DNA from: Bdellovibrionota bacterium
GTDB lineage: Bacteria > Bdellovibrionota_C > UBA2361 > CALJRW01
Length of the DNA: 64,000 nt
Assembly (NCBI GenBank): GCA_041740355.1
Contig: JBGSMD010000038.1
Coordinates: 64,001-128,000, forward strand
Reading direction: 5' to 3'
Shown here: piece after piece, positions 1 through 64,000 of the stretch
Position numbering within the stretch: position 1 is the stretch's first letter
How the letters are laid out: each line of letters opens with the position of its first letter
The notes under the pieces: model-generated
The model's input: the letters and a program-made list of their open reading frames with translations, nothing else
Told to the model about the DNA's origin: nothing
Databases searched by the model: none
Position numbers and translations under genes: made by a program

Positions 1-687
1 ACTTATTTGGGAAAAGGCTTGAAAAATATGCAGATTTATTCCATTTAGACCGTAAGCCGTCAATAGAAAAAGCCCCATCCAAGCTAGTGCCATTGCGAAG
101 ATTTTCATCGGTTTAGTTGTAGCTATAAATTCCATTTCCTTATCTTTCTCAGCTACTCCAAAAAAGTATCCAGTGAGCGCGCCAATTATCAAACATGCCA
201 AAAAGCTATAGAAGCTTTGAAAGTAAATACTGCAGGCCAGAGTAAGTCCAAATAGTATCATTTGCCAGAAGTAGTTAATCTGTTTTTGAAATAATTGCCA
301 TGAAGTAATTGAAATCATCGCGATTAGTAGTGGTATTATTCCCGCAAGTATTCCTTTTGTAGCGTTAAATGTCTGCAGGTCTTGATAAAAGTGGGCAAAT
401 AAAATCATTAGTAAAATTGCTGGTAGTAAGACAGCAAAGATACTGACCAAGGCTCCACCCCAACCTCGAAGATAGAATCCTATATAGGCGATGCAATTAA
501 CGGCTACAGGGCCAGGTAATAGCGATGTAATAGCAAAGGTATCTAAAATTACTTCTTCGGAAATAATTTGATCTTTGCTGGATAGCTTATCTTTAACCAT
601 TGCGATTAAGGCGGCATGACCACCAAAGGAAGACATTCCAATTTGTAAGAAGCTTTTAAAAAGATAGAAAATGGTGACACGTTTCAT
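1..687 (-). CDS. chrA: Chromate efflux transporter, 3' end runs off the window
   Basis: Manual translation from ATG at 687: MKRVTIFYLFKSFLQIGMSSFGGHAALIAM...SLLPGPVAVNCIAYIGFYLRGWGGA, matching the CHR-family FGG and PGP motifs; missing from the ORF track because it is truncated. Confidence 0.85.
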   Translation of the reverse strand, partial: MKRVTIFYLFKSFLQIGMSSFGGHAALIAMVKDKLSSKDQIISEEVILDTFAITSLLPGPVAVNCIAYIGFYLRGWGGALVSIFAVLLPAILLMILFAHFYQDLQTFNATKGILAGIIPLLIAMISITSWQLFQKQINYFWQMILFGLTLACSIYFQSFYSFLACLIIGALTGYFFGVAEKDKEMEFIATTKPMKIFAMALAWMGLFLLTAYGLNGINLHIFQAFSQIS

Positions 688-1049
688 TATGTTTGAGGCT
701 TACTAATTTTTGTTGGTTTTGGCTTTCAAACCTAGTTAAGAATAGATTTGATTAGACCGAGTCTCATAAAATAAGTTCCTTAACGAAAAGACCTTTTTGA
801 ATACTCTGTACGCATTGCATCCTAAGTAATTTAGCAATTATTTAGATATCTGTCTTGTTCGAAAATAACTTTATATAACTCTTGAATGTCCTGATTATTA
901 ATCTTGTGCTCTATGAAAATTTTTAAATTGAAGTCTTTCAGATAGTATTCCTAGAATTTATGATAGCCTATTCTGATCAATATCAGAAAGGTGCTAATTT
1001 TAAATATTATTTTTCACTGTATTTGGCGGGTTGGTTTTATGGTCCTGTC

Positions 1050-1568
1050 CATCTAGACGATGATGACACGCCTGTGATGAATAATGCCAATGCTAGAACT
1101 CATTTCAGATCTAGATGCTAGTTTTGGCGCAAGGGTAAGAGTAACTTTTGGTACTGTTTTAAGCGATATACTCCTGTTCATATGAGTAGTGGGATGATAA
1201 CTAAAACTTAGGTATCGCCTGCAAACGTTTCTGATTCGAAAAGACTAGGACTTCTTTGTCCTACAAACTCTATAGTGTTTGCTGATCAAGATTACTGTGG
1301 GGAAAGAACACAAAATATTCTCAAAAAGAATCAATGCCACTCTGGAGCTATTCATAAAAATAAAATGAAAGGTAAAGATTTTAGAAAAGAGGCTTGGCTA
1401 ATAAAAGCCAGAATGCCTTTTGAGGGAGTCTTTTCTAAGTTTAATAAAAAAACTAGGCAGAGAGAACTTCAAAAAGTTCAGTTCCAAGTCGCCATGCAAG
1501 CAATCTCTCATAATCTTAGAAAGTTTATCAAGATCGACTCTACGAAATTAAACCTAGTTGGTATTTAG
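1050..1568 (+). pseudogene. Degraded DDE transposase (IS5/IS4-like) remnant
   Basis: ORF 1275-1568 has FADQDY (ADxGY-like), R-x-x-x-E-x-x-F and HNL motifs; upstream frameshifted fragments read D-A-S-F and MSSGMITK; boundaries approximate. Confidence 0.7.
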
Positions 1569-1761
1569 CTGGATAGTGGGAAAATCAAGATCAATTACTA
1601 AATTTTAAAAATTTACCAAAAAATTTCCAACTTCTTTTTTAAAAACAGCTAGTTTAGAGAGATTCCCCTTTCGTGTTTTCGATCGTTACATAAGTATAGT
1701 TTTTGATAAAACCATACTGATATGAATATATACTCGATGAAAGATTTTAAAACTGTAATTT

Positions 1762-3321
1762 TTAATTACTCTTAGTGTAAATGATATAACTTTCCAGATT
1801 ACAGTTATCATCATCTTCGATCCATTTCTTTGTTCTAATTTGAATATTATAACAATGGTGAATTTTGTAATTCTTATCTGTTAAGTTTTTGATATATTGC
1901 ATTAAGGGATAATACGAGTTCCTCGCATGCGATATGTGACTTTTAGCCGCTCGAATTATTACTGCAGGCTTATATTTCTCTACTTCTTTTATAGCCTGAT
2001 GCTGCATCTCACGACTTAACAATCCAGGTTCAATTAGAGGAAACATATATAAGTAGCTTGATGCAGATTTACGTTCTGAGTAATAATATATCTGAGGTTC
2101 ATTTGCTAAAATAAATATTTTATCATTTGGTGTGGTGATATTTTTTATCTCCTCTGCCCAGTCAACAGACTCAAGGAAAGGTGCATTCGGGTATTGTTTC
2201 TTAAAAACTTTTACTACATCAGTTGATATGTAATAAGGATATAATGACATTATTTGTATAAAACCGGAAATCAATATCATAAGGACTCCATTCTCCCTTT
2301 TTAAGATTTGCTGAAAGCCGATTGCAGAAAAGATTGCAACCAATGGAAGAATAGGGACAAAATAGTGCGGCCTAAACCAAAAGCTTGGGAAGATCGTTAG
2401 GATAATTGCAATTGCGAAGGCAAGAATTGTTTCAGACACAACTCCTTTTTTATTTTTATCTTGATAAATATAACTGAATAAACCAATTAATGAAGTAAGC
2501 CAAAACAGGAATTGATTCCTGGCTATTGGGTAAAAGTTATCCTTAAAAGATTGCATGATATTAGATAAAGGCCTTCCACTTCCATAACTCAGTCCATAAT
2601 CTATCACCCAAGTTCGTAAATTGATAAAGGTACCATTGCTTAGACTAGAAAGAATTAATACGATAGGAAAAATAAAACAGCAGACTAGAAATAGTAGTAG
2701 AGAATAAACAGAGACAGCTTGTCTTTTAATTAATATGTAAAAATAGAATGGAAGCAGTAATATTGCTGTTTGTTTGATCATAATAGCAATCGACAAACAT
2801 AGTCCGGACAAAATCAGGCTTTTAATTGAGAATTTTTCTAAAAAATTAATCAAAAATATAAAAGAAAAAACTATAAATGGTGTTTGAATTTGCGTTGCAT
2901 GCAGTGCGAAGCCTAACACAGGCTGTCCGGACAAAAGTATTAAGGTTATCAAGCCCGCTAGATAAGAGAGCCTTTCGTTTTTTTTGAATTTTAAAAAAAG
3001 GATGTAGGTCGCTATTGCACTACCAACATTAAGAAAAATCAATGAAGTGTGAATCGAGGTATTACTTGAGCCAAGTAGTGCTATGGCAATTGCGTAAAAA
3101 TAACTAGCACCTGGGAGTTTAAAATTTCCTTCAAACCGATAAGGAGCAATTCCTTCTAATATTAAATTCCCTAAATAAGAGAACTCGCCTTCATCTCGTT
3201 CAAAAGGAAAATCAAGTAAATTGTACCTCAACAAAAAGGATACAAGAAAATAGCTAGCAATAATCAAAAAGAAGGTTAGCGTCTGATTACTCAGAATTTT
3301 TTTCATTTCCAGTTTAATCAT
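1762..3321 (-). CDS. ArnT/PMT-like (GT-C fold) membrane glycosyltransferase
   Basis: N-terminal TM followed by ERDEG acidic loop, KLPG, KQ, about 11 TM segments and a soluble C-terminal domain. Confidence 0.75.
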   Translation of the reverse strand: MIKLEMKKILSNQTLTFFLIIASYFLVSFLLRYNLLDFPFERDEGEFSYLGNLILEGIAPYRFEGNFKLPGASYFYAIAIALLGSSNTSIHTSLIFLNVGSAIATYILFLKFKKNERLSYLAGLITLILLSGQPVLGFALHATQIQTPFIVFSFIFLINFLEKFSIKSLILSGLCLSIAIMIKQTAILLLPFYFYILIKRQAVSVYSLLLFLVCCFIFPIVLILSSLSNGTFINLRTWVIDYGLSYGSGRPLSNIMQSFKDNFYPIARNQFLFWLTSLIGLFSYIYQDKNKKGVVSETILAFAIAIILTIFPSFWFRPHYFVPILPLVAIFSAIGFQQILKRENGVLMILISGFIQIMSLYPYYISTDVVKVFKKQYPNAPFLESVDWAEEIKNITTPNDKIFILANEPQIYYYSERKSASSYLYMFPLIEPGLLSREMQHQAIKEVEKYKPAVIIRAAKSHISHARNSYYPLMQYIKNLTDKNYKIHHCYNIQIRTKKWIEDDDNCNLESYIIYTKSN

Positions 3322-4465
3322 TTACTTCTACGGCAAATCCTCGATATCCACCTAAGATATTTTTGTAATTATTGACTATTCTTCCCTTAGGAGATAATTC
3401 AAAAAGCTTATTCTCGGCGGAGACAGTAACAAGAAAATTGCCATTTTCTAGCAACTGAACTCCACTAGTATGGGGACTATAAAACTTAGGTGGGCCAGAA
3501 TATTCCCATTCAATTTTTTTAGATAAAATATCCACTATTAAGATCCGAGAATAGCCACGTGTTGTTCCATTATCAAAAACTAAAATTTTATTATTATTAA
3601 TAATAGTTGGGCGGTGGGGTCTTTCTAAAATTCCGTGTCCAAAAGTCCAAATAACCCTATCTTCCTCGAGATCATAAAGTGCAATAATATTAGCATTAGC
3701 ACTTGAAAGTAAGAATACTTGTTCTCCTTCACAAATATCAAGTTTATCACAATCAACAAGCTCAATTGTATTAAAATGCATCAGATCTTCTGGTTCATTC
3801 GCTTCGATATTATCTCTGTGCCAAACTGGATTTGTTGGCGAAAGCTGTGTACGAATTTGATCTAAACGTTTAAAATCTAAATATTCTTTAAATGCTGGAT
3901 ATAAGTTAGTCTTGCTGACTTGGTTTCCTTGATCATCAATCTTAACCAAATTATCAACTATAATTTCGAAGCCGAAATTATCATGATTCACTATTTGTTG
4001 TTCTTTTTGTAAGGCATAGACATTTAAATTTTTATCAACATGAAAATCATGATGGAACTTTTCTTTAGTTGACCAGAGTTCTTCCCCACTAAAAGATTGT
4101 TTCGTAATTTGATCGTGTTGTTCAAGTAAATAAAGATACTTATGATCAACTAATTCAACATGTTCAATTTCGATTTGCTTCCTATCGGCAAGTTTTGGCA
4201 TCCAACTCTGAATCAATTCTCCGTCTTGATTGGTCAAAACAGCTATGTTGCCTTGATTACTCTTATCTCGTAATTTAGTTGTGTAGAGAAATTTTTTCTT
4301 TGTAGTTTGAACCAGAGATTGCTCTTTGTTATATATTTTGGGATTAAAATACAAGACTAACTTAACAATCAATAATAATACTAAGATGAACTTTATATTT
4401 ATTTTGAACATAGAGATTAGCTTGATATTTATTACCTTATTCCTTAAATAAGAATATTCATTCAT
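3314..4465 (-). CDS. Arylsulfotransferase (ASST)-like beta-propeller protein
   Basis: HHD, HFNT, PH, FDNG and SGVQLLENGN motifs; N-terminal TM anchor; true start may be a later Met. Confidence 0.75.
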   Translation of the reverse strand: MNEYSYLRNKVINIKLISMFKINIKFILVLLLIVKLVLYFNPKIYNKEQSLVQTTKKKFLYTTKLRDKSNQGNIAVLTNQDGELIQSWMPKLADRKQIEIEHVELVDHKYLYLLEQHDQITKQSFSGEELWSTKEKFHHDFHVDKNLNVYALQKEQQIVNHDNFGFEIIVDNLVKIDDQGNQVSKTNLYPAFKEYLDFKRLDQIRTQLSPTNPVWHRDNIEANEPEDLMHFNTIELVDCDKLDICEGEQVFLLSSANANIIALYDLEEDRVIWTFGHGILERPHRPTIINNNKILVFDNGTTRGYSRILIVDILSKKIEWEYSGPPKFYSPHTSGVQLLENGNFLVTVSAENKLFELSPKGRIVNNYKNILGGYRGFAVEVND

Positions 4466-4629
4466 ACTAACTAGGCAAATTTAACTCTCACCCTGAGATT
4501 TAGTTATTGAGTGTTTCACTTGATACCTTTTCCAAGAAGGACACTTAATTCCATAAGCATCATAAGTTGATTTTAGCCTAAAAAACAAGATTAGTAATAA
4601 ACTTGAATAACAATCGAACAAGTCATTTA

Positions 4630-4773
4630 TAGTTATTCCAAAAAATAAATTACGTATAAATAAAATAGCGCAGCATGTTTTTTTCTAATAACTATATGAT
4701 TTTACTACACTTGCGGGGAATAGAAAGCTCCAAAAAGTAGTTTCCTTACGTAAATTACTTTTTGGACTTTCTA
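4630..4773 (+). mobile_element. MITE-like family 1, copy 1 (144 bp, TA flanks)
   Basis: TA|TAGTTATTCCAAAAAATAAATTAC...GTAAATTACTTTTTGGACTTTCTA|TA; absent from the paralogous promoter near 5700-5720. Confidence 0.8.
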
Positions 4774-4916
4774 TATTACAATGGTCAACAAACAAAAAAG
4801 TTACCCAATTTAACCTAGAAACGAAGTACTAGTATTTACTTGTTAAAATGTATATAATTTCTATAATTAATAAAATGTTTAAATAATGACTTTTAAAAAT
4901 TTTATCAACAATCTGA

Positions 4917-5462
4917 ATGTCAATTAGTCGTCAAGAAAATACTCCCTGTAAAAAATCTAACGGTTTTACCTTAGTGGAGCTTTTAGTAACAATTGTAATT
5001 GTGGGGATCTTAGCTTCGATGGCAACCTCTGCATTTGATGAGTATAAACGTAGGGCTAATGATGCTGTCGCAATTTCTGCTTTGCGGAACATGATTACAA
5101 GTTTTAATGTTTATTTATCCGATGTTGGTTCAATGAAGAACGATCCAGATATTAACATTAATGCCTTTTATTCTTTTGGTATGGGAGTTAATGGAGTTGC
5201 AAATATTGCTCCAAACATACCAAATGCCCAAGCAAAGCTTTTACCAGGATATATTCATCCTAAGAATGTTGGAGTTTTCATGAATTTTACTACCGAATTC
5301 TATCTTGCGTATGCTTCTCATTGCAAAGGTAGCCTTGGTGCCGCAGGGTTTTACGGCGAAGGGAATACAGTACCTAGAAGCTTCTATCTTGGATCAAATA
5401 CACAGCTTTATTCCAATTTCAATGGGATGAACATGGCATTTGATGGTAGTAGTTGCCTTTAA
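4917..5462 (+). CDS. Type IV pilin (prepilin N-terminal cleavage/methylation domain)
   Basis: KSNG|FTLVELLVTIVIVGILA (G-1, F+1, E+5); C-terminal Cys pair. Confidence 0.9.
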   Translation: MSISRQENTPCKKSNGFTLVELLVTIVIVGILASMATSAFDEYKRRANDAVAISALRNMITSFNVYLSDVGSMKNDPDININAFYSFGMGVNGVANIAPNIPNAQAKLLPGYIHPKNVGVFMNFTTEFYLAYASHCKGSLGAAGFYGEGNTVPRSFYLGSNTQLYSNFNGMNMAFDGSSCL

Positions 5463-5470
5463 ACTCTTGA

Positions 5471-5609
5471 TACTATTTACCTGGATTATTTTTTTGTAAA
5501 GATAAATAACACGATTTATAACGACAAAATCCTAAAAAAAGACTTTTGTTGTTTCACTATTTCATCCACATTAGGCCTAGTAATTGATAACCAAAAAGGA
5601 TTTTTCTCT
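5471..5609 (-). pseudogene. Degenerate duplicate of the 3' end of the 6406-7908 gene
   Basis: Aligns by eye to 6391-6540 (gattattttt..gtaaagataaa, tgttgtttcac.atttcatccac, ataaccaaaaaggatttttctc). Confidence 0.8.
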
Positions 5610-5847
5610 AACACCCCAAGAACAGCACTTAATTCCTTAGGAGCATGCCTTGAGTCTTGCACAACAGCAAGATTACCAATGAACTTAAATGACAATCGAA
5701 CAAATTATTTATCACAACGGCAAACAAAAAAGTTACCTAATTTAGCCTAAAATTAACGTACTAGTATTTACTGGCTAAAATGTATACAATTTACATAAGT
5801 AATACATGTTTACATAGTGACTTGTAAAATTTTTACAAACAATCTGA

Positions 5848-6387
5848 ATGTCCATTAGTCATCAACAAAATACTCCCTGTAAAAAATCCAATGGTTTTAC
5901 CTTAGTGGAGCTTTTAGTAACAATTGTGATTGTGGGGATCTTAGCTTCGATGGCAACCTCTGCATTTGATGAATATAAACGTAAGGCTAATGACTTAGTA
6001 GCCATCTCCGATCAGATCAACCTTATTTCAAGCTTTAATAACTATTTAGCTGATGTTGGTGCAATCTCAAACGATCCAGGCTTTACAACAGATTCAATGT
6101 CTATAATTTTCAATACTGACGGGGCCATGTCTATGAACCCAAGCATACCCAATGGCCAATCGAAAATATTACCAGGCTATATTCATTCTAAGAATGTTGA
6201 AACTGTTCTGGTGTTACTGAAACAAAACTCAGGCTTTGTTACAAATGCTACCCATTGCAATGGTAGCACAGGCAGAACGTCAGACTATGATAGTCCTCTA
6301 ACTAGGAGGTTCCATATGAGTTCTTCATTGCCCAATAGAATCTCAACATTTAGCGGTTTTCCAAGTGATGGAAGTGGTTGTCGTTAA
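5848..6387 (+). CDS. Type IV pilin, paralog of 4917-5462
   Basis: First ~50 aa nearly identical to the upstream pilin; divergent C-terminal domain with Cys pair. Confidence 0.9.
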   Translation: MSISHQQNTPCKKSNGFTLVELLVTIVIVGILASMATSAFDEYKRKANDLVAISDQINLISSFNNYLADVGAISNDPGFTTDSMSIIFNTDGAMSMNPSIPNGQSKILPGYIHSKNVETVLVLLKQNSGFVTNATHCNGSTGRTSDYDSPLTRRFHMSSSLPNRISTFSGFPSDGSGCR

Positions 6388-6405
6388 ATTTACTATCTGC
6401 TTTTG

Positions 6406-7908
6406 CTAGATTATTTTTTCGTAAAGATAAACAACACGGTTCCTAACAAGATAATTCTGAATAAAAAGATATTCCTGTTGTTTCACAATTTCATCCACCT
6501 TAACCCCCGTCAATTCATAACCAAAAAAGGATTTTTCTCCAATCTCTTGTTTTATTTGAGGAACGACCAAACAGCTTGGCTGAAAATGACTAATTGAGGT
6601 GGTAACTAAAGTAGCTAGATTGACTTCTTGGTTTGGAGCATATGCCACAGGAAGGTTAACAATCTCATTTTTGATTGGATAAGCCACGTAGTTTGATTGA
6701 AAGTATTTTTTAAATCTTTCATCCGCTAACAAATCAAATCGAACACTTTCAACGTAACCAGCTATGTTTAAAACCAAACATTTATTAAGTTGCGGATTTG
6801 AATTAATAAGGGTGGATATTTCTTGCCATGGTTTACTTGCGACTAAAATATCAAAGTTTTTTCTAAAATAGAAGGAGTTATAGAAAAGCATTACTAAGAC
6901 TACCAGCGTTAATAACTGCCTATTAAAAGATGCTAATATGCCAGCAAAGATTAGGAAATTTCCAAGAAATATCAGAATGGTGTACCTAGGTAAGAAAAAA
7001 CTGCCTTCAATCAATGCTGACATGAGAAACAATGATGTTACTAGAGTAATGATCAATCCAATCCCAATTTTGAAAATTTGATTATCATCTTCATCCTTAA
7101 AGTGCCTTGGAAATACTAAAAACCAAATACCTAAGAAGCTAAAAGTTAATAGCTCTGGGTAAAAGATTTTCTTGATCAGCTCAATTACAGTTGGAATACT
7201 AACTATTACTAAACTACTAGATTTATTAACTATCATTACTAGCTGTGGCCAGAACAAAAGGACACTACAGGCGGCAATAGTTAGGGGTATAAAAATCCGA
7301 AATGTGGTTTTTGGACGTTTTGATATGTAAAGCAGTAGAAAAATTTCAAATGCCCAGAACTGAATAGCTAAGTAATGTGCATAGACTAGCAGAATATTAG
7401 CAACAGTGAATTTTATCCAAAACTGCCTACAATCTTCAAAATTTAGGATTAAGTAAGTGAGGTATACCGCAAGAAAAAAAACTAATGAGTAAGGCCGTGC
7501 TTGTGTCGCAATCATCAAAAAATTTGCTGATGTAAACATGAAGCATAGTGCGATCGTTGCTATCAGCGGACTGCTTAGTTTATTTATTATCTTATAAAGA
7601 TAATAAGCAATTGCTAAGTTGAAAAGCATTGATGGCACTCTAAGTGCCATCTCCATCGGTAGAAAAGGACTGGAAAGATAATAGAAAAATTTAGTAATTA
7701 TGAAATGAAGTGGGCTGTGGTGTTGAACAGTATAAACTTGCGATATTAATTCCTTAAAATCTAGTCCAATTAAATAAAAGGTATTTGTCTCGTCCAAGAT
7801 CAAAGGTAGCAGGTAATAAGAATAGTTTATGAAAATTGCAATAAAAAAACATAGCACTACAAAGAAGTAGATCAGTTTCTGAAAATAGGAAGATTGGTTG
7901 GAAGTCAT
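6406..7908 (-). CDS. GT-C fold (PMT_2/GT39-like) membrane glycosyltransferase
   Basis: LDE loop, HSPLHF, ALRVPS, QARPYS, HY and PRY motifs; multiple TM segments. Confidence 0.75.
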   Translation of the reverse strand: MTSNQSSYFQKLIYFFVVLCFFIAIFINYSYYLLPLILDETNTFYLIGLDFKELISQVYTVQHHSPLHFIITKFFYYLSSPFLPMEMALRVPSMLFNLAIAYYLYKIINKLSSPLIATIALCFMFTSANFLMIATQARPYSLVFFLAVYLTYLILNFEDCRQFWIKFTVANILLVYAHYLAIQFWAFEIFLLLYISKRPKTTFRIFIPLTIAACSVLLFWPQLVMIVNKSSSLVIVSIPTVIELIKKIFYPELLTFSFLGIWFLVFPRHFKDEDDNQIFKIGIGLIITLVTSLFLMSALIEGSFFLPRYTILIFLGNFLIFAGILASFNRQLLTLVVLVMLFYNSFYFRKNFDILVASKPWQEISTLINSNPQLNKCLVLNIAGYVESVRFDLLADERFKKYFQSNYVAYPIKNEIVNLPVAYAPNQEVNLATLVTTSISHFQPSCLVVPQIKQEIGEKSFFGYELTGVKVDEIVKQQEYLFIQNYLVRNRVVYLYEKII

Positions 7909-8156
7909 TTGCGAGAGTTAGAACTATTTAGCTGTTTAAAGTGGCATCTGTATTATAATACCATATATCATAAATACATGATTTGAAAAATAAAAAACTA
8001 AGCTCACTGAAAAGCATTTTAGTATTACCCAAGTCAGACCTCCTGCTCAATAATTTCAGCTAGAATTACGACAACAATACTCACAATATTTAACTAAAAG
8101 GCACCCGAGAATATCAGTAAAAATCATATGCGAACAAAGGACATCCCGTCACTAGA

Positions 8157-9680
8157 CTATTGTTCATATTCTAATAATTTCGCTGGATGATCGATTATTA
8201 GTAGCCATTTTTGCCGGGTTGGGTAGTAATTAATTAGTAATTGATTTTCTAACGGGTTTAAAAACCGAGCAATGACAATCTTTTGTTGATCAATATTTGC
8301 TGAGTTATATACCACTTCATGTCCTAATTCATGATTTTGATACTTAACAAACACCAAATGTTGTCTTTGATCATCAATCAATGGCTGAAAAACTTCTTTT
8401 TTTGATGAAAAAATAGAACTCTGAAGATATTCATGTGTTGTTGAAACCGTATTCACTAGCTCGGTAGTGAGAATAATAAAATAGCCTGTAATAATTAGTA
8501 TTTTCCAGCGCTGTGCTAATCTGCAACAAAGAATATTTTCAATTAAAATTGCTAGTCCTAAAAAGAGAATCACAGCATAGGGCGCAGAGTAATGACTATT
8601 GTCAAAGGCTATGGGAAGAAATCCTATAGCTATAATCATGACAAGCATGCCGATTGTGAAGTTTGCTAAGGGATGGCTGATTCTCTGATAAAAAATAAAT
8701 AAAAATAAGAGAAGAATTCCGATACTTAGATAGCTTCTAAAATGCCTGCCAATTTTTTTAAAAACGAAATTACTATAACTCAGAAGTGACTCCTTACGTG
8801 ACACTGCTTGCTGGGCCTCTTCTAGATAGAACTCTTTCATCTCGGGATATGCAAAGGAATTTGGATAATTATTATTTGAAAATACGAAAGGCTGCGCGAT
8901 AGAGTATTTATCTTGATATCTGCTATAGGCAGAGGTAGTAGCAGAACCCGTAGTATGATAATTATACCACCCCCAAAAGATAATTGCTGTAAATGCAGTT
9001 AACATAAACAATAATATTATTGTTTTTTTAGTAAGCTCTGTGCTGACTAGTCTGCTTAGGCAAAAAAGCATACCAAAAAGCAACACTAGCCCTTCAAATG
9101 GCCTGCCTGATAGGAGCATCAATCCACCAACGACAAACAAAAGACAATATAAAAAATGATATTTTTTACGATAATTTAATACGGTATTTAAAGTTAATAG
9201 CGCACCAACAAAACTTCCTAAACCTCCCCAGTAGGTTAGTACCCAGCTAGCGATGATATGCGGATGAAGTGCCACTAGAAGACTTAGAATTGTGGTAGTT
9301 GTAATCGAAAAATTATTTCTGAGCACATGATAAGTGAGTATGATGGCAAGCAGGTGCAGCACTATCACACCTAATAGTGGATGCAGGTTTAGTGCTAAGG
9401 GAATTGCATACACAAAACCAAGCAGAGGGGGGAATCTTCCAGTATAACAAGGCAGATGTTGTATCTGAAAAGACTCAAAAAATTGATAGTGCGGGTGAGT
9501 TGGGTTACATAGTCTACCATTTGAGATGGTGTCACCTATTAATAGATAAGCAAACTCATCGAAAAAAACAGGAAAAGGATTCACCCAATAGAGTAAGCCT
9601 AGGTCTAGGCACAAGGCTATCAAAACTAATAGAGTAAGAATAAATAATGGTTTTTGAGTTAATACTCTCGTAACATTCAT
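8157..9680 (-). CDS. GT-C-like polytopic membrane protein
   Basis: FDEFAY loop, RFPP, RPFEG and YNYHTTG motifs; same family as 40081-42063. Confidence 0.65.
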   Translation of the reverse strand: MNVTRVLTQKPLFILTLLVLIALCLDLGLLYWVNPFPVFFDEFAYLLIGDTISNGRLCNPTHPHYQFFESFQIQHLPCYTGRFPPLLGFVYAIPLALNLHPLLGVIVLHLLAIILTYHVLRNNFSITTTTILSLLVALHPHIIASWVLTYWGGLGSFVGALLTLNTVLNYRKKYHFLYCLLFVVGGLMLLSGRPFEGLVLLFGMLFCLSRLVSTELTKKTIILLFMLTAFTAIIFWGWYNYHTTGSATTSAYSRYQDKYSIAQPFVFSNNNYPNSFAYPEMKEFYLEEAQQAVSRKESLLSYSNFVFKKIGRHFRSYLSIGILLLFLFIFYQRISHPLANFTIGMLVMIIAIGFLPIAFDNSHYSAPYAVILFLGLAILIENILCCRLAQRWKILIITGYFIILTTELVNTVSTTHEYLQSSIFSSKKEVFQPLIDDQRQHLVFVKYQNHELGHEVVYNSANIDQQKIVIARFLNPLENQLLINYYPTRQKWLLIIDHPAKLLEYEQ

Positions 9681-9810
9681 TAGTTTTGCATAGTCCCGTA
9701 ATCAGCAATATTAGCTTACTGGCTCTTTAACTCTTTGGATACCTGCTCATTCCTTTTATTTTAAACCTAATTGTTTGATATTTCCCCAGTAATTAGAGAC
9801 CTGAGCCCCC

Positions 9811-11234
9811 ATGAAAATATCACTACACAAATCTTCTCAATTCATAATTATTAACTTAACTTGCTAAATATTACTACTAAGCTCTTGTTAAAAGGAACCC
9901 AGGGAAAATATTAAGAAGATCGAGAATCTTAATGTGCTCCTAATTATTCTCTATACTTTAGCCCCTGATCAAACTAGCATTTATAATTCAGAACTCGACA
10001 CTACTCCTCACTTAAAGGCCTTAGCAGATAAATCTTTAGTATTTAATTCTGCCTACAGTACCTCCTCTTGGACAAAACATTCAATCTTTTCAGCTTTTAC
10101 TGCACTTTATCCATCTCAACATAAAGCCGATAAACTCTATGTTCCACGAGATCGCAGCTTTGAGACTTTAGCCGAACGAATAAAGGGCGTGGTTATAAGA
10201 CGGCCGGTTATATGAGTCATACAATGCTCTCAAAGGATAACGGCTTAGATCAAGGCTTTGATGATTACGCCTTAACAAGTGGGCACAAGAATCCCCATGT
10301 TTCAATTTCTAGTAACAAAGTTACCGACCTAGCTTAAAAATGGTTCAACAAAAACGATGATTTTTTCAGATAACAACAAAAATCGGGATAAGTTTTTCAT
10401 GACTCTTCATTATTTCAATCCCCACTATACCTACATGCACCATCCACAGTTTGACTATAGTAGTTGGTATAAAGGTAAAATTGATCCTAATGAAAAATTT
10501 AGAAAGTTAAAAGCAAACTCAGGTAAATATTCCGAAGATGATATTAATTTCTTAGTAGGACTTTACCGCGAAGAAATTAAATTTACCGATTCTCACATTG
10601 GTAGACTATTAGAAGAACTAAATAAGCGAGGCTTAGACCAAAACACTTTAATCATCTTTATGGCCGATCACGGTGAAGAGTTTTTAGAACACGGAAGTAT
10701 GGGACATTCACATACTTTATATAATGAATTAACACATGTGCCGCTGATCTTCTCCATGACTGGGCTAGTTCCTGCTCAGAGACTTGAACAACCTGCTGTA
10801 TCTACTATAGATATTATGCCAACAATTGAAGGCCTGTTCCAAGAACCAAAACCTCAAAGTTACTGAAAAGGTAGAGATTTAAGTCAGACTGTAAGAGGAG
10901 ACAACCCTCGGAAGATCTTCCAGCTTTGTCAGGGTTATCATATGAATCATTGCGTTTACCACCAGCCTACAAAGTTTCTGTTGTTAAAGGAAAGGGGAAA
11001 TTAATCTTTGATAAAATCTCTAAAGAGCATGAGCTCTATGATTTAAAAACTGATCCTAGTGAGAAAAATAATTTGGCAAAAGCGCAACCTGAGCTTGTAA
11101 GTGAATTAGATACTTTAATTCAAAACTTTATTGAAATTGTTGCACTACCAGTTGATAAATCACTTACTCTGGCAAAAGCAACTAAAAGATTGCAAGAGGA
11201 AATTCAAAAACTAAAGAGTTTGGGGTATTTCTAA
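9811..11234 (+). pseudogene. Sulfatase-like lipoprotein broken by frameshifts and nonsense codons
   Basis: Fragments: LLLSSC lipobox-like, SSWTKHS..TALYPSQH, QGFD, HYFNPH, ADHGEEFLEHG, ELYDLKTDPSE and C-terminal LKSLGYF, spread over 3 ORFs with stops near 10335 and 10864. Confidence 0.85.
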
Positions 11235-11292
11235 ATTTATCAAGCACAACAAATAGGATAATTCAAGATACAAGTCTGATTTAACTATTAGT

Positions 11293-13569
11293 CTAGTAAA
11301 CAAGCCAGATCATTAATACTAAAGAAATTAAGAGTAGTAGCGTCAACCAGCTTCCAACACGGAAATAATCTTTTGTTTGATAACCGCCCACCCCCATCAC
11401 CATTAAATTAGCACGATGACTAAATGGTGTGAGGAAGGCAAAGGAAGATGCCATCGTCACTGCCATTAACAATCCATTTGGATTAATATCCATCTGCTGC
11501 CCTAAGCTAATTGCCAATTGTCCTACGAGTACAACAGCAACAACTGAATCTAAGCTTTGGCTGATAAAACTAGCAATTAAAGCTAAAACCAAAATCACAA
11601 CAACTGGGCTACTGTGTCCCATTTGTTGAATTAGCAACTCAGATAAATACCCCGAGGTTCCCGAAGTATTAAAAGCAATACCAATTGGAATCATTGAGGC
11701 GGTAACAAAAATAACTGGCCAGTTAACTTCGCGATATGCCTCGGACATCTTTAATGTCCCTGTAATCAGAATTAATAATACCGCACTAAAGGCAGCAACA
11801 CTTAAGGACGTAATATTTAAAGCAGCCAATAACACCATTAGTGCTAAAGCTAACAGTGCATAAATTGCTTTGGAGCTCCGCTCTGATTCCGGCAAGTTGT
11901 ACAGTAAGAGAAAATCTGGATCGTCATCCATCATGGCAATTTGTTTTTGATCGCCTTGAACTAATAAGGCATCACCAGCTTGTAAAATAGTTTTTGCTAG
12001 ATTACCACGTCGCACCGAGCCTTCGCGCCAAAGTGCCAAAACTTGAACTCGATATTTGGCACGAAAATTTATCTTAGCTAAACTTTTACCAATAAGTCCC
12101 GAGCGTGGAGAAACTACAACTTCCGTCACAACATAATCAGCGGATTCAATTTCTATTTGTCCAGGTTCTTTTACTAAATCAAGTCCTGAAAAGGTATTAA
12201 CTCGTTCGCACCTTAAACTATTTCCAAGGCAGACCAACTCATCCCCTGCTTCTAAAAGTAAATCCTTATCAACAATTCGCATTCGACCAGCACGAATAAT
12301 TCCTAGAATTTTAAAACCTAAGCTTCGGACAGTTAAAAGTTGACTCAGATTGTTTCCGATCAAAGCAGAGGTAGAAGAAATTTGTAATTTAAAAAGGTCG
12401 GAATCATGGACTTTTTCCCATAAAGCATCCTCAGTTTTTGAATCAATGGACTGTTGATAAATAGTAATTAGGGCAAACTCTTCCTTCTGAGTCTTTAAAT
12501 GACGAAAAGCTCTAACCCTAATTCCTTTTGATCCAAATAATATTTTTGCTCGTGGAGATGTTGGCAATATTTGCCCTGTATCTAACTCAGCATGATATGT
12601 TTGATAGTCAGAATAATTTTTTATCTGATAACCTAAACCTCGGACTTGCTCCACGGATACGCCCCGGGAAATCTTACAGTTATTAAAGCGTAAGCGTTCG
12701 CTAATGGCGCGAAAAGATCCCAAAACAATTAAACGATCTCCTGCTTGGATTAGCTGATCGGGGTCAGGGAAAATTTTACGATTATCAATATTATATATAG
12801 CTATGACTCGTAGAGCTAGTAGCTCGCCAATTTTTGCTTGCTTTAAAGTTTTCCCAATCAGCCCGGACTTATTACTAACGTGTAGAGTGAACTGTTCCTC
12901 GTTTAAATGGTAAGTACTCTTTAGATCAAGATTTAACTCTCGTCGCTTAACTGTCGTTCTTCTTGGCAACAATCGATATCCAAAACGACCCATAAAGATA
13001 AAGCCAACAAGCGCAAATACTAAGGCATACGGTGTAAACTCAAAGAAACTAAATTCAGGTAAGCCATGTTGCTTTTGTAATTCAACGGCGACAATATTTC
13101 CTGAGGTTCCAATTAAGGTAAAAAGTCCCCCAATAATTACGGCAAAGACAAAAGGAATTAAAACGCGTGACTCAGGAATTCGATTTATGGAACAAATTTT
13201 CAGAACTGCTGGTAATAACATAGCAACAGTTGCCACGTTTGGCATTATTGAGGAGACTAAAACACTAGCACTCATAATTACAAAAAGATTTTTCCTCACT
13301 CCCTTTCCACCAATTTTTGCTAGGCGTACGGCTAATTGATTAGCAAGTCCAGTTTTCTTAAGTGCAGCTGCTAAAAAGAAAGTCATTACTAAAACAATTA
13401 TTGCAGTTGAAGAAAATCCTGAAAAAAGATCTTTCTCAGGGACTAATCCAAAGCAATACATTGCAAATAAAATTGTGAGCGCAGTAATTTCGTAAGGAAT
13501 ACGACCAACAAGAAAGGTCAGCACCATGATTGACATTAAGATGATAAAAATTAGAATGTCAGAAGTCAC
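11293..13569 (-). CDS. SLC13/CitM-like permease with multiple TrkA-C domains
   Basis: GGLFTLIGTSGN, repeated S.LIG..L TrkA-C motifs, FLTPFSHRANLMV. Confidence 0.85.
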   Translation of the reverse strand: MTSDILIFIILMSIMVLTFLVGRIPYEITALTILFAMYCFGLVPEKDLFSGFSSTAIIVLVMTFFLAAALKKTGLANQLAVRLAKIGGKGVRKNLFVIMSASVLVSSIMPNVATVAMLLPAVLKICSINRIPESRVLIPFVFAVIIGGLFTLIGTSGNIVAVELQKQHGLPEFSFFEFTPYALVFALVGFIFMGRFGYRLLPRRTTVKRRELNLDLKSTYHLNEEQFTLHVSNKSGLIGKTLKQAKIGELLALRVIAIYNIDNRKIFPDPDQLIQAGDRLIVLGSFRAISERLRFNNCKISRGVSVEQVRGLGYQIKNYSDYQTYHAELDTGQILPTSPRAKILFGSKGIRVRAFRHLKTQKEEFALITIYQQSIDSKTEDALWEKVHDSDLFKLQISSTSALIGNNLSQLLTVRSLGFKILGIIRAGRMRIVDKDLLLEAGDELVCLGNSLRCERVNTFSGLDLVKEPGQIEIESADYVVTEVVVSPRSGLIGKSLAKINFRAKYRVQVLALWREGSVRRGNLAKTILQAGDALLVQGDQKQIAMMDDDPDFLLLYNLPESERSSKAIYALLALALMVLLAALNITSLSVAAFSAVLLILITGTLKMSEAYREVNWPVIFVTASMIPIGIAFNTSGTSGYLSELLIQQMGHSSPVVVILVLALIASFISQSLDSVVAVVLVGQLAISLGQQMDINPNGLLMAVTMASSFAFLTPFSHRANLMVMGVGGYQTKDYFRVGSWLTLLLLISLVLMIWLVY

Positions 13570-13791
13570 AGATATACTTATAGAAAAGTGCTCAGCAAGT
13601 ATGACCTGAATCTAGTTGGTCGACAATCACAGAACTTAGGGTAATTGTAGATAGATTAACTTAGCTCGTGAATTTATTCTAAATGTTTACATTCGAAATT
13701 AAGATGTCGTTGAAATTTAAAACGTTAGGTTAGATTAGAAGATTATTCCTAATTTCAAGCTTGATTAGTATAAAAATTACAATCTTAACAG

Positions 13792-14736
13792 CTATAGTAA
13801 GCGATCAACCTCTTGGCAATAAAACTTGGGATCTAAAGCCGTTCCCCCACCACGCTCATTGGATCCAGCATTCCACCTTCCACCAAACCCTGGGTCAATC
13901 AAACCCTTGATATTTAACTTTTGAAGATTTAAACCAAGGGGTGCCGCTTTTCCTAACCTTAAACGCACCTCCCATTTTTCGTCAGTTCTCAGATGATATG
14001 ACATAACAACTTGGGCGTCTGGATAAAGCCCTGGAAATAATTCGGCATCGACACGACCATCTGTTTTAACTAAAACCATTTTCCCAATTCTTTCTATTGG
14101 TAATTGCGCCAGCGAAGCACGAGTTGCCAAACGAATATCTAGAAGTTCTTGAGCCCTAGGCTCAATAGCTTGCCCTTGTAGGTAAAGTGCTAGGTTACGG
14201 GCGGAAAATTCCAAATCCTTCTGATCTTTAAAAGACTGCAATAGATCGGCAATCGGATTATCCTCTCCTGTATGATCGGCCGCGATTACGGCATCTCCAA
14301 AAACTTCGAATGGGGGAATCAGTCCCCGCATAATCAAAGCAGACAATACACTATCGCAGTCATAATGATTAACTACAATGGGAACTCCACGGTCTATTGG
14401 TCCATTTAATTTTACATATTCAATAGCAAGATTCGCACTAGAAACCGGACGGAACATTGACTCAAGGTTGGCATGATGATCAATATTCAATAGATCATTT
14501 CTTTGATAAGCTATAGATCCTCGGATTGGTTGACCCGTTTCAATTTCTTCAATTTTAAAATCACAGACAACAACAGATCCTGACTCACAACCTTTGAGTG
14601 CGCGAATCTCAGATTCAAAAACCTTACTACTAAGTGGCATGACAATAAGATTCTCCTTGCCCAAGAACAGATCTCGATCTGCTACAACTATAGCTAAGCG
14701 TCTTCCAGCTTGAATTAAATTATCCATTTGAATCAT
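13792..14736 (-). CDS. DHH-superfamily-like protein of unknown function
   Basis: NIDHH, NHYDCDSVLS and FGGRWNAG motifs. Confidence 0.5.
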   Translation of the reverse strand: MIQMDNLIQAGRRLAIVVADRDLFLGKENLIVMPLSSKVFESEIRALKGCESGSVVVCDFKIEEIETGQPIRGSIAYQRNDLLNIDHHANLESMFRPVSSANLAIEYVKLNGPIDRGVPIVVNHYDCDSVLSALIMRGLIPPFEVFGDAVIAADHTGEDNPIADLLQSFKDQKDLEFSARNLALYLQGQAIEPRAQELLDIRLATRASLAQLPIERIGKMVLVKTDGRVDAELFPGLYPDAQVVMSYHLRTDEKWEVRLRLGKAAPLGLNLQKLNIKGLIDPGFGGRWNAGSNERGGGTALDPKFYCQEVDRLL

Positions 14737-14972
14737 TACTAAAAACTATCATAATTTAATTCCCTAGTCTTGCCTCAACTATTCTGTATTTAATGCCTTA
14801 TTTCCATCGTAAATGGCTTAGAGTCTCGACTCCAACATGGAAATAGATCAGGTAGCCTTCATTCTAAACCTACATTAATAAAAATTCCGTTACTATCTTA
14901 ATTAGGGACCAAGTTACACTTAGTGGATTTTAATATATAGGCAGCCATCTGGATCCTAGCTATTATGTTGTA

Positions 14973-16673
14973 ATGAACAAGATCGAAGAAAAACTACTCG
15001 CTATTGAAAATCGCTTACAAAAGATAGAGCAGAAACTAGAAATAAAGAGTCCCTGCATTTCTCCAGTTCAAGTTATACAACCACAAGTTACCCCGGTAGC
15101 AAACCCAACAGTTTCTCCCATTAATATTAAGTACTCACCAAAAACCGATGCGCCGATAATCAATGTAAATACTACTACTGCTACTTTACCTAAAAATCCC
15201 GATACCAGTTTTTCCGCAACGGAAGTCCTAGGATATAGTGGTGCTATCGCGATGGTCCTAGCAATCGCTTATCTGATTATGCTAAGCGTTGATGCCGGAC
15301 TCTTCACACCAACTAGGCAAATTGGATTTGCATTTATCGCCGGAGCAAGTTTAATTTACTTAGGGCTTAAATATCGTCTGCGAAATGCTTCCTATTTTGC
15401 AATCTTACCTAGCGTGGGGATTATTACTCTGTACCTCGCAGCCTACGGCGCTCATAATTATTATCAAATGATCTCACCAAGCCTCAGCTTGGTATTAATT
15501 ATTCTAATTTCATCATTTGCACTTTTCCTTTGCCATGAATTAAAAGAAGATTCCTATGCTCTTTTTGCAGTAATAGGAACCTATAGTGCACCATTTCTCT
15601 TAAACACCAATGTCATCAATGTTTGGAACGATATCATATACTTTACTGTCTGGAGTGTTGTTTTTGTAATTTTTGCAATTAAGCAACGACGGCGAACGAT
15701 TTACCTAATTGCGCTCTATCTATCATTAGTTGGATTTAATATCATTTGGAATGGACGAGGTGAATATTGGTTAGAAGTCCTATTCTTCCAAACATTTCAA
15801 TTTTTAATTTTCCTAGCTGGAATAATTTACTTTTCAGTAAAACATCAACAGCCACTGAGTGATCGTGATGCATCTGCTCACCTTCCCCCGCTCCTGTTTT
15901 TTTATGCAATTCAATATGCAATTTTGCAAACACATTTTCCGGCTTTAGCACCTTGGATCTCATTAATTTCCGGTATAGTTATATTACTAGCATCCGTGAT
16001 TGCCTCAAAGCTGCTGCTTTATCTTGAAGGAGCAAAAGTTATTATTAATATTTATCTAGCTCTAATTATCTTTCACTCCCTCTATCTCGAACTACTTCCA
16101 AGTGAGCTAGCCCCTTGGCTTGGTCTCGTAATTGTCCCGATAAGTTTTTGTCTACATTTAGTCCTCAAGGAAAAAAGCTCAAGTTTAGGAAAACCAATTA
16201 TCTTTGTGATTGGACTAATTTTTGTAGTCAATATTATAAGAACTATTTTTCAAATTGAGATGCAAAATGTTCTTTTCCCTAAACTATTGTCAGTTCTTTA
16301 TGCTGTACAATTTTATGGAACATACTTTTACCTACACGCTAAAAAACAATCGGGCACTGTCGTAAACTACTTGGTCTACCTTGGACACTTAACTGCGATG
16401 GCGGCAATCGTAACTGTTTTTGAAAACCGGGCAATCGTTAGTATTAGTTGGGGAGCACTTGCCTTAGGCTTCCTGGTATTTTCTTTGCAAACAAAAAATA
16501 AGTTTATTGGTAAAAGTGCCTTACTAATATTTCTAGCATCTGGACTAAAAGTAGTTCTTTACGACCTCTCTGGTGCTACTCCGGTCATTAGAGTTATATG
16601 TCTAATGGTTTTAGCAGCAACGCTTTATGTTGGTGGATTACTTAATAAAAAGATTGAAAGCTTAGAAAGTTAG
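14973..16673 (+). CDS. DUF2339-like polytopic membrane protein
   Basis: N-terminal coiled coil, Pro/Thr linker, many TM segments, C-terminal KVVLYDL...RVI pattern. Confidence 0.75.
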   Translation: MNKIEEKLLAIENRLQKIEQKLEIKSPCISPVQVIQPQVTPVANPTVSPINIKYSPKTDAPIINVNTTTATLPKNPDTSFSATEVLGYSGAIAMVLAIAYLIMLSVDAGLFTPTRQIGFAFIAGASLIYLGLKYRLRNASYFAILPSVGIITLYLAAYGAHNYYQMISPSLSLVLIILISSFALFLCHELKEDSYALFAVIGTYSAPFLLNTNVINVWNDIIYFTVWSVVFVIFAIKQRRRTIYLIALYLSLVGFNIIWNGRGEYWLEVLFFQTFQFLIFLAGIIYFSVKHQQPLSDRDASAHLPPLLFFYAIQYAILQTHFPALAPWISLISGIVILLASVIASKLLLYLEGAKVIINIYLALIIFHSLYLELLPSELAPWLGLVIVPISFCLHLVLKEKSSSLGKPIIFVIGLIFVVNIIRTIFQIEMQNVLFPKLLSVLYAVQFYGTYFYLHAKKQSGTVVNYLVYLGHLTAMAAIVTVFENRAIVSISWGALALGFLVFSLQTKNKFIGKSALLIFLASGLKVVLYDLSGATPVIRVICLMVLAATLYVGGLLNKKIESLES

Positions 16674-16683
16674 CCTTTAGCTA

Positions 16684-16863
16684 TACTAGGGGACAATCAA
16701 AAATGAACGTTTTAAAAATCTAGTCGCCTAGTATAGCAAGCAGGTAGTGACTCAAGTCACCTAAGGGTAATACTGGGGATAACAAATATACTAAAAACCC
16801 AACAAACATAAAATGCATTCTGCATTTTTTAGAAACAGTAAGATAATTCTTAATGGGTTAGTA
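16684..16863 (+). repeat. Dispersed repeat/MITE-like family 2, copy 1
   Basis: Homologous to the reverse complement of 44217-44429 (TATACTAGG.GACA start, AAAATGCATTCTGCATTTT, TAATTCTTAATGGGTT end). Confidence 0.7.
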
Positions 16864-17163
16864 ATTAAGGTCTGGAGTTTTATCAATCTCAAGTCTTAGT
16901 TTTGGCCCAAATTTTAAAAATCGCTTTGACGCTAAGACAGCCCTAACACCAGAAAGCACTTGCTGATATTCCTCGCCAGTTAGATTATGTCTCCCCCCAT
17001 CTTTGACGCAATACTTGTCTTCTGGAATAGAAATTTTCCAAACCCAAAACTTTTGCATCAGAAAAAAACAATACGTACTGGAGCTAATCTTAAAAAGCAA
17101 ATATCGATCCCCACAATCTGACTCAATCCAAAGCTGATCACTAACCTTAGTAGCTACCACCAT
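16858..17163 (-). CDS. Small hypothetical protein (~101 aa)
   Basis: ATG at 17163 lies just past the GNAT stop; the longer track ORF overlaps the GNAT gene. Confidence 0.5.
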   Translation of the reverse strand: MVVATKVSDQLWIESDCGDRYLLFKISSSTYCFFLMQKFWVWKISIPEDKYCVKDGGRHNLTGEEYQQVLSGVRAVLASKRFLKFGPKLRLEIDKTPDLNY

Positions 17164-17173
17164 AAAAAGACAA

Positions 17174-17665
17174 TTATAAATTTTTATAATAACAAATCTT
17201 ATGATCTCCAACTGCATAATAATCAGGCAAACTTGCTGATTGTAGATATCCCTGCCCTTCATAGAATTTTCTCGTAGGAAAATATAGCTCCCGACTTGAA
17301 GTTTCAATGTTAATTTGTCTTCCACCTAGGATTGATACCGCTGCTTCCACCTCGTGAATTAATATTTTTCCTAGGCCTTTTCGTTGTTGCTTAGGATCAA
17401 CAACCATCCAATACAAATCATAATTATTTTCAGCTTCTTCAATCGGCCCAAAGCAAGAAAAGCCTAATATCTGAGAATTCTCCTTGATCAAATGAAAATT
17501 ATAACAGGTGTCTTCCCCCGCACTGAAATGCTCTTCGCAAAGATTTTGAAGCACCTCAATTTCATGTTCATAAAAAAATCCCGAGCGATTTGCTAGATTT
17601 AGGATTGAAGGCAGATCTTCAAATAATAAAACTCGTTCAATCTGAAAGTCGGAAGCCTTAATCAT
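17174..17665 (-). CDS. GNAT N-acetyltransferase
   Basis: LYWMVVDPKQQRKGLGK acetyl-CoA motif A, ETSS, FYE..GY, DYY. Confidence 0.9.
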   Translation of the reverse strand: MIKASDFQIERVLLFEDLPSILNLANRSGFFYEHEIEVLQNLCEEHFSAGEDTCYNFHLIKENSQILGFSCFGPIEEAENNYDLYWMVVDPKQQRKGLGKILIHEVEAAVSILGGRQINIETSSRELYFPTRKFYEGQGYLQSASLPDYYAVGDHKICYYKNL

Positions 17666-17674
17666 AGGATAATT

Positions 17675-18643
17675 CTATTTTGCAACTTCAATTATTGAGT
17701 TGATTAACTCAGAATAAGTAATCTGACGAAGGTCAGCAAGACAGGCGAGCCAATCATTGGCATCAATTGAAGGATTACCATTTACTTCTAAAACCCAAGG
17801 TCGACCTTGAGAGTCGACTCTAAAATCAACTCGAGCATAAGAGGATAAATGCAAAACATCCCAACACTTACGGGTAATCTCGGTCATTTCTGCTAAAAGC
17901 AGCGTGTCTTCCTCGGTGAAGTCAAACTTGGCTATAGTATTATTATACTCAAAAGAATCAGGAGCCCATTTCGCGAGCGTGCCTACAATTTTCAATTTTT
18001 CAGGTGGAAAATTTTGAAAAACAGTTTCAGCCGCACCCAGCACTACTATTTCACCATGAAAATTTACTACCGGCAAGGCAAATTCGCGTCCATCAATAAA
18101 TGCCTCGGCCATTAAATTATGATCTTTGGCTAAAAGCTCTCGTAGCTCAGGGCCATCTGAATAAAGTTTCAATTCTTGTTCATTGAGACCAGCAGAACCA
18201 TCGAGATATCGATGCTTTACAATAAATTTTTGAGTAGCAAATTCAGCTTGATTAATATTTTGATACGTAAGCCAGGGAGCAGTTGGTAGATCATTTTTTA
18301 AAAGAATTTCTTTGGCTAGAATTTTGTCAGTAGTTACGGCTAAAGAAACTCCACTACATCCGGTGTACTTAAACCCAAGTGCCGTTAAGTAGGCTGTTGG
18401 CATGTATGACAATTCGAAAACACTGTTAATCTCATCCACTAAATTAAAAACCAGATCGGGTTGATATTCTCGCAGCAGACTAGTTGTTCGACTTAAATCT
18501 TGATAACAAAAAGGAATTAGTTGTCCATCATGACCTAGTTGCTTAATCACAGCATTTACTTGCTCCGCATCAACCAGAATACTTTTTTCTTCGAAGGAAT
18601 TATTAGAATCAGAGAGCTCAGTATGTAAAACAGCAATTCTCAT
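17675..18643 (-). CDS. D-Ala-D-Ala-ligase-like ATP-grasp protein B
   Basis: VFNL, YTG, DK, EAFIDGREF, YARVDFR and LEVNGNP; lacks the canonical Ddl GGxSxE motif. Confidence 0.85.
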   Translation of the reverse strand: MRIAVLHTELSDSNNSFEEKSILVDAEQVNAVIKQLGHDGQLIPFCYQDLSRTTSLLREYQPDLVFNLVDEINSVFELSYMPTAYLTALGFKYTGCSGVSLAVTTDKILAKEILLKNDLPTAPWLTYQNINQAEFATQKFIVKHRYLDGSAGLNEQELKLYSDGPELRELLAKDHNLMAEAFIDGREFALPVVNFHGEIVVLGAAETVFQNFPPEKLKIVGTLAKWAPDSFEYNNTIAKFDFTEEDTLLLAEMTEITRKCWDVLHLSSYARVDFRVDSQGRPWVLEVNGNPSIDANDWLACLADLRQITYSELINSIIEVAK

Positions 18644-18646
18644 TAC

Positions 18647-19693
18647 TTAGTTATTAAGCTCGATGGTTGCTAGAATGGTTTCTTTGGTAGTTAAGTCTGA
18701 GTCTTGTTCCCCATTAAGATTTAAGCGCTGCACAGCAGACTTTACAATCATAGAAATTAATTTCTGGTAATCAATTCCCACAGCTTTAGATAATAAGATA
18801 ATATCTCCATAATCAGGAGTTAATCCGGCAAGCGGATTTAACTCTAGAATGTAGGGTTCACCATTTCCATCACAGCGAATATCAATTCGGCCAGCATCAC
18901 ATCCACCTAAATTTCGCCAGCAGGCGAGAGCAATTTTTTTAATTTTGGCAGCAAGTGGTGTGCCCTCATAGATTTGATAACGAACTCTATTTTCGTAATT
19001 AACTTTATTATCGTAAGAGTAACCACCCTGCTCCGCTTGTTCAGTTAAAATAATTTGGAAAATCCCAATTACTTTAGCGGTATCCCCTGTTCCAATTAAT
19101 CCGACTGTAAATTCTTCCCCTGATAAATAATTCTCTACTAGTACCGGCTGTTTAAATTCTTTTAGTAATCGTGAACAAGTTTTCTTAAGCTGGGTTTTAT
19201 TAGTGATACAGGACTCAGCCGAAACACCCTTACTACTACCCTCAGCTACGGGCTTGGCAAATAATGGAAATGCTAGTGTTAGATTATTAAGATCGACTAA
19301 TTTTTCAACAAGAAAAAAAGGTGCTGTTGGCAACCCATAACTCTGCATTACTCTTTTACTAACAGCTTTATTTAAACTTAGACAAAGAGTAAGTGGATCA
19401 GAAAAAGTGTATGGTATGCGATATGCATCAAGTAGCGCTGGGACTTGAGCTTCACGTCCATAACCATAAAGACCTTCCGAAATATTAAAAACTAAATCCC
19501 ATCGTTGTCCATCAGCAAGTCTTTGCGTAAGCGAACGAATGTGTCCGATTCTTTCCACTTGATGACCGAGATTTTGAAGAGCAACTTCTAATGCAATAAT
19601 TGTCTGCTCCGAATCGAACTCCGCAACTTCCATCTCCCCAAACCCTTCGGCCAGATATTCTTCCTTTAGATCGTAAGTCAAACCAATCAACAT
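18647..19693 (-). CDS. D-Ala-D-Ala-ligase-like ATP-grasp protein A
   Basis: VFNISEG, KPVAEGSSKG, ENYLSGEEFTVG, GRIDIR and ELNPLAGL. Confidence 0.85.
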   Translation of the reverse strand: MLIGLTYDLKEEYLAEGFGEMEVAEFDSEQTIIALEVALQNLGHQVERIGHIRSLTQRLADGQRWDLVFNISEGLYGYGREAQVPALLDAYRIPYTFSDPLTLCLSLNKAVSKRVMQSYGLPTAPFFLVEKLVDLNNLTLAFPLFAKPVAEGSSKGVSAESCITNKTQLKKTCSRLLKEFKQPVLVENYLSGEEFTVGLIGTGDTAKVIGIFQIILTEQAEQGGYSYDNKVNYENRVRYQIYEGTPLAAKIKKIALACWRNLGGCDAGRIDIRCDGNGEPYILELNPLAGLTPDYGDIILLSKAVGIDYQKLISMIVKSAVQRLNLNGEQDSDLTTKETILATIELNN

Positions 19694-19703
19694 AAGTTAA
19701 CCT

Positions 19704-20963
19704 CTATAATGGATCAGGGTAATAAAATTTTTCACCCGCAAAATTTTCTAGAACAATATTATCGCCTTCCCGACCTTTTAAATATTGTGGCTGAATTGGA
19801 ATTTTTCCACCACCCCCTGGACCATCGATCACAAAAGTTGGAATTGCATAGCCTGTTGTATGACCCCGCAGCTCTTTCACTATTTGCACCATTTGTTCTA
19901 CCGGAGTTCTAAAATGTGCCGATCCGGCAATTGGATCGCACTGATAAACATAGTAAGGCCTAACACGAATCTTAAGCAATCCATGAAAAAGTTCTTTTAG
20001 AGTTTCAGAATTATCATTAATCCCCTTAAGCAGAACTGTCTGACTTCCGAGCGGAATTCCAGCATCACTTAATCGATTACAAGCTTCTGCTGTTTCCGGA
20101 GTTAGCTCATCGGGATGAGTAAAATGTAAGCTGAGCCAAATTGGTGCATACTTCTTTAACATCTTAACAAGGGCTGGCGTAATTCGCTGAGGCAATACAG
20201 CCGGCACCTTCGTTCCAAGACGAACAAACTCAACATGTTTAATCTTCTTTAAACGAGAAATTAAATATTCCAAATGCTCATCTGCCAGATCAAAGGCATC
20301 GCCTCCAGATATCAACACATCGCGAATACTTGGGGTATTCTCAATGTACTCCAAGGCCTTTTCCCACTGCTGACGATTGAATTTGTATTCTGCAAAATTC
20401 CCAACAGCTCTAGAACGAGTGCAATAACGACAATAAACAGAACAAAAAGCGGTAGATAAAAATAAAACTCGATCTGGATAGCGATGAACTAAGCCAGGGA
20501 CGGGACTATCAGCATCTTCTCCTAAAGGATCTTTTGACTCCCCTGGCCCCATTGTAAATTCATCCACCACTGGTACTACCGTCTTTCTAATTGGCTGCAA
20601 ATGATTGTCCGGGTCTAATAGTGTGGCATAATAAGGTGTGATGCCAAGCGGCAGCGACTGACGATAACGGGTTACTGCTTCTTCCTCAGATGGAGCAAGA
20701 TTAATAATCTGACGAAGTGTTTCAGCTGTTCGATAGCGGCTACGTACCTGCCACTTCCAATCGTTCCATTCCGTAAGCCCTATGTTTGGGAAATTTTTCT
20801 TCATGAACTCGACAGAGCGAGGGCTAGCATTGACATAAATTGACTTGCTTCTTCGCGAGGGAGTTTTTTGAATATAAGTGACAAGTTCGGATGGTTTTGA
20901 TTTGCAAGCAGATTCCGACTCCTCAACTACGGTCAAGGAAGCCTTCGTATTGGTTTTCTTCAT
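19704..20963 (-). CDS. kamA: KamA-family radical SAM aminomutase (lysine 2,3-aminomutase-like)
   Basis: HRYPDR, CSVYCRYC (CxxxCxxC), SGGD, QTVLLKGIND and GGGGKIP (PLP lysine). Confidence 0.9.
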   Translation of the reverse strand: MKKTNTKASLTVVEESESACKSKPSELVTYIQKTPSRRSKSIYVNASPRSVEFMKKNFPNIGLTEWNDWKWQVRSRYRTAETLRQIINLAPSEEEAVTRYRQSLPLGITPYYATLLDPDNHLQPIRKTVVPVVDEFTMGPGESKDPLGEDADSPVPGLVHRYPDRVLFLSTAFCSVYCRYCTRSRAVGNFAEYKFNRQQWEKALEYIENTPSIRDVLISGGDAFDLADEHLEYLISRLKKIKHVEFVRLGTKVPAVLPQRITPALVKMLKKYAPIWLSLHFTHPDELTPETAEACNRLSDAGIPLGSQTVLLKGINDNSETLKELFHGLLKIRVRPYYVYQCDPIAGSAHFRTPVEQMVQIVKELRGHTTGYAIPTFVIDGPGGGGKIPIQPQYLKGREGDNIVLENFAGEKFYYPDPL

Positions 20964-20981
20964 AAATTAAAACTTTTAATA

Positions 20982-21115
20982 TAGTAAGTCCAAAAAGTAA
21001 TTTCAGTAGAGAATTACTTTTTGGGGCTTACTCTCCCCCCAGAGGGATAATAAAATCATATAGTTATGACAAAACTAACTTTTTAATATTTCTAAATTAC
21101 TTTTTGTCGTAACTA
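20982..21115 (-). mobile_element. MITE-like family 1, copy 2 (134 bp, TA flanks)
   Basis: Reverse complement: TA|TAGTTACGACAAAAAGTAATTT...ATAACTATATGATTTTAT...AAATTACTTTTTGGACTTACTA|TA; ends ~18 bp before the kamA ATG. Confidence 0.85.
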
Positions 21116-21172
21116 TAAACTTAAGATCATTTCCCCTTCTGATTAGACAGGTTGTTAGATACTTATTTAAGT

Positions 21173-21574
21173 TTACTTCGCGTCAAACCAAAGCTCAATG
21201 CCATAATCGAAACATAGCTCCTCCCCAACTCCAATATCTTGCATTGCCACAAATGAAATTGTCTGGCTCTGTTCGTTAGTTACTAATTTGACATTTGGAT
21301 TATCAGAATGGTTATAAAGCTCAGCATAGCCAAAGGCGATGGCGCCTGCGGCTTCGGGTCGATCACTCCAATAGAAATCATAATCAGCAAGTGGAGGGAC
21401 ATACTCAATTAAATGGTCGCGTTCTTTAACTGAAAGCACTCTTGCTGGAGCAACCTCAACTACTTCATCCTTCATGATATAGTCACGAGCAAAGACTCCT
21501 AAACCCTTGCCTGCGGACTGTTTTACGCAAATTTTTACCGGGGGTACTATTTCAAACATTCTTGGATCATTCAT
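21173..21574 (-). CDS. SET-domain protein (putative lysine methyltransferase)
   Basis: KGLGVFA, YNHSDNPN and GEELCFDYG motifs. Confidence 0.9.
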   Translation of the reverse strand: MNDPRMFEIVPPVKICVKQSAGKGLGVFARDYIMKDEVVEVAPARVLSVKERDHLIEYVPPLADYDFYWSDRPEAAGAIAFGYAELYNHSDNPNVKLVTNEQSQTISFVAMQDIGVGEELCFDYGIELWFDAK

Positions 21575-21777
21575 CTAAATTTTGCTTATATACCTTTCTA
21601 AATCTTTTTCAAGAGATATTTTACAGATAAGATCAGTTTTATATTGGAAGGAAGCAATGCGGACCTGTAAAAGTTAGTACTAGAAACCTTTTCTCATATG
21701 AGCCAACGACGATACTTAAAAATTCAGACCCAATTTACTTGTTCTAAATAAACTTTAAGTAATAAATTCATTAAATA

Positions 21778-23739
21778 TTAGCTCTTATTTATGACAACTA
21801 GAGTATCTTTCCTTTTGGGAAAAACTGCCAATTTACATAGATATGCTGTGAGCAATAGTCCCAAGAAAAACATTATCGCACTAATTCTTTGAACTAAAGT
21901 TACTCTAAAAGAAATTTTATAATTACCCACATTGGGTGGAATTTGAAACAAGTGGTGCGAGTTCACTGATCGCTTTATATAAATATTATTACGCTCTATT
22001 AAGCGATCCTTAAATGCCAGCTGCCAATTTGGAAAATAGTTTAAAGCAAGCTTATGATAAGTTTGTGAAATTGATCTGATGACATTTATCTCCAAAGAAT
22101 CCACTTGAAAATTAGTCAGCTGTCCCATAAATGGCGGCTGATCAGAAATAATAATTGAGCTTCGCCAGTTAGGGTTCTCATACAAACGCACTTCTCCGAT
22201 TTTTTTAACTAAGTGCAATTCTTTTTGTTCGGAATCGACATTTGTAATCAAATAACGAATATTATAGCGCTGATTAATGTGACTGTTACTAGTTGAGACA
22301 AAATTTCTATAATTTAATGCCACGCGATGCGTATTAAAAATAATTGGCATGCTTAATTGTTGACGAAGCAAAATTGGGATCCGAGGAGTTGTAGCTATAT
22401 CTTTAAGATCAATAAATACCCGAAAAAACCCATCCTTAGCATAACTGTTATTAATTTCGGGAACGAGTGCTTGAAGTTCTTCCACGAAATTGGCATTAGA
22501 TTTATACATTAATTTAGAATGCCGTTTAAATGGACTCTCTGTCCAGAGATGAATAAAAAATGGACTGCATAAAAAAAGTCCGAAACAAATCTTGAGAAGC
22601 AATTGTACTTGCCCAAAAAGTTTCATTTCTGGCTTAAATATGATGATAATCTTAGTAATTTGAAGCAAACCAAAAGCAATTAGAACGTAACGGATTGGGC
22701 CCAGAACAGTTTGAAAACGTTGCAATTCTAATAATTTAAGCTTGTATGCAAAGGATTCTTGTAAAATAAATTTCCAAGTTGCTTCATTCATTAGAAAAAT
22801 CAATGAAAAAAATAAGATTGAAATAGCTAAGATCCTTGATTGCTTTGAGAGAAAGCTCAAAGCCGCAACTAATAGTCCAATAATTCCAAGCGAACTAAAG
22901 ATTGAACCACTGAAGGTAGAGATTGATAACAACTCATTAATTAACTTCGGAAAAGATTTATTACCTGCAGTGACATAAGCAGTATAATCTTGGTAAGCAA
23001 AACTAACTAATGAATATGGTGCGGAAATTAAGATAAAAAGTAAAAAGAGTAACAGCACTTTTTTAAATGTAAAAAAGATCTCTTCCTTACTTTTAACTAA
23101 TAAATCACTTACAAATAAGGCTAGCAAAATTAGCGGAGTGGTAATTATTGCCATGGAATGCGCTAAGCCGCTTAATCCAAAAAAAATTCCAGCAACCCAA
23201 ATGCCAGAAAGGCTATTTTTCGACTCCGCCTTGAAGTATGAAGCTAATCCATTTACCATCAAACCAACTGACAAAAGACAGGGCCAAACACCCGTTCGGA
23301 ACAACATATTCCAACCACCGCTAGGATGACCACCAAACTCAGATAAATATAGTAGCGCCGCGATAAACCCAACCGTGGAACTCCCAACCTGAGTTCCCAA
23401 ACGGTAGATCCCAAAAACCAATAAAGAATAAGTCAGCAAAAGATAGAACCCATACCACTGCTCCATACTAATCAAACCAAATGAAACAAGATGACTTAAG
23501 CTGATTAAGACATCAGCTAAAAATGGATAAGTAAACCCGATCGGCATACCTAAATCTAAATTATTATCCCAGCCCCAGACTGTAAAATTTGGAAGTAGCT
23601 CTGTTCGATAAAACCAAGCTCGATAAAAATGAACCAAATGATCATAAGTATAAGGTAGGTCAAAGGCAAAGTTTTTTTGCAAACAGAGAATCAGCAAGAT
23701 AACGCTGATGATAATTAAATAAAGTTTTGACTTGCTCAT
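21778..23739 (-). CDS. YfhO/PTPS-related GT-C-like membrane protein
   Basis: YDH..H, GW..N..LG.P..FTYP and C-terminal YFPNW motifs; many TM segments. Confidence 0.65.
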   Translation of the reverse strand: MSKSKLYLIIISVILLILCLQKNFAFDLPYTYDHLVHFYRAWFYRTELLPNFTVWGWDNNLDLGMPIGFTYPFLADVLISLSHLVSFGLISMEQWYGFYLLLTYSLLVFGIYRLGTQVGSSTVGFIAALLYLSEFGGHPSGGWNMLFRTGVWPCLLSVGLMVNGLASYFKAESKNSLSGIWVAGIFFGLSGLAHSMAIITTPLILLALFVSDLLVKSKEEIFFTFKKVLLLFLLFILISAPYSLVSFAYQDYTAYVTAGNKSFPKLINELLSISTFSGSIFSSLGIIGLLVAALSFLSKQSRILAISILFFSLIFLMNEATWKFILQESFAYKLKLLELQRFQTVLGPIRYVLIAFGLLQITKIIIIFKPEMKLFGQVQLLLKICFGLFLCSPFFIHLWTESPFKRHSKLMYKSNANFVEELQALVPEINNSYAKDGFFRVFIDLKDIATTPRIPILLRQQLSMPIIFNTHRVALNYRNFVSTSNSHINQRYNIRYLITNVDSEQKELHLVKKIGEVRLYENPNWRSSIIISDQPPFMGQLTNFQVDSLEINVIRSISQTYHKLALNYFPNWQLAFKDRLIERNNIYIKRSVNSHHLFQIPPNVGNYKISFRVTLVQRISAIMFFLGLLLTAYLCKLAVFPKRKDTLVVINKS

Positions 23740-25682
23740 TGTTTCGCGTTGTTAAGAACCTGATAGATATTAGAACCTAGGGAGCGAAAGCCTTCTGGAC
23801 TAGGTGCCTCTCGCCAATATTGATCCTTGGGCTCATAAAAAATGTAGTCTGGACATACAGGCAATTGACAATTCTTGATCATGATTTTTTTTTGTGCATA
23901 CTGCTCAGCTTTATATGACAAGCCATGAGTCCAAAGAGTTCCAGTATATCCTAAGTATAGCTTTCTTCCTGTTAACGTAATAGTGGAATTGTGTAGTGGC
24001 TTGGCGGCAATAATTGCCTTTGGAGGGGTCAGCTGACGAATCTTCTTTGCAAGATCCAACTGATTACTACTGTAGACCTGTGAATGTTTACCATTGACTG
24101 CAATTAGACCAAGACGATAAATTCCCGGTAAAATTAAAATAATCAAAACTAAATTTAAACGACTACGCGAGGGGATTAACAACTGCCAGCAGACTATGAT
24201 TAGTAAATAAACGGGGATAAATATTTTAATTTGATCATAATTCCAATACGCCAACTTAATCACATTACCAAAGATGAAAAAAATCAGGACAAAGGATAAT
24301 AGTTGCGCCGCGGTGGAAACAATTTGCTGGAGTCCAAATAATACTAAGCCCAAAATAAAGACAAATAATATTAAGTGGCTAGTACTCCCTGAAGTGGACT
24401 GAATGAGCCAAGATGCAAGTAATAACAACAAAGCAAATAATCCTGACTGCCAAGCTTTGCTACGAATAACTAATATTAAATAAATCAGAATAATATTTCC
24501 GGCGTTGACCAGCCAAAAGAAAGTCTTATTCAAGACTGCGCTATTTAAAATATTTAGAAATCCGATTGTTCCAAAATAGGATTTTTCAAGTGTTCCTGTT
24601 TTCCAACCACTGATTACTTTAATCACCGAGGTTTTATCTCCAAGATAAAAGATAAAAATCGTAGAACAGGCAATTATCATGAGTCCAACTAATACCGGAA
24701 ATAAGAACTGGTAATTTTTTCGATAGCGTAGTGCCTGCCCCAGCAAAACCATAACTGTAACGCCACTGGCAATAATCCAGGTATGCGTATGAACTAATGG
24801 CAAACAGAATATTATGAGTATTGAAAAAAATAGTAATTGGCCATTAATCGAAGCTCTAGATGGTAACTTCAAAATAGCTGGCAATGCTGCAATTAAACAA
24901 ATTGCTCCTAACAATGCACTTCGCTGTGGCACCCAAATAGTCTCAAGGAATCCGGTCCAGGGTAAATTAGCATCAATCAACTGACTAGCTAAATGATTTA
25001 GCCGCAAGTATACTCCTCCGCCCAATAAGACTACCCATGGCAAGAATTTATATTTATCTCCTCGCAGGAATCCATAGAGCAAACTCGTATTAAAGATCCA
25101 TTGATAAAGAAAAACGTACTTAAGTGTTAACCATTCAGCATCTATCCACCAGAAAGAAGCAGTCCAAAAATTGATCACTAAGGGGTAGCTTAATTTATGA
25201 CCTGCAAAAATGTGATACTCCGGAGGAAAATTTTCTCCCCAGACAAAGGAAGTAATCATTCCAAAATGATAAGCAAGATCGCCATAATTACTTGGCCAAT
25301 ATGTCCGAATCCCATCATCTAAATCAAAGATGGACACTCCGATGATTAGATTTAAGATGCTATAAATAATAAAATTGATCCCAAATTTTTTGGGACACTT
25401 CATATTTTGATAAACATTCTTAGCAATGAATGGAATTGGCAATAACCAAATTATAACCGTGGCAACAATCCAGCTAGCGCCAAAGTTTTTCAACATTAAA
25501 AGAAATAAATTGCTTACCAACAAGCCGAGTAGAATGTAATATCTAGCTGGTAATATCTTTGGTCTCCGAATTGGCGCAAGACTTATCACCCTATACCCTA
25601 CTCCGTAACAGTAGAATGGATAGAGGACAAATAAAATTATGATGATGAGAATATTCACAAGAAATAATATATTAAAACCCAT
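23736..25682 (-). CDS. GT-C-like polytopic membrane protein
   Basis: NYGDLAYH, LSYP, PQRS, HTH and LTGRKLYLGY..LWTHG motifs; ATGA overlap with the next gene. Confidence 0.6.
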   Translation of the reverse strand: MGFNILFLVNILIIIILFVLYPFYCYGVGYRVISLAPIRRPKILPARYYILLGLLVSNLFLLMLKNFGASWIVATVIIWLLPIPFIAKNVYQNMKCPKKFGINFIIYSILNLIIGVSIFDLDDGIRTYWPSNYGDLAYHFGMITSFVWGENFPPEYHIFAGHKLSYPLVINFWTASFWWIDAEWLTLKYVFLYQWIFNTSLLYGFLRGDKYKFLPWVVLLGGGVYLRLNHLASQLIDANLPWTGFLETIWVPQRSALLGAICLIAALPAILKLPSRASINGQLLFFSILIIFCLPLVHTHTWIIASGVTVMVLLGQALRYRKNYQFLFPVLVGLMIIACSTIFIFYLGDKTSVIKVISGWKTGTLEKSYFGTIGFLNILNSAVLNKTFFWLVNAGNIILIYLILVIRSKAWQSGLFALLLLLASWLIQSTSGSTSHLILFVFILGLVLFGLQQIVSTAAQLLSFVLIFFIFGNVIKLAYWNYDQIKIFIPVYLLIIVCWQLLIPSRSRLNLVLIILILPGIYRLGLIAVNGKHSQVYSSNQLDLAKKIRQLTPPKAIIAAKPLHNSTITLTGRKLYLGYTGTLWTHGLSYKAEQYAQKKIMIKNCQLPVCPDYIFYEPKDQYWREAPSPEGFRSLGSNIYQVLNNAKQ

Positions 25683-25886
25683 TCGGTTTTACTGAAAGAC
25701 AAGAAAAAGCTACTAAAAATATTAAGATAAATAGCTATCATCAAGTGAGATTATTAGATTAAGGAAATCGTGCAAGCGCGACAAGCGGAGGTTTTACACC
25801 AATTACCCAAAACAGATTTAGAAAATCGTCGAAGACAAAGGGAACTGCTGGAAGAAATTAAGAATAGGGTCAAAATTTAAGAGTTA

Positions 25887-27890
25887 CTAATCGAAAACAT
25901 TCTTACCATTCATTTTCTTTGGTGTTTCAATACCAAAAGCTTTAAGAATACTTGGCCCCATATCCCAAAGTCCTGGATTTTTTGAGGTACAAGTTTTATT
26001 GGTCAAGATCATCCCAGGCACAACCATTGGATCAGAACAATGATCCGAAGCCCATTTGTCTTTACGGTCAGTGACAATCTCTTTGGGGAATTTACCCAAG
26101 ACAGCTTCGTCAGAAATTCTGTAACCACGATGATAACCGATCACTAGATCGGGAGCAGAACCAGCAAAGTCACCGGAATAGATCTTTTGGGAGTCATAAG
26201 CAGCAGTAATAATTGGCTGGTTATTTAGCGGATCGACAACTGTGGAAAGTTTACTAATAATCCTTTCTTTAATTGCCTGCACTTGCTCCTGTGCAACTGA
26301 GCCATTTTTTTCACGGCCTTTAACGTTGATATAAAGTCCATTAATTCCCAATGCATAGGCTTGAGTCTTTTCCCAATCAACACAAGAATATACCTCAGCC
26401 GACTCCATATCTTTTGGGTCGTAGACAGAAGTAAAGCCTTCATTTACTAACCATGTACTCAAATTGAATTCTCTGGTGAAAGGCGCAAACCCGTGATCGG
26501 AAAGTGCCATCAACATGGTAGAACTATCCACTTTCGATAATGCTTGTTGCAGAACATCATCCATTGCTTGATAGAAATACCGAATAGCATTCTTCGTTTC
26601 CGGACTTCCATTCTCAACATATAAGGGATGAGTTGGATCCATCAAACGAGAGAGCATATGCTGAGTTTGATCTGTTGTTGAAAAATAGAAGTAGAACAAT
26701 CCTTCATGGAAATTTTTAAGCTGATACTCAAATAAACTGAGCGATTCCTGCAAAACAATCTTAGCATGCTCCAAATACTCATCATCAGAGAAAATACCTG
26801 TTGATAGTACCTTACTATCAGTTGGAAAACCTTGAGTATAAAATCGACCGACTGCTGTTGCTAAGTCGCTAGCGTATTCCGCCGGGCCAGAAATTGGAAG
26901 CGCTTGGTCGAGTGGATCAATGTTAATTGGTGATACGTAAAGCTTGAAATTAGGATGAATTTCTTGCGCGTAAAAACGCACCATTCCTGGAGCTGAAGCT
27001 AAATGGGGAATTAATTCAAATTTAAGCGGAACCCAAGAAGACCACTCACCTTGGCGCAAAACTAAATCTTGTCCTTGAACATTAATTCTTAAAACTTTTT
27101 CATGCGCATCGCGGTGAACAATTAGCTCTACGGTCGTAGCACGACCATCAGTTCGAAAACTATTTTGGGGACCAGGCAAGACTGTTTTAAAAACGTTATC
27201 TGAACCGCGTACTCTAATTACTCTTGCTCCGGTAAACTTGTCAGAACCTGGATAAGGCTGATCAGAAAACAAAGTGCATGTCCCATATGATCCTAACAGA
27301 TCTGGTGTTCCCATTCCGCTAATCATCCGGGCGCCTGACTCGACGATTGGAAAATTAGAAGGAATCTGACAGATAGTGGCCGGAATATCCTGTTCTGTTA
27401 AATAATTCCAGAAAGGTATTCCCTTCCGCATTAAATCCACTCTTCCCCCACTTAGCGGAATATTCCAATCTCCAACCTGATAAGTTTTTTCAGCATCGTA
27501 ACTTCGAGTAGTTGACATGTAGGGACTAAAGCTTGCAGGATCACGATGGACGAAATCATAAATACCTGTTCCACCTGGATTTGTACCATTGATAAAACTA
27601 GCCCAGGCAACTGGACTTTGCGGTGGCATTGTTGACTGTAGCTCACCAAAATGTCCACCTTTCTCCATTACTTTTTTAAAGGTTGGTAAATAACCTTCAG
27701 CAATAAATTTACGAATTAAATTCGGATCCATTCCATCAAAGCCAAGTACAATTGCCTTGCGAGCAATCTTATTGTTGCGGATGTGGGGAAACTTAGCGAA
27801 GGCTGAGCCTGGGGTCATCACACTACTCGCCGCTCCAACAGCTAAGCTAGCAGCGGTTCCTTTAATAAATTGACGGCGAGTAATTCCCAT
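25887..27890 (-). CDS. Tat-exported alkaline-phosphatase-superfamily nucleotide pyrophosphatase/phosphodiesterase
   Basis: TRRQFIK twin-arginine signal; GFDGMD, PPQSPVAW, SDHGF and DH motifs. Confidence 0.85.
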   Translation of the reverse strand: MGITRRQFIKGTAASLAVGAASSVMTPGSAFAKFPHIRNNKIARKAIVLGFDGMDPNLIRKFIAEGYLPTFKKVMEKGGHFGELQSTMPPQSPVAWASFINGTNPGGTGIYDFVHRDPASFSPYMSTTRSYDAEKTYQVGDWNIPLSGGRVDLMRKGIPFWNYLTEQDIPATICQIPSNFPIVESGARMISGMGTPDLLGSYGTCTLFSDQPYPGSDKFTGARVIRVRGSDNVFKTVLPGPQNSFRTDGRATTVELIVHRDAHEKVLRINVQGQDLVLRQGEWSSWVPLKFELIPHLASAPGMVRFYAQEIHPNFKLYVSPINIDPLDQALPISGPAEYASDLATAVGRFYTQGFPTDSKVLSTGIFSDDEYLEHAKIVLQESLSLFEYQLKNFHEGLFYFYFSTTDQTQHMLSRLMDPTHPLYVENGSPETKNAIRYFYQAMDDVLQQALSKVDSSTMLMALSDHGFAPFTREFNLSTWLVNEGFTSVYDPKDMESAEVYSCVDWEKTQAYALGINGLYINVKGREKNGSVAQEQVQAIKERIISKLSTVVDPLNNQPIITAAYDSQKIYSGDFAGSAPDLVIGYHRGYRISDEAVLGKFPKEIVTDRKDKWASDHCSDPMVVPGMILTNKTCTSKNPGLWDMGPSILKAFGIETPKKMNGKNVFD

Positions 27891-28747
27891 TATTTAAACT
27901 TCCCTTCGACTTTAAAGATTTCAAAAACTTTTTCATGCATAATTGGACCATGTCCAAAGTAGCCATCTTCCCCAAAGCACTCCCCATGATCAGACATTAC
28001 CTGCACGTAAGTATTTTCAGGAACTTTTTCATAGAGCTTTTCAAATAAGCCATCTAAATATTCAATATTATTTTGCTGTTTGGCTTTTAGTGACAACATT
28101 TTATCCATGTGAAAAAACTTATCTCCACCATGATCTACTGCTTGCGCCGGAGCAGAATTTCCAGCAACAAAGTCATCCATATGTTTAAAAATTCCGTGCA
28201 TCCCATGAATGATTGGCAAATCATTCCCTTCCCCAGGAAGAGTGTAGGGATAATGTGTCTCACCAATATTTAATAAATAAAACTGTGGGACATCTGGTTC
28301 AAAAATCATGGCATCAATAATCGCGTTAAAATCATTGTGTTTATCCATTAATTGAAAGCGATCAAAGTGAGTATTAACAACAGTAGTAGGATTTAAAACC
28401 GGCATCGAAACTAAAGCATTTGTTTTATAGCCTTGGCTTTTAAGAAACGCTGGTAAAGACAAACGTGGCACAAAACCTTTAAATGAAATATCAGGAATAT
28501 TTAAACGGTCGCCCCAGTTTTCAAAATCTTTCTTGTAAACTTCAGATGCAAAAACCCCTTTTGGACTTGTGTGTGGGCCAGCGCCCATTAAGTAGACAAG
28601 ATGAGAAGGAAATGTCCAGCTAGCAAAGGAATAGCATTTTTGTGTTTCACCTAAGCGTGAAATGTTCGGAGTATTAGCCGCCAGAAATGTATCAAATCGA
28701 CAAGAATCGAAAGTGATCATGATAAAGTTATTCTTCACATTAGACAT
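27890..28747 (-). CDS. Sulfatase-like hydrolase/transferase (AlkP superfamily)
   Basis: TFDSCRFD, SWTFPSH, ETHYPY and SDHGECFGEDGYFGHG; no signal peptide. Confidence 0.8.
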   Translation of the reverse strand: MSNVKNNFIMITFDSCRFDTFLAANTPNISRLGETQKCYSFASWTFPSHLVYLMGAGPHTSPKGVFASEVYKKDFENWGDRLNIPDISFKGFVPRLSLPAFLKSQGYKTNALVSMPVLNPTTVVNTHFDRFQLMDKHNDFNAIIDAMIFEPDVPQFYLLNIGETHYPYTLPGEGNDLPIIHGMHGIFKHMDDFVAGNSAPAQAVDHGGDKFFHMDKMLSLKAKQQNNIEYLDGLFEKLYEKVPENTYVQVMSDHGECFGEDGYFGHGPIMHEKVFEIFKVEGKFK

Positions 28748-28815
28748 ATTTTTCCTTTATAAACCGAACGTCAATCTTTGCATCAAAGACGAAAAATTCA
28801 AGGTCAGCAATTACT

Positions 28816-29625
28816 TTAAATAGCAACACCAAGATACTTACTGACTACAATCCCCGAAATCATCGAGAAGATAAGAAAGAAAATTAACCAGTTTGTTTCA
28901 AAAAATCCGAGACTATAAAGCTGCTCTGGATAATTTATGGTTAAACTTTTTACATAAGGTATGCTCGCTGGGCCTGCCGGATATAGTAATTTGTCAGACC
29001 AAGAACTTTGCCAAACGGCTCCTACATTATTCACTCCCGTTCCAATAAATAATGTTTTTGGTAAATTAAAATCTGCAATTTGGAAATTTACCTTTTGGTC
29101 ACCAGCATCCGTTGTTTTAATTTTCCAAAAAATCTGCTTAGTAGATGGAATTCTAACTGGTGGAGTAATATCAAGCCCAACAGGTGCATCTAACTTTACT
29201 TCATAAAGTTTACTAGCATCAGTTAAGGTCATCTGGACAATAGCTTCAGATTTAGAATCCAAAGACTTTGTAGCATACTGTTCATTTAGTTCTGATAATA
29301 ACAGAATACAAGGAACAGCAAGAATTAAAACTGGGAAGATTGCTAGGGTAAAATATCTTGCCCCATAAAAGAGCATCTTCCCTTGAGCTTTTAATGTTAA
29401 CCAAACATCATGTCGAAAAAGGATTGATTCTAAAAGTGATGCATAGATCTTGCCCTTCACATAGCGAATCTTTTTTTGATTAGAAACTTTTCCGTAGATC
29501 CAGAGTAACCCCATTCCTGCGAGTACAGAAATGGCGAATAAGCCAAGCCACACTGGTAATAAAGTAAATGGCCAAACTAAAAAAGCAACAATTTGGTTAA
29601 TGAATGTTAGTAACTTTGCTCCCAT
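28816..29625 (-). CDS. Membrane protein, possibly DUF106/EMC3-like
   Basis: TM1, basic coiled segment (SNQKKIRYVK), TM2, soluble domain and C-terminal W..F TM. Confidence 0.5.
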   Translation of the reverse strand: MGAKLLTFINQIVAFLVWPFTLLPVWLGLFAISVLAGMGLLWIYGKVSNQKKIRYVKGKIYASLLESILFRHDVWLTLKAQGKMLFYGARYFTLAIFPVLILAVPCILLLSELNEQYATKSLDSKSEAIVQMTLTDASKLYEVKLDAPVGLDITPPVRIPSTKQIFWKIKTTDAGDQKVNFQIADFNLPKTLFIGTGVNNVGAVWQSSWSDKLLYPAGPASIPYVKSLTINYPEQLYSLGFFETNWLIFFLIFSMISGIVVSKYLGVAI

Positions 29626-29636
29626 GGAATCTTATG

Positions 29637-29852
29637 CTATTCCAAATAACCTAAACCTTTCAGTTTATTTGTAATGTCATCAATCTGGTCCTGGGATAAA
29701 TCACCCTTGGCAGTTTCAGTAAGAACGTTATCTGCGGCGGCTTCTAAAACTTGCAGAGCAAACTCTTCCATCGAAGAACATTTCTTAACTTGAGCAGCAA
29801 CAGTCAACTTATCAAAGAGAGTGTTGTCGATTTTGATTGATTTCTTAAACAT
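29637..29852 (-). CDS. Small ribbon-helix-helix-like protein with a C-terminal LKGLGY motif
   Basis: SIKID..L strand, S.EEF helix and KLKGLGYLE. Confidence 0.65.
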   Translation of the reverse strand: MFKKSIKIDNTLFDKLTVAAQVKKCSSMEEFALQVLEAAADNVLTETAKGDLSQDQIDDITNKLKGLGYLE

Positions 29853-30093
29853 ATTAATACCAATTTATAGCTATTTTATGTGCAAAGCCTAGCTTTTTTT
29901 GTGCTAATTGGCAATAAGTCAGCATAGGTAAACACAAATCACAATTCTCAATAAATGAACTATATCTGTTTGATTTTACTGGCACTTATATGTACTGAAT
30001 AAAATGGACAGATTGAATCATCAAAGTATTAAAGTATGCAACTTGTACTCGATAAATTGCTAAGTTAAGTACACAAAAATCTAGAGATCTCTT

Positions 30094-32196
30094 ATGTTAA
30101 ACGAAATAAATACCATACCACCTGAAATCCAAAAAGCACTTTGCCCAGAATCACAAGCAAGTTTAGTTTGTTCTGGTAACAAGCTAGTTCACGGGCAATT
30201 AGTTTATATACCTCAATCTCACAATGTTAATGGTATGCAATTTGCAGAACAGTTAATTATTGGGGAAGTTCAAGGGAGAATATTACGCCAGTTGGAGATG
30301 CTTGGGATAAATGAAATTTTTGCTGAAGGCCATTCGCAAGACCTAGTTCATACCGACCTTCCCCAAGAGCTACAATCGTGCAGTCTAGTCCAGGCAATAC
30401 TTCCAGAGACCTTTAGTAATGACGAACGGATCCTCTTATGTACTTATGGTGCCAGCAGGATTTATTGTGCTAGACATGACGATGTTACTATTCGAGCAAC
30501 TGAAGACTATGAATTAAGTCATATTTCAAATCGAGAATATCGTAGACAATTTAAGAATCCTCAAAGACACTCCAAATTTGTCATGGACGAGCGGGAGAAA
30601 ACAGCTATTACTAAAGTACTTGCCAACTACGCACCTCAAAAGATTTTAATTTATGGAAGAGCCCATGACTTTAAAACACATCTCGAGTTAATTCCAAGAA
30701 ATGATCGTCCAGAAACTACCGAGATTAGCGTATTTCCTACATCACCTACTTCCTCCTGGAGAGACCTTACACCCATGGCCGACACAACCCTTCAATTGCA
30801 AAACTCATCCAATGATGAAAAATTTGAAGTAGATTTGATCACCAGAATTCCAGCAATAGACTTCCAGATCTTTAAGATTTTAAAAACTGACACTGCTCGG
30901 TTAATTGGACTGACAAAACTAGTCTTTGATAATTCAAGCTTAGACTCATTAGATGTTGTGGTTGCAAGGATATCCGAACACTTGCAAAATGTGGAAGCAG
31001 GCTTAGATGTAGTAAATAAATTACAAGAAATGAGCCAAGCACTACTCGGACCTTTTAGTTCCTTTACCCCACTTAGATCAACTACAGATAAAATTCATGA
31101 TTCAAAGTCTGTATCTACATTAGATTTTCAAAATCTTATTTATAGTGAATGGCATATCCCAACGCAAACATATTTAATTGAAAAAGCACCCTTAATTAAC
31201 ATTAAACTTGCCCCATTAATTGACGGTGACAAGGGGCGTAAAATTGCACTGCAAAAACTTATTGCCAAAAAAGGTATCTCTCCGGCAATCCCTGATGGAA
31301 GTTCTGTAAAAGACTACCTAAATTCTATTTGGTCCTCCCAAGGTTTCGTTGACCAAGCATTTCAAGAGATGAGTGGTATTTTCTCTTTTCTTGAAGGCGG
31401 AAGTAATCACTTAATTGACAAAAGCATTCTTACCGAGGACCACTCAATTCTAGTTTGCAATTTTCCAGTTAGAATTGAGGTGTGGCTTTCGCTAGCTACA
31501 CTCAAAGTAGAAGACGAAGATATGCTATTTCTTGGCCATGAGGTTAATAATCTTAGCGATCTAAAGAATAAGTATGACGACAATAGAACGATCACTCCCT
31601 TAAACTCGTACCTGTTATTAATGAATTCCTACCTTAAAGTAAGTACCTTCTGTGAACTAGATACCTTATTAAACTCCACAGAAATCCTACCTTGTGACTT
31701 ATTTTCACATAAAGATGAATTATATCAAATGTTTTCAAACCTTACGCATCCTAATTTGACAACAACTGAGAACCTAGAAAGTAAACAGTTACTTAAGATT
31801 TTACACGAGGAAAATAAGGGGATTTTTAAAAATCTTTGCGAGCGCTCAGATGTTACTTGGAACTGGGAAGATCTTAAATCTATGGATTCCAAAAATATCT
31901 CTTCATTAATAACATGGGAAGATCATCCACCAACCAGATACCGCCTAATTCAAGAAGCACAAGAAGTGGAAGATTCTCTCTTAATGAGTTCATTCTCCAT
32001 GCTATCCTTAATCGATATTATTTCTAAGACTAACCCTAAAAGACTTGTAGAATTATTTTCTAAAGAGGAGTACTTACTAAAATTTTTTGAAATAACATTT
32101 GAAAATAGGGTGCCTGATATGTTCTATAGTGGACTGATTCCAGATTTATATAAAGAAATTATAATTCGAGCTGCGGCCCTAGACAAAGAGACCTAA
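30094..32196 (+). CDS. Hypothetical protein (700 aa)
   Basis: Long ORF; no family recognised with confidence. Confidence 0.7.
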   Translation: MLNEINTIPPEIQKALCPESQASLVCSGNKLVHGQLVYIPQSHNVNGMQFAEQLIIGEVQGRILRQLEMLGINEIFAEGHSQDLVHTDLPQELQSCSLVQAILPETFSNDERILLCTYGASRIYCARHDDVTIRATEDYELSHISNREYRRQFKNPQRHSKFVMDEREKTAITKVLANYAPQKILIYGRAHDFKTHLELIPRNDRPETTEISVFPTSPTSSWRDLTPMADTTLQLQNSSNDEKFEVDLITRIPAIDFQIFKILKTDTARLIGLTKLVFDNSSLDSLDVVVARISEHLQNVEAGLDVVNKLQEMSQALLGPFSSFTPLRSTTDKIHDSKSVSTLDFQNLIYSEWHIPTQTYLIEKAPLINIKLAPLIDGDKGRKIALQKLIAKKGISPAIPDGSSVKDYLNSIWSSQGFVDQAFQEMSGIFSFLEGGSNHLIDKSILTEDHSILVCNFPVRIEVWLSLATLKVEDEDMLFLGHEVNNLSDLKNKYDDNRTITPLNSYLLLMNSYLKVSTFCELDTLLNSTEILPCDLFSHKDELYQMFSNLTHPNLTTTENLESKQLLKILHEENKGIFKNLCERSDVTWNWEDLKSMDSKNISSLITWEDHPPTRYRLIQEAQEVEDSLLMSSFSMLSLIDIISKTNPKRLVELFSKEEYLLKFFEITFENRVPDMFYSGLIPDLYKEIIIRAAALDKET

Positions 32197-32248
32197 CCTT
32201 ATATTAAAACTTTGCCCTCCACGTACTTCGGAATTAGAACTTTGTATA

Positions 32249-32410
32249 TAGTAATGACAAAAAATAATTTACGTTAGTAAATTGAATAGAGTCATTACGG
32301 CTAATGCAAATCTTGGTTTTATCCAAGTTTGCATAGCTAAAAACAACATTAATAGTGAGTTCAAGCAAAATCGTTAATCATTTAAAGTAATTTATTTATT
32401 GGACTCACTA
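32249..32410 (+). mobile_element. MITE-like family 1, copy 3 (diverged, 162 bp, TA flanks)
   Basis: TA|TAGTAATGACAAAAAATAATTTAC...GTAATTTATTTATTGGACTCACTA|TA; same terminal hairpins but a different core. Confidence 0.65.
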
Positions 32411-32537
32411 TATTTAACAGAGAATTGCCATTAAATAAGAGTTTTGCTAATTTGTGGTATACCTGATGTTTATTTTTATTGCCAGTTTAGGATAAATAAA
32501 AGTATCAGGATATTTTTCAATTTATAGATCTTAAGCA

Positions 32538-32759
32538 ATGGAATTTGATAATCACGAAAATCGTTTAGCAAGTCTTTGGTTTGTTGGAGCTGGAATCTTC
32601 GCAATTTGCCTAGGTATCTTCATTTTTAATGTTGATTTGTACATCACAAATTCTGACCGAGAAGAAATTCGTGGAAGGGAAATGAAAGAAGTGCGAACCG
32701 CCCAAGCCTCTTTTGTTAGTACGCAAGATCCACGGATAGCAGCTTCTAACCCAAAATAA
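32538..32759 (+). CDS. Small single-TM protein
   Basis: 73 aa ORF with one hydrophobic helix, fits an intergenic gap. Confidence 0.6.
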   Translation: MEFDNHENRLASLWFVGAGIFAICLGIFIFNVDLYITNSDREEIRGREMKEVRTAQASFVSTQDPRIAASNPK

Positions 32760-32780
32760 ATCCCACAAAATAAGATTCTG

Positions 32781-33830
32781 TTATTTTGTAGCAGAAACGC
32801 TAGGTATTACTTTAATCCCTTCAGGGATTGGTAGAAAGGTTAATTGGAAAAATGGCTCAACTTTTATTCTAATTAATAGATTAGTTCCATCTTCAGACTC
32901 AACTTGTTCAGCTTTAACATTCAGAAATCCAAGACTATTTTGGGGGGCATAAAAAATCTGCGCTAAGTGCTGACCAGAGAGCTTAAATTCGGGAATCATC
33001 AATTCATAAAGTCCCTGTTCTTTTAGTGTAAATGAGAAGTTTGGTTTTGGTGCAAAGCCTAGTAATAAATAATTTTCTTCCTCACTTAGATTAACATATT
33101 CCATGCTAGTTAGATTCTTTGTAGAATTACTGGGGCTAAGCTTGGTATTAGTTATGATTGATTCTTTTTTAGCTTCAATTATCGGAGGTGACGTTGTTAC
33201 TTTTGTGGGAACATCTTTTTCAACTCCAGTTGGGGTTATTTCTTCCGTGATTGATATTGTAGGATTTGCTTCTATTTCTAAATTAGGCTGAGCATTAAAT
33301 GCTATTACTTCCTCAGTAATCAGCTCTTTTTCATTTTCTTTCGTGGCTACTTTTTCCGTAAGACTTAAACTTTGAACAGTCGTTGTTGTTGGAGTAGAAG
33401 TAATCTCATCGGGTGTTAGTATCACTGTGGAATTACTGCTTGAGAGAATATTCCCAAAAATGATACTAAAATTACCAAGGGTATTTTTTAGTTTAAATTC
33501 AGGTACTGCGTTTTCGCTTAGTTGTATCTCAAGGGAATATTCCTTTGTTGATAATGGTTTTAGATCAATTCTGGCAATTCCAGCATGGTTAACTTCTAAT
33601 TCTTTAGCTTGCCAAGCGGTATCAGTTTCAAAAATGAAAATTAACTTAGTGGGATTAGAATCTTGTCTAAGCGTTTGTAGTTTAAATTTTTGATCTGACT
33701 CAAGTTGTACGATTTGACTTTTGCTGTCTTTCTCCAAACTAATTATAGGCCACGGCGATTCTGCCAAAAGTAATATTGGTTGAAGCAGGAGAAACAATGC
33801 AATTAATAAAAGATAGTCAATTCTTTTCAT
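32781..33830 (-). CDS. Secreted protein, AMIN-like domains with a Thr/Glu-rich linker
   Basis: Signal peptide, NPTKLIFIF beta motif and low-complexity middle. Confidence 0.55.
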   Translation of the reverse strand: MKRIDYLLLIALFLLLQPILLLAESPWPIISLEKDSKSQIVQLESDQKFKLQTLRQDSNPTKLIFIFETDTAWQAKELEVNHAGIARIDLKPLSTKEYSLEIQLSENAVPEFKLKNTLGNFSIIFGNILSSSNSTVILTPDEITSTPTTTTVQSLSLTEKVATKENEKELITEEVIAFNAQPNLEIEANPTISITEEITPTGVEKDVPTKVTTSPPIIEAKKESIITNTKLSPSNSTKNLTSMEYVNLSEEENYLLLGFAPKPNFSFTLKEQGLYELMIPEFKLSGQHLAQIFYAPQNSLGFLNVKAEQVESEDGTNLLIRIKVEPFFQLTFLPIPEGIKVIPSVSATK

Positions 33831-33974
33831 TTTTAATTACCAAACAACTTTATTTTTTTTATCACGATACAGTTTCTAGTAGGAGCAACTTTTTAAAGAT
33901 AGATTTTTGAAGGTACTCGTATCAAAATTTTCAGCGTATTTATGGAAATGCGCTACTCCTAATGAAGCCTACTA

Positions 33975-34114
33975 TAAAGAGTCCTAAAAGTAATTTATCA
34001 AAGAAAATTACTTTTAGGGCTTTCTACCCCCGAAGGTAGAATAAAATCATATAGTTATTAAAAAAAGCAAGTAACTCTATTTTATTTATAAGTAATTAAT
34101 TTTTGGAATAACTA
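33975..34114 (-). mobile_element. MITE-like family 1, copy 4 (140 bp)
   Basis: Reverse complement aligns full length with 4630-4773; termini slightly decayed; lies 3 bp from the comM ATG. Confidence 0.8.
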
Positions 34115-34117
34115 GAT

Positions 34118-35650
34118 ATGTTAGCACGTACCTTTAGTTCGGTCATTAACGGCCTTTCCGCTGTGGCAGTGGAGGTCCAAATCAAAATCTTACCTACCAG
34201 AAATGATCATGAATTTAAGTTTGAGATAATTGGACTAGCTGATACGGCAATACGAGAAGCCCGACATCGCGTGGTAAGTGCCTTAAAGGTAATTGGGGTC
34301 AAGGTTCCGAGTCATGTGTTAGTTAATTTAGCACCTGCTGGAATCAAAAAGGATGGATCTAGTTTTGATCTTTCAATTGCAGTTGCTCTTTTAAATGCGA
34401 TGAAGAAGTTAGACCTGCCGGTAAAGAATTGTGGATATTACGGCGAACTGGCGCTTGATGGATCAATTAAGCCAGTGGTTGGTATGGTTGCGCACGCTAT
34501 TGCTGCGCGTAAAAACGGTTGGAAAAAACTATTTGTTCCGGCTATAAATGCCGAAGAGGTCGTGGCAGTAACAGGCTTGGAAATCATACCTCTACGGGCA
34601 GTCGAAGATCTATTTGCTTATAGCCGTGGAGAGCTGTTGCCTTTAGAGCCAAGCTTAAAGCAGGAGCTGACTGATTCGAATTTTACTTGCTTAGCGGATG
34701 TTCAGGGGCAGGAACAAGCGAAACGTGCTTTGGTCTTGGCAGCAACAGGAGGGCACAATCTCTTGTTCGTTGGGCCACCTGGTTGTGGCAAAAGTATGTT
34801 AGCACAGCGTTTGCCTTTACTTCTAAGTCCGATGAGTAATGAAGAGAAGATTGAATCTGCCGCTATTCATAGTGTTGCTGGGATTGCCACTAAAGATTTA
34901 TTGGCAGGCAAACGTCCATTTCGCAGCCCTCATTATACAATTTCAGATATTGGACTGATAGGAGGAGGTCATAATCCAAAGCCTGGAGAGATTAGTTTAG
35001 CTCATAATGGAGTCTTGTTCTTAGATGAGTTTCCTGAATATAAGCGTTTAGCTTTGGAAGCTTTGCGAGCGCCTTTAGAATCTCGAAAGTTGTTGATCAG
35101 TCGAGCAAAGTATAATCAAGAGTTCCCAGCAAATTTTCAATTAATCGCTGCGATGAATCCTTGTCCATGTGGACGCTTGGGTTCAATTCGTGGGGACTGC
35201 TCATGCGGGCCTTATGCCGTAAACAAATATTTACAAAAACTTTCTGGCCCCATTTTGGATCGGATTGACCTTCAGGTTTCATTGCAATCTGTTGATATTA
35301 ATCAATTCCGTAACCAAGTATTACCTAGCAAGGATGATTCTGAAACTAATTTGTTGCTAAAGATTCAAAAAGCCCAAAGAATTGCAATCGAAAGACAAGG
35401 AGTAAGTAATAGCCTGTTAGATAATAAGAGATTGCTCAAAATTGTTCGCTTAAAAAATAGTGCTGAAGATTTTTTAGAAAACTTTGCTAGTAAGCGTAAT
35501 TTTAGTGCCAGGGCTTACTTTAGGGTTTTAAAAGTATCCCTGACAATTTCTGATTTAAAGGAGTCTAAAGGAGTGGAGATTGAGGATGTCGCTGAAGCTT
35601 TATCTTTCCGGAGTTTAGAGATTATTAAGGATTATGCTCGAGTTAGCTAA
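34118..35650 (+). CDS. comM: YifB/ComM Mg-chelatase-like AAA+ ATPase
   Basis: NLAPAGIKKDG, GPPGCGKS, AHNGVLFLDE, AAMNPCPCG and SGPILDRID. Confidence 0.92.
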   Translation: MLARTFSSVINGLSAVAVEVQIKILPTRNDHEFKFEIIGLADTAIREARHRVVSALKVIGVKVPSHVLVNLAPAGIKKDGSSFDLSIAVALLNAMKKLDLPVKNCGYYGELALDGSIKPVVGMVAHAIAARKNGWKKLFVPAINAEEVVAVTGLEIIPLRAVEDLFAYSRGELLPLEPSLKQELTDSNFTCLADVQGQEQAKRALVLAATGGHNLLFVGPPGCGKSMLAQRLPLLLSPMSNEEKIESAAIHSVAGIATKDLLAGKRPFRSPHYTISDIGLIGGGHNPKPGEISLAHNGVLFLDEFPEYKRLALEALRAPLESRKLLISRAKYNQEFPANFQLIAAMNPCPCGRLGSIRGDCSCGPYAVNKYLQKLSGPILDRIDLQVSLQSVDINQFRNQVLPSKDDSETNLLLKIQKAQRIAIERQGVSNSLLDNKRLLKIVRLKNSAEDFLENFASKRNFSARAYFRVLKVSLTISDLKESKGVEIEDVAEALSFRSLEIIKDYARVS

Positions 35651-35700
35651 ATCCTAACATTGAATCCAACAGGATAAACCTCTGACAGACTTAAAAGATT

Positions 35701-36585
35701 TTACTCTGTAAATTCCCATTTAGCATTAGGATCTTTGGGAGCCTCAGTAGTTTCTTCCGTTCCAATAGATTGCTCTTTAGTTAAGCTGCCAAAGTCATTT
35801 TCTTTAGCAGGTAAGACGATATCAACTAATTTAGTATTTTCTTCACCAGTAAAGTCAATTGTGATTTCTTTGACGACAATTCGATCTGGTTTGATTTCAC
35901 TAACTGTTCCCTCGTATAAACCAATCTTACTTCCAATTTGAACAGTGTGGCCTTTGCCATTACCATCTTCGATAATTGCTTTTGGTTCTCCCGAATCTAA
36001 CAGCACGGCAGAAACACGAAATTGAGCATAATCAAACTGCTCCAATGGTGTTTTGCCTTTTACTTGACGATTAAATCTGTCAAAATCAAGTGGACGAAAA
36101 GGATCTTTTTTCCCCGTTGGATCGTAAATAAATAATTGATCTTCAAAATTATTTAAGGAAGCAATCAGCGTATCCTCTTCATTCTGGTCAACATCACCTT
36201 CTGCGACGGTGCCATCAGGAGCAGTAGCATTTCCAGTTGCACCTTCCTTGCCTAGTATAAAACTCTCACCATCTTTCTTATATTCATATGGTTCGGCAGT
36301 ATTTGGATCTACTGGCACAGCTTCGAAATAATCTGGCACGAGTTGATCTAGTGAATCAGGGTAGGCATTGTTTTTCATTCGGTAGTTATTCAATGCGATG
36401 TGCAGTCTGATTGCAGAACGTTGTTCATCTCCCACATCACCACTTTCAATCGCTGAATCCATAGCATCTTTAAATGATGTTGGTTCACTGGAGATTTTGT
36501 AACGTAAGAGAACGATTGCCTGGATCAGAATAATTGGTCCAGTTAAAATTAATAATTTTTTGAGATAACTTGATTTAGCTGCCAT
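35701..36585 (-). CDS. pilP: Pseudopilin(GspG)-like domain fused to a PilP domain
   Basis: YP.SL..LV..Y...P.DP....YEY segment followed by YDPTGKKDPF..PLEQFD..KAIIED..G..IG...G.V..I. Confidence 0.7.
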   Translation of the reverse strand: MAAKSSYLKKLLILTGPIILIQAIVLLRYKISSEPTSFKDAMDSAIESGDVGDEQRSAIRLHIALNNYRMKNNAYPDSLDQLVPDYFEAVPVDPNTAEPYEYKKDGESFILGKEGATGNATAPDGTVAEGDVDQNEEDTLIASLNNFEDQLFIYDPTGKKDPFRPLDFDRFNRQVKGKTPLEQFDYAQFRVSAVLLDSGEPKAIIEDGNGKGHTVQIGSKIGLYEGTVSEIKPDRIVVKEITIDFTGEENTKLVDIVLPAKENDFGSLTKEQSIGTEETTEAPKDPNAKWEFTE

Positions 36586-36807
36586 AGGATAATCTTTAAC
36601 TAGGCTACTTTACCAAGTTCTTAATTGATTTAACAAGATCTAAATATTTAAAAAATTGATCTATCTAATTTTAACAAAGGGGCTTTTGATCGATCCTTCT
36701 TAGAATTGTAATAATCTTAATGCCTTCTGAGAGTGATTGTTTTGAATTAATGAGACATTCTTTGGAAGATAAGAATTGCCATTTTGAAGTAACGTCTAAA
36801 TTAAGTA

Positions 36808-36882
36808 TCGGGGTGATAGGATTCGAACCTACGACCCCTGGTTCCCAAAACCAGTGCTCTAGCCAGACTGAGCTACACCCCG
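36808..36882 (-). tRNA. tRNA-Pro(TGG)
   Basis: CGGGGTGTAGCTCAG...CTGGT-TTTGGGA-ACCAG...GTTCGAATC...CACCCCG; CCA not encoded. Confidence 0.95.
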
Positions 36883-37118
36883 AAATTAACTGACGTGCAA
36901 GGAAGATAGCTAATTATGAAAAAATAATAAAGCCCATTAGGCATTTTTTTTTATTTAGTTGTAAATCATAGTAATAAAGCAAACTTTTGTTATAAAATTG
37001 TTGCTTGTTTTATATTGACAGTTAGATCCATAATCAAGAGGCTAAGGATTTCGCAGATAGTTGATATTAGCTTATAGAAGTCAACTTAAGCAGCATTTAT
37101 TTTTGGATAATATTTGAA

Positions 37119-38501
37119 ATGGGAAACAGTTTTAAATTTGCAGATTTGCAGTTAAAAAAAGTCAGTTTAGGGGAATATCAAGTCTCTGGGTGGGTAAAGA
37201 CCCACCGACAATCCAAGAATATTTCTTTTATTGAATTGTCTGATGGTTCCTCTGTGAAAGGGCTACAATTGGTAATTGAGCCTAACTTAGCGACATACGC
37301 TCCAATTGCGGATCGAGTTAGTACTGGTTCTTCAATCATCGTCAGTGGTAAATTAGTAGAATCGCCAGCCAAAGGGCAGACCCATGAATTTCAAGTTAGT
37401 GAGATTGCGCTTGTGGGAGAAGCCGATCCAGAAAAATATTTTTTACAGAAGAAACATCACGGGTTAGATACCCTGCGTGAGAATTTACATTTTCGCCCTC
37501 GCTCTAACACTTTTGGTGCTGTTTTTCGAATTCGTTCTAATGTAGCTTTTGCTGTTCATAAATTTTTTAAAGAACGAGGCTTTTACTATATCCACACTCC
37601 GATTATTACTACTTCGGATTGTGAAGGAGCAGGGGAGATGTTTCAAGTTACAACTTTGAAGCCTGGAAATGCTAAAGTTGATTACACCCAAGATTTTTTT
37701 AAGGCGCCGGCGTTTTTAACTGTCTCGGGGCAGCTAGAGGGCGAGATTTTTGCTACGGCACTTGGCAAGATTTATACCTTTGGCCCAACTTTTCGTGCTG
37801 AAAATTCCAATACCAGTAGACATTTATCCGAGTTTTGGATGATTGAGCCCGAAATATCTTTTTGTGATTTGGCTCAGGATATGCAAGTTGCCAGTGATTT
37901 TATTAAGTACCTAATTTCCTACACACTGGAAGAATCTGCGGCCGACCTGGAGTTTTTGCATCAGGCGGAATGGTGTGTGCCTAATCTTCGAGCTAATTTG
38001 GAAGCTGTTGTTAATAAGCCGGCTGAGGTTTTGGAATATACCGAAGCAATTAAAATTTTAGAAAATGCCACACAGGCCTTTGAGTATCCGGTTAGTTGGG
38101 GCATTGACTTACAATCCGAACATGAGCGTTACTTAACAGAGAAGCATGTTCAAGGTCCCGTCTTTGTAATTAATTATCCAAAAACTATTAAGCCGTTTTA
38201 TATGCGCCTTAATGACGATGAAAAAACAGTTACTGGAATGGATTTATTAACTCCTGGGATCGGTGAAATTATTGGTGGTGGGCAACGTGAAGATCGCTTA
38301 GATTTGTTGACTCACAGAATGCAAGCACAAGGATTAGATGTTAGTAATTATTGGTGGTATTTACAACTTAGAGAGTTTGGTTCAGTACCACATGCCGGCT
38401 TTGGTTTAGGCTTTGAAAGATTCTTGATGTATGTGACTGGAATGAAAAATATTCGTGATGTTATTCCAGTGCCGAGATATCCGGGGCATGGGGGGATTTA
38501 A
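37119..38501 (+). CDS. asnS: Asparagine--tRNA ligase
   Basis: LTVSGQL, FGPTFRAENSNTSRHLSEFWMIEPE and PHAGFGLGFER. Confidence 0.97.
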   Translation: MGNSFKFADLQLKKVSLGEYQVSGWVKTHRQSKNISFIELSDGSSVKGLQLVIEPNLATYAPIADRVSTGSSIIVSGKLVESPAKGQTHEFQVSEIALVGEADPEKYFLQKKHHGLDTLRENLHFRPRSNTFGAVFRIRSNVAFAVHKFFKERGFYYIHTPIITTSDCEGAGEMFQVTTLKPGNAKVDYTQDFFKAPAFLTVSGQLEGEIFATALGKIYTFGPTFRAENSNTSRHLSEFWMIEPEISFCDLAQDMQVASDFIKYLISYTLEESAADLEFLHQAEWCVPNLRANLEAVVNKPAEVLEYTEAIKILENATQAFEYPVSWGIDLQSEHERYLTEKHVQGPVFVINYPKTIKPFYMRLNDDEKTVTGMDLLTPGIGEIIGGGQREDRLDLLTHRMQAQGLDVSNYWWYLQLREFGSVPHAGFGLGFERFLMYVTGMKNIRDVIPVPRYPGHGGI

Positions 38502-38524
38502 TCCATTTATTATCGCCTAAATCT

Positions 38525-38971
38525 ATGTTCGATTTTTCCTATTTAACCCTTCCAGCGGTCATTATATTAATGATCTTTTGGTTTGTTTGGCAAAGAGATC
38601 GTAAGTTTATCAAACAGTTTCAGTATACTGGGAGTATCGATGCACGGTTAGTAGTAGGAGAGGGGAGCATTGATTTCCCTCTGCTTTCTTTTATCACTTA
38701 CAAAGAATATTTTGTCTCGAAGTAAGGCTTATATATTAGATGCAGACTGGGTAAAAATCTTTTTTTTCCTTGGAAAGAAATTCATTCGTATCGCACTTTT
38801 AATTTGGGGGAGGTAAGTATCTCTCCTAATATTACTATTCCAGTTGCGAGAGTCTCTCGTACTTATTTCCTTGTTAAGTTATTTCCAAGTATCACTATTG
38901 AAGCACCTGTTGCTTGTTTTGAGTCAGAAGAGGCTCGTAAGGAAACTTTACAAAAGATCGGTTTTATTTAG
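38525..38971 (+). pseudogene. 148-codon membrane-anchored protein gene with one in-frame TAA (38723-38725)
   Basis: The frame continues past TAA as GLYIRCRLGKNLFFPWKEIHS...KIGFI to TAG at 38971. Confidence 0.7.
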
Positions 38972-39004
38972 AAAAAAATACGGATTTATCTAAGCATAGT
39001 ATTG

Positions 39005-39080
<76 letters not shown>

Positions 39081-39126
39081 CAAATAAAGAATAAACACTA
39101 AGTATTTATTCTTTATTTGGCGTTTA

Positions 39127-39197
39127 TTCTCCCCTTTTGTGACGCACTGGATAATTTAGTTATTATTCACAATGCTAGGCGTCGCAAAAGGGGAGAA
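39127..39197. repeat. REP/REPIN-like family 3, copy 1
   Basis: TTCTCCCCTTTTGTGACGC-N33-GCGTCGCAAAAGGGGAGAA. Confidence 0.85.
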
Positions 39198-39376
39198 TGT
39201 GATTCAATTCTTTTAAATTACTTTCTTTAAAAAATAAAGTTTCTGAGAAGATTCTTTTTATTGAGCGATTTTAGGGATGACTAACAATCCGCCTTCGCCT
39301 CTGATTTTTTAGAAGTTGTTTGGATCTAGAAGGCTACGGCGTGATTCATTTTTTTACGAAGTAACAAAGAAACTGG

Positions 39377-39448
39377 TTCTCCCCTTTTGCGACGCAACAT
39401 ATCGAGGCATTTAATAGCATCGCGACTGTGCGTCACAAAAGGGGAGAA
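39377..39448. repeat. REP/REPIN-like family 3, copy 2
   Basis: TTCTCCCCTTTTGCGACGC-N34-GCGTCACAAAAGGGGAGAA, abutting the tRNA-Tyr 3' end. Confidence 0.85.
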
Positions 39449-39531
39449 TGGTGAGGGGCGGATTCGAACCGCCGTAGGCGTACACCAGCAGATTTACAGT
39501 CTGCCACCTTTAGCCACTCGGTCACCTCACC
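39449..39531 (-). tRNA. tRNA-Tyr(GTA)
   Basis: GGTGAGGTGACCGAGTGGCTAAAGG...GCAGA-CTGTAAA-TCTGC, long variable arm and GGTTCGAATCC. Confidence 0.95.
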
Positions 39532-39833
39532 AGAATTGTTTTGATTTAACTAGCTAAGCTTTAATCTACCCTCCGCAAATTATATTTGTGGAGGGCGAGC
39601 AAGATCTTGGCATTTTTATCAGACGTAGCCTTGGCTAAGTCTGAAGCCAGGTTGAGCCGTAGAATACAAAACCAATACTCACCGCATTAGCGTATGGTTT
39701 CAGTAATGTCTGTTACGGCAGACCCTGTTTTCATCAGGATTTTGCTTGCACATCACTTTTCATTTTTATAAAAAATGAAAAGCGGTGAGTATTAAGCTCC
39801 ACCTAGAAAAAAACCCCACGTCTAGAAAAGAAG

Positions 39834-39909
39834 TGGAGCGGGAGACGAGGCTCGAACCCGCGACATTCAGCTTGGAAGGCTGACGCTCTACCAACTGAGC
39901 TACTCCCGC
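39834..39909 (-). tRNA. tRNA-Gly(TCC)
   Basis: GCGGGAGTAGCTCAG...TCAGC-CTTCCAA-GCTGA...CTCCCGCTCCA. Confidence 0.95.
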
Positions 39910-40080
39910 ATTAGCAATTACTAATAAAGTAAAAGCTGAGCACTTAAATACCTAATTCTAAGCTTTCTGGCAAGTTTTAGATCTAAAAAGCTAGCTTAGG
40001 AAATTAACTGAAATATTAAAACTGATAGTTTATCTAGTATTCTCAGGTCTAATTTAAGTAGAATGCACAGATTGAGTGTC

Positions 40081-42063
40081 TTAATAAGGATTTTCGTCAG
40101 CTTTTGTTAAGGTTTTTCCGTCAAAATAATAAATTTGCCGCCCGAAGTATTTATTAATTAAGAGTTGGTTTTGATCTCGTAGGTCAATTGCTACAATTAA
40201 ATTTGAATCTTGGGTAATAATTGGATCGTTAAGTAAAAAGTGAGAAGCATAAATCGTAAACTCTCCTTGGAGATCATATTGAATTTCATCTTGACATTGA
40301 TTGCTGATATTCGGAGGAGAATAAAACTTGGAGGAGGTGTCTCGATTGAGGGCAAGTTTAACAATAGGTATCTTTAGTTTTAGTTGATCGACAATTAATT
40401 TTTCAAGCAATAGTGTTGGGTGGTTTGCTTTGCTAATTTCATCTAGAAAACACAAATCTAGTTTTTCATATGCTTTTTGGCTGAGTGCAGCACTTATGCC
40501 AGCGCCTCTTAAGCGAGATAATGCTCGTGCGCCCCAACTAACTTTGATAAAAACTATCTTTTTTTGTTCCGATTCGTTTTTTAGTTTGTCCAATAAATTC
40601 ACTTTGAATGAGGACTGACCATAGGCATAAATCCCTAGGCGATGCGGTAGTCCATAGGTGACATAATAAGAGAGGAGTATAAAAAATATAGATTTAATTA
40701 TTAACGATCCCGGCAAATACCCAAAGTTTAGGTTTTGAAATTTATTATAGATTGTTATAATTGCTTTTGCTGATAATGGAATGAATATAATTAACAGCGA
40801 GAACAAAAAACGACTACCTAAGTAGAAGTCGGTATGCCAATAAAAAACATGTCCTGTTATATAAAAAATTGGGACTGATAGCAGGATTAATTCTTCTCTA
40901 GAAAACTTCTGATTAATAATTAAGTATATTGCTAATGGCAGAGTTGCTGGAATCAGGCTTTCAAAGGTGTAGAGATTACTAAATGTTAAGTTTAGTAACT
41001 GATTAATTAATCCTCTAGTTAATGTGAAATCCCTTCCCCAAGGGGTTTCATGAAAACCAAAGCCATGGAGTACTCCCCATGTTTTGATATAACCAGAGAG
41101 GAAGGGGTCGCCTGTAGAATGTAAATTGTAGGTTGCCCAAATAGAACTTATCGCTCCAAAAATTAGGACGGCAAAAAATGTTAATTTATAATCTTTATTT
41201 CTGACGATTTTGAGGATCGTGGGCAGTGCAAAAGCTAGGCTGTAAAGAAATGCTGAGAATGGCCGAGTAATAAATGCCCAAGCACAGAAGAGGCTAGCTA
41301 GTGGCAAGTTATAGGAACTAATATCTTTAAGATATCGAAGGATATAAAAAGTAAAACCACTCAGTCCAAAGATTGCTGTTGAATGGTTCATATAGCTCGA
41401 CATCATCACCAAGAAAAAAGGACAGACGATTAGTAATAATAAACTGACTCGAGCGACTAGTTGATTGTAAATGAGTTTACTAGTTGCATATATAAAATAT
41501 GAAGTAGCAATTACGAGAAAAAGCTGCACCAGCCATTTGAACCCTAGTAAATAATTGAAGCTTAAGAATAAGGCATGGCCAGGAGGATATTGGCTAGACC
41601 AATTGCCATTGTGATAAACATAATTTTGATTTACGAAGAACCCCAGATAGTCTTGATACTCACCAGTGAATAATCCTGCGGCAAAAATTTTACTTTGAAA
41701 CGTTTGAGTCAGCTCATCAACCATGTGTGGTCGAAAATGAAAACAATATCGTGCAATTAAAAAAGTTTTTAATCCAATCAGTGCAAGGCAAATTGCTAAA
41801 AAATATCTCTCATCAATGCTCCAAAACTTTGTTATTATTTTCTCGCAGAGAAGAAGTGCTCTAGTTTTATTGAGTAGTATGCTTAAAACTAGAGCCAGTG
41901 AAATACAGATTATCATTGATAGCAACCAAATACTTGGCGGTAGGTATTCCGCGGTTGTAATATTGGGGTGTTCCAGAAATAGTATTTGGAATTTATCTAG
42001 TGGAATTAAAGGCAAGAAAAAAAGCAGTATTCCAACTAGGGCTAGGATTATGTTTGGTCGCAT
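40081..42063 (-). CDS. GT-C-like (PMT_2) membrane glycosyltransferase
   Basis: PHMVDE, SQYPPG, SYMNH, TRP, YNLHSTGDPF and GSRF motifs. Confidence 0.7.
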   Translation of the reverse strand: MRPNIILALVGILLFFLPLIPLDKFQILFLEHPNITTAEYLPPSIWLLSMIICISLALVLSILLNKTRALLLCEKIITKFWSIDERYFLAICLALIGLKTFLIARYCFHFRPHMVDELTQTFQSKIFAAGLFTGEYQDYLGFFVNQNYVYHNGNWSSQYPPGHALFLSFNYLLGFKWLVQLFLVIATSYFIYATSKLIYNQLVARVSLLLLIVCPFFLVMMSSYMNHSTAIFGLSGFTFYILRYLKDISSYNLPLASLFCAWAFITRPFSAFLYSLAFALPTILKIVRNKDYKLTFFAVLIFGAISSIWATYNLHSTGDPFLSGYIKTWGVLHGFGFHETPWGRDFTLTRGLINQLLNLTFSNLYTFESLIPATLPLAIYLIINQKFSREELILLSVPIFYITGHVFYWHTDFYLGSRFLFSLLIIFIPLSAKAIITIYNKFQNLNFGYLPGSLIIKSIFFILLSYYVTYGLPHRLGIYAYGQSSFKVNLLDKLKNESEQKKIVFIKVSWGARALSRLRGAGISAALSQKAYEKLDLCFLDEISKANHPTLLLEKLIVDQLKLKIPIVKLALNRDTSSKFYSPPNISNQCQDEIQYDLQGEFTIYASHFLLNDPIITQDSNLIVAIDLRDQNQLLINKYFGRQIYYFDGKTLTKADENPY

Positions 42064-42332
42064 TGCTTATTAACTTACAAGGTAATCTTAGAGAGTATCC
42101 CAGCCAATTTCCATTAAGGAATCATTTTTTGGGACTAGGCTTAACATAAACTTCGCGATCGTAATGGACAATAGTATAGTTCTGCTCATCAAAGTTGTTA
42201 TATTTTTCAAGAACGATTGATGCTTCGGCATTATTCATCCACATTACTGATGAATTATGGAGGCTAGATTGATAACCATTGCTCTTTTAGTCATACCCTG
42301 CTATTTCTATAATATTTCTATATCTAATTTAA

Positions 42333-42773
42333 ATGGAAATAGCTGATAGTCGATCTCTTGGTAGTTATCTTATTCCTTTTGTCGGAAGCACTGTCTCCGC
42401 GGGATTTCCTTCTCCCGCTGATGATTACTTAGAGCCTGCCTTGGATCTTAATCAGTATTTAATCAAAAATCCAGAAGCTAGTTTTTTAGTGCGAGTGAGT
42501 GGAGATTCCATGATTCAGGTGGGGATTTTTGCGGGAGATGTTTTGATTGTAGATCGTTCTCTTGTGGCAAGTTCTGGTGATACCGTAATTGCTGTTTTTA
42601 ATCGTGAATTTTTAGTGAAGAAATTTTTATCTGTTAGTGGAAAAATTATTTTACGATCCGCAAATCCAAAATATTTAGATTTAGTAATTGAAGTAAACTC
42701 AGAATTAAGTGATCTTGACTTTGAGATTTGGGGAGTAGTTACTTACTGCTTACATTCCTTAAGGAAAAGCTAA
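42333..42773 (+). CDS. umuD: DNA polymerase V subunit UmuD
   Basis: SAGFPSPA cleavage site, GDSM (Ser), VKK (Lys) and IWGVV. Confidence 0.93.
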
Positions 42774-42775
42774 GA

Positions 42776-44053
42776 ATGTCCTCATTTTATTTTTTAGTTG
42801 ATTGTAATAACTTTTACGCCTCTTGTGAGCGAGTATTTAATCCACAATTAATAGGTCGTCCGATTGTTGTTTTATCCAATAATGATGGTTGTGTGGTGGC
42901 ACGTTCTAACGAAGCGAAAGCTCTGGGGATCCCAATGGGAGTCCCAATTTACCAAGTGCGAGATATTGTTGACAGGCACCAAGTAAAAGTTTGTTCTTCT
43001 AATTATACGCTCTATGGAGAACTCTCTCGTCGGGTGATGGCAATCCTAAAGCAGCATGCTGAGAGTATCGAAATCTATTCGATTGACGAAGCCTTTCTAG
43101 AATTTAGTCAGGGGGTGAGTGCTGAGCGAGACTGGGAAAGTTTGGCAATCCGGATCAGGGAGGCGGTAAAAAAATCCTTAGGTATTCCTGTGTCTATTGG
43201 AATGGCAGAAACTAAAACGCTAGCTAAGCTAGCTAATAATGCGGTTAAGAAAAAACAGCTGCCCGAAGGTTTTTGTTTATTAGATCGACCCAGTAAAATT
43301 GAGGAATTGCTTAAGCAAATGGCGGTGCAGGATGTCTGGGGAATTGGACGTCGCTGGTCAAAACATTTACAGAGCTACGGGATTGATACTGCCTGGCAGT
43401 TGCGCGTTGCCCCCCCGAAATTAATGCGACAAAAATTTAATGTTTTTCTTTCGCGGACTCAGTTGGAATTACAAGGGGTAAGATGTTTGCATTTAGAGCA
43501 CTTTGTCCCGCCACGCAAATCTATTGCAGTGACTCGTTCTTTTGGAAGGAAAATTAAAAATCTGGCAGAGTTAGAGCAGGCGGTTGCTTCTTATCTTAGT
43601 CGATTGAGTGAGAAGCTTCGGCTCCACCGTTTGAAGGCTAGAAAATTTATTCTATTTATTCGGACCAATCCATTTTCTAAGACTGATGATTTTTATGCCC
43701 AATCAATAGTTTGCAGCATGCCAGATTACACGAGTAATACTGCAGATTTGATCTTAGCGGGAATGCAAGGACTTCGGGAGATTTATTTATCGCAGTTCTT
43801 CTACAATAAGGCGGGAGTTGTCGCCGTAGATTTAAGGGGAGAGGACGCCCATCAAGGAAAATTATTTGCGGGTTTGATTGAAAGCAAAGAAGAGGCCAGT
43901 TTAATGAAAGCAGTAGATCTATTAAATCGTAAGTATGGCAAGAATTCGATTCATTATGCCATTACTGGGACAAACCAAGGTTGGTCGATGCTATCTAATC
44001 AAAGATCTCCTAACTATTTAGGTTCCTGGGAGGAATTATTATTAGTTAGGTAA
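42776..44053 (+). CDS. umuC: Y-family DNA polymerase V subunit UmuC
   Basis: [30 protein letters not shown] and C-terminal W.M....SP.Y; ATG at 42776 preferred. Confidence 0.95.
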
Positions 44054-44216
44054 CAACCGGTTATTTTTTGGACTCTCTCTCGAACAGGAAGTGCTTGAAG
44101 TCACCAAGGCGGAGACGGATGCTATAATAAAACCGATTAGAATTCACTGAACGGCAAAGAATAAAGCTTCCACCATCGCAAAAACTTCGGAGGATAAGTG
44201 CTACTTTTTCCGAATA

Positions 44217-44429
44217 TACTAAAACCCATTAAGAATTACCGAACTGCTTTGTAAAATGCAGAATGCATTTTCAGTTTATTAGGGTTTCAGGATACTTGTC
44301 TTCTCCAGTTATTATCCTTATTTTATAAAGATAATAACCTTTGCGACCCCCTTAGATCGCAGCAAGCACTTCATGCTGGATAAACTAGGTAATTAAAAAT
44401 GAAGCAGTGATTTTCAATGTCACCTAGTA
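44217..44429 (-). repeat. Dispersed repeat/MITE-like family 2, copy 2 (213 bp, TA flanks)
   Basis: TA|TACTAAAACCCATT...AATGTCACCTAGTA|TA imperfect terminal inverted repeat; homologous to 16684-16863. Confidence 0.7.
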
Positions 44430-44503
44430 TATTTGAAGAGTCGAGAGAGATGCTCTTTGGTGTACTTAGTAGTAATTAATCACTATCAAAGAAATGCCAA
44501 ACC

Positions 44504-45463
44504 ATGTTAATTAGAATAATAATGATTAATTATGACAAACAAATTATTGTAGTAACGGGAGGGGCTGGTTTTATCGGCACAGCACTAGTAAATCGTTTAA
44601 GCGCATTACAAGCTAAAGAGATTAGAGTTATTGATTGTAATTATTATCAGCAAGAAAATACAAATTATAATCAAAATGTTAAGATTTTCAATTTAGATCT
44701 AGCTAAATGTTCGCAAGAACAAATAGATCAAGTTTGTGTTGGTGCGGATATTATTTATCACTTGGCCGCGCAAAAGCACAATCAAAATAAAGATGATCAA
44801 CAATATATGTATTCTACCAACGTAGATGGTACAAATAAATTACTACAATCTGCTAAGAAAAATGAAATCAAAAATTTTATTTTTGCATCTTCATTATACG
44901 CCTATGGTCGGAGTACTAAACCTGCATTAGCAGAGGATGAAAATATTATTCCAACAACTTTCTATGGAACAACAAAGTTAATTGGGGAGCTGTTGTGTCG
45001 TTCTTGTTCACAGGAGGCCAATGTTAAGTGTTCTGTGTTAAGGCTCTTCTTTGTTTATGGACCAGGGCAACTGAGTAAAATTGGATATGAGTCATTAATG
45101 GTGAAAAGTTTATCAAGATTACAAAAAAAACTTGAACCAATTATTTATGGAGATGGTAAGCAAGTTTTAGATTATATTTACATTGAAGATGTAATTAACG
45201 CGTTATTGCTCTGTCAGACTCAAAGTACAGATTTCGAATTATTTAACATTGGTAGTGGCTCTCCCATTTCCGTCCTGGAAATAACAAATAAATTATTATT
45301 AATAACCAAAAGCACGGCTCAGATAAAGTTTGAGCCACCAGACTTAACTGCAGGAACATATCGAGTTGCTAAGACGGAGAGAGCTTTAAAACATCTAAAT
45401 TTCATTGCCAAGACTACCTTGGATCAGGGACTTTTACATACTTACAAAGCTTTTAGCGCATGA
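44504..45463 (+). CDS. NAD-dependent epimerase/dehydratase
   Basis: TGGAGFIG, HLAA, YGTTK, VYGPG and GDGKQ. Confidence 0.9.
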   Translation: MLIRIIMINYDKQIIVVTGGAGFIGTALVNRLSALQAKEIRVIDCNYYQQENTNYNQNVKIFNLDLAKCSQEQIDQVCVGADIIYHLAAQKHNQNKDDQQYMYSTNVDGTNKLLQSAKKNEIKNFIFASSLYAYGRSTKPALAEDENIIPTTFYGTTKLIGELLCRSCSQEANVKCSVLRLFFVYGPGQLSKIGYESLMVKSLSRLQKKLEPIIYGDGKQVLDYIYIEDVINALLLCQTQSTDFELFNIGSGSPISVLEITNKLLLITKSTAQIKFEPPDLTAGTYRVAKTERALKHLNFIAKTTLDQGLLHTYKAFSA

Positions 45464-47646
45464 TGATTGATTTATCTGTTATAATTCCTTGCTTTAATGA
45501 AGAAGATAATGTGCGAGCGATCTGTTGTGAGATTGAAGAAGTTTTTAAGAGATTAAAAATTTCTGGTGAAATAGTTTTTATCGACGATAAAAGTACGGAT
45601 CTAACACTCCCGATATTATTAGAGTTAGAAAAAGAGTTTAATTTTATTAGAGTAGTCGCTCAAGCCTCGAATCAAGGGATTGCCAGAGCTTGGTTGTCTG
45701 GGGCAACGTTAGCAAAAGGCAAACTTGTCTCCGTGATTGATGCTGATTTTCAATACTTACCACAAGATATTGCTAGATTGTATCGAGAATATAAGCGGAG
45801 CCATTTTGATATTATTCAAGGATACCGTAGTGCCGTTGGTCGAGTAAAAGATCTTAGGTACATCCAAAGTATTGTGCTGAATTTTATTCTTAATAAGTTA
45901 TTTAAGATGAAATTGACTGATAACAAGTCAGGCTTTTTTGTATGTAAAAAAAGTGTTTTAATCGATATACTAAGATCTTCTGATCGCTATCATTTCTATC
46001 AAACATTCATTATGGTGGTTGCTAATAGTAAGGGTTATAGCATTAAAGAGATTGAAATTCTTTTTCAAAACCGCAGAGCAGGTAAGTCTTTCCTAGCGAA
46101 TTTACCGATTTGGACAATTTTTAGGGTCATTTATGAAATCCTAAAGGCAGTTGCGGAATTTAGATTATCCAAGCATCGGCGCACACAGATTGCCGATATC
46201 CTTGATCGCAAAAAAATAAGTTATCAATCAAGCAAGTTAAGAGGTTGGCGAAGAGTTCTTTGGCAGATTCATACTATTGCTTGGCCTTTGCATAGTTGGT
46301 CAATCTCTAGAAGTGCCATTAAATATTACTATGAATTAGAGCAGTCACAGTATTTTTCTAAGCAAGAGATTCGGGAAGTTCAGGACAAAAAACTTGCTGA
46401 TATTATTCAGCATGCTTATCAACATGTAGATTATTATCGGGACTTATTCGACCAACATGGAATTCTCCCCGAAGAGATTAAGACAGTAGCAGATTTAGCA
46501 AAACTGCCATTGTTAACAAAAAATGACATTCGTCAAAATGTTCATTTTGGTTTGTTATCTGATAATCATAATAAGAGTAAAGTCAGGAAAATTAATACTA
46601 GTGGTTCTACCGGCGAGCCGATGACTATCTATGTCGATGATTTTCAGTTGGAAATGCGTTGGGCAGCCTCACTCCGATCAGCGATCTGGACTGGGTGGCA
46701 ATTTGGTGACAAACAAGCAAGACTTTGGCATCAAAAAATTGGTATGACTAGATTACAGGTGTTTCGAGAGCATATTAACGCCTTGATTAATCGCCGTTTA
46801 TTTATTCCTGCGTATGAGTTATCAAATGAAAATCTACAGAAATGGATTCAGAAGTTGGAGGACTACCAGCCTGTATTAATTGATGGCTATGCCGAGTCTT
46901 TTAACTTTTTAGCCTATTATCAAAAAAATTGTGGGTTTGCTAGGTTAAAGCCTAAAGCTATTATTAGTTCTGCACAGGAACTCCCATTGGCAAGTCGAGA
47001 GATAATTGAACAGAATTTTGGTTGCCGAGTTTATGATAAATATGGCAGTAGAGAATTCTCGGGAATTGCGTATGAAGCCGATGTTCCAGGAGAACATGTT
47101 GTCGTCTCTGAAAATTACATTGTTGAAATTGTTGACATGAATGGTCAGCCTGTTCTGCCAGGAGGAGTTGGGGAGATTCTAATTACAGATTTAAATAATC
47201 GCTGCATGCCGCTTATTCGATATCGGATTGGAGATTTGGCTAGGGCTGTTGATAATGACAAAGAATTTGGCACCTATCCCGGGTTGATGCGACTTGGTAG
47301 CATTGAAGGCAGAACTCAAGCAATTATAGTAGCTGGTAATGGAAGATATCTTCCCGGTACATTTTTTGCCCATTTCTTTAAAGATTACGATCATATCATT
47401 ACACATTATCAGATTATTCAAGAAAAAATCGGAGAAATTAATCTTAATCTAGTTAAGGGGATTCATTTTACCGATAAGCTTTTTCAAGATGTTTTTGGTC
47501 AGCTTAAAGTTCATTTGGGGGAAGAGTCTGTGATTAACGTAGAGTTTGTTGAACATATTCCAATGGGTAAAACTGGTAAGCGACAGGGATCTATTAGTCG
47601 TTTGAATTTTGATGATATTAAACAAAATTTGAAGATCGAGTTGTAG
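45460..47646 (+). CDS. GT2 glycosyltransferase fused to a CapK/PaaK-like adenylate-forming domain
   Basis: IIPCFNEE, DDKSTD and DADFQ, then TSGSTGEP, YGSREF and PLIRYRIGD. Confidence 0.85.
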   Translation: MMIDLSVIIPCFNEEDNVRAICCEIEEVFKRLKISGEIVFIDDKSTDLTLPILLELEKEFNFIRVVAQASNQGIARAWLSGATLAKGKLVSVIDADFQYLPQDIARLYREYKRSHFDIIQGYRSAVGRVKDLRYIQSIVLNFILNKLFKMKLTDNKSGFFVCKKSVLIDILRSSDRYHFYQTFIMVVANSKGYSIKEIEILFQNRRAGKSFLANLPIWTIFRVIYEILKAVAEFRLSKHRRTQIADILDRKKISYQSSKLRGWRRVLWQIHTIAWPLHSWSISRSAIKYYYELEQSQYFSKQEIREVQDKKLADIIQHAYQHVDYYRDLFDQHGILPEEIKTVADLAKLPLLTKNDIRQNVHFGLLSDNHNKSKVRKINTSGSTGEPMTIYVDDFQLEMRWAASLRSAIWTGWQFGDKQARLWHQKIGMTRLQVFREHINALINRRLFIPAYELSNENLQKWIQKLEDYQPVLIDGYAESFNFLAYYQKNCGFARLKPKAIISSAQELPLASREIIEQNFGCRVYDKYGSREFSGIAYEADVPGEHVVVSENYIVEIVDMNGQPVLPGGVGEILITDLNNRCMPLIRYRIGDLARAVDNDKEFGTYPGLMRLGSIEGRTQAIIVAGNGRYLPGTFFAHFFKDYDHIITHYQIIQEKIGEINLNLVKGIHFTDKLFQDVFGQLKVHLGEESVINVEFVEHIPMGKTGKRQGSISRLNFDDIKQNLKIEL

Positions 47647-47786
47647 AATTAAGCACCTCCGAAGCAATTATGAAGTCGCCCCGTAACAATCAGATTGTAG
47701 GTTTCAAAATTCAGGTTTAAAAGCAGGTTAATCGACCGAGCGCTCAAGGATTGGGATTGCGATACATTTTGTCTTATTCTGTTCAT

Positions 47787-49721
47787 ATGAAAGTACTAAT
47801 TGATTTCAGATTATTATTGATAATTCTTATTTTCATCATAGCTCGGTTGATAAATATTGGTGGATTGGAGCCATTCACTGATGAAGCTGGTAATATCTTA
47901 ACCTCAATTGATTATCAGACAAATCAAAATATTGATCCCGTTGCTTTAGGTAGGCCACTGCTTAGTTATATCTTTAAATTATCAGCAATTAGTACCCAAA
48001 ATGCTTTGGAGATTGCTAGAGCTAGCACTAGCGTTATTAGCCTGTTCGGCTGTCTAGTTTTATATTTTATTGTTAGTTTGATTTCTGGTAGGAATGCTGC
48101 TTTGGTCACTTGTTTAGTTTGGGCCCTATCTACATATCATATCGCGCATGAAAGGTTAGCACTGCAAGATCCTTTTACAACATTTTTATTATTGTTATGT
48201 TGCATCACTTTAATGAAAACGGCATATCAAATGCAAGCTGTGCCAATAATTCGTAGCCGGCTTTTTCTTTATATTTTATTAGCAGGGATATTCTTTGGGC
48301 TTACACTACTTAATAAAGTAAGCTCCATAAGTGGTATCCTTTGGATACTGGCAATAAATTATCTTTATGCCAAAAAAATAGAACTAAAAATTAGTCTGAG
48401 TGATTTGATATATTTTTGTGGAATATTCTTATTGGGAAATATACTTACACTTGTAAGTACAGGAAGAGTTTTTGAGATAGGGAGTAAATTGCAGGGACAA
48501 CAATTTATTCCGACCATTTCTTATTTATTCAATACGCCAGAGCAGTTTTTAACCATTTATCTTAAAAATATTGGCAATATTAGCAATTTTTACTTCCAAT
48601 GGTTAATCGGCTACGGAGGTATTTTTGCGATCTTGCTACTGCTTTATGTTTTTTGTCTTGGAATCATTTGGGGAAGTTTAGTACAGAGGGTTTTGGTTGT
48701 AATTAGTATTAGCTATCTTTTTTTAAATGCCGCAATGTACAGTGATTTCATGTATGCCAGATATATTCATCATGAAAGTATCTTATCTTGCTTCCTGGTT
48801 GGAATTTGTTTTTCCTCGCTGAATAACGATCTGTGCAAAGTCCGAGTACAAGGTATATTAAAACTAATTTTTGTAACACTTTTCTTTTTATCACTTACAG
48901 AGAACTTAATCTCGAATTACTCGGTCATCAAGGATGCTAATTTAACTTGGATCCGAGAGAGATCATTAGATTATCGGCAGTATTCTGATCAATTTTGGAG
49001 TGGTTATAAATTAGATGTATTGGATCAAGAAATTCAAAAAGTAATTCTGGATAATCCCGACGCATATTTTTTGACTTCCACAGAGTTTGATTCTGTAGCC
49101 TACGGGCTGAAATTAAAATACCACGGTAGTCTAATGGCAAATAGGTTACTACCACTTCAAATCTATTCAACTACAACTGCGCCCGGGCTATCTTATTATC
49201 AACAGACATATCCAAAGGCTGATTTTTATCTAATATTATCCCTGCATAATGCTGCTAAGTTTATCGAACAGCAAGGGATGCATATTCTGGCTATCTGGCT
49301 TAAAGCTAGTCTTCAGGTAATAAATACAATTAGTAGAGCTACTGATAGTGGTAATCAGTTCGTAATCATGAGAATTGGAAAATCAAATTATCAACAAGCA
49401 GATAGTAAGCCACTTAAGATTAACGGGTTTCCTTATTTTGGCGGAAGCTCCGTCCTCATTACCTCAGAACTTCTTAAAGTATGTGAATTTCAAGATATAT
49501 CCATTCGAAGTATTGTCGGTGAGCAAAATGTTAAGACAAGGGGAGCTACCTCAAAATCCCTGATAATTAATTCTAGTTTAGTAAAACTCCAAGATTTAGA
49601 TTTGTCAGAGCAGGATTTGCCAATCAGCATTGATTCTTCAAAATGGCAATTGAATTTTATAAAAGGCGGCTATGGTGCTCAAGAGATTAGGTCTATTGAG
49701 TTTCAGTGCAGCTCAAATTAG
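47787..49721 (+). CDS. ArnT/PMT-like GT-C membrane glycosyltransferase
   Basis: PFTDEA, GRPLL, HERLALQD and ARY motifs; ATG at 47787 preferred over TTG at 47751. Confidence 0.7.
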   Translation: MKVLIDFRLLLIILIFIIARLINIGGLEPFTDEAGNILTSIDYQTNQNIDPVALGRPLLSYIFKLSAISTQNALEIARASTSVISLFGCLVLYFIVSLISGRNAALVTCLVWALSTYHIAHERLALQDPFTTFLLLLCCITLMKTAYQMQAVPIIRSRLFLYILLAGIFFGLTLLNKVSSISGILWILAINYLYAKKIELKISLSDLIYFCGIFLLGNILTLVSTGRVFEIGSKLQGQQFIPTISYLFNTPEQFLTIYLKNIGNISNFYFQWLIGYGGIFAILLLLYVFCLGIIWGSLVQRVLVVISISYLFLNAAMYSDFMYARYIHHESILSCFLVGICFSSLNNDLCKVRVQGILKLIFVTLFFLSLTENLISNYSVIKDANLTWIRERSLDYRQYSDQFWSGYKLDVLDQEIQKVILDNPDAYFLTSTEFDSVAYGLKLKYHGSLMANRLLPLQIYSTTTAPGLSYYQQTYPKADFYLILSLHNAAKFIEQQGMHILAIWLKASLQVINTISRATDSGNQFVIMRIGKSNYQQADSKPLKINGFPYFGGSSVLITSELLKVCEFQDISIRSIVGEQNVKTRGATSKSLIINSSLVKLQDLDLSEQDLPISIDSSKWQLNFIKGGYGAQEIRSIEFQCSSN

Positions 49722-50077
49722 CCGAATCGTATGCTTGCGACTAGCAGGTAACTTTAGAAGTAATATCGCTGAAGATTATCACCTAGAGATCTGCGGTAAT
49801 ACTACTTTAATAACCTGATATTATAGCTTTTCTCGCAAGTTTTTAACTTTTTGTCCCGTTTCGCTAACATGAATTATGGGTCAATAGCGTTGATTAAATA
49901 TTCTGAATCCATTTCATTCGGTAGTATTTAATTTGAGCATATGCTTATTTGCATTATTTGTTTGATTTTGATAGATTCTCGGCTCTCAAATTTAAAGTGG
50001 CGGTACTAACTGTTGTTGTTAATGGTTAACTATCGATAAGTATTTGATAATTTGTGAAATTTTGACTGGGGAAACTG

Positions 50078-50287
50078 GTGGCGACAAAAGCGAATACGAA
50101 TAAAAGCAAAATCAAACCCATTGAGTTTCTACAAGAAGCTCGAGTGGAGTTAAGTAAAGTTTCTAAACCAAATCGCGAGGAAACAATTCGGGCCACAGTC
50201 ATGGCATTAGCACTGATGGTGTTTTTTGCAGTGGTGCTAGCTTTGTTAGATGTGATTTTTCATCGCATCATGGCTACTTTGGTTTAA
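50078..50287 (+). CDS. secE: Preprotein translocase subunit SecE
   Basis: FLQEARVELSKV..P.REE plus one TM; directly upstream of nusG. Confidence 0.93.
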   Translation: MATKANTNKSKIKPIEFLQEARVELSKVSKPNREETIRATVMALALMVFFAVVLALLDVIFHRIMATLV

Positions 50288-50356
50288 TAGCAAGTTGGTT
50301 TAACAGCAAAATTAGTATAGTAGTAATTTAGTTTCACACTCTGGGTATTATAAAAA

Positions 50357-51046
50357 ATGAGTACAGAAGGGAAAGACATCAACGCACAAGCGCCTGTAAC
50401 CGAAACGGGGAAGGTAGAGGCTGTAGCTCCTAAAAAAAGAACAGTTAAGGACATTGTTAGTTCTGAAGTTCGTAGACGCTCAAATGCCAAGAAAAAAATT
50501 GCTGATCCGAATATTCGCCTAGAGTGGTATATCGTTCAGGCTTATGCAAATTTAGAAAATAGAGTGATGCAGGCAATTAAAGACCGCATCGAGAAAGAAG
50601 GGTTAAATGACTATTTTGGGGAAGTTAAAGTTCCACAAGAAGAAGTTGTTGAGTTAGTAAAAGGTGAAAAACATAAAGTAAATCGTAAGTTTTTCCCAGG
50701 GTACATTTTAGTGCAAATGCATTTAAATGATGAGACTAAACACTTAATCAACAACACTCCTAAAGTCGTAGGTTTTGTTGGTGACGCTCATAATCCAATG
50801 CCGATGAGCGAAGTAGAAGTAGAAAATCTGATGACTCAGATGGAAGAAGGTTCCACAGCATTAGCTGGTAACTTAAGTTTTGAAGTTGGTGATACTGTTA
50901 AGGTGACGGAAGGACCGTTTATCGATTACATGGGTACGATTGAAGAAGTTAAAGCTGATAAAGCTAAACTACGCGTACTATTCAGTATCTTCGGAAGAGC
51001 TACTCCAGTGGAGTTAGATTTTTACCAAGTACAAAAGCAAATATAG
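50357..51046 (+). CDS. nusG: Transcription factor NusG
   Basis: WYIVQ, FFPGYILV, KOW motif and IFGRATPVEL. Confidence 0.97.
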   Translation: MSTEGKDINAQAPVTETGKVEAVAPKKRTVKDIVSSEVRRRSNAKKKIADPNIRLEWYIVQAYANLENRVMQAIKDRIEKEGLNDYFGEVKVPQEEVVELVKGEKHKVNRKFFPGYILVQMHLNDETKHLINNTPKVVGFVGDAHNPMPMSEVEVENLMTQMEEGSTALAGNLSFEVGDTVKVTEGPFIDYMGTIEEVKADKAKLRVLFSIFGRATPVELDFYQVQKQI

Positions 51047-51115
51047 TCCCGTTGGGAATGTATCAATAGTTTTTAAGCTTGTTCGCAAGCGAAAAGTTTT
51101 TTTTAGAAAATTAAA

Positions 51116-51544
51116 ATGGCTAAGAAGGAAGTAACCAAAGTAATTAAATTACAAATCGAAGGTGGAAAAGCTAATCCAGCTCCACCAATTGGTCCAGTGT
51201 TAGGTCAAAATGGTGTTAACATCATGGATTTTTGTAAACAGTTTAACGCTGCTACTCAAAAAGACACAGGTGTAGTGATTCCAGTTGAGATTTCAGTTTA
51301 TAAAGATCGCTCATTTACTTTTATTTGTAAGACTCCACCAGTTTCTTATCTTTTAAAAGAAGCTGCCAACATTAAGAAAGGTTCTTCTATTCCAAACGCA
51401 GATTTTGTTGGAAAAGTTACTAAAGCACAGATTCGCGAAATTGCAGTCAAGAAACTTCAGGATTTAAATACTGAAAATGTTGATTCTGCTTATAATTCTG
51501 TTGCTGGAACTGCTCGTAGTATGGGCATTAAAGTAGTTGATTAA
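51116..51544 (+). CDS. rplK: 50S ribosomal protein L11
   Basis: [15 protein letters not shown] and GTARSMG. Confidence 0.98.
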
Positions 51545-51569
51545 AGATATTGTTTATAGAGAGTAAGTT

Positions 51570-52265
51570 ATGGCTAAGAAAGGAAAAAGATATTCAGCTC
51601 AGGTTGCCAAAGTAGAAGAGTTAAAACTTTATGGTTTAAACGATGCCTGTGCGCTTGTTGCTTCAACTGGTAGTGCCAAGTTTGATGAAGGTGTTGATGT
51701 CGCAATACGTTTAGGGGTTGACCCGCGTAAGGCTGATCAGAACATTCGTGGAAGTGTTGCTTTGCCACATGGTTTAGGAAAGACTATTCGTGTTGCTGTG
51801 TTCGCTAAGGGCGATAAAGCAGAAGAAGCTAAAAAAGCTGGTGCTGATATTGTTGGTGCAGAAGATTTAGCAGAGCAGATTCAAGCTGGTAAAATGGATT
51901 TTGATACACTGATTGCAACTCCTGATATGATGGTGTTGGTTGGTAAAGTAGGTAAGGTGCTTGGGCCACGAGGTTTGATGCCATCTCCGAAAGTAGGAAC
52001 GGTAACAGTTGATGTTGCTAATACAATCAAAGCAGTAAAAGCTGGTATGGCTGAGTACAAAGTTGATAAAGAAGGAGCAATTCATGCTTCTGTTGGTAAA
52101 GCTTCGTTTGGTGCTCAAAAATTACAAGAAAATATTGAAGCTCTGTTCGTTGCCTTGAATCGTGCTAAGCCTCAGACAAGCAAAGGTGTTTATCTGAAAA
52201 GTGCATCAATGTCAGCTACAATGGGACCTGGCGTTAAATTTGATTTGTCTGCATTAAGACAGTAA
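51570..52265 (+). CDS. rplA: 50S ribosomal protein L1
   Basis: [22 protein letters not shown] and TMGPG. Confidence 0.98.
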
Positions 52266-52297
52266 TAAAATAAGTAAATTTTAGTGGAGAGACAATT

Positions 52298-52837
52298 ATG
52301 AAATCTCATAGTGATAAAGTTGGTGATTTAGCGTTTGTAGAAGAGTCTTTTGATAACTCACAAATCGCTTTCTGCGTAGACTATCTTGGATTAACAGTTA
52401 AACAAGTTACAAGCTTGAGAGTTCAACTTAACGAAGTTGGAGCAGAGGCCAAAGTAGTGAAAAATACTTTAGCTAAATTAGCAGCTACAAAATGTTTTAA
52501 AGAAAGCTCACAAGCAGACTTAGAAAAGTTTAATAATCTTTTCGCAGGCCCGACAATGCTTGTCTTCGGGAAAGAAGATGCCGTGAGTTCAGCAAAGGTT
52601 ATTGCCAAGTTTGCTAAAGAAAATGAAAAGTTATCGATTAAAGGTGGTTGGTTTGCTAACAAATTTATCGATGAAACAGGCGTTGAGGCGGTATCTAAGA
52701 TGCCATCTCGCGAAGAGGTCCTTGGGCAGTTATTAGCTTTAATAAATACTCCTGCTACACAATTGTTGAGATTGATGAATACACCAGCTCGACAAATAGT
52801 ACAGGTTATTGAAGCCCAAAGACAAAAGTTAAGTTAA
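52298..52837 (+). CDS. rplJ: 50S ribosomal protein L10
   Basis: GLTV..LR, VVKNTL and PSREE; gene order. Confidence 0.96.
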   Translation: MKSHSDKVGDLAFVEESFDNSQIAFCVDYLGLTVKQVTSLRVQLNEVGAEAKVVKNTLAKLAATKCFKESSQADLEKFNNLFAGPTMLVFGKEDAVSSAKVIAKFAKENEKLSIKGGWFANKFIDETGVEAVSKMPSREEVLGQLLALINTPATQLLRLMNTPARQIVQVIEAQRQKLS

Positions 52838-52891
52838 TTATCCCAAAGGGTAATAAAGTTTTAGAATTGATTTTTTATTAGGAGTAAAAAA

Positions 52892-53272
52892 ATGTCTGAA
52901 GTAACTCGTGATCAAGTTGTTGATTACATCAAAGGTATGTCTCTATTAGATGCTGCGGATCTAGTTAAGACTTTAGAAAAAGAGCTTGGTGTTAGTGCTG
53001 CTGCTCCGGTTGCTATGATGGCTGCTGGTGGTGGAGCTGCTGCTGAAGCTGCTGAAGAAAAAACAGAATTCGACGTAGTTCTGGAAGATGGTGGTGCTGA
53101 GCGCGTCAAAGTAATTAAAGTTGTACGTGAAGTCACTGGTTTAGGCTTAAAAGAAGCTAAAGACCTTGTTGATAATGCTCCAAAACCAGTAAAAGAAGCT
53201 TGTTCTAAAGCAGATGCAGATGAGATCTTGAAAAAGATTACTGAAGCAGGCGGTAAAGCTACTATTAAGTAG
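52892..53272 (+). CDS. rplL: 50S ribosomal protein L7/L12
   Basis: EEKTEFDV and [12 protein letters not shown]. Confidence 0.98.
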
Positions 53273-53469
53273 GTAAAATCCCAACTGTACTTGCTACAGT
53301 TGGATTTTAACCCCATTAAGTCGTGCATTCCTAGCTATTTACTTATATAAGTAAAAAGTCTAGGATGCGCTTCTTAAATTCTGACCAACTTAAACCATAG
53401 CAACAAGTATTTTGACAACTGATTCTTATATAACCTTAAGTAATAAGGTAAGACTATATTTTTGTTAAT

Positions 53470-53501
53470 CCGTTAACTGTTTTGTTCAGTGACGGCTTTT
53501 T
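53470..53501 (+). terminator. Possible intrinsic terminator/attenuator in the rplL-rpoB spacer
   Basis: CCGTTAACTG-ttttgtt-CAGTGACGG followed by CTTTTTGTGTTTT. Confidence 0.5.
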
Positions 53502-53830
53502 GTGTTTTGTTGGTTAGAATTTTGAAAACGTAATCGTTTTCAAAAAGTCAAAAATATTTTGGCTTAATAAGTAATGATACTGTGATGCGTTTTCCTTTAG
53601 AAATGTTTCACAGTCACTTTGAAAGTGCCTCCAAATACTTTGCTCATTCAAATATTCTTTGGATGTTTATTGCTACTTTTGGCACAAGATTATTCTCGAT
53701 TTAAGAAGTAGGGAAAATATTATCGCTAGATAATAATGCCCTGGTAGAGGTTCAGTCAATCCTCAAATTTCTTAAGGCGTAAGTTTAATCCTACTAACTT
53801 TGTTGTATTGCACATTGGGATTGTTTGATA

Positions 53831-56800
53831 ATGGCCACTAAACTCAAAAATAACTTCCGAGTCCGACGTAATTATTCAAAAATTAAAGAAGCGATCGACG
53901 TACCGCATCTAATCACACTTCAGAGAAAATCTTATGAAACTTTTTTACAGCGAGATGTTGCTCCTGAGAAAAGATCAAACATTGGTTTAGAGAGAGTTTT
54001 TAAAACTATCTTTCCAGTTAAAGACTACAATGATGTCGCTTCTCTAGAATATTCTTCTTACACGATTGGTGAACCTAAGTATGACATTGAAGAATGTCGT
54101 GCGCGTGGTATGACTTGGTCTGCTCCACTGCGAGTGACCATTCAGTTAGTCCTTTGGGACACTGATGCTGATACTGGTGTTAAAAACTTAAGCGCTTTGA
54201 AAGAAGACGAAGTTTACTTCGGTGAAGTTCCGTTAATGACAGACAAGGGTACTTTCATTATTAATGGTACTGAGCGTGTAATCGTCAGTCAGTTACATCG
54301 TTCTCCTGGTGTATTCTTTAACCATGATAATGGTAAGTCTCACGTATCTGGAAAATTACTCTATAATGCTCGCGTTATTCCGTATCGCGGTTCTTGGTTA
54401 GATTTAGAATTCGACGCTAAAGACATTATGCACGTTCGGATTGACCGTCGCCGGAAGTTAAATGCTACTGTTCTTTTAAGAGCAATGGGGATGGCTTCTG
54501 ATGACATTCTTTCTGAATACTACCATTCTGATATTCTAAACTTTGCTAAGAAAGGACTTGTTGTTAAAGACTTCAAGCCAATGCAATTGGAAGGTCAGCG
54601 TTCTTATCGTGATATTAAAATTGATGGTAAAGTTTTAGTTAAAGCTGGCGCTAAGTTTAACCGCGCAATTATCCGCCGATTAAAAGAAGCTAAGCTTGAT
54701 TCAGTTGAAGTTGATCCAGCAGCAGTTGCCGGAATGATTTCAGCTAAAACTATCGTAGAAGCAATTGATGATGTCTTAAATCCCAATAATGACGAAGTTA
54801 TCATGGAAGCAGGGGACCTATTAATAGGTTGGGATGCTGTCATGGATAAATTCGGAATGTTGTTTACAGATTTAGACTATGATGAAGCTCAAGAAATTTG
54901 TGAAAGCTTAAACGTTATTGTTTATGCCGGAGAAGAATTAACAGCAGACAAGGTAAACGCTAAAGGCGAAGTTGTTGAAGCTGGAAATGTTTCTGAATTA
55001 AGAGCTAGAAATATTGACGAAATTGAAGTTCTATACATGGACGATCGCCACATTGGTGATTCTCTGTGGAGAACATTAATGACTGATAAATTGGCTCCAG
55101 AGCGAGATGATTTATATTCAAAAATTATTGGCAAGCCGACAATCGACGCACTAGTCGAGATATATCGTCGCATTCGTCCGGGAGATCCACCCCGCCCTGA
55201 AACTGCCAGTGCTACATTTGATAATTTATTTTTTAGCCCAGACCGTTATGACTTGTCAGAAATTGGTCGCTACAAGCTGAATTTCAAACTTTATATTTCC
55301 CAAGGGAAAGAGGCTCCAGCTGTTGAGCAGGGAACTCTTCATCAACAAGATATTAAAGAAACTGTTCGTTACTTGTTACATCTTCGTACCGGGGCTGACA
55401 CTTACAAATTTCAAGTTGATGATATCGACCACTTAGGTAACCGTCGTGTTCGCGCCGTAGGGGAATTAGTTGAGAATCAGATTTTAGTTGGTCTTGTTCG
55501 AATGGAACGTGCGGCTAAAGAAAGAATGAGCATGCAAGATGTTGATACACTTGTTCCTCAGGATCTTGTTAACTATAAATTGATTGCTGCTGTACTAAAA
55601 GAATTTTTTGGTTCTTCTCAGCTTTCTCAGTTTATGGATCAAGTTAATCCACTTTCTGAAATCACCCACAAACGTCGTCTATCAGCCTTAGGGCCTGGTG
55701 GACTAACAAGAGACCGTGCAGGTTTCGAAGTTCGTGACGTTAACTCCAGTCACTACGGACGAATTTGTCCGATTGAAACACCGGAAGGACCAAACATTGG
55801 TTTGATCTCTTCAATGGCAGTTTACTCTCGAGTAAATGATTTTGGATTCTTAGAGTCTCCATATCGTATCGTTGATGATCAAGGACGTGTAACTGAAGAC
55901 GTAGTTTACCTTTCAGCATTAGAAGAAGAGCGTGAAGTAATTGCTCAAGCTAGTGCTAACATTTTGCCAAATGGTGAATTTGCTGATGATACGACAATCT
56001 GTCGTCGCGCTGGTGATTACTTAATGGCGAACAAAGAAGATGTTACTAAAGTCGACGTTAGTCCTCGTCAGATTGTGAGTGTTGCTGCGGCATTAATTCC
56101 TTTCTTAGAGAATGATGATGCGAACAGAGCCTTGATGGGATCGAACATGCAACGTCAGGCAGTACCATGTCTTAAATCTATGGCTCCACTTGTTGGAACA
56201 GGGATGGAAAGAATTGTTGCGCGTGACTCAGGTTCTACAATTGTAGCTAAGCGTCCAGGTAAAGTAATTACTGTTGATGCTGAGCGGATTGTAATCAAAG
56301 CTGATCGTGCATCTGATGATGCTTTAGACACAGGGGTAGATATCTACAACTTGTATAAGTATCAGCGTTCTAACCAGGATACATGTATTAACCAAAAGCC
56401 GATTGTGCGTGCTGGTGAAAAAGTAACTCGTGGTGAAGTTATTGCGGACGGACCAAGTACAGACATGGCGGAATTGGCTCTAGGTCAAAACGTTGTCGTA
56501 GCTTTCATGCCTTGGAATGGATACAACTTTGAGGACTCAATTTTAATTAACGAAAACTTAGTTAAGAAAGATATCTTTACTTCTATTCACATTGATAGTT
56601 ACGAGTGTTTAGCTCGTGACACGAAGCTTGGAAAAGAAGAAGTAACTCAGGATATTCCAAACATTGGTGAAGATTCATTAAAAAATCTTGACGAATCAGG
56701 GATTGTTCGCGTTGGTACGGAAGTATCTCATGGTGATATCTTAGTTGGTAAAGTAACTCCAAAGAGTGAAACTCAATTAAGCCCAGAAGAAAAACTTTTA

Positions 56801-58300
56801 AGAGCGATTTTCGGTGAAAAAGCCGGTGAAGTTCGCGATACAAGTTTGAGATTACCTCCAGGAGCTGGTGGAACAATTATTGGTACGCAAGTATTTTCTC
56901 GCAAAGGTATTGAAAAAGACGAACGTGCTCTAGCCTTAGAGAAGCAAGAAATTGCCCGTTACGAAATGGATTACCGCGATGAAGTTAACATCATTAAAGA
57001 TGCTGCTGTTGTAGAAGTTGCTGCTTTTTATAAAGGCAAAGTAACTACTGTTAAGTTAGTTGATGATAAGCGTAAAGATTTAATCGCCAAAGGCGAAACT
57101 TTAACTCCTGAAATGTTGATGGAAGTTCCTTTTGAATATTTAAGAGATATTCAAGTAGGTGATGACGCACTTCAAGAAAAAGTTAACTCAATTGTTGTTA
57201 AAACTGGTCAGCTTATTAATAACAAGCGCACAGTTCTACAAGAGAAGATCAAGCGTATTAAAGAAGGTGATGAATTAGCGCCTGGTGTAGTTAAGATGGT
57301 TAAAGTCTTTGTTGCCCATAAACGCAAAATTCAAATCGGGGATAAGTTAGCTGGTCGTCACGGAAATAAAGGGGTTCTTTCCCAAGTTGTTCCGCAAGAA
57401 GACATGCCATACTTGCCTGATGGAACTCCAGTTGATGTTGTTCTAAATCCACTTGGGGTGCCTTCTCGGATGAACGTTGGTCAGATCCTAGAAGTTCACT
57501 TAGGTTTAGCTGCTTGGGAACTTGGTCGTAAACTTACTGAAGTAATCAGTGTAGTTGTTGATCCAATCACTGGTGCTGAGCGTAAAGGTACAACTTCTGC
57601 CGATCGTGAGTCTGTTAACCAACAGCTTCATGCCATCTTTAAAGTTGCTTATGGTGCTGAGCTTTACAATGAAGAGATTGCCAAACTTGGTGACCAAGCC
57701 TTAATTGAACTTGCTCGTAAAGAACAAACAGGAATTCACTTTGCAACTCCAGTATTTGATGCTGCTAAAGAAGAAAGCATTCGCTCACTTCTTAGATTCA
57801 GCGGACATGAAGAGTCAGGTAAGTGTACCTTGTTTGATGGACGAACCGGTGAAGCCTTCGCGGAGAAAGTTACAGTTGGTGTGATGTACATCCTAAAACT
57901 AGATCACTTAGTTGAAGATAAGATGCATGCTCGTTCAATTGGACCTTACTCACTTGTTACGCAACAGCCGCTAGGTGGTAAAGCACAATTTGGTGGACAG
58001 CGTCTTGGGGAGATGGAAGTTTGGGCCTTAGAAGCATATGGAGCAGCTTATTCACTACAAGAATTCTTAACAGTCAAATCAGATGATGTTGCTGGAAGAA
58101 CTAGAATGTATGAGTCCATTGTTAAAGGTGAACATACTCTTGAACCAGGCTTACCGGAATCATTTAATGTAATGATTAAAGAGCTTCAATCTTTAAGCTT
58201 AAACATTGAACTGTTAGAAGGTAACCAAGGACAAACTGCAGTTGTTGCAGATCAAGAAACTGATGACCTGATTGAAAATGTTACTGGCGCAGTTGCCTAA
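53831..58300 (+). CDS. rpoB: RNA polymerase beta subunit
   Basis: [35 protein letters not shown] and [14 protein letters not shown]; ATG at 53831. Confidence 0.99.
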
Positions 58301-58306
58301 ATGCCC

Positions 58307-58343
58307 TAAGCGTCACTAGGCTTTTAAAGCTTAGTGACGCTTA
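58307..58343. other. Strong hairpin between rpoB and rpoC
   Basis: TAAGCGTCACTAGGCTT-tta-AAGCTTAGTGACGCTTA. Confidence 0.6.
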
Positions 58344-58373
58344 TTAGAAAAGTTATACGAAATAATAAAAACT

Positions 58374-61300
58374 ATGAGCGATATATTTAGCCTTTTTAAT
58401 AAACCGAAAAGCCCAGTTGACTACAGTGCTGTAAAAATCTCATTGGCTGGTCCAGAGATGATTCGCTCTTGGTCTAGTGGTGAAGTAACAAAGCCTGAAA
58501 CTATCAACTACCGTACATTAAAACCGGAACGTGATGGTTTGTTTTGTGCGAAAACTTTTGGTCCAGTTAAGGATTATGAGTGTGTTTGTGGTAAGTACAA
58601 AAGACTGCGTCACCGTGGTGTTGTTTGTGAAAAATGTGGTGTGGAAGTTATTGAATCTAAAGTTCGTCGTGAGCGTTTAGGTCACATTGAACTTGCCTGC
58701 CCAGTTGCTCATATTTGGTTCTTAAAAAGCTTACCAAGTCGTATCGGTACAATCCTAGACATTACTCTACGAGATCTAGAGAAAGTACTTTACTTCGAAG
58801 CTTACATTGTTACTGAAGATGGTGACTCTGATTTTGAAATTGGTCAGATTCTTACTGAAAAAGAATTCCGTGATGCTCAAAAAGAAATGGCTAATGGAAC
58901 CGGGGAAGAATTTAAAGCCGGAATGGGTGCAGAATCAATCGAAGTCCTATTAAAGCAATTAAATCTTCAAGAAATGTACGATACCCTTCGTGCCGAAATT
59001 AAAGATGTTACATCTGTAGCTAAGAAGAAGAAATTTGCTAAACGATTAAAAGTTGTCAGCGCTTTCTTAGAATCTGGAAACACACCACAGTCAATGGTAC
59101 TGAAAGTATTACCAGTTATTCCACCAGATCTTCGTCCTTTAGTTCCACTTGATGGTGGACGATTCGCGACAAGCGATCTGAATGATTTATACCGTCGTGT
59201 AATTAACCGTAACAACCGTTTAAAAAGATTAATTACGCTTCAAGCTCCGGACATTATCGTTCGTAACGAAAAGCGTATGTTACAAGAGTCAGTTGATGCA
59301 CTTCTTGATAATGGTCGTCGTGGTAGAACTGTAACTGGTCCTAACAAACGCCCACTTAAATCTTTAAGTGATATTCTTAAAGGTAAGACTGGACGTTTCC
59401 GTCAGAACTTACTTGGTAAGCGTGTTGATTATTCAGGTCGTTCAGTAATTGTAGCTGGTCCTGAACTAAGATTACATCAGTGTGGATTACCAAAGCAGAT
59501 GGCTTTGGAATTATTCCGTCCGTTTATTTATAACAAACTAGAAACTAAAGGTTACGTTGCTACAATTAAAAGCGCCAAGAAAATGGTGGAGCAAGGTAAA
59601 GAAGTAGTTTGGGATATTCTTGATGAAGTTATTAAAGAGCACCCAGTGTTACTTAACCGTGCACCAACTCTTCACCGACTTGGACTTCAAGCATTCGAAC
59701 CAATCCTAGTTGAAGGTAAAGCTATTCGCTTACACCCACTTGTTTGTTTCGCATTTAATGCTGACTTTGACGGAGATCAGATGGCTGTTCACGTTCCTTT
59801 GTCTGTGGAAGCTCAAGTAGAAGCACGAGTGCTCATGATGGCAACTAATAACATTCTTAGTCCGCAAAGTGGTAAGCCAGTTATTCCACCATCTCAAGAT
59901 ATTGTACTTGGACTTTATTACATGTCTCGTATCCGCCCTTTCGCTAAAGGTTCTGGACGAACATTTGCTAATCCAGGTGAGCTTTGGTTCGCTTGGCAGT
60001 CAGGTGAAGTTAATGTTCAGGCAGGTGTGAAATGTAGAATTAACGGAAAGATTGAAGAAACTTCAGTTGGACGAGTTCTTTTCTATTACATGGTACCAGA
60101 TACATTACCTTTCAAATTCTTTAACAGAGATTTGAAGAAAAAAGATCTTACTCAAATGCTTGATGAAGCCTACAGAACAGCTGGTAACAAAGCTACTGTA
60201 ATCTTTGCTGACCGCATGAAAGACATTGGATATCGTTTTGCAACTCTTGCTGGTATTTCGATCGGAATTGACGACATGACAATTCCAGAAAGCAAGCAAA
60301 GAATTCTTGCTGATGCTGATGCTAAAGTAATGGAAATTGATAATCAGTACCAAGAAGGTTTGATTACAATGGGAGAGCGTTATAACAAAGTCATCGATAT
60401 TTGGTCAGACGTAGGGGATAATATTGCTGAAGATATGCTTCAGGGTATTTCTACTGCTGAATTTAAAAATGAAGAGACTGGTGAAATCGTTCGTGGGTCC
60501 TCTTTCAATCCCATTTATGTAATGGCTGACTCAGGAGCCAGGGGTTCTAACCAACAGATTCGTCAGTTGGCTGGGATGCGTGGTTTGATGGCTAAGCCAG
60601 ATGGATCGATTATTGAACAACCGATTAAATCTAACTTCCGTGAAGGATTAACAGTACAACAGTACTTCGTTTCTACTCACGGAGCTCGTAAAGGTTTGGC
60701 CGATACTGCTCTTAAAACAGCTAACTCTGGTTACTTAACTAGACGTTTAGTTCTTGTTGCACAGGATTGTATTATCACTGGTGAAGATTGCGGAACATCT
60801 CAAGGGATTCCTCAAACTGCTTTAATCGAAGGTGGTGAAGAGATTGAATCGTTGACTAACCGAATCTTAGGACGTGTTGCTGCTGAGGACATTTACGATT
60901 CAGTTACTAATGAAGTAATCGTTAAACAAGCTACTGAGTTAGATGAAGTTGCCTGTGATGCTATCATCTCTGCTGGAATTGACAGTGTGATGATTCGTTC
61001 AGTTCTAACTTGCGAATCAAAACGTGGAGTTTGTATTAAGTGTTATGGTCGTGACTTAGGTCGTGGACACATGGTTAATATTGGTGAGCCAGTAGGGGTT
61101 ATTGCTGCTCAATCAATTGGTGAGCCGGGAACACAGTTAACAATGCGTACTTTCCACGTCGGGGGTGCGGCATCTGGTCGTTCAGAGCAATCAACTTTAG
61201 AAGCTCGCTTTTCAGGTAAGGTTAAGTTTGAAGAATTAAAATCTGTAGAAAAGAAAAACGGTGCCATTGTTGTAATGAACCGTAAAGCAGAATTCGTAGT

Positions 61301-62513
61301 TCTTGATGCTCAAGATGGGCGTGAAAGAGAACGCCGTAAATTAGTTTATGGTTCTGTTCTTAAAGTTAAAAATGGTGATGATGTGACTGCCGGTCAGCTT
61401 GTAGCTGAGTGGGATCCGTTTACTATTCCATTATTAACTGACGTTGCCGGACGTATCGAGTGGCAAGATATCAGTGAGCTTACAATGGAAGAGCGTACTG
61501 ATGAAAGAACTGGATTCGCCGAAAGAGAGATCATTCAAGCTAAAGATAAAACTTCTGATTTGAAACCACGGCTTTTAATTCACACTGCTACAGGCGAAGT
61601 AAGAACATACAACTTACCAGTTGGTATTCGTTTAACTGTTGAGCATAATGTGGAAATTGATGCCGGGGATGTTATCGCTAAGCGGGAGAGAGCATCCACT
61701 AAGACTAAAGATATTACCGGGGGTCTACCTCGCGTAGTTGAATTATTTGAAGCTCGTAAACCAAAAGATCCAGCCTTCGTTGCTGATGTTGATGGTACGA
61801 TTGAGTTCGGAGAAGATTTACGTGGTAAGCGACGTCTTTATATTCGCCCAGAATATGGTGATATCGTAGAATACTTAATTCCTAAGAATAAGCATATCTC
61901 TGTGGAACAAGGTGACTTGGTTCGTTCAGGTGATACAATTACAGATGGAGATGAGAATCCACATGATATCTTAAGAATTAAAGGTGTTTCTGCTCTTGCT
62001 GAATACTTAGTAAATGAAGTTCAGCAGATTTATCGCCTACAAGGTGTACGAATCGATGATAAACACATTGAAGTAATCGTTCGTCAGATGTTAAGAAAAG
62101 TTCTAATCACTGATATGGGTGATTCAAACTTCTTAATTGAAGATAACGTGGAAAGAATTCGTGTTCTGGAAGAGAATCAGCGTTTAATTGCTGCTGGTAA
62201 ATCACCAGTTAAATTTGAATACCAATTACTTGGTATTACAAAATCAGCCCTAAATACTGAGTCGTTCATTACTGCTGCAAGTTTTCAAGAAACTACTAAA
62301 GTGTTAACTCAAGCGTCAATCGCTGGTAAAGTTGACCACTTGATGGGATTAAAAGAAAACGTAGTAATGGGTAAATTGATTCCGGCTGGAACAGGAATTA
62401 AAGCTTATAAAAGCAAAGAAGTTTTTGTTGAAGGACAAGAACAAGAACCCGTTGCTGAAGTTAAGCCAAGAATTACTCAAACTTCAATCGAGTCTTTAGC
62501 GGCTTTATTATAA
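58374..62513 (+). CDS. rpoC: RNA polymerase beta' subunit
   Basis: NADFDGD, zinc-binding Cys residues and [15 protein letters not shown]. Confidence 0.99.
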
Positions 62514-62540
62514 GTAGCTAAAAAAACTCATTGTTCATGA

Positions 62541-62580
62541 AAAGCCAGTTTGGATTTATCTCCAAGCTGGCTTTTTTGTT
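62541..62580 (+). terminator. Rho-independent terminator after rpoC
   Basis: AAAGCCAGTTTGGA-tttatc-TCCAAGCTGGCTTTTTTGTT. Confidence 0.85.
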
Positions 62581-62664
62581 TTCTCTGTAATTTTGCCATT
62601 TTATAAAGTAAAGCCTAGTTAGTTTTAGTATATTCAAATGATTTTGATGAGGTTAAAATGATAC

Positions 62665-63453
62665 ATGGTTAAATCTTCTTTCTGGGCATTACTAGCTAGT
62701 TTACTACTCTGGTCTTTATCCCTGTACTTTACTAAGCAATTGCCTGCGCCCAGTGAAATAATTAGAAATCTAAAAACTAATCCGAAACAATATTCAACCA
62801 CGGAGCCAGGTTTTGATTTTTCTTATGCTGGTGAGAATTATAATGTGGATCCAATTGCTGATTATGAACTTTATGGATTAGTAGTTAGTCATAATAACAT
62901 TGGTGGTTTTACGGATGCTTATCACACTAGCAAATCTGTTGATTTAAAAGATGCCTGTGTTGTCTGGGGATCTAATTTGATGTCTGATGTTTATCAAAGA
63001 GTTAAATTTACTAGTGGAGCTTGGACTTGTTATTTTAACTTTGATAATAGCCAGGATGCTGGTGATTTTGAGTTAAGCCAAATTTCTAACAATCACTTAC
63101 TTTCCGCTGATCCGACAATTCAAAAGCACATACGAAACTTAAACATTGGAGATCAGATTCACTTGCGAGGCTATTTGGTTAATTATGCGAATTCTAAAAC
63201 TCCAAACCAATTAAGACGATCCAGTACCAACCGAACAGACACTGGAGATGGAGCTTGCGAAGTTTTCTACCTAGATCATTTAAAAGTTTTAAAGGCCGGA
63301 AATCCTTTATGGAATACCATTAGGACTATTACCTATTATGCTAATTATATTTTCGGGTTCCTCTTCTTGGTAACCTTTATTTATTTTGAGCAGTCGCGAT
63401 TTCAGCGGCGGAAGCAACCAGCAAATACTAAAGTCAGATTTAGTCAGTACTAG
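62665..63453 (+). CDS. Hypothetical membrane-anchored protein
   Basis: TM segments at both termini; SNNHL and RTDTGDGACE motifs; function unknown. Confidence 0.75.
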   Translation: MVKSSFWALLASLLLWSLSLYFTKQLPAPSEIIRNLKTNPKQYSTTEPGFDFSYAGENYNVDPIADYELYGLVVSHNNIGGFTDAYHTSKSVDLKDACVVWGSNLMSDVYQRVKFTSGAWTCYFNFDNSQDAGDFELSQISNNHLLSADPTIQKHIRNLNIGDQIHLRGYLVNYANSKTPNQLRRSSTNRTDTGDGACEVFYLDHLKVLKAGNPLWNTIRTITYYANYIFGFLFLVTFIYFEQSRFQRRKQPANTKVRFSQY

Positions 63454-63524
63454 TTCTCCCCTTTTGGGACGCAGAAGATAATCTAGTTATTAGTGGTAAT
63501 GCTGGGCGTCCCAAAAGGGGAGAA
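63454..63524. repeat. REP/REPIN-like family 3, copy 3
   Basis: TTCTCCCCTTTTGGGACGC-N33-GCGTCCCAAAAGGGGAGAA directly after the TAG stop. Confidence 0.85.
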
Positions 63525-63595
63525 CTAATTTTCTATTTATACCGCGCTTAGCCTGTTCCTTATTTACTTTAAATTTTAGATTATTTAAGATAATA

Positions 63596-63737
63596 TAGTT
63601 GTGACAAAAAGTAATTTCTGAATGATTAAAAGTTACTTTTGAGGTTTTTGTCATAACTATATGATTTTATTTTCCCTCTGGGGGATAGTAAGCTTCAAAA
63701 AGTGATTCCCTACGGAAATCACTTTTTGGACTTACTA
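63596..63737 (+). mobile_element. MITE-like family 1, copy 5 (142 bp, TA flanks)
   Basis: TA|TAGTTGTGACAAAAAGTAATTTC...ATAACTATATGATTTTAT...GAAATCACTTTTTGGACTTACTA|TA. Confidence 0.85.
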
Positions 63738-63770
63738 TATTATTAATTTTAACTTAAGGCAGGATTTTTT

Positions 63771-64000
63771 ATGACAATGCTGAAGAATTTTTTAGAGCTT
63801 CCTTACGACGAATTAGAAAAAAGGAATCTTGAAGCTAAGGCTAAACAATTAGCTAAAGTTAGCTATGACGAACTTCAAGACGAGTATCTTAAAATCTTAG
63901 CTGAAGAAACTTCTTTAAAGGCAGTAACTGTATGTTTCACTGACTTAGAAGGTAAATTTCATATGTTAGATTATGATAAAAAGTTTTTATTGAAATCATA
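63771..64000 (+). CDS. glnA: Glutamine synthetase family protein, 5' part
   Basis: Manual translation MTMLKNFLELPYDELE...KAVTVCFTDLEGKFHMLDYDKKFL, with the GS N-terminal F(T/S)DxxG motif; truncated by the window end. Confidence 0.7.
   Translation, partial: MTMLKNFLELPYDELEKRNLEAKAKQLAKVSYDELQDEYLKILAEETSLKAVTVCFTDLEGKFHMLDYDKKFLLKS

Follow-up and report, generated by a model that had tools for sequence, protein, structure and literature searches.

The link between a bacterial MITE and its transposase usually consists of nothing more than similar ends. RUP, which occurs together with IS630-Spn1, is described as having about 100 intergenic, AT-rich and non-coding copies with TA ends (PMC2229807; PMC3049150). 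The Caulobacter element CIR is about 110 bp long, carries GANTC and is listed without terminal inverted repeats and with its mobility mechanism left open (PMC2229807). In Neisseria, the Correia elements lie preferentially upstream of genes, have outward promoters and a proven IHF site, and are cleaved by RNase III (PMC2229807; PMC10969869). For ISY100, whose mechanism is taken here as the model, 30 bp per end suffices in vitro (PMC2170065).

The window analysed here, a stretch of 64,000 nucleotides from a Bdellovibrionota genome (G000), had been described in a first-pass annotation as holding five copies of one Correia-like MITE family. All five elements lie where that annotation placed them (Table 1), four of them with TA on both flanks (the exception is the copy at 33975), and their left and right ends agree at 16–20 of 25 bases, so that terminal inverted repeats are present. 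The single family was retained for four copies only, named family A. The fifth element, at 32249–32410, was rejected as family A since a profile built from the other four gives no match there, and it represents a sister family (B) whose right end equals the left end of a resident IS630 at 23 of 25 bases. The two hairpins proposed per element were recovered in the four family A copies (folding z = −4.0 to −8.3), and the linker hairpin CCCTC(C/T)GGGGG is also kept in the genomes G001, G002, G003 and G045. The core motif ATAACTATATGATTTTA, thought to be invariant, is indeed seen in four of the five window elements and is exact in just 38 of 109 complete copies. The faced genes had been named correctly (a pilin-like N_methyl protein, a KamA-family protein, the 73-aa ORF at 32538, the 33830 gene and glutamine synthetase); for the 33975 copy the closest start lies at the opposite end, where the ATG of yifB/comM at 34118 is 3 bp off the left end of the element.

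Table 1. Positions of the elements, their sub-parts and an empty target site in the window.
Feature	Position	Strand	Remarks
Family A MITE e1	4630–4773	+	young subfamily; TA at 4628–4629 and 4774–4775
e1 left hairpin	4630–4694	+
e1 linker	4695–4720	+
e1 right hairpin	4721–4773	+
Empty paralogous target site, single TA	5710–5711	+	upstream of duplicated pilin-like gene 5848–6387
Family A MITE e2	20982–21115	-	between SET-domain gene and kamA-family gene
Sister family B MITE (e3)	32249–32410	+	terminal repeat as in family A; core unrelated
Family A MITE e4	33975–34114	-	decayed; left flank TC
Family A MITE e5	63596–63737	+	upstream of glnA
e5 left hairpin	63596–63659	+	arm 1 (terminal repeat) pairs with arm 2, an inner inverted copy of arm 1; TA follows
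e5 "IHF-like core"	63653–63669	+	last 7 bases of arm 2 and first 10 bases of linker
e5 linker, 26 bp	63660–63685	+	holds small CCCTC(C/T)GGGGG hairpin
e5 right hairpin	63686–63737	+	arm 3 (inner terminal-repeat copy) pairs with arm 4 (right terminal repeat)

Family A, about 145 bp long, has 127 full-length profile matches in the genome, 109 of them clear of contig ends, and its terminal repeat gives 479 matches of at least 16 bits against one in the shuffled genome; the repeat is far beyond chance. The copies are short, numerous and intergenic, with one of 109 flagged as lying inside a gene called by a custom hexamer-based caller (2944 genes; not standard annotation). TA stands on both sides of 77 of 106 copies, and 11 of 106 are at least 99% identical to another copy. 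A replication-strand bias found no support, as local GC skew places 52 copies on the leading and 47 on the lagging strand, with three unclear. The terminal-end pattern is patchy within the order, occurring in 6 of 91 genomes, in one of them as a single match. Neither the plasmid nor the phage collections contain a match to the element, and the open-access literature covered describes neither family A nor a four-arm IS630 MITE; a description could stand in ISfinder, in subscription journals or among the MITEs in the supplement of bioRxiv 10.1101/2024.01.18.576219. A terminal repeat also lies within 160 bp of 45 of the 148 contig ends, and much of the fragmentation of the assembly is therefore attributed to these repeats.

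The annotation's proposal of a non-autonomous IS630/Tc1-type element with TA duplication gains from two findings, namely an IS630 with matching ends in the same genome and single-TA empty sites. The IS630, pieced together from fragments at contig ends, is 1205 bp long and encodes in one frame a transposase of 339 aa (DDE_3, E = 2e-32; N-terminal HTH matches below cut-off) with a candidate acidic triad, D180/D259/E290, picked by motif. Its four left ends are identical, as are its four right ends, and all eight are TA-flanked. They agree with the ends of e1, a copy 0.958 identical to its nearest neighbour, at 22/25 and 21/25 bases. The IS-type inner motif AAATTAC occurs in the left end of 18 of the 21 youngest copies vs. 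18 of the 85 older ones, a count whose cases are not independent because the youngest copies form one or two clades. End match correlates with age (rho 0.62), in part through decay, since the IS of G002 too gives a rho of 0.42. Beyond the ends the core shares only a chance-level 9-mer with the IS630, which means that family A did not arise from this IS by simple deletion. Two distributions weigh against mobilisation by such an IS630: G001 has 65 end-pattern matches and no DDE_3 match (the assembly is 94% complete and repeats are often unassembled), and G021 has an IS630 59% identical with similar ends, yet no end-pattern match. A scan of the genome_contigs collection with the transposase gave one distant locus with 34% identity.

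TA duplication and empty homologous sites, which had been named as the test of mobility, were both found. The region around e1 and the empty paralogous site at 5710–5711 are 82% identical over 109 bp across the junction, with one TA. Single-TA empty sites were likewise found for C64:80439 (by comparison with C13) and for C13:55618, which is inserted in a family D element. Element e5 is missing at its orthologous site in G001, where one TA stands, e2 is missing at its own, and e4 is missing in that genome; for e1, G001 offers no orthologous region that can be aligned, and the e3 site is anchored there on one side only. Conversely, the G001 loci L027 and L032 have single-TA empty sites in G000 (two clean junctions of 14 tested); flank pairs exist for nine of 20 G001 loci, six of which are listed without element in G000, mostly with no base-precise junction. 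Reconstructed empty sites gave a spanning match in 39 of 181 cases, mostly to self or to other repeat copies, and five were kept by eye (three of family A, one of B and a weak one of C). Among the joints listed from three low-depth DNA runs of one study on the same population, covering a 19.9-kb C38 stretch with five elements, none was an empty-site joint, a result that says little either way; one of these runs may be the source of the assembly. No RNA run was among the sequencing runs listed as containing the sequence. Mobility of the elements, as judged from these comparisons, is well supported.

The duplicated TA also bears on whether the element is REPIN-like and moved by resident HUH/Y1 (RAYT-type) transposases. 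REP/REPIN systems with RAYT consist of short GC-rich palindromes beside a RAYT gene. The genome has five Y1_Tnp matches, the element has a two-hairpin build, and GC-rich hairpins nest in the sister families; against this, the 25-bp terminal repeats are AT-rich and match an IS630, and TA is duplicated at empty sites. HUH transposases are not known to create a target duplication, and such an origin is therefore largely refuted and has a negligible chance of being correct. Family A is instead very probably a selfish, non-coding MITE for which a DDE transposase of the IS630 family, resident in the same genome, acts in trans. By analogy with the biochemistry of ISY100, the transposase would bind the ~25-bp terminal repeats, excise the element and direct it into a TA within AT-rich DNA between genes, after which repair would duplicate the target TA.

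The distinctive feature of family A is its build, in which four terminal-repeat arms form two hairpins around a linker. Both ends have inner partners in 57 of 106 copies vs. none of 150 shuffles, and the order outer–inner, linker, inner–outer lets each end fold on itself. Compensation is visible between arms 1 and 2 at position 8 (G-G in 66 and T-T in 25 of 101 copies), between arms 3 and 4 at position 4 (T-T in 44 and A-A in 43 of 101) and in the change of GAC/GTC to CCC/GGG in G002, G003 and G045, all of which indicates that the build is kept by compensatory changes across three genera. Uncompensated arm changes occur at arm 1 positions 5 and 9 (23 of 101 copies each), and arms mutate at 0.05–0.11 vs. 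0.14–0.25 in loops. Inheritance of the hairpins from the parent IS was considered and discarded, as the IS ends are unfolded and without an inner partner (8–10 of 16). The hairpins are specific to the MITE, since folding is absent from the ends of the IS630 of G000 and G002 (z between −1.0 and +0.8). The ends of family A recur in three or more sister families (B, C and D among them); a four-arm build common to them was not borne out, as the two-end test was passed by 0/30 B, 0/11 C and 0/5 D copies, which have at most one clear inner partner each, although terminal hairpins do form in individual copies of B and D.

The strong folding, the compensatory changes and the slower mutation of the arms would also be expected of a family of structured RNAs (sRNA, attenuator or RNase III substrate) in which selection acts on the two hairpins as RNA, as would the C(UUCG)G-like loops, of an RNA tetraloop type, in the G002, G003 and G045 copies. 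The strand opposite these loops reads as a stable DNA GAA loop. Selection as RNA is nonetheless very improbable: strand preference is absent (mean −37.4 vs. −38.0 kcal/mol, with 46 of 106 copies folding better on the plus strand), G-T and A-C account for 126 and 121 of the single mismatches, element positions are not conserved between species, and Rfam gives no match at gathering score and only chance matches at E ≤ 1.

Partial forms of the element occur as well. Solo left hairpins without linker occur at C6:14083 and C65:1902 with TA on both sides and at C15:23611 (decayed at left), and at C46:72188 a right hairpin stands alone, TA-flanked at both ends and bearing the signature of arm 3. There are six 55-bp left–right hybrids in G000 and two similar 56-bp units in G002. 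An inner TA is kept at arm 2 in G000 and G001; most G002 copies keep theirs at arm 3. Under the preferred explanation, the inner arms would also act as ends or recombination partners, producing the solo hairpins and 55-bp hybrids. More tentatively, family A could be seen as a mini composite transposon of two hairpin mini-MITEs (~65 and ~52 bp), each made up of two copies of one end type, jointly moved through the outer ends and each separately excisable, with inner arms kept matched while the family follows one IS630 transposase after another. In-place deletion of inserted copies would account for these forms too. If the composite reading were true, family A would provide two-arm elements like CIR with the mechanism of movement that they lack, and its ~52-bp units would rank among the smallest natural DDE substrates.

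A different role had been suggested by the position of the window elements, namely that of a portable promoter or 5'-UTR module, retained because the gene downstream is driven or tuned from the GGACT end while IHF binds the centre. The fixed orientation did not extend to the genome: of 102 copies, 67 have the GGACT end toward a gene start (chance alone would give ~61%), 51 have the opposite end toward one, and 35 have the GGACT end toward a gene stop; five of five gene-facing copies in the window have a chance probability of 0.08–0.13. Tandem sites show a bias of 33:17 for GGACT end to start with loose gene calls (p = 0.033), which is gone with stricter calls (33:21 and 34:21; p = 0.13 and 0.11), and orientation there is 14:6 in old copies (p = 0.12) as against 9:6 in young ones. 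At divergent sites the GGACT end is nearer in 17 of 34, and site classes equal the intergenic-TA background (chi-square p 0.18–0.56), with no preference for positions upstream of genes. Nor did a consensus scan bear out the portable promoter, as σ70-like sites point toward the GGACT end in 27 of 106 copies and toward the other end in 37 of 106, compared with 231 of 797 controls. Orthologous G001 sites do without copies, and upstream of the pilin paralogue the same region is found with no element in it.

For the IHF core the picture is mixed. The perfect consensus is in none of 109 copies. A predicted one-mismatch site is present in 84 of 109 copies and 13 of 15 G001 junctions, compared with 372 of 921 control intergenic 146-mers, and is lacking in all 14, 5 and 3 junctions of the more distant relatives G002, G003 and G045. 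TGATTTT is well conserved in the element. Most of the "IHF core" consists of the tip of an inner copy of the left terminal repeat. The genome has three HU/IHF-family genes; IHF-like proteins are encoded at C16:83938 and C30:132308, and the IHF candidates score below the himA and hip cut-offs. Correia elements do act as promoter modules (PMC10969869). A promoter or 5'-UTR role is nevertheless improbable, and the element as a regulatory discovery does not hold up. With transposition by the IS630 as the preferred explanation, gene-adjacent position and orientation would be a by-product of intergenic insertion, and single copies may still alter the expression of a neighbour.

This genome is of interest because it brings together a complete IS630 that has multiplied recently, several families of MITEs that share the ends of this IS, a young subfamily whose ends match those of the IS, and exact empty sites. 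It offers a compact system in which to test trans-mobilisation, the minimal size of a DDE substrate and the role of inner inverted ends. Compared with the described systems, family A resembles ISY100 of the IS630-Tc1-mariner group in TA duplication, ~24-bp imperfect terminal repeats and a transposase with HTH and DDE, whereas ISY100 is autonomous (PMC2170065). With Correia/NEMIS of Neisseria it shares a length of ~150 bp, ~25-bp terminal repeats, TA duplication and more than 100 copies (PMC2229807; PMC10969869). It is set apart by description, with IHF, promoters, RNase III and upstream preference all unsupported, and its predicted fold is two local hairpins, not the end-to-end stem of Correia. 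Like CIR, it has TA termini, two long hairpin arms with a linker and intergenic positions (PMC2229807). Unlike CIR, it builds its hairpins from copies of the terminal repeat and is accompanied by a matching IS630, and GANTC is absent from the family consensus and the two subfamily consensuses. RUP is likened to it by description in copy number, intergenic location, TA ends, AT-richness and lack of coding, and in terminal repeats that match a resident IS630, the putative mobiliser; in contrast to RUP, which is 107 bp long with end-to-end pairing (PMC2229807), family A has four arms in two local hairpins over ~145 bp and shares its ends with three or more sister families. The closest known systems are RUP/IS630-Spn1 by mechanism and Caulobacter CIR by shape.

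Family A, a ~145-bp miniature element, is a real MITE family that has been recently active, is probably dependent on an IS630 and has an unusual four-arm build. The five elements proposed in the first-pass annotation are all present at the coordinates given there, and four of them carry TA on both sides, the copy at 33975 having TC at its left. As a single family, however, they stand only in part: four are alike (family A), but the copy at 32249, which has the common ends and a different core, is missed by the profile built from the other four and represents a sister family (B). Searched against the 3.27-Mb source genome (G000), this profile matched 178 non-overlapping loci, 127 of them at full length (109 complete, 18 at contig ends). 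A weight matrix of the ends gave 479 genome matches at ≥16 bits versus 1 in a shuffled genome, and pairing of end matches yielded sister families B (30 paired copies, including that at 32249), C (11) and D (5), together with shorter forms of 55 and 68 bp. An Rfam search returned no match for the element. Within the order, the end pattern occurs in 6/91 genomes, with 269 matches in G000, 97 in G002, 65 in the congeneric genome G001, 59 in G045, 5 in G003 and 1 in G088.

Coordinates of the elements and associated features
Sequence	Position	Feature
Window	4630-4773(+)	e1, family A
Window	20982-21115(-)	e2, family A
Window	32249-32410(+)	e3, family B
Window	33975-34114(-)	e4, family A
Window	63596-63737(+)	e5, family A
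Window	4575-6500	Tandem pilin-like duplication
Window	5710-5711	Single TA, second duplicate
Window	33975-34118	e4 to yifB/comM start
Window	39127-39197; 39372-39448; 63454-63524	~71-bp hairpin repeat
Window	16772-16859; 25666-25696; 44121-44309	AATATACTAAAACCC-like repeat
G000	C5:41962-42453; C54:115-450; C64:25447-25707; C30:23610-23829	MITE stacks
G000	C26:61983	Family-B MITE inside repeat
G000	C6:14083; C65:1902; C15:23611	Solo left hairpins
G000	C46:72188	Solo right hairpin
G000	C12:51643-51882	Nested GC-rich hairpins
G002	L045:518-701	Nested GC-rich hairpins
G002	L021 (C77:14728-14882)	Family-A relative near IS630 gene
G021	L065:1344-2565	59%-identical IS630

The mobility part of the earlier reading holds, with TA duplication and single-TA empty sites. 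Both ends are TA-flanked in 77/106 family-A copies, the insertion target is AT-rich, and 11/106 copies share ≥99% identity with a copy elsewhere. The window contains an internal control, in that a pilin-like (N_methyl) gene and its upstream region are duplicated in tandem (spacing 931 bp, identity about 85%), with the MITE upstream of the first duplicate only and a single TA in the second. For each of two further family-A copies there is a paralogous empty site with a single TA, one of these sites lying within a family-D element; paralogous sites were chosen by eye from 39 spanning matches among 181 sites, mostly self-hits. In G001 the element is absent from the orthologous sites of e2, e4 and e5, the last with one TA, while the e3 site is anchored on one side only and e1 has no orthologue; in the reverse comparison, 2/14 G001 copies have a clean single-TA junction in G000. 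From the single-TA empty sites it follows that the element is TAG...CTA and the duplication TA. One TA is common to two ends head to tail in seven pairs, one including IS630 itself. MITEs of different families also form stacks, inserted at the TA of each other's ends or inner arms. Other repeats in the window are a ~71-bp hairpin repeat with arms TTCTCCCCTTTT...AAAAGGGGAGAA (two sites between tRNA genes, one directly after the 62665 gene) and a dispersed repeat with a AATATACTAAAACCC-like motif; a family-B MITE elsewhere in G000 sits inside a similar repeat.

An IS630-family transposase with matching ends was looked for and found in G000, which has one DDE_3 match. The IS630 is 1205 bp long and encodes in one frame a 339-aa protein with weak HTH matches and an acidic triad (D180, D259, E290), of which a 59%-identical relative is annotated as IS630 family transposase (Oligoflexia bacterium). 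It is collapsed at contig ends, with four identical left and four identical right ends, all with TA. Its ends agree with those of e1 at 22/25 and 21/25 bases and with the right end of e3 at 23/25. The IS-type inner motif is present in 18/21 of the youngest family-A copies versus 18/85 older ones, although the young copies form one or two clades, so that the enrichment counts as one or two events. For ISY100, the accessible text of PMC2170065 describes a transposase that binds ~24-bp ends and inserts at TA, 30 bp of each end being enough. We infer that the resident IS630 transposase would act on the family-A MITE. Against a tight coupling, G001 has the MITE and no DDE_3 match, and G021, another genome of the order, carries a closely related IS630 (59% identical) whose ends are similar, and gives no pattern match. 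The G021 IS630 has one end like the family-B right end and the other like the family-C/D left end, which suggests that sister families have followed different IS630 lineages. In G002, a decayed and distantly related IS630 gene has a family-A relative ~200 bp upstream.

Family A consists of two arm-loop-arm units (arms 1 and 2, then arms 3 and 4) separated by a 26-bp linker, with the terminal repeat copied in all four arms. The two long hairpins noted earlier are indeed predicted, with the linker, for the four similar copies (z -4.0 to -8.3), and 57/106 copies, versus 0/150 shuffles, contain an inner partner for each end (at least 12/16 bases). Arm 2 changes with arm 1 and arm 3 with arm 4: at position 8, arms 1/2 read G-G in 66/101 copies and T-T in 25/101, and at position 4, arms 3/4 read T-T in 44/101 and A-A in 43/101. 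Copies in G002, G003 and G045 show GAC/GTC to CCC/GGG with the linker hairpin retained. These compensatory changes reflect only a few events at subfamily level; other arm changes lack compensation. Because the IS630 ends neither fold nor have inner partners, the hairpins were not inherited from this parent IS. Solo modules are seen too, namely left hairpins lacking the linker, a right hairpin flanked by TA at either end, and six left-right hybrids of 55 bp; both solo transposition and deletion in place fit them. Family B and D copies, and the family-A copies of G002, have GC-rich ~30-bp hairpins nested in their loops; the G000 genome contains five Y1_Tnp genes.

The regulatory part of the earlier reading (IHF core, fixed orientation, promoter) is not supported by the genome-wide set. 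The "IHF core", made up of the final 7 bases of arm 2 and the linker start, had been called invariant and is exact in only 38/109 copies; a perfect consensus occurs in 0/109 and a one-mismatch site in 84/109, but the latter is also present in 372/921 intergenic control segments. An IHF-like site is found at 13/15 junctions in G001, 0/14 in G002, 0/5 in G003 and 0/3 in G045, and the three HU/IHF genes score below IHF cut-offs. IHF binding at the candidate core is possible, yet it is no conserved feature. As for fixed orientation, the GGACT end points toward a gene start in 67/102 copies and the opposite end in 51/102, with ~61% expected by chance for the former, given the proportions of intergenic TA sites. 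Tandem sites are oriented 33:17 in favour of the GGACT end facing the start (p=0.033), but under stricter gene calls the p-value becomes 0.11-0.13; young copies give 9:6, and a small bias among old copies is possible. A portable promoter finds no counterpart in sigma-70-like sites, which show no enrichment. No sign of selection on a single RNA strand was seen, folding being equal on both strands and mismatches balanced (G-T 126, A-C 121). Single insertions possibly have effects, as with e4, whose end lies 3 bp upstream of the yifB/comM start; the yifB ATG has GGAG just upstream in G001, at the place of e4 in G000, and the insertion may have altered translation initiation.

Among known systems, identity with Correia elements, as these are described in the accessible parts of PMC2229807 and PMC10969869, was rejected on the features tested. 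In the accessible parts of the literature compared, which also included PMC3184786 and bioRxiv 10.1101/2024.01.18.576219, no published description of this family was found. Family A resembles the Caulobacter CIR in having two arms, a linker and TA ends, the mobility of CIR being left open in the part of the review available (PMC2229807). As far as the available text of PMC2229807 and PMC3049150 goes, family A works like RUP with IS630-Spn1 and shows the tested features of that class.
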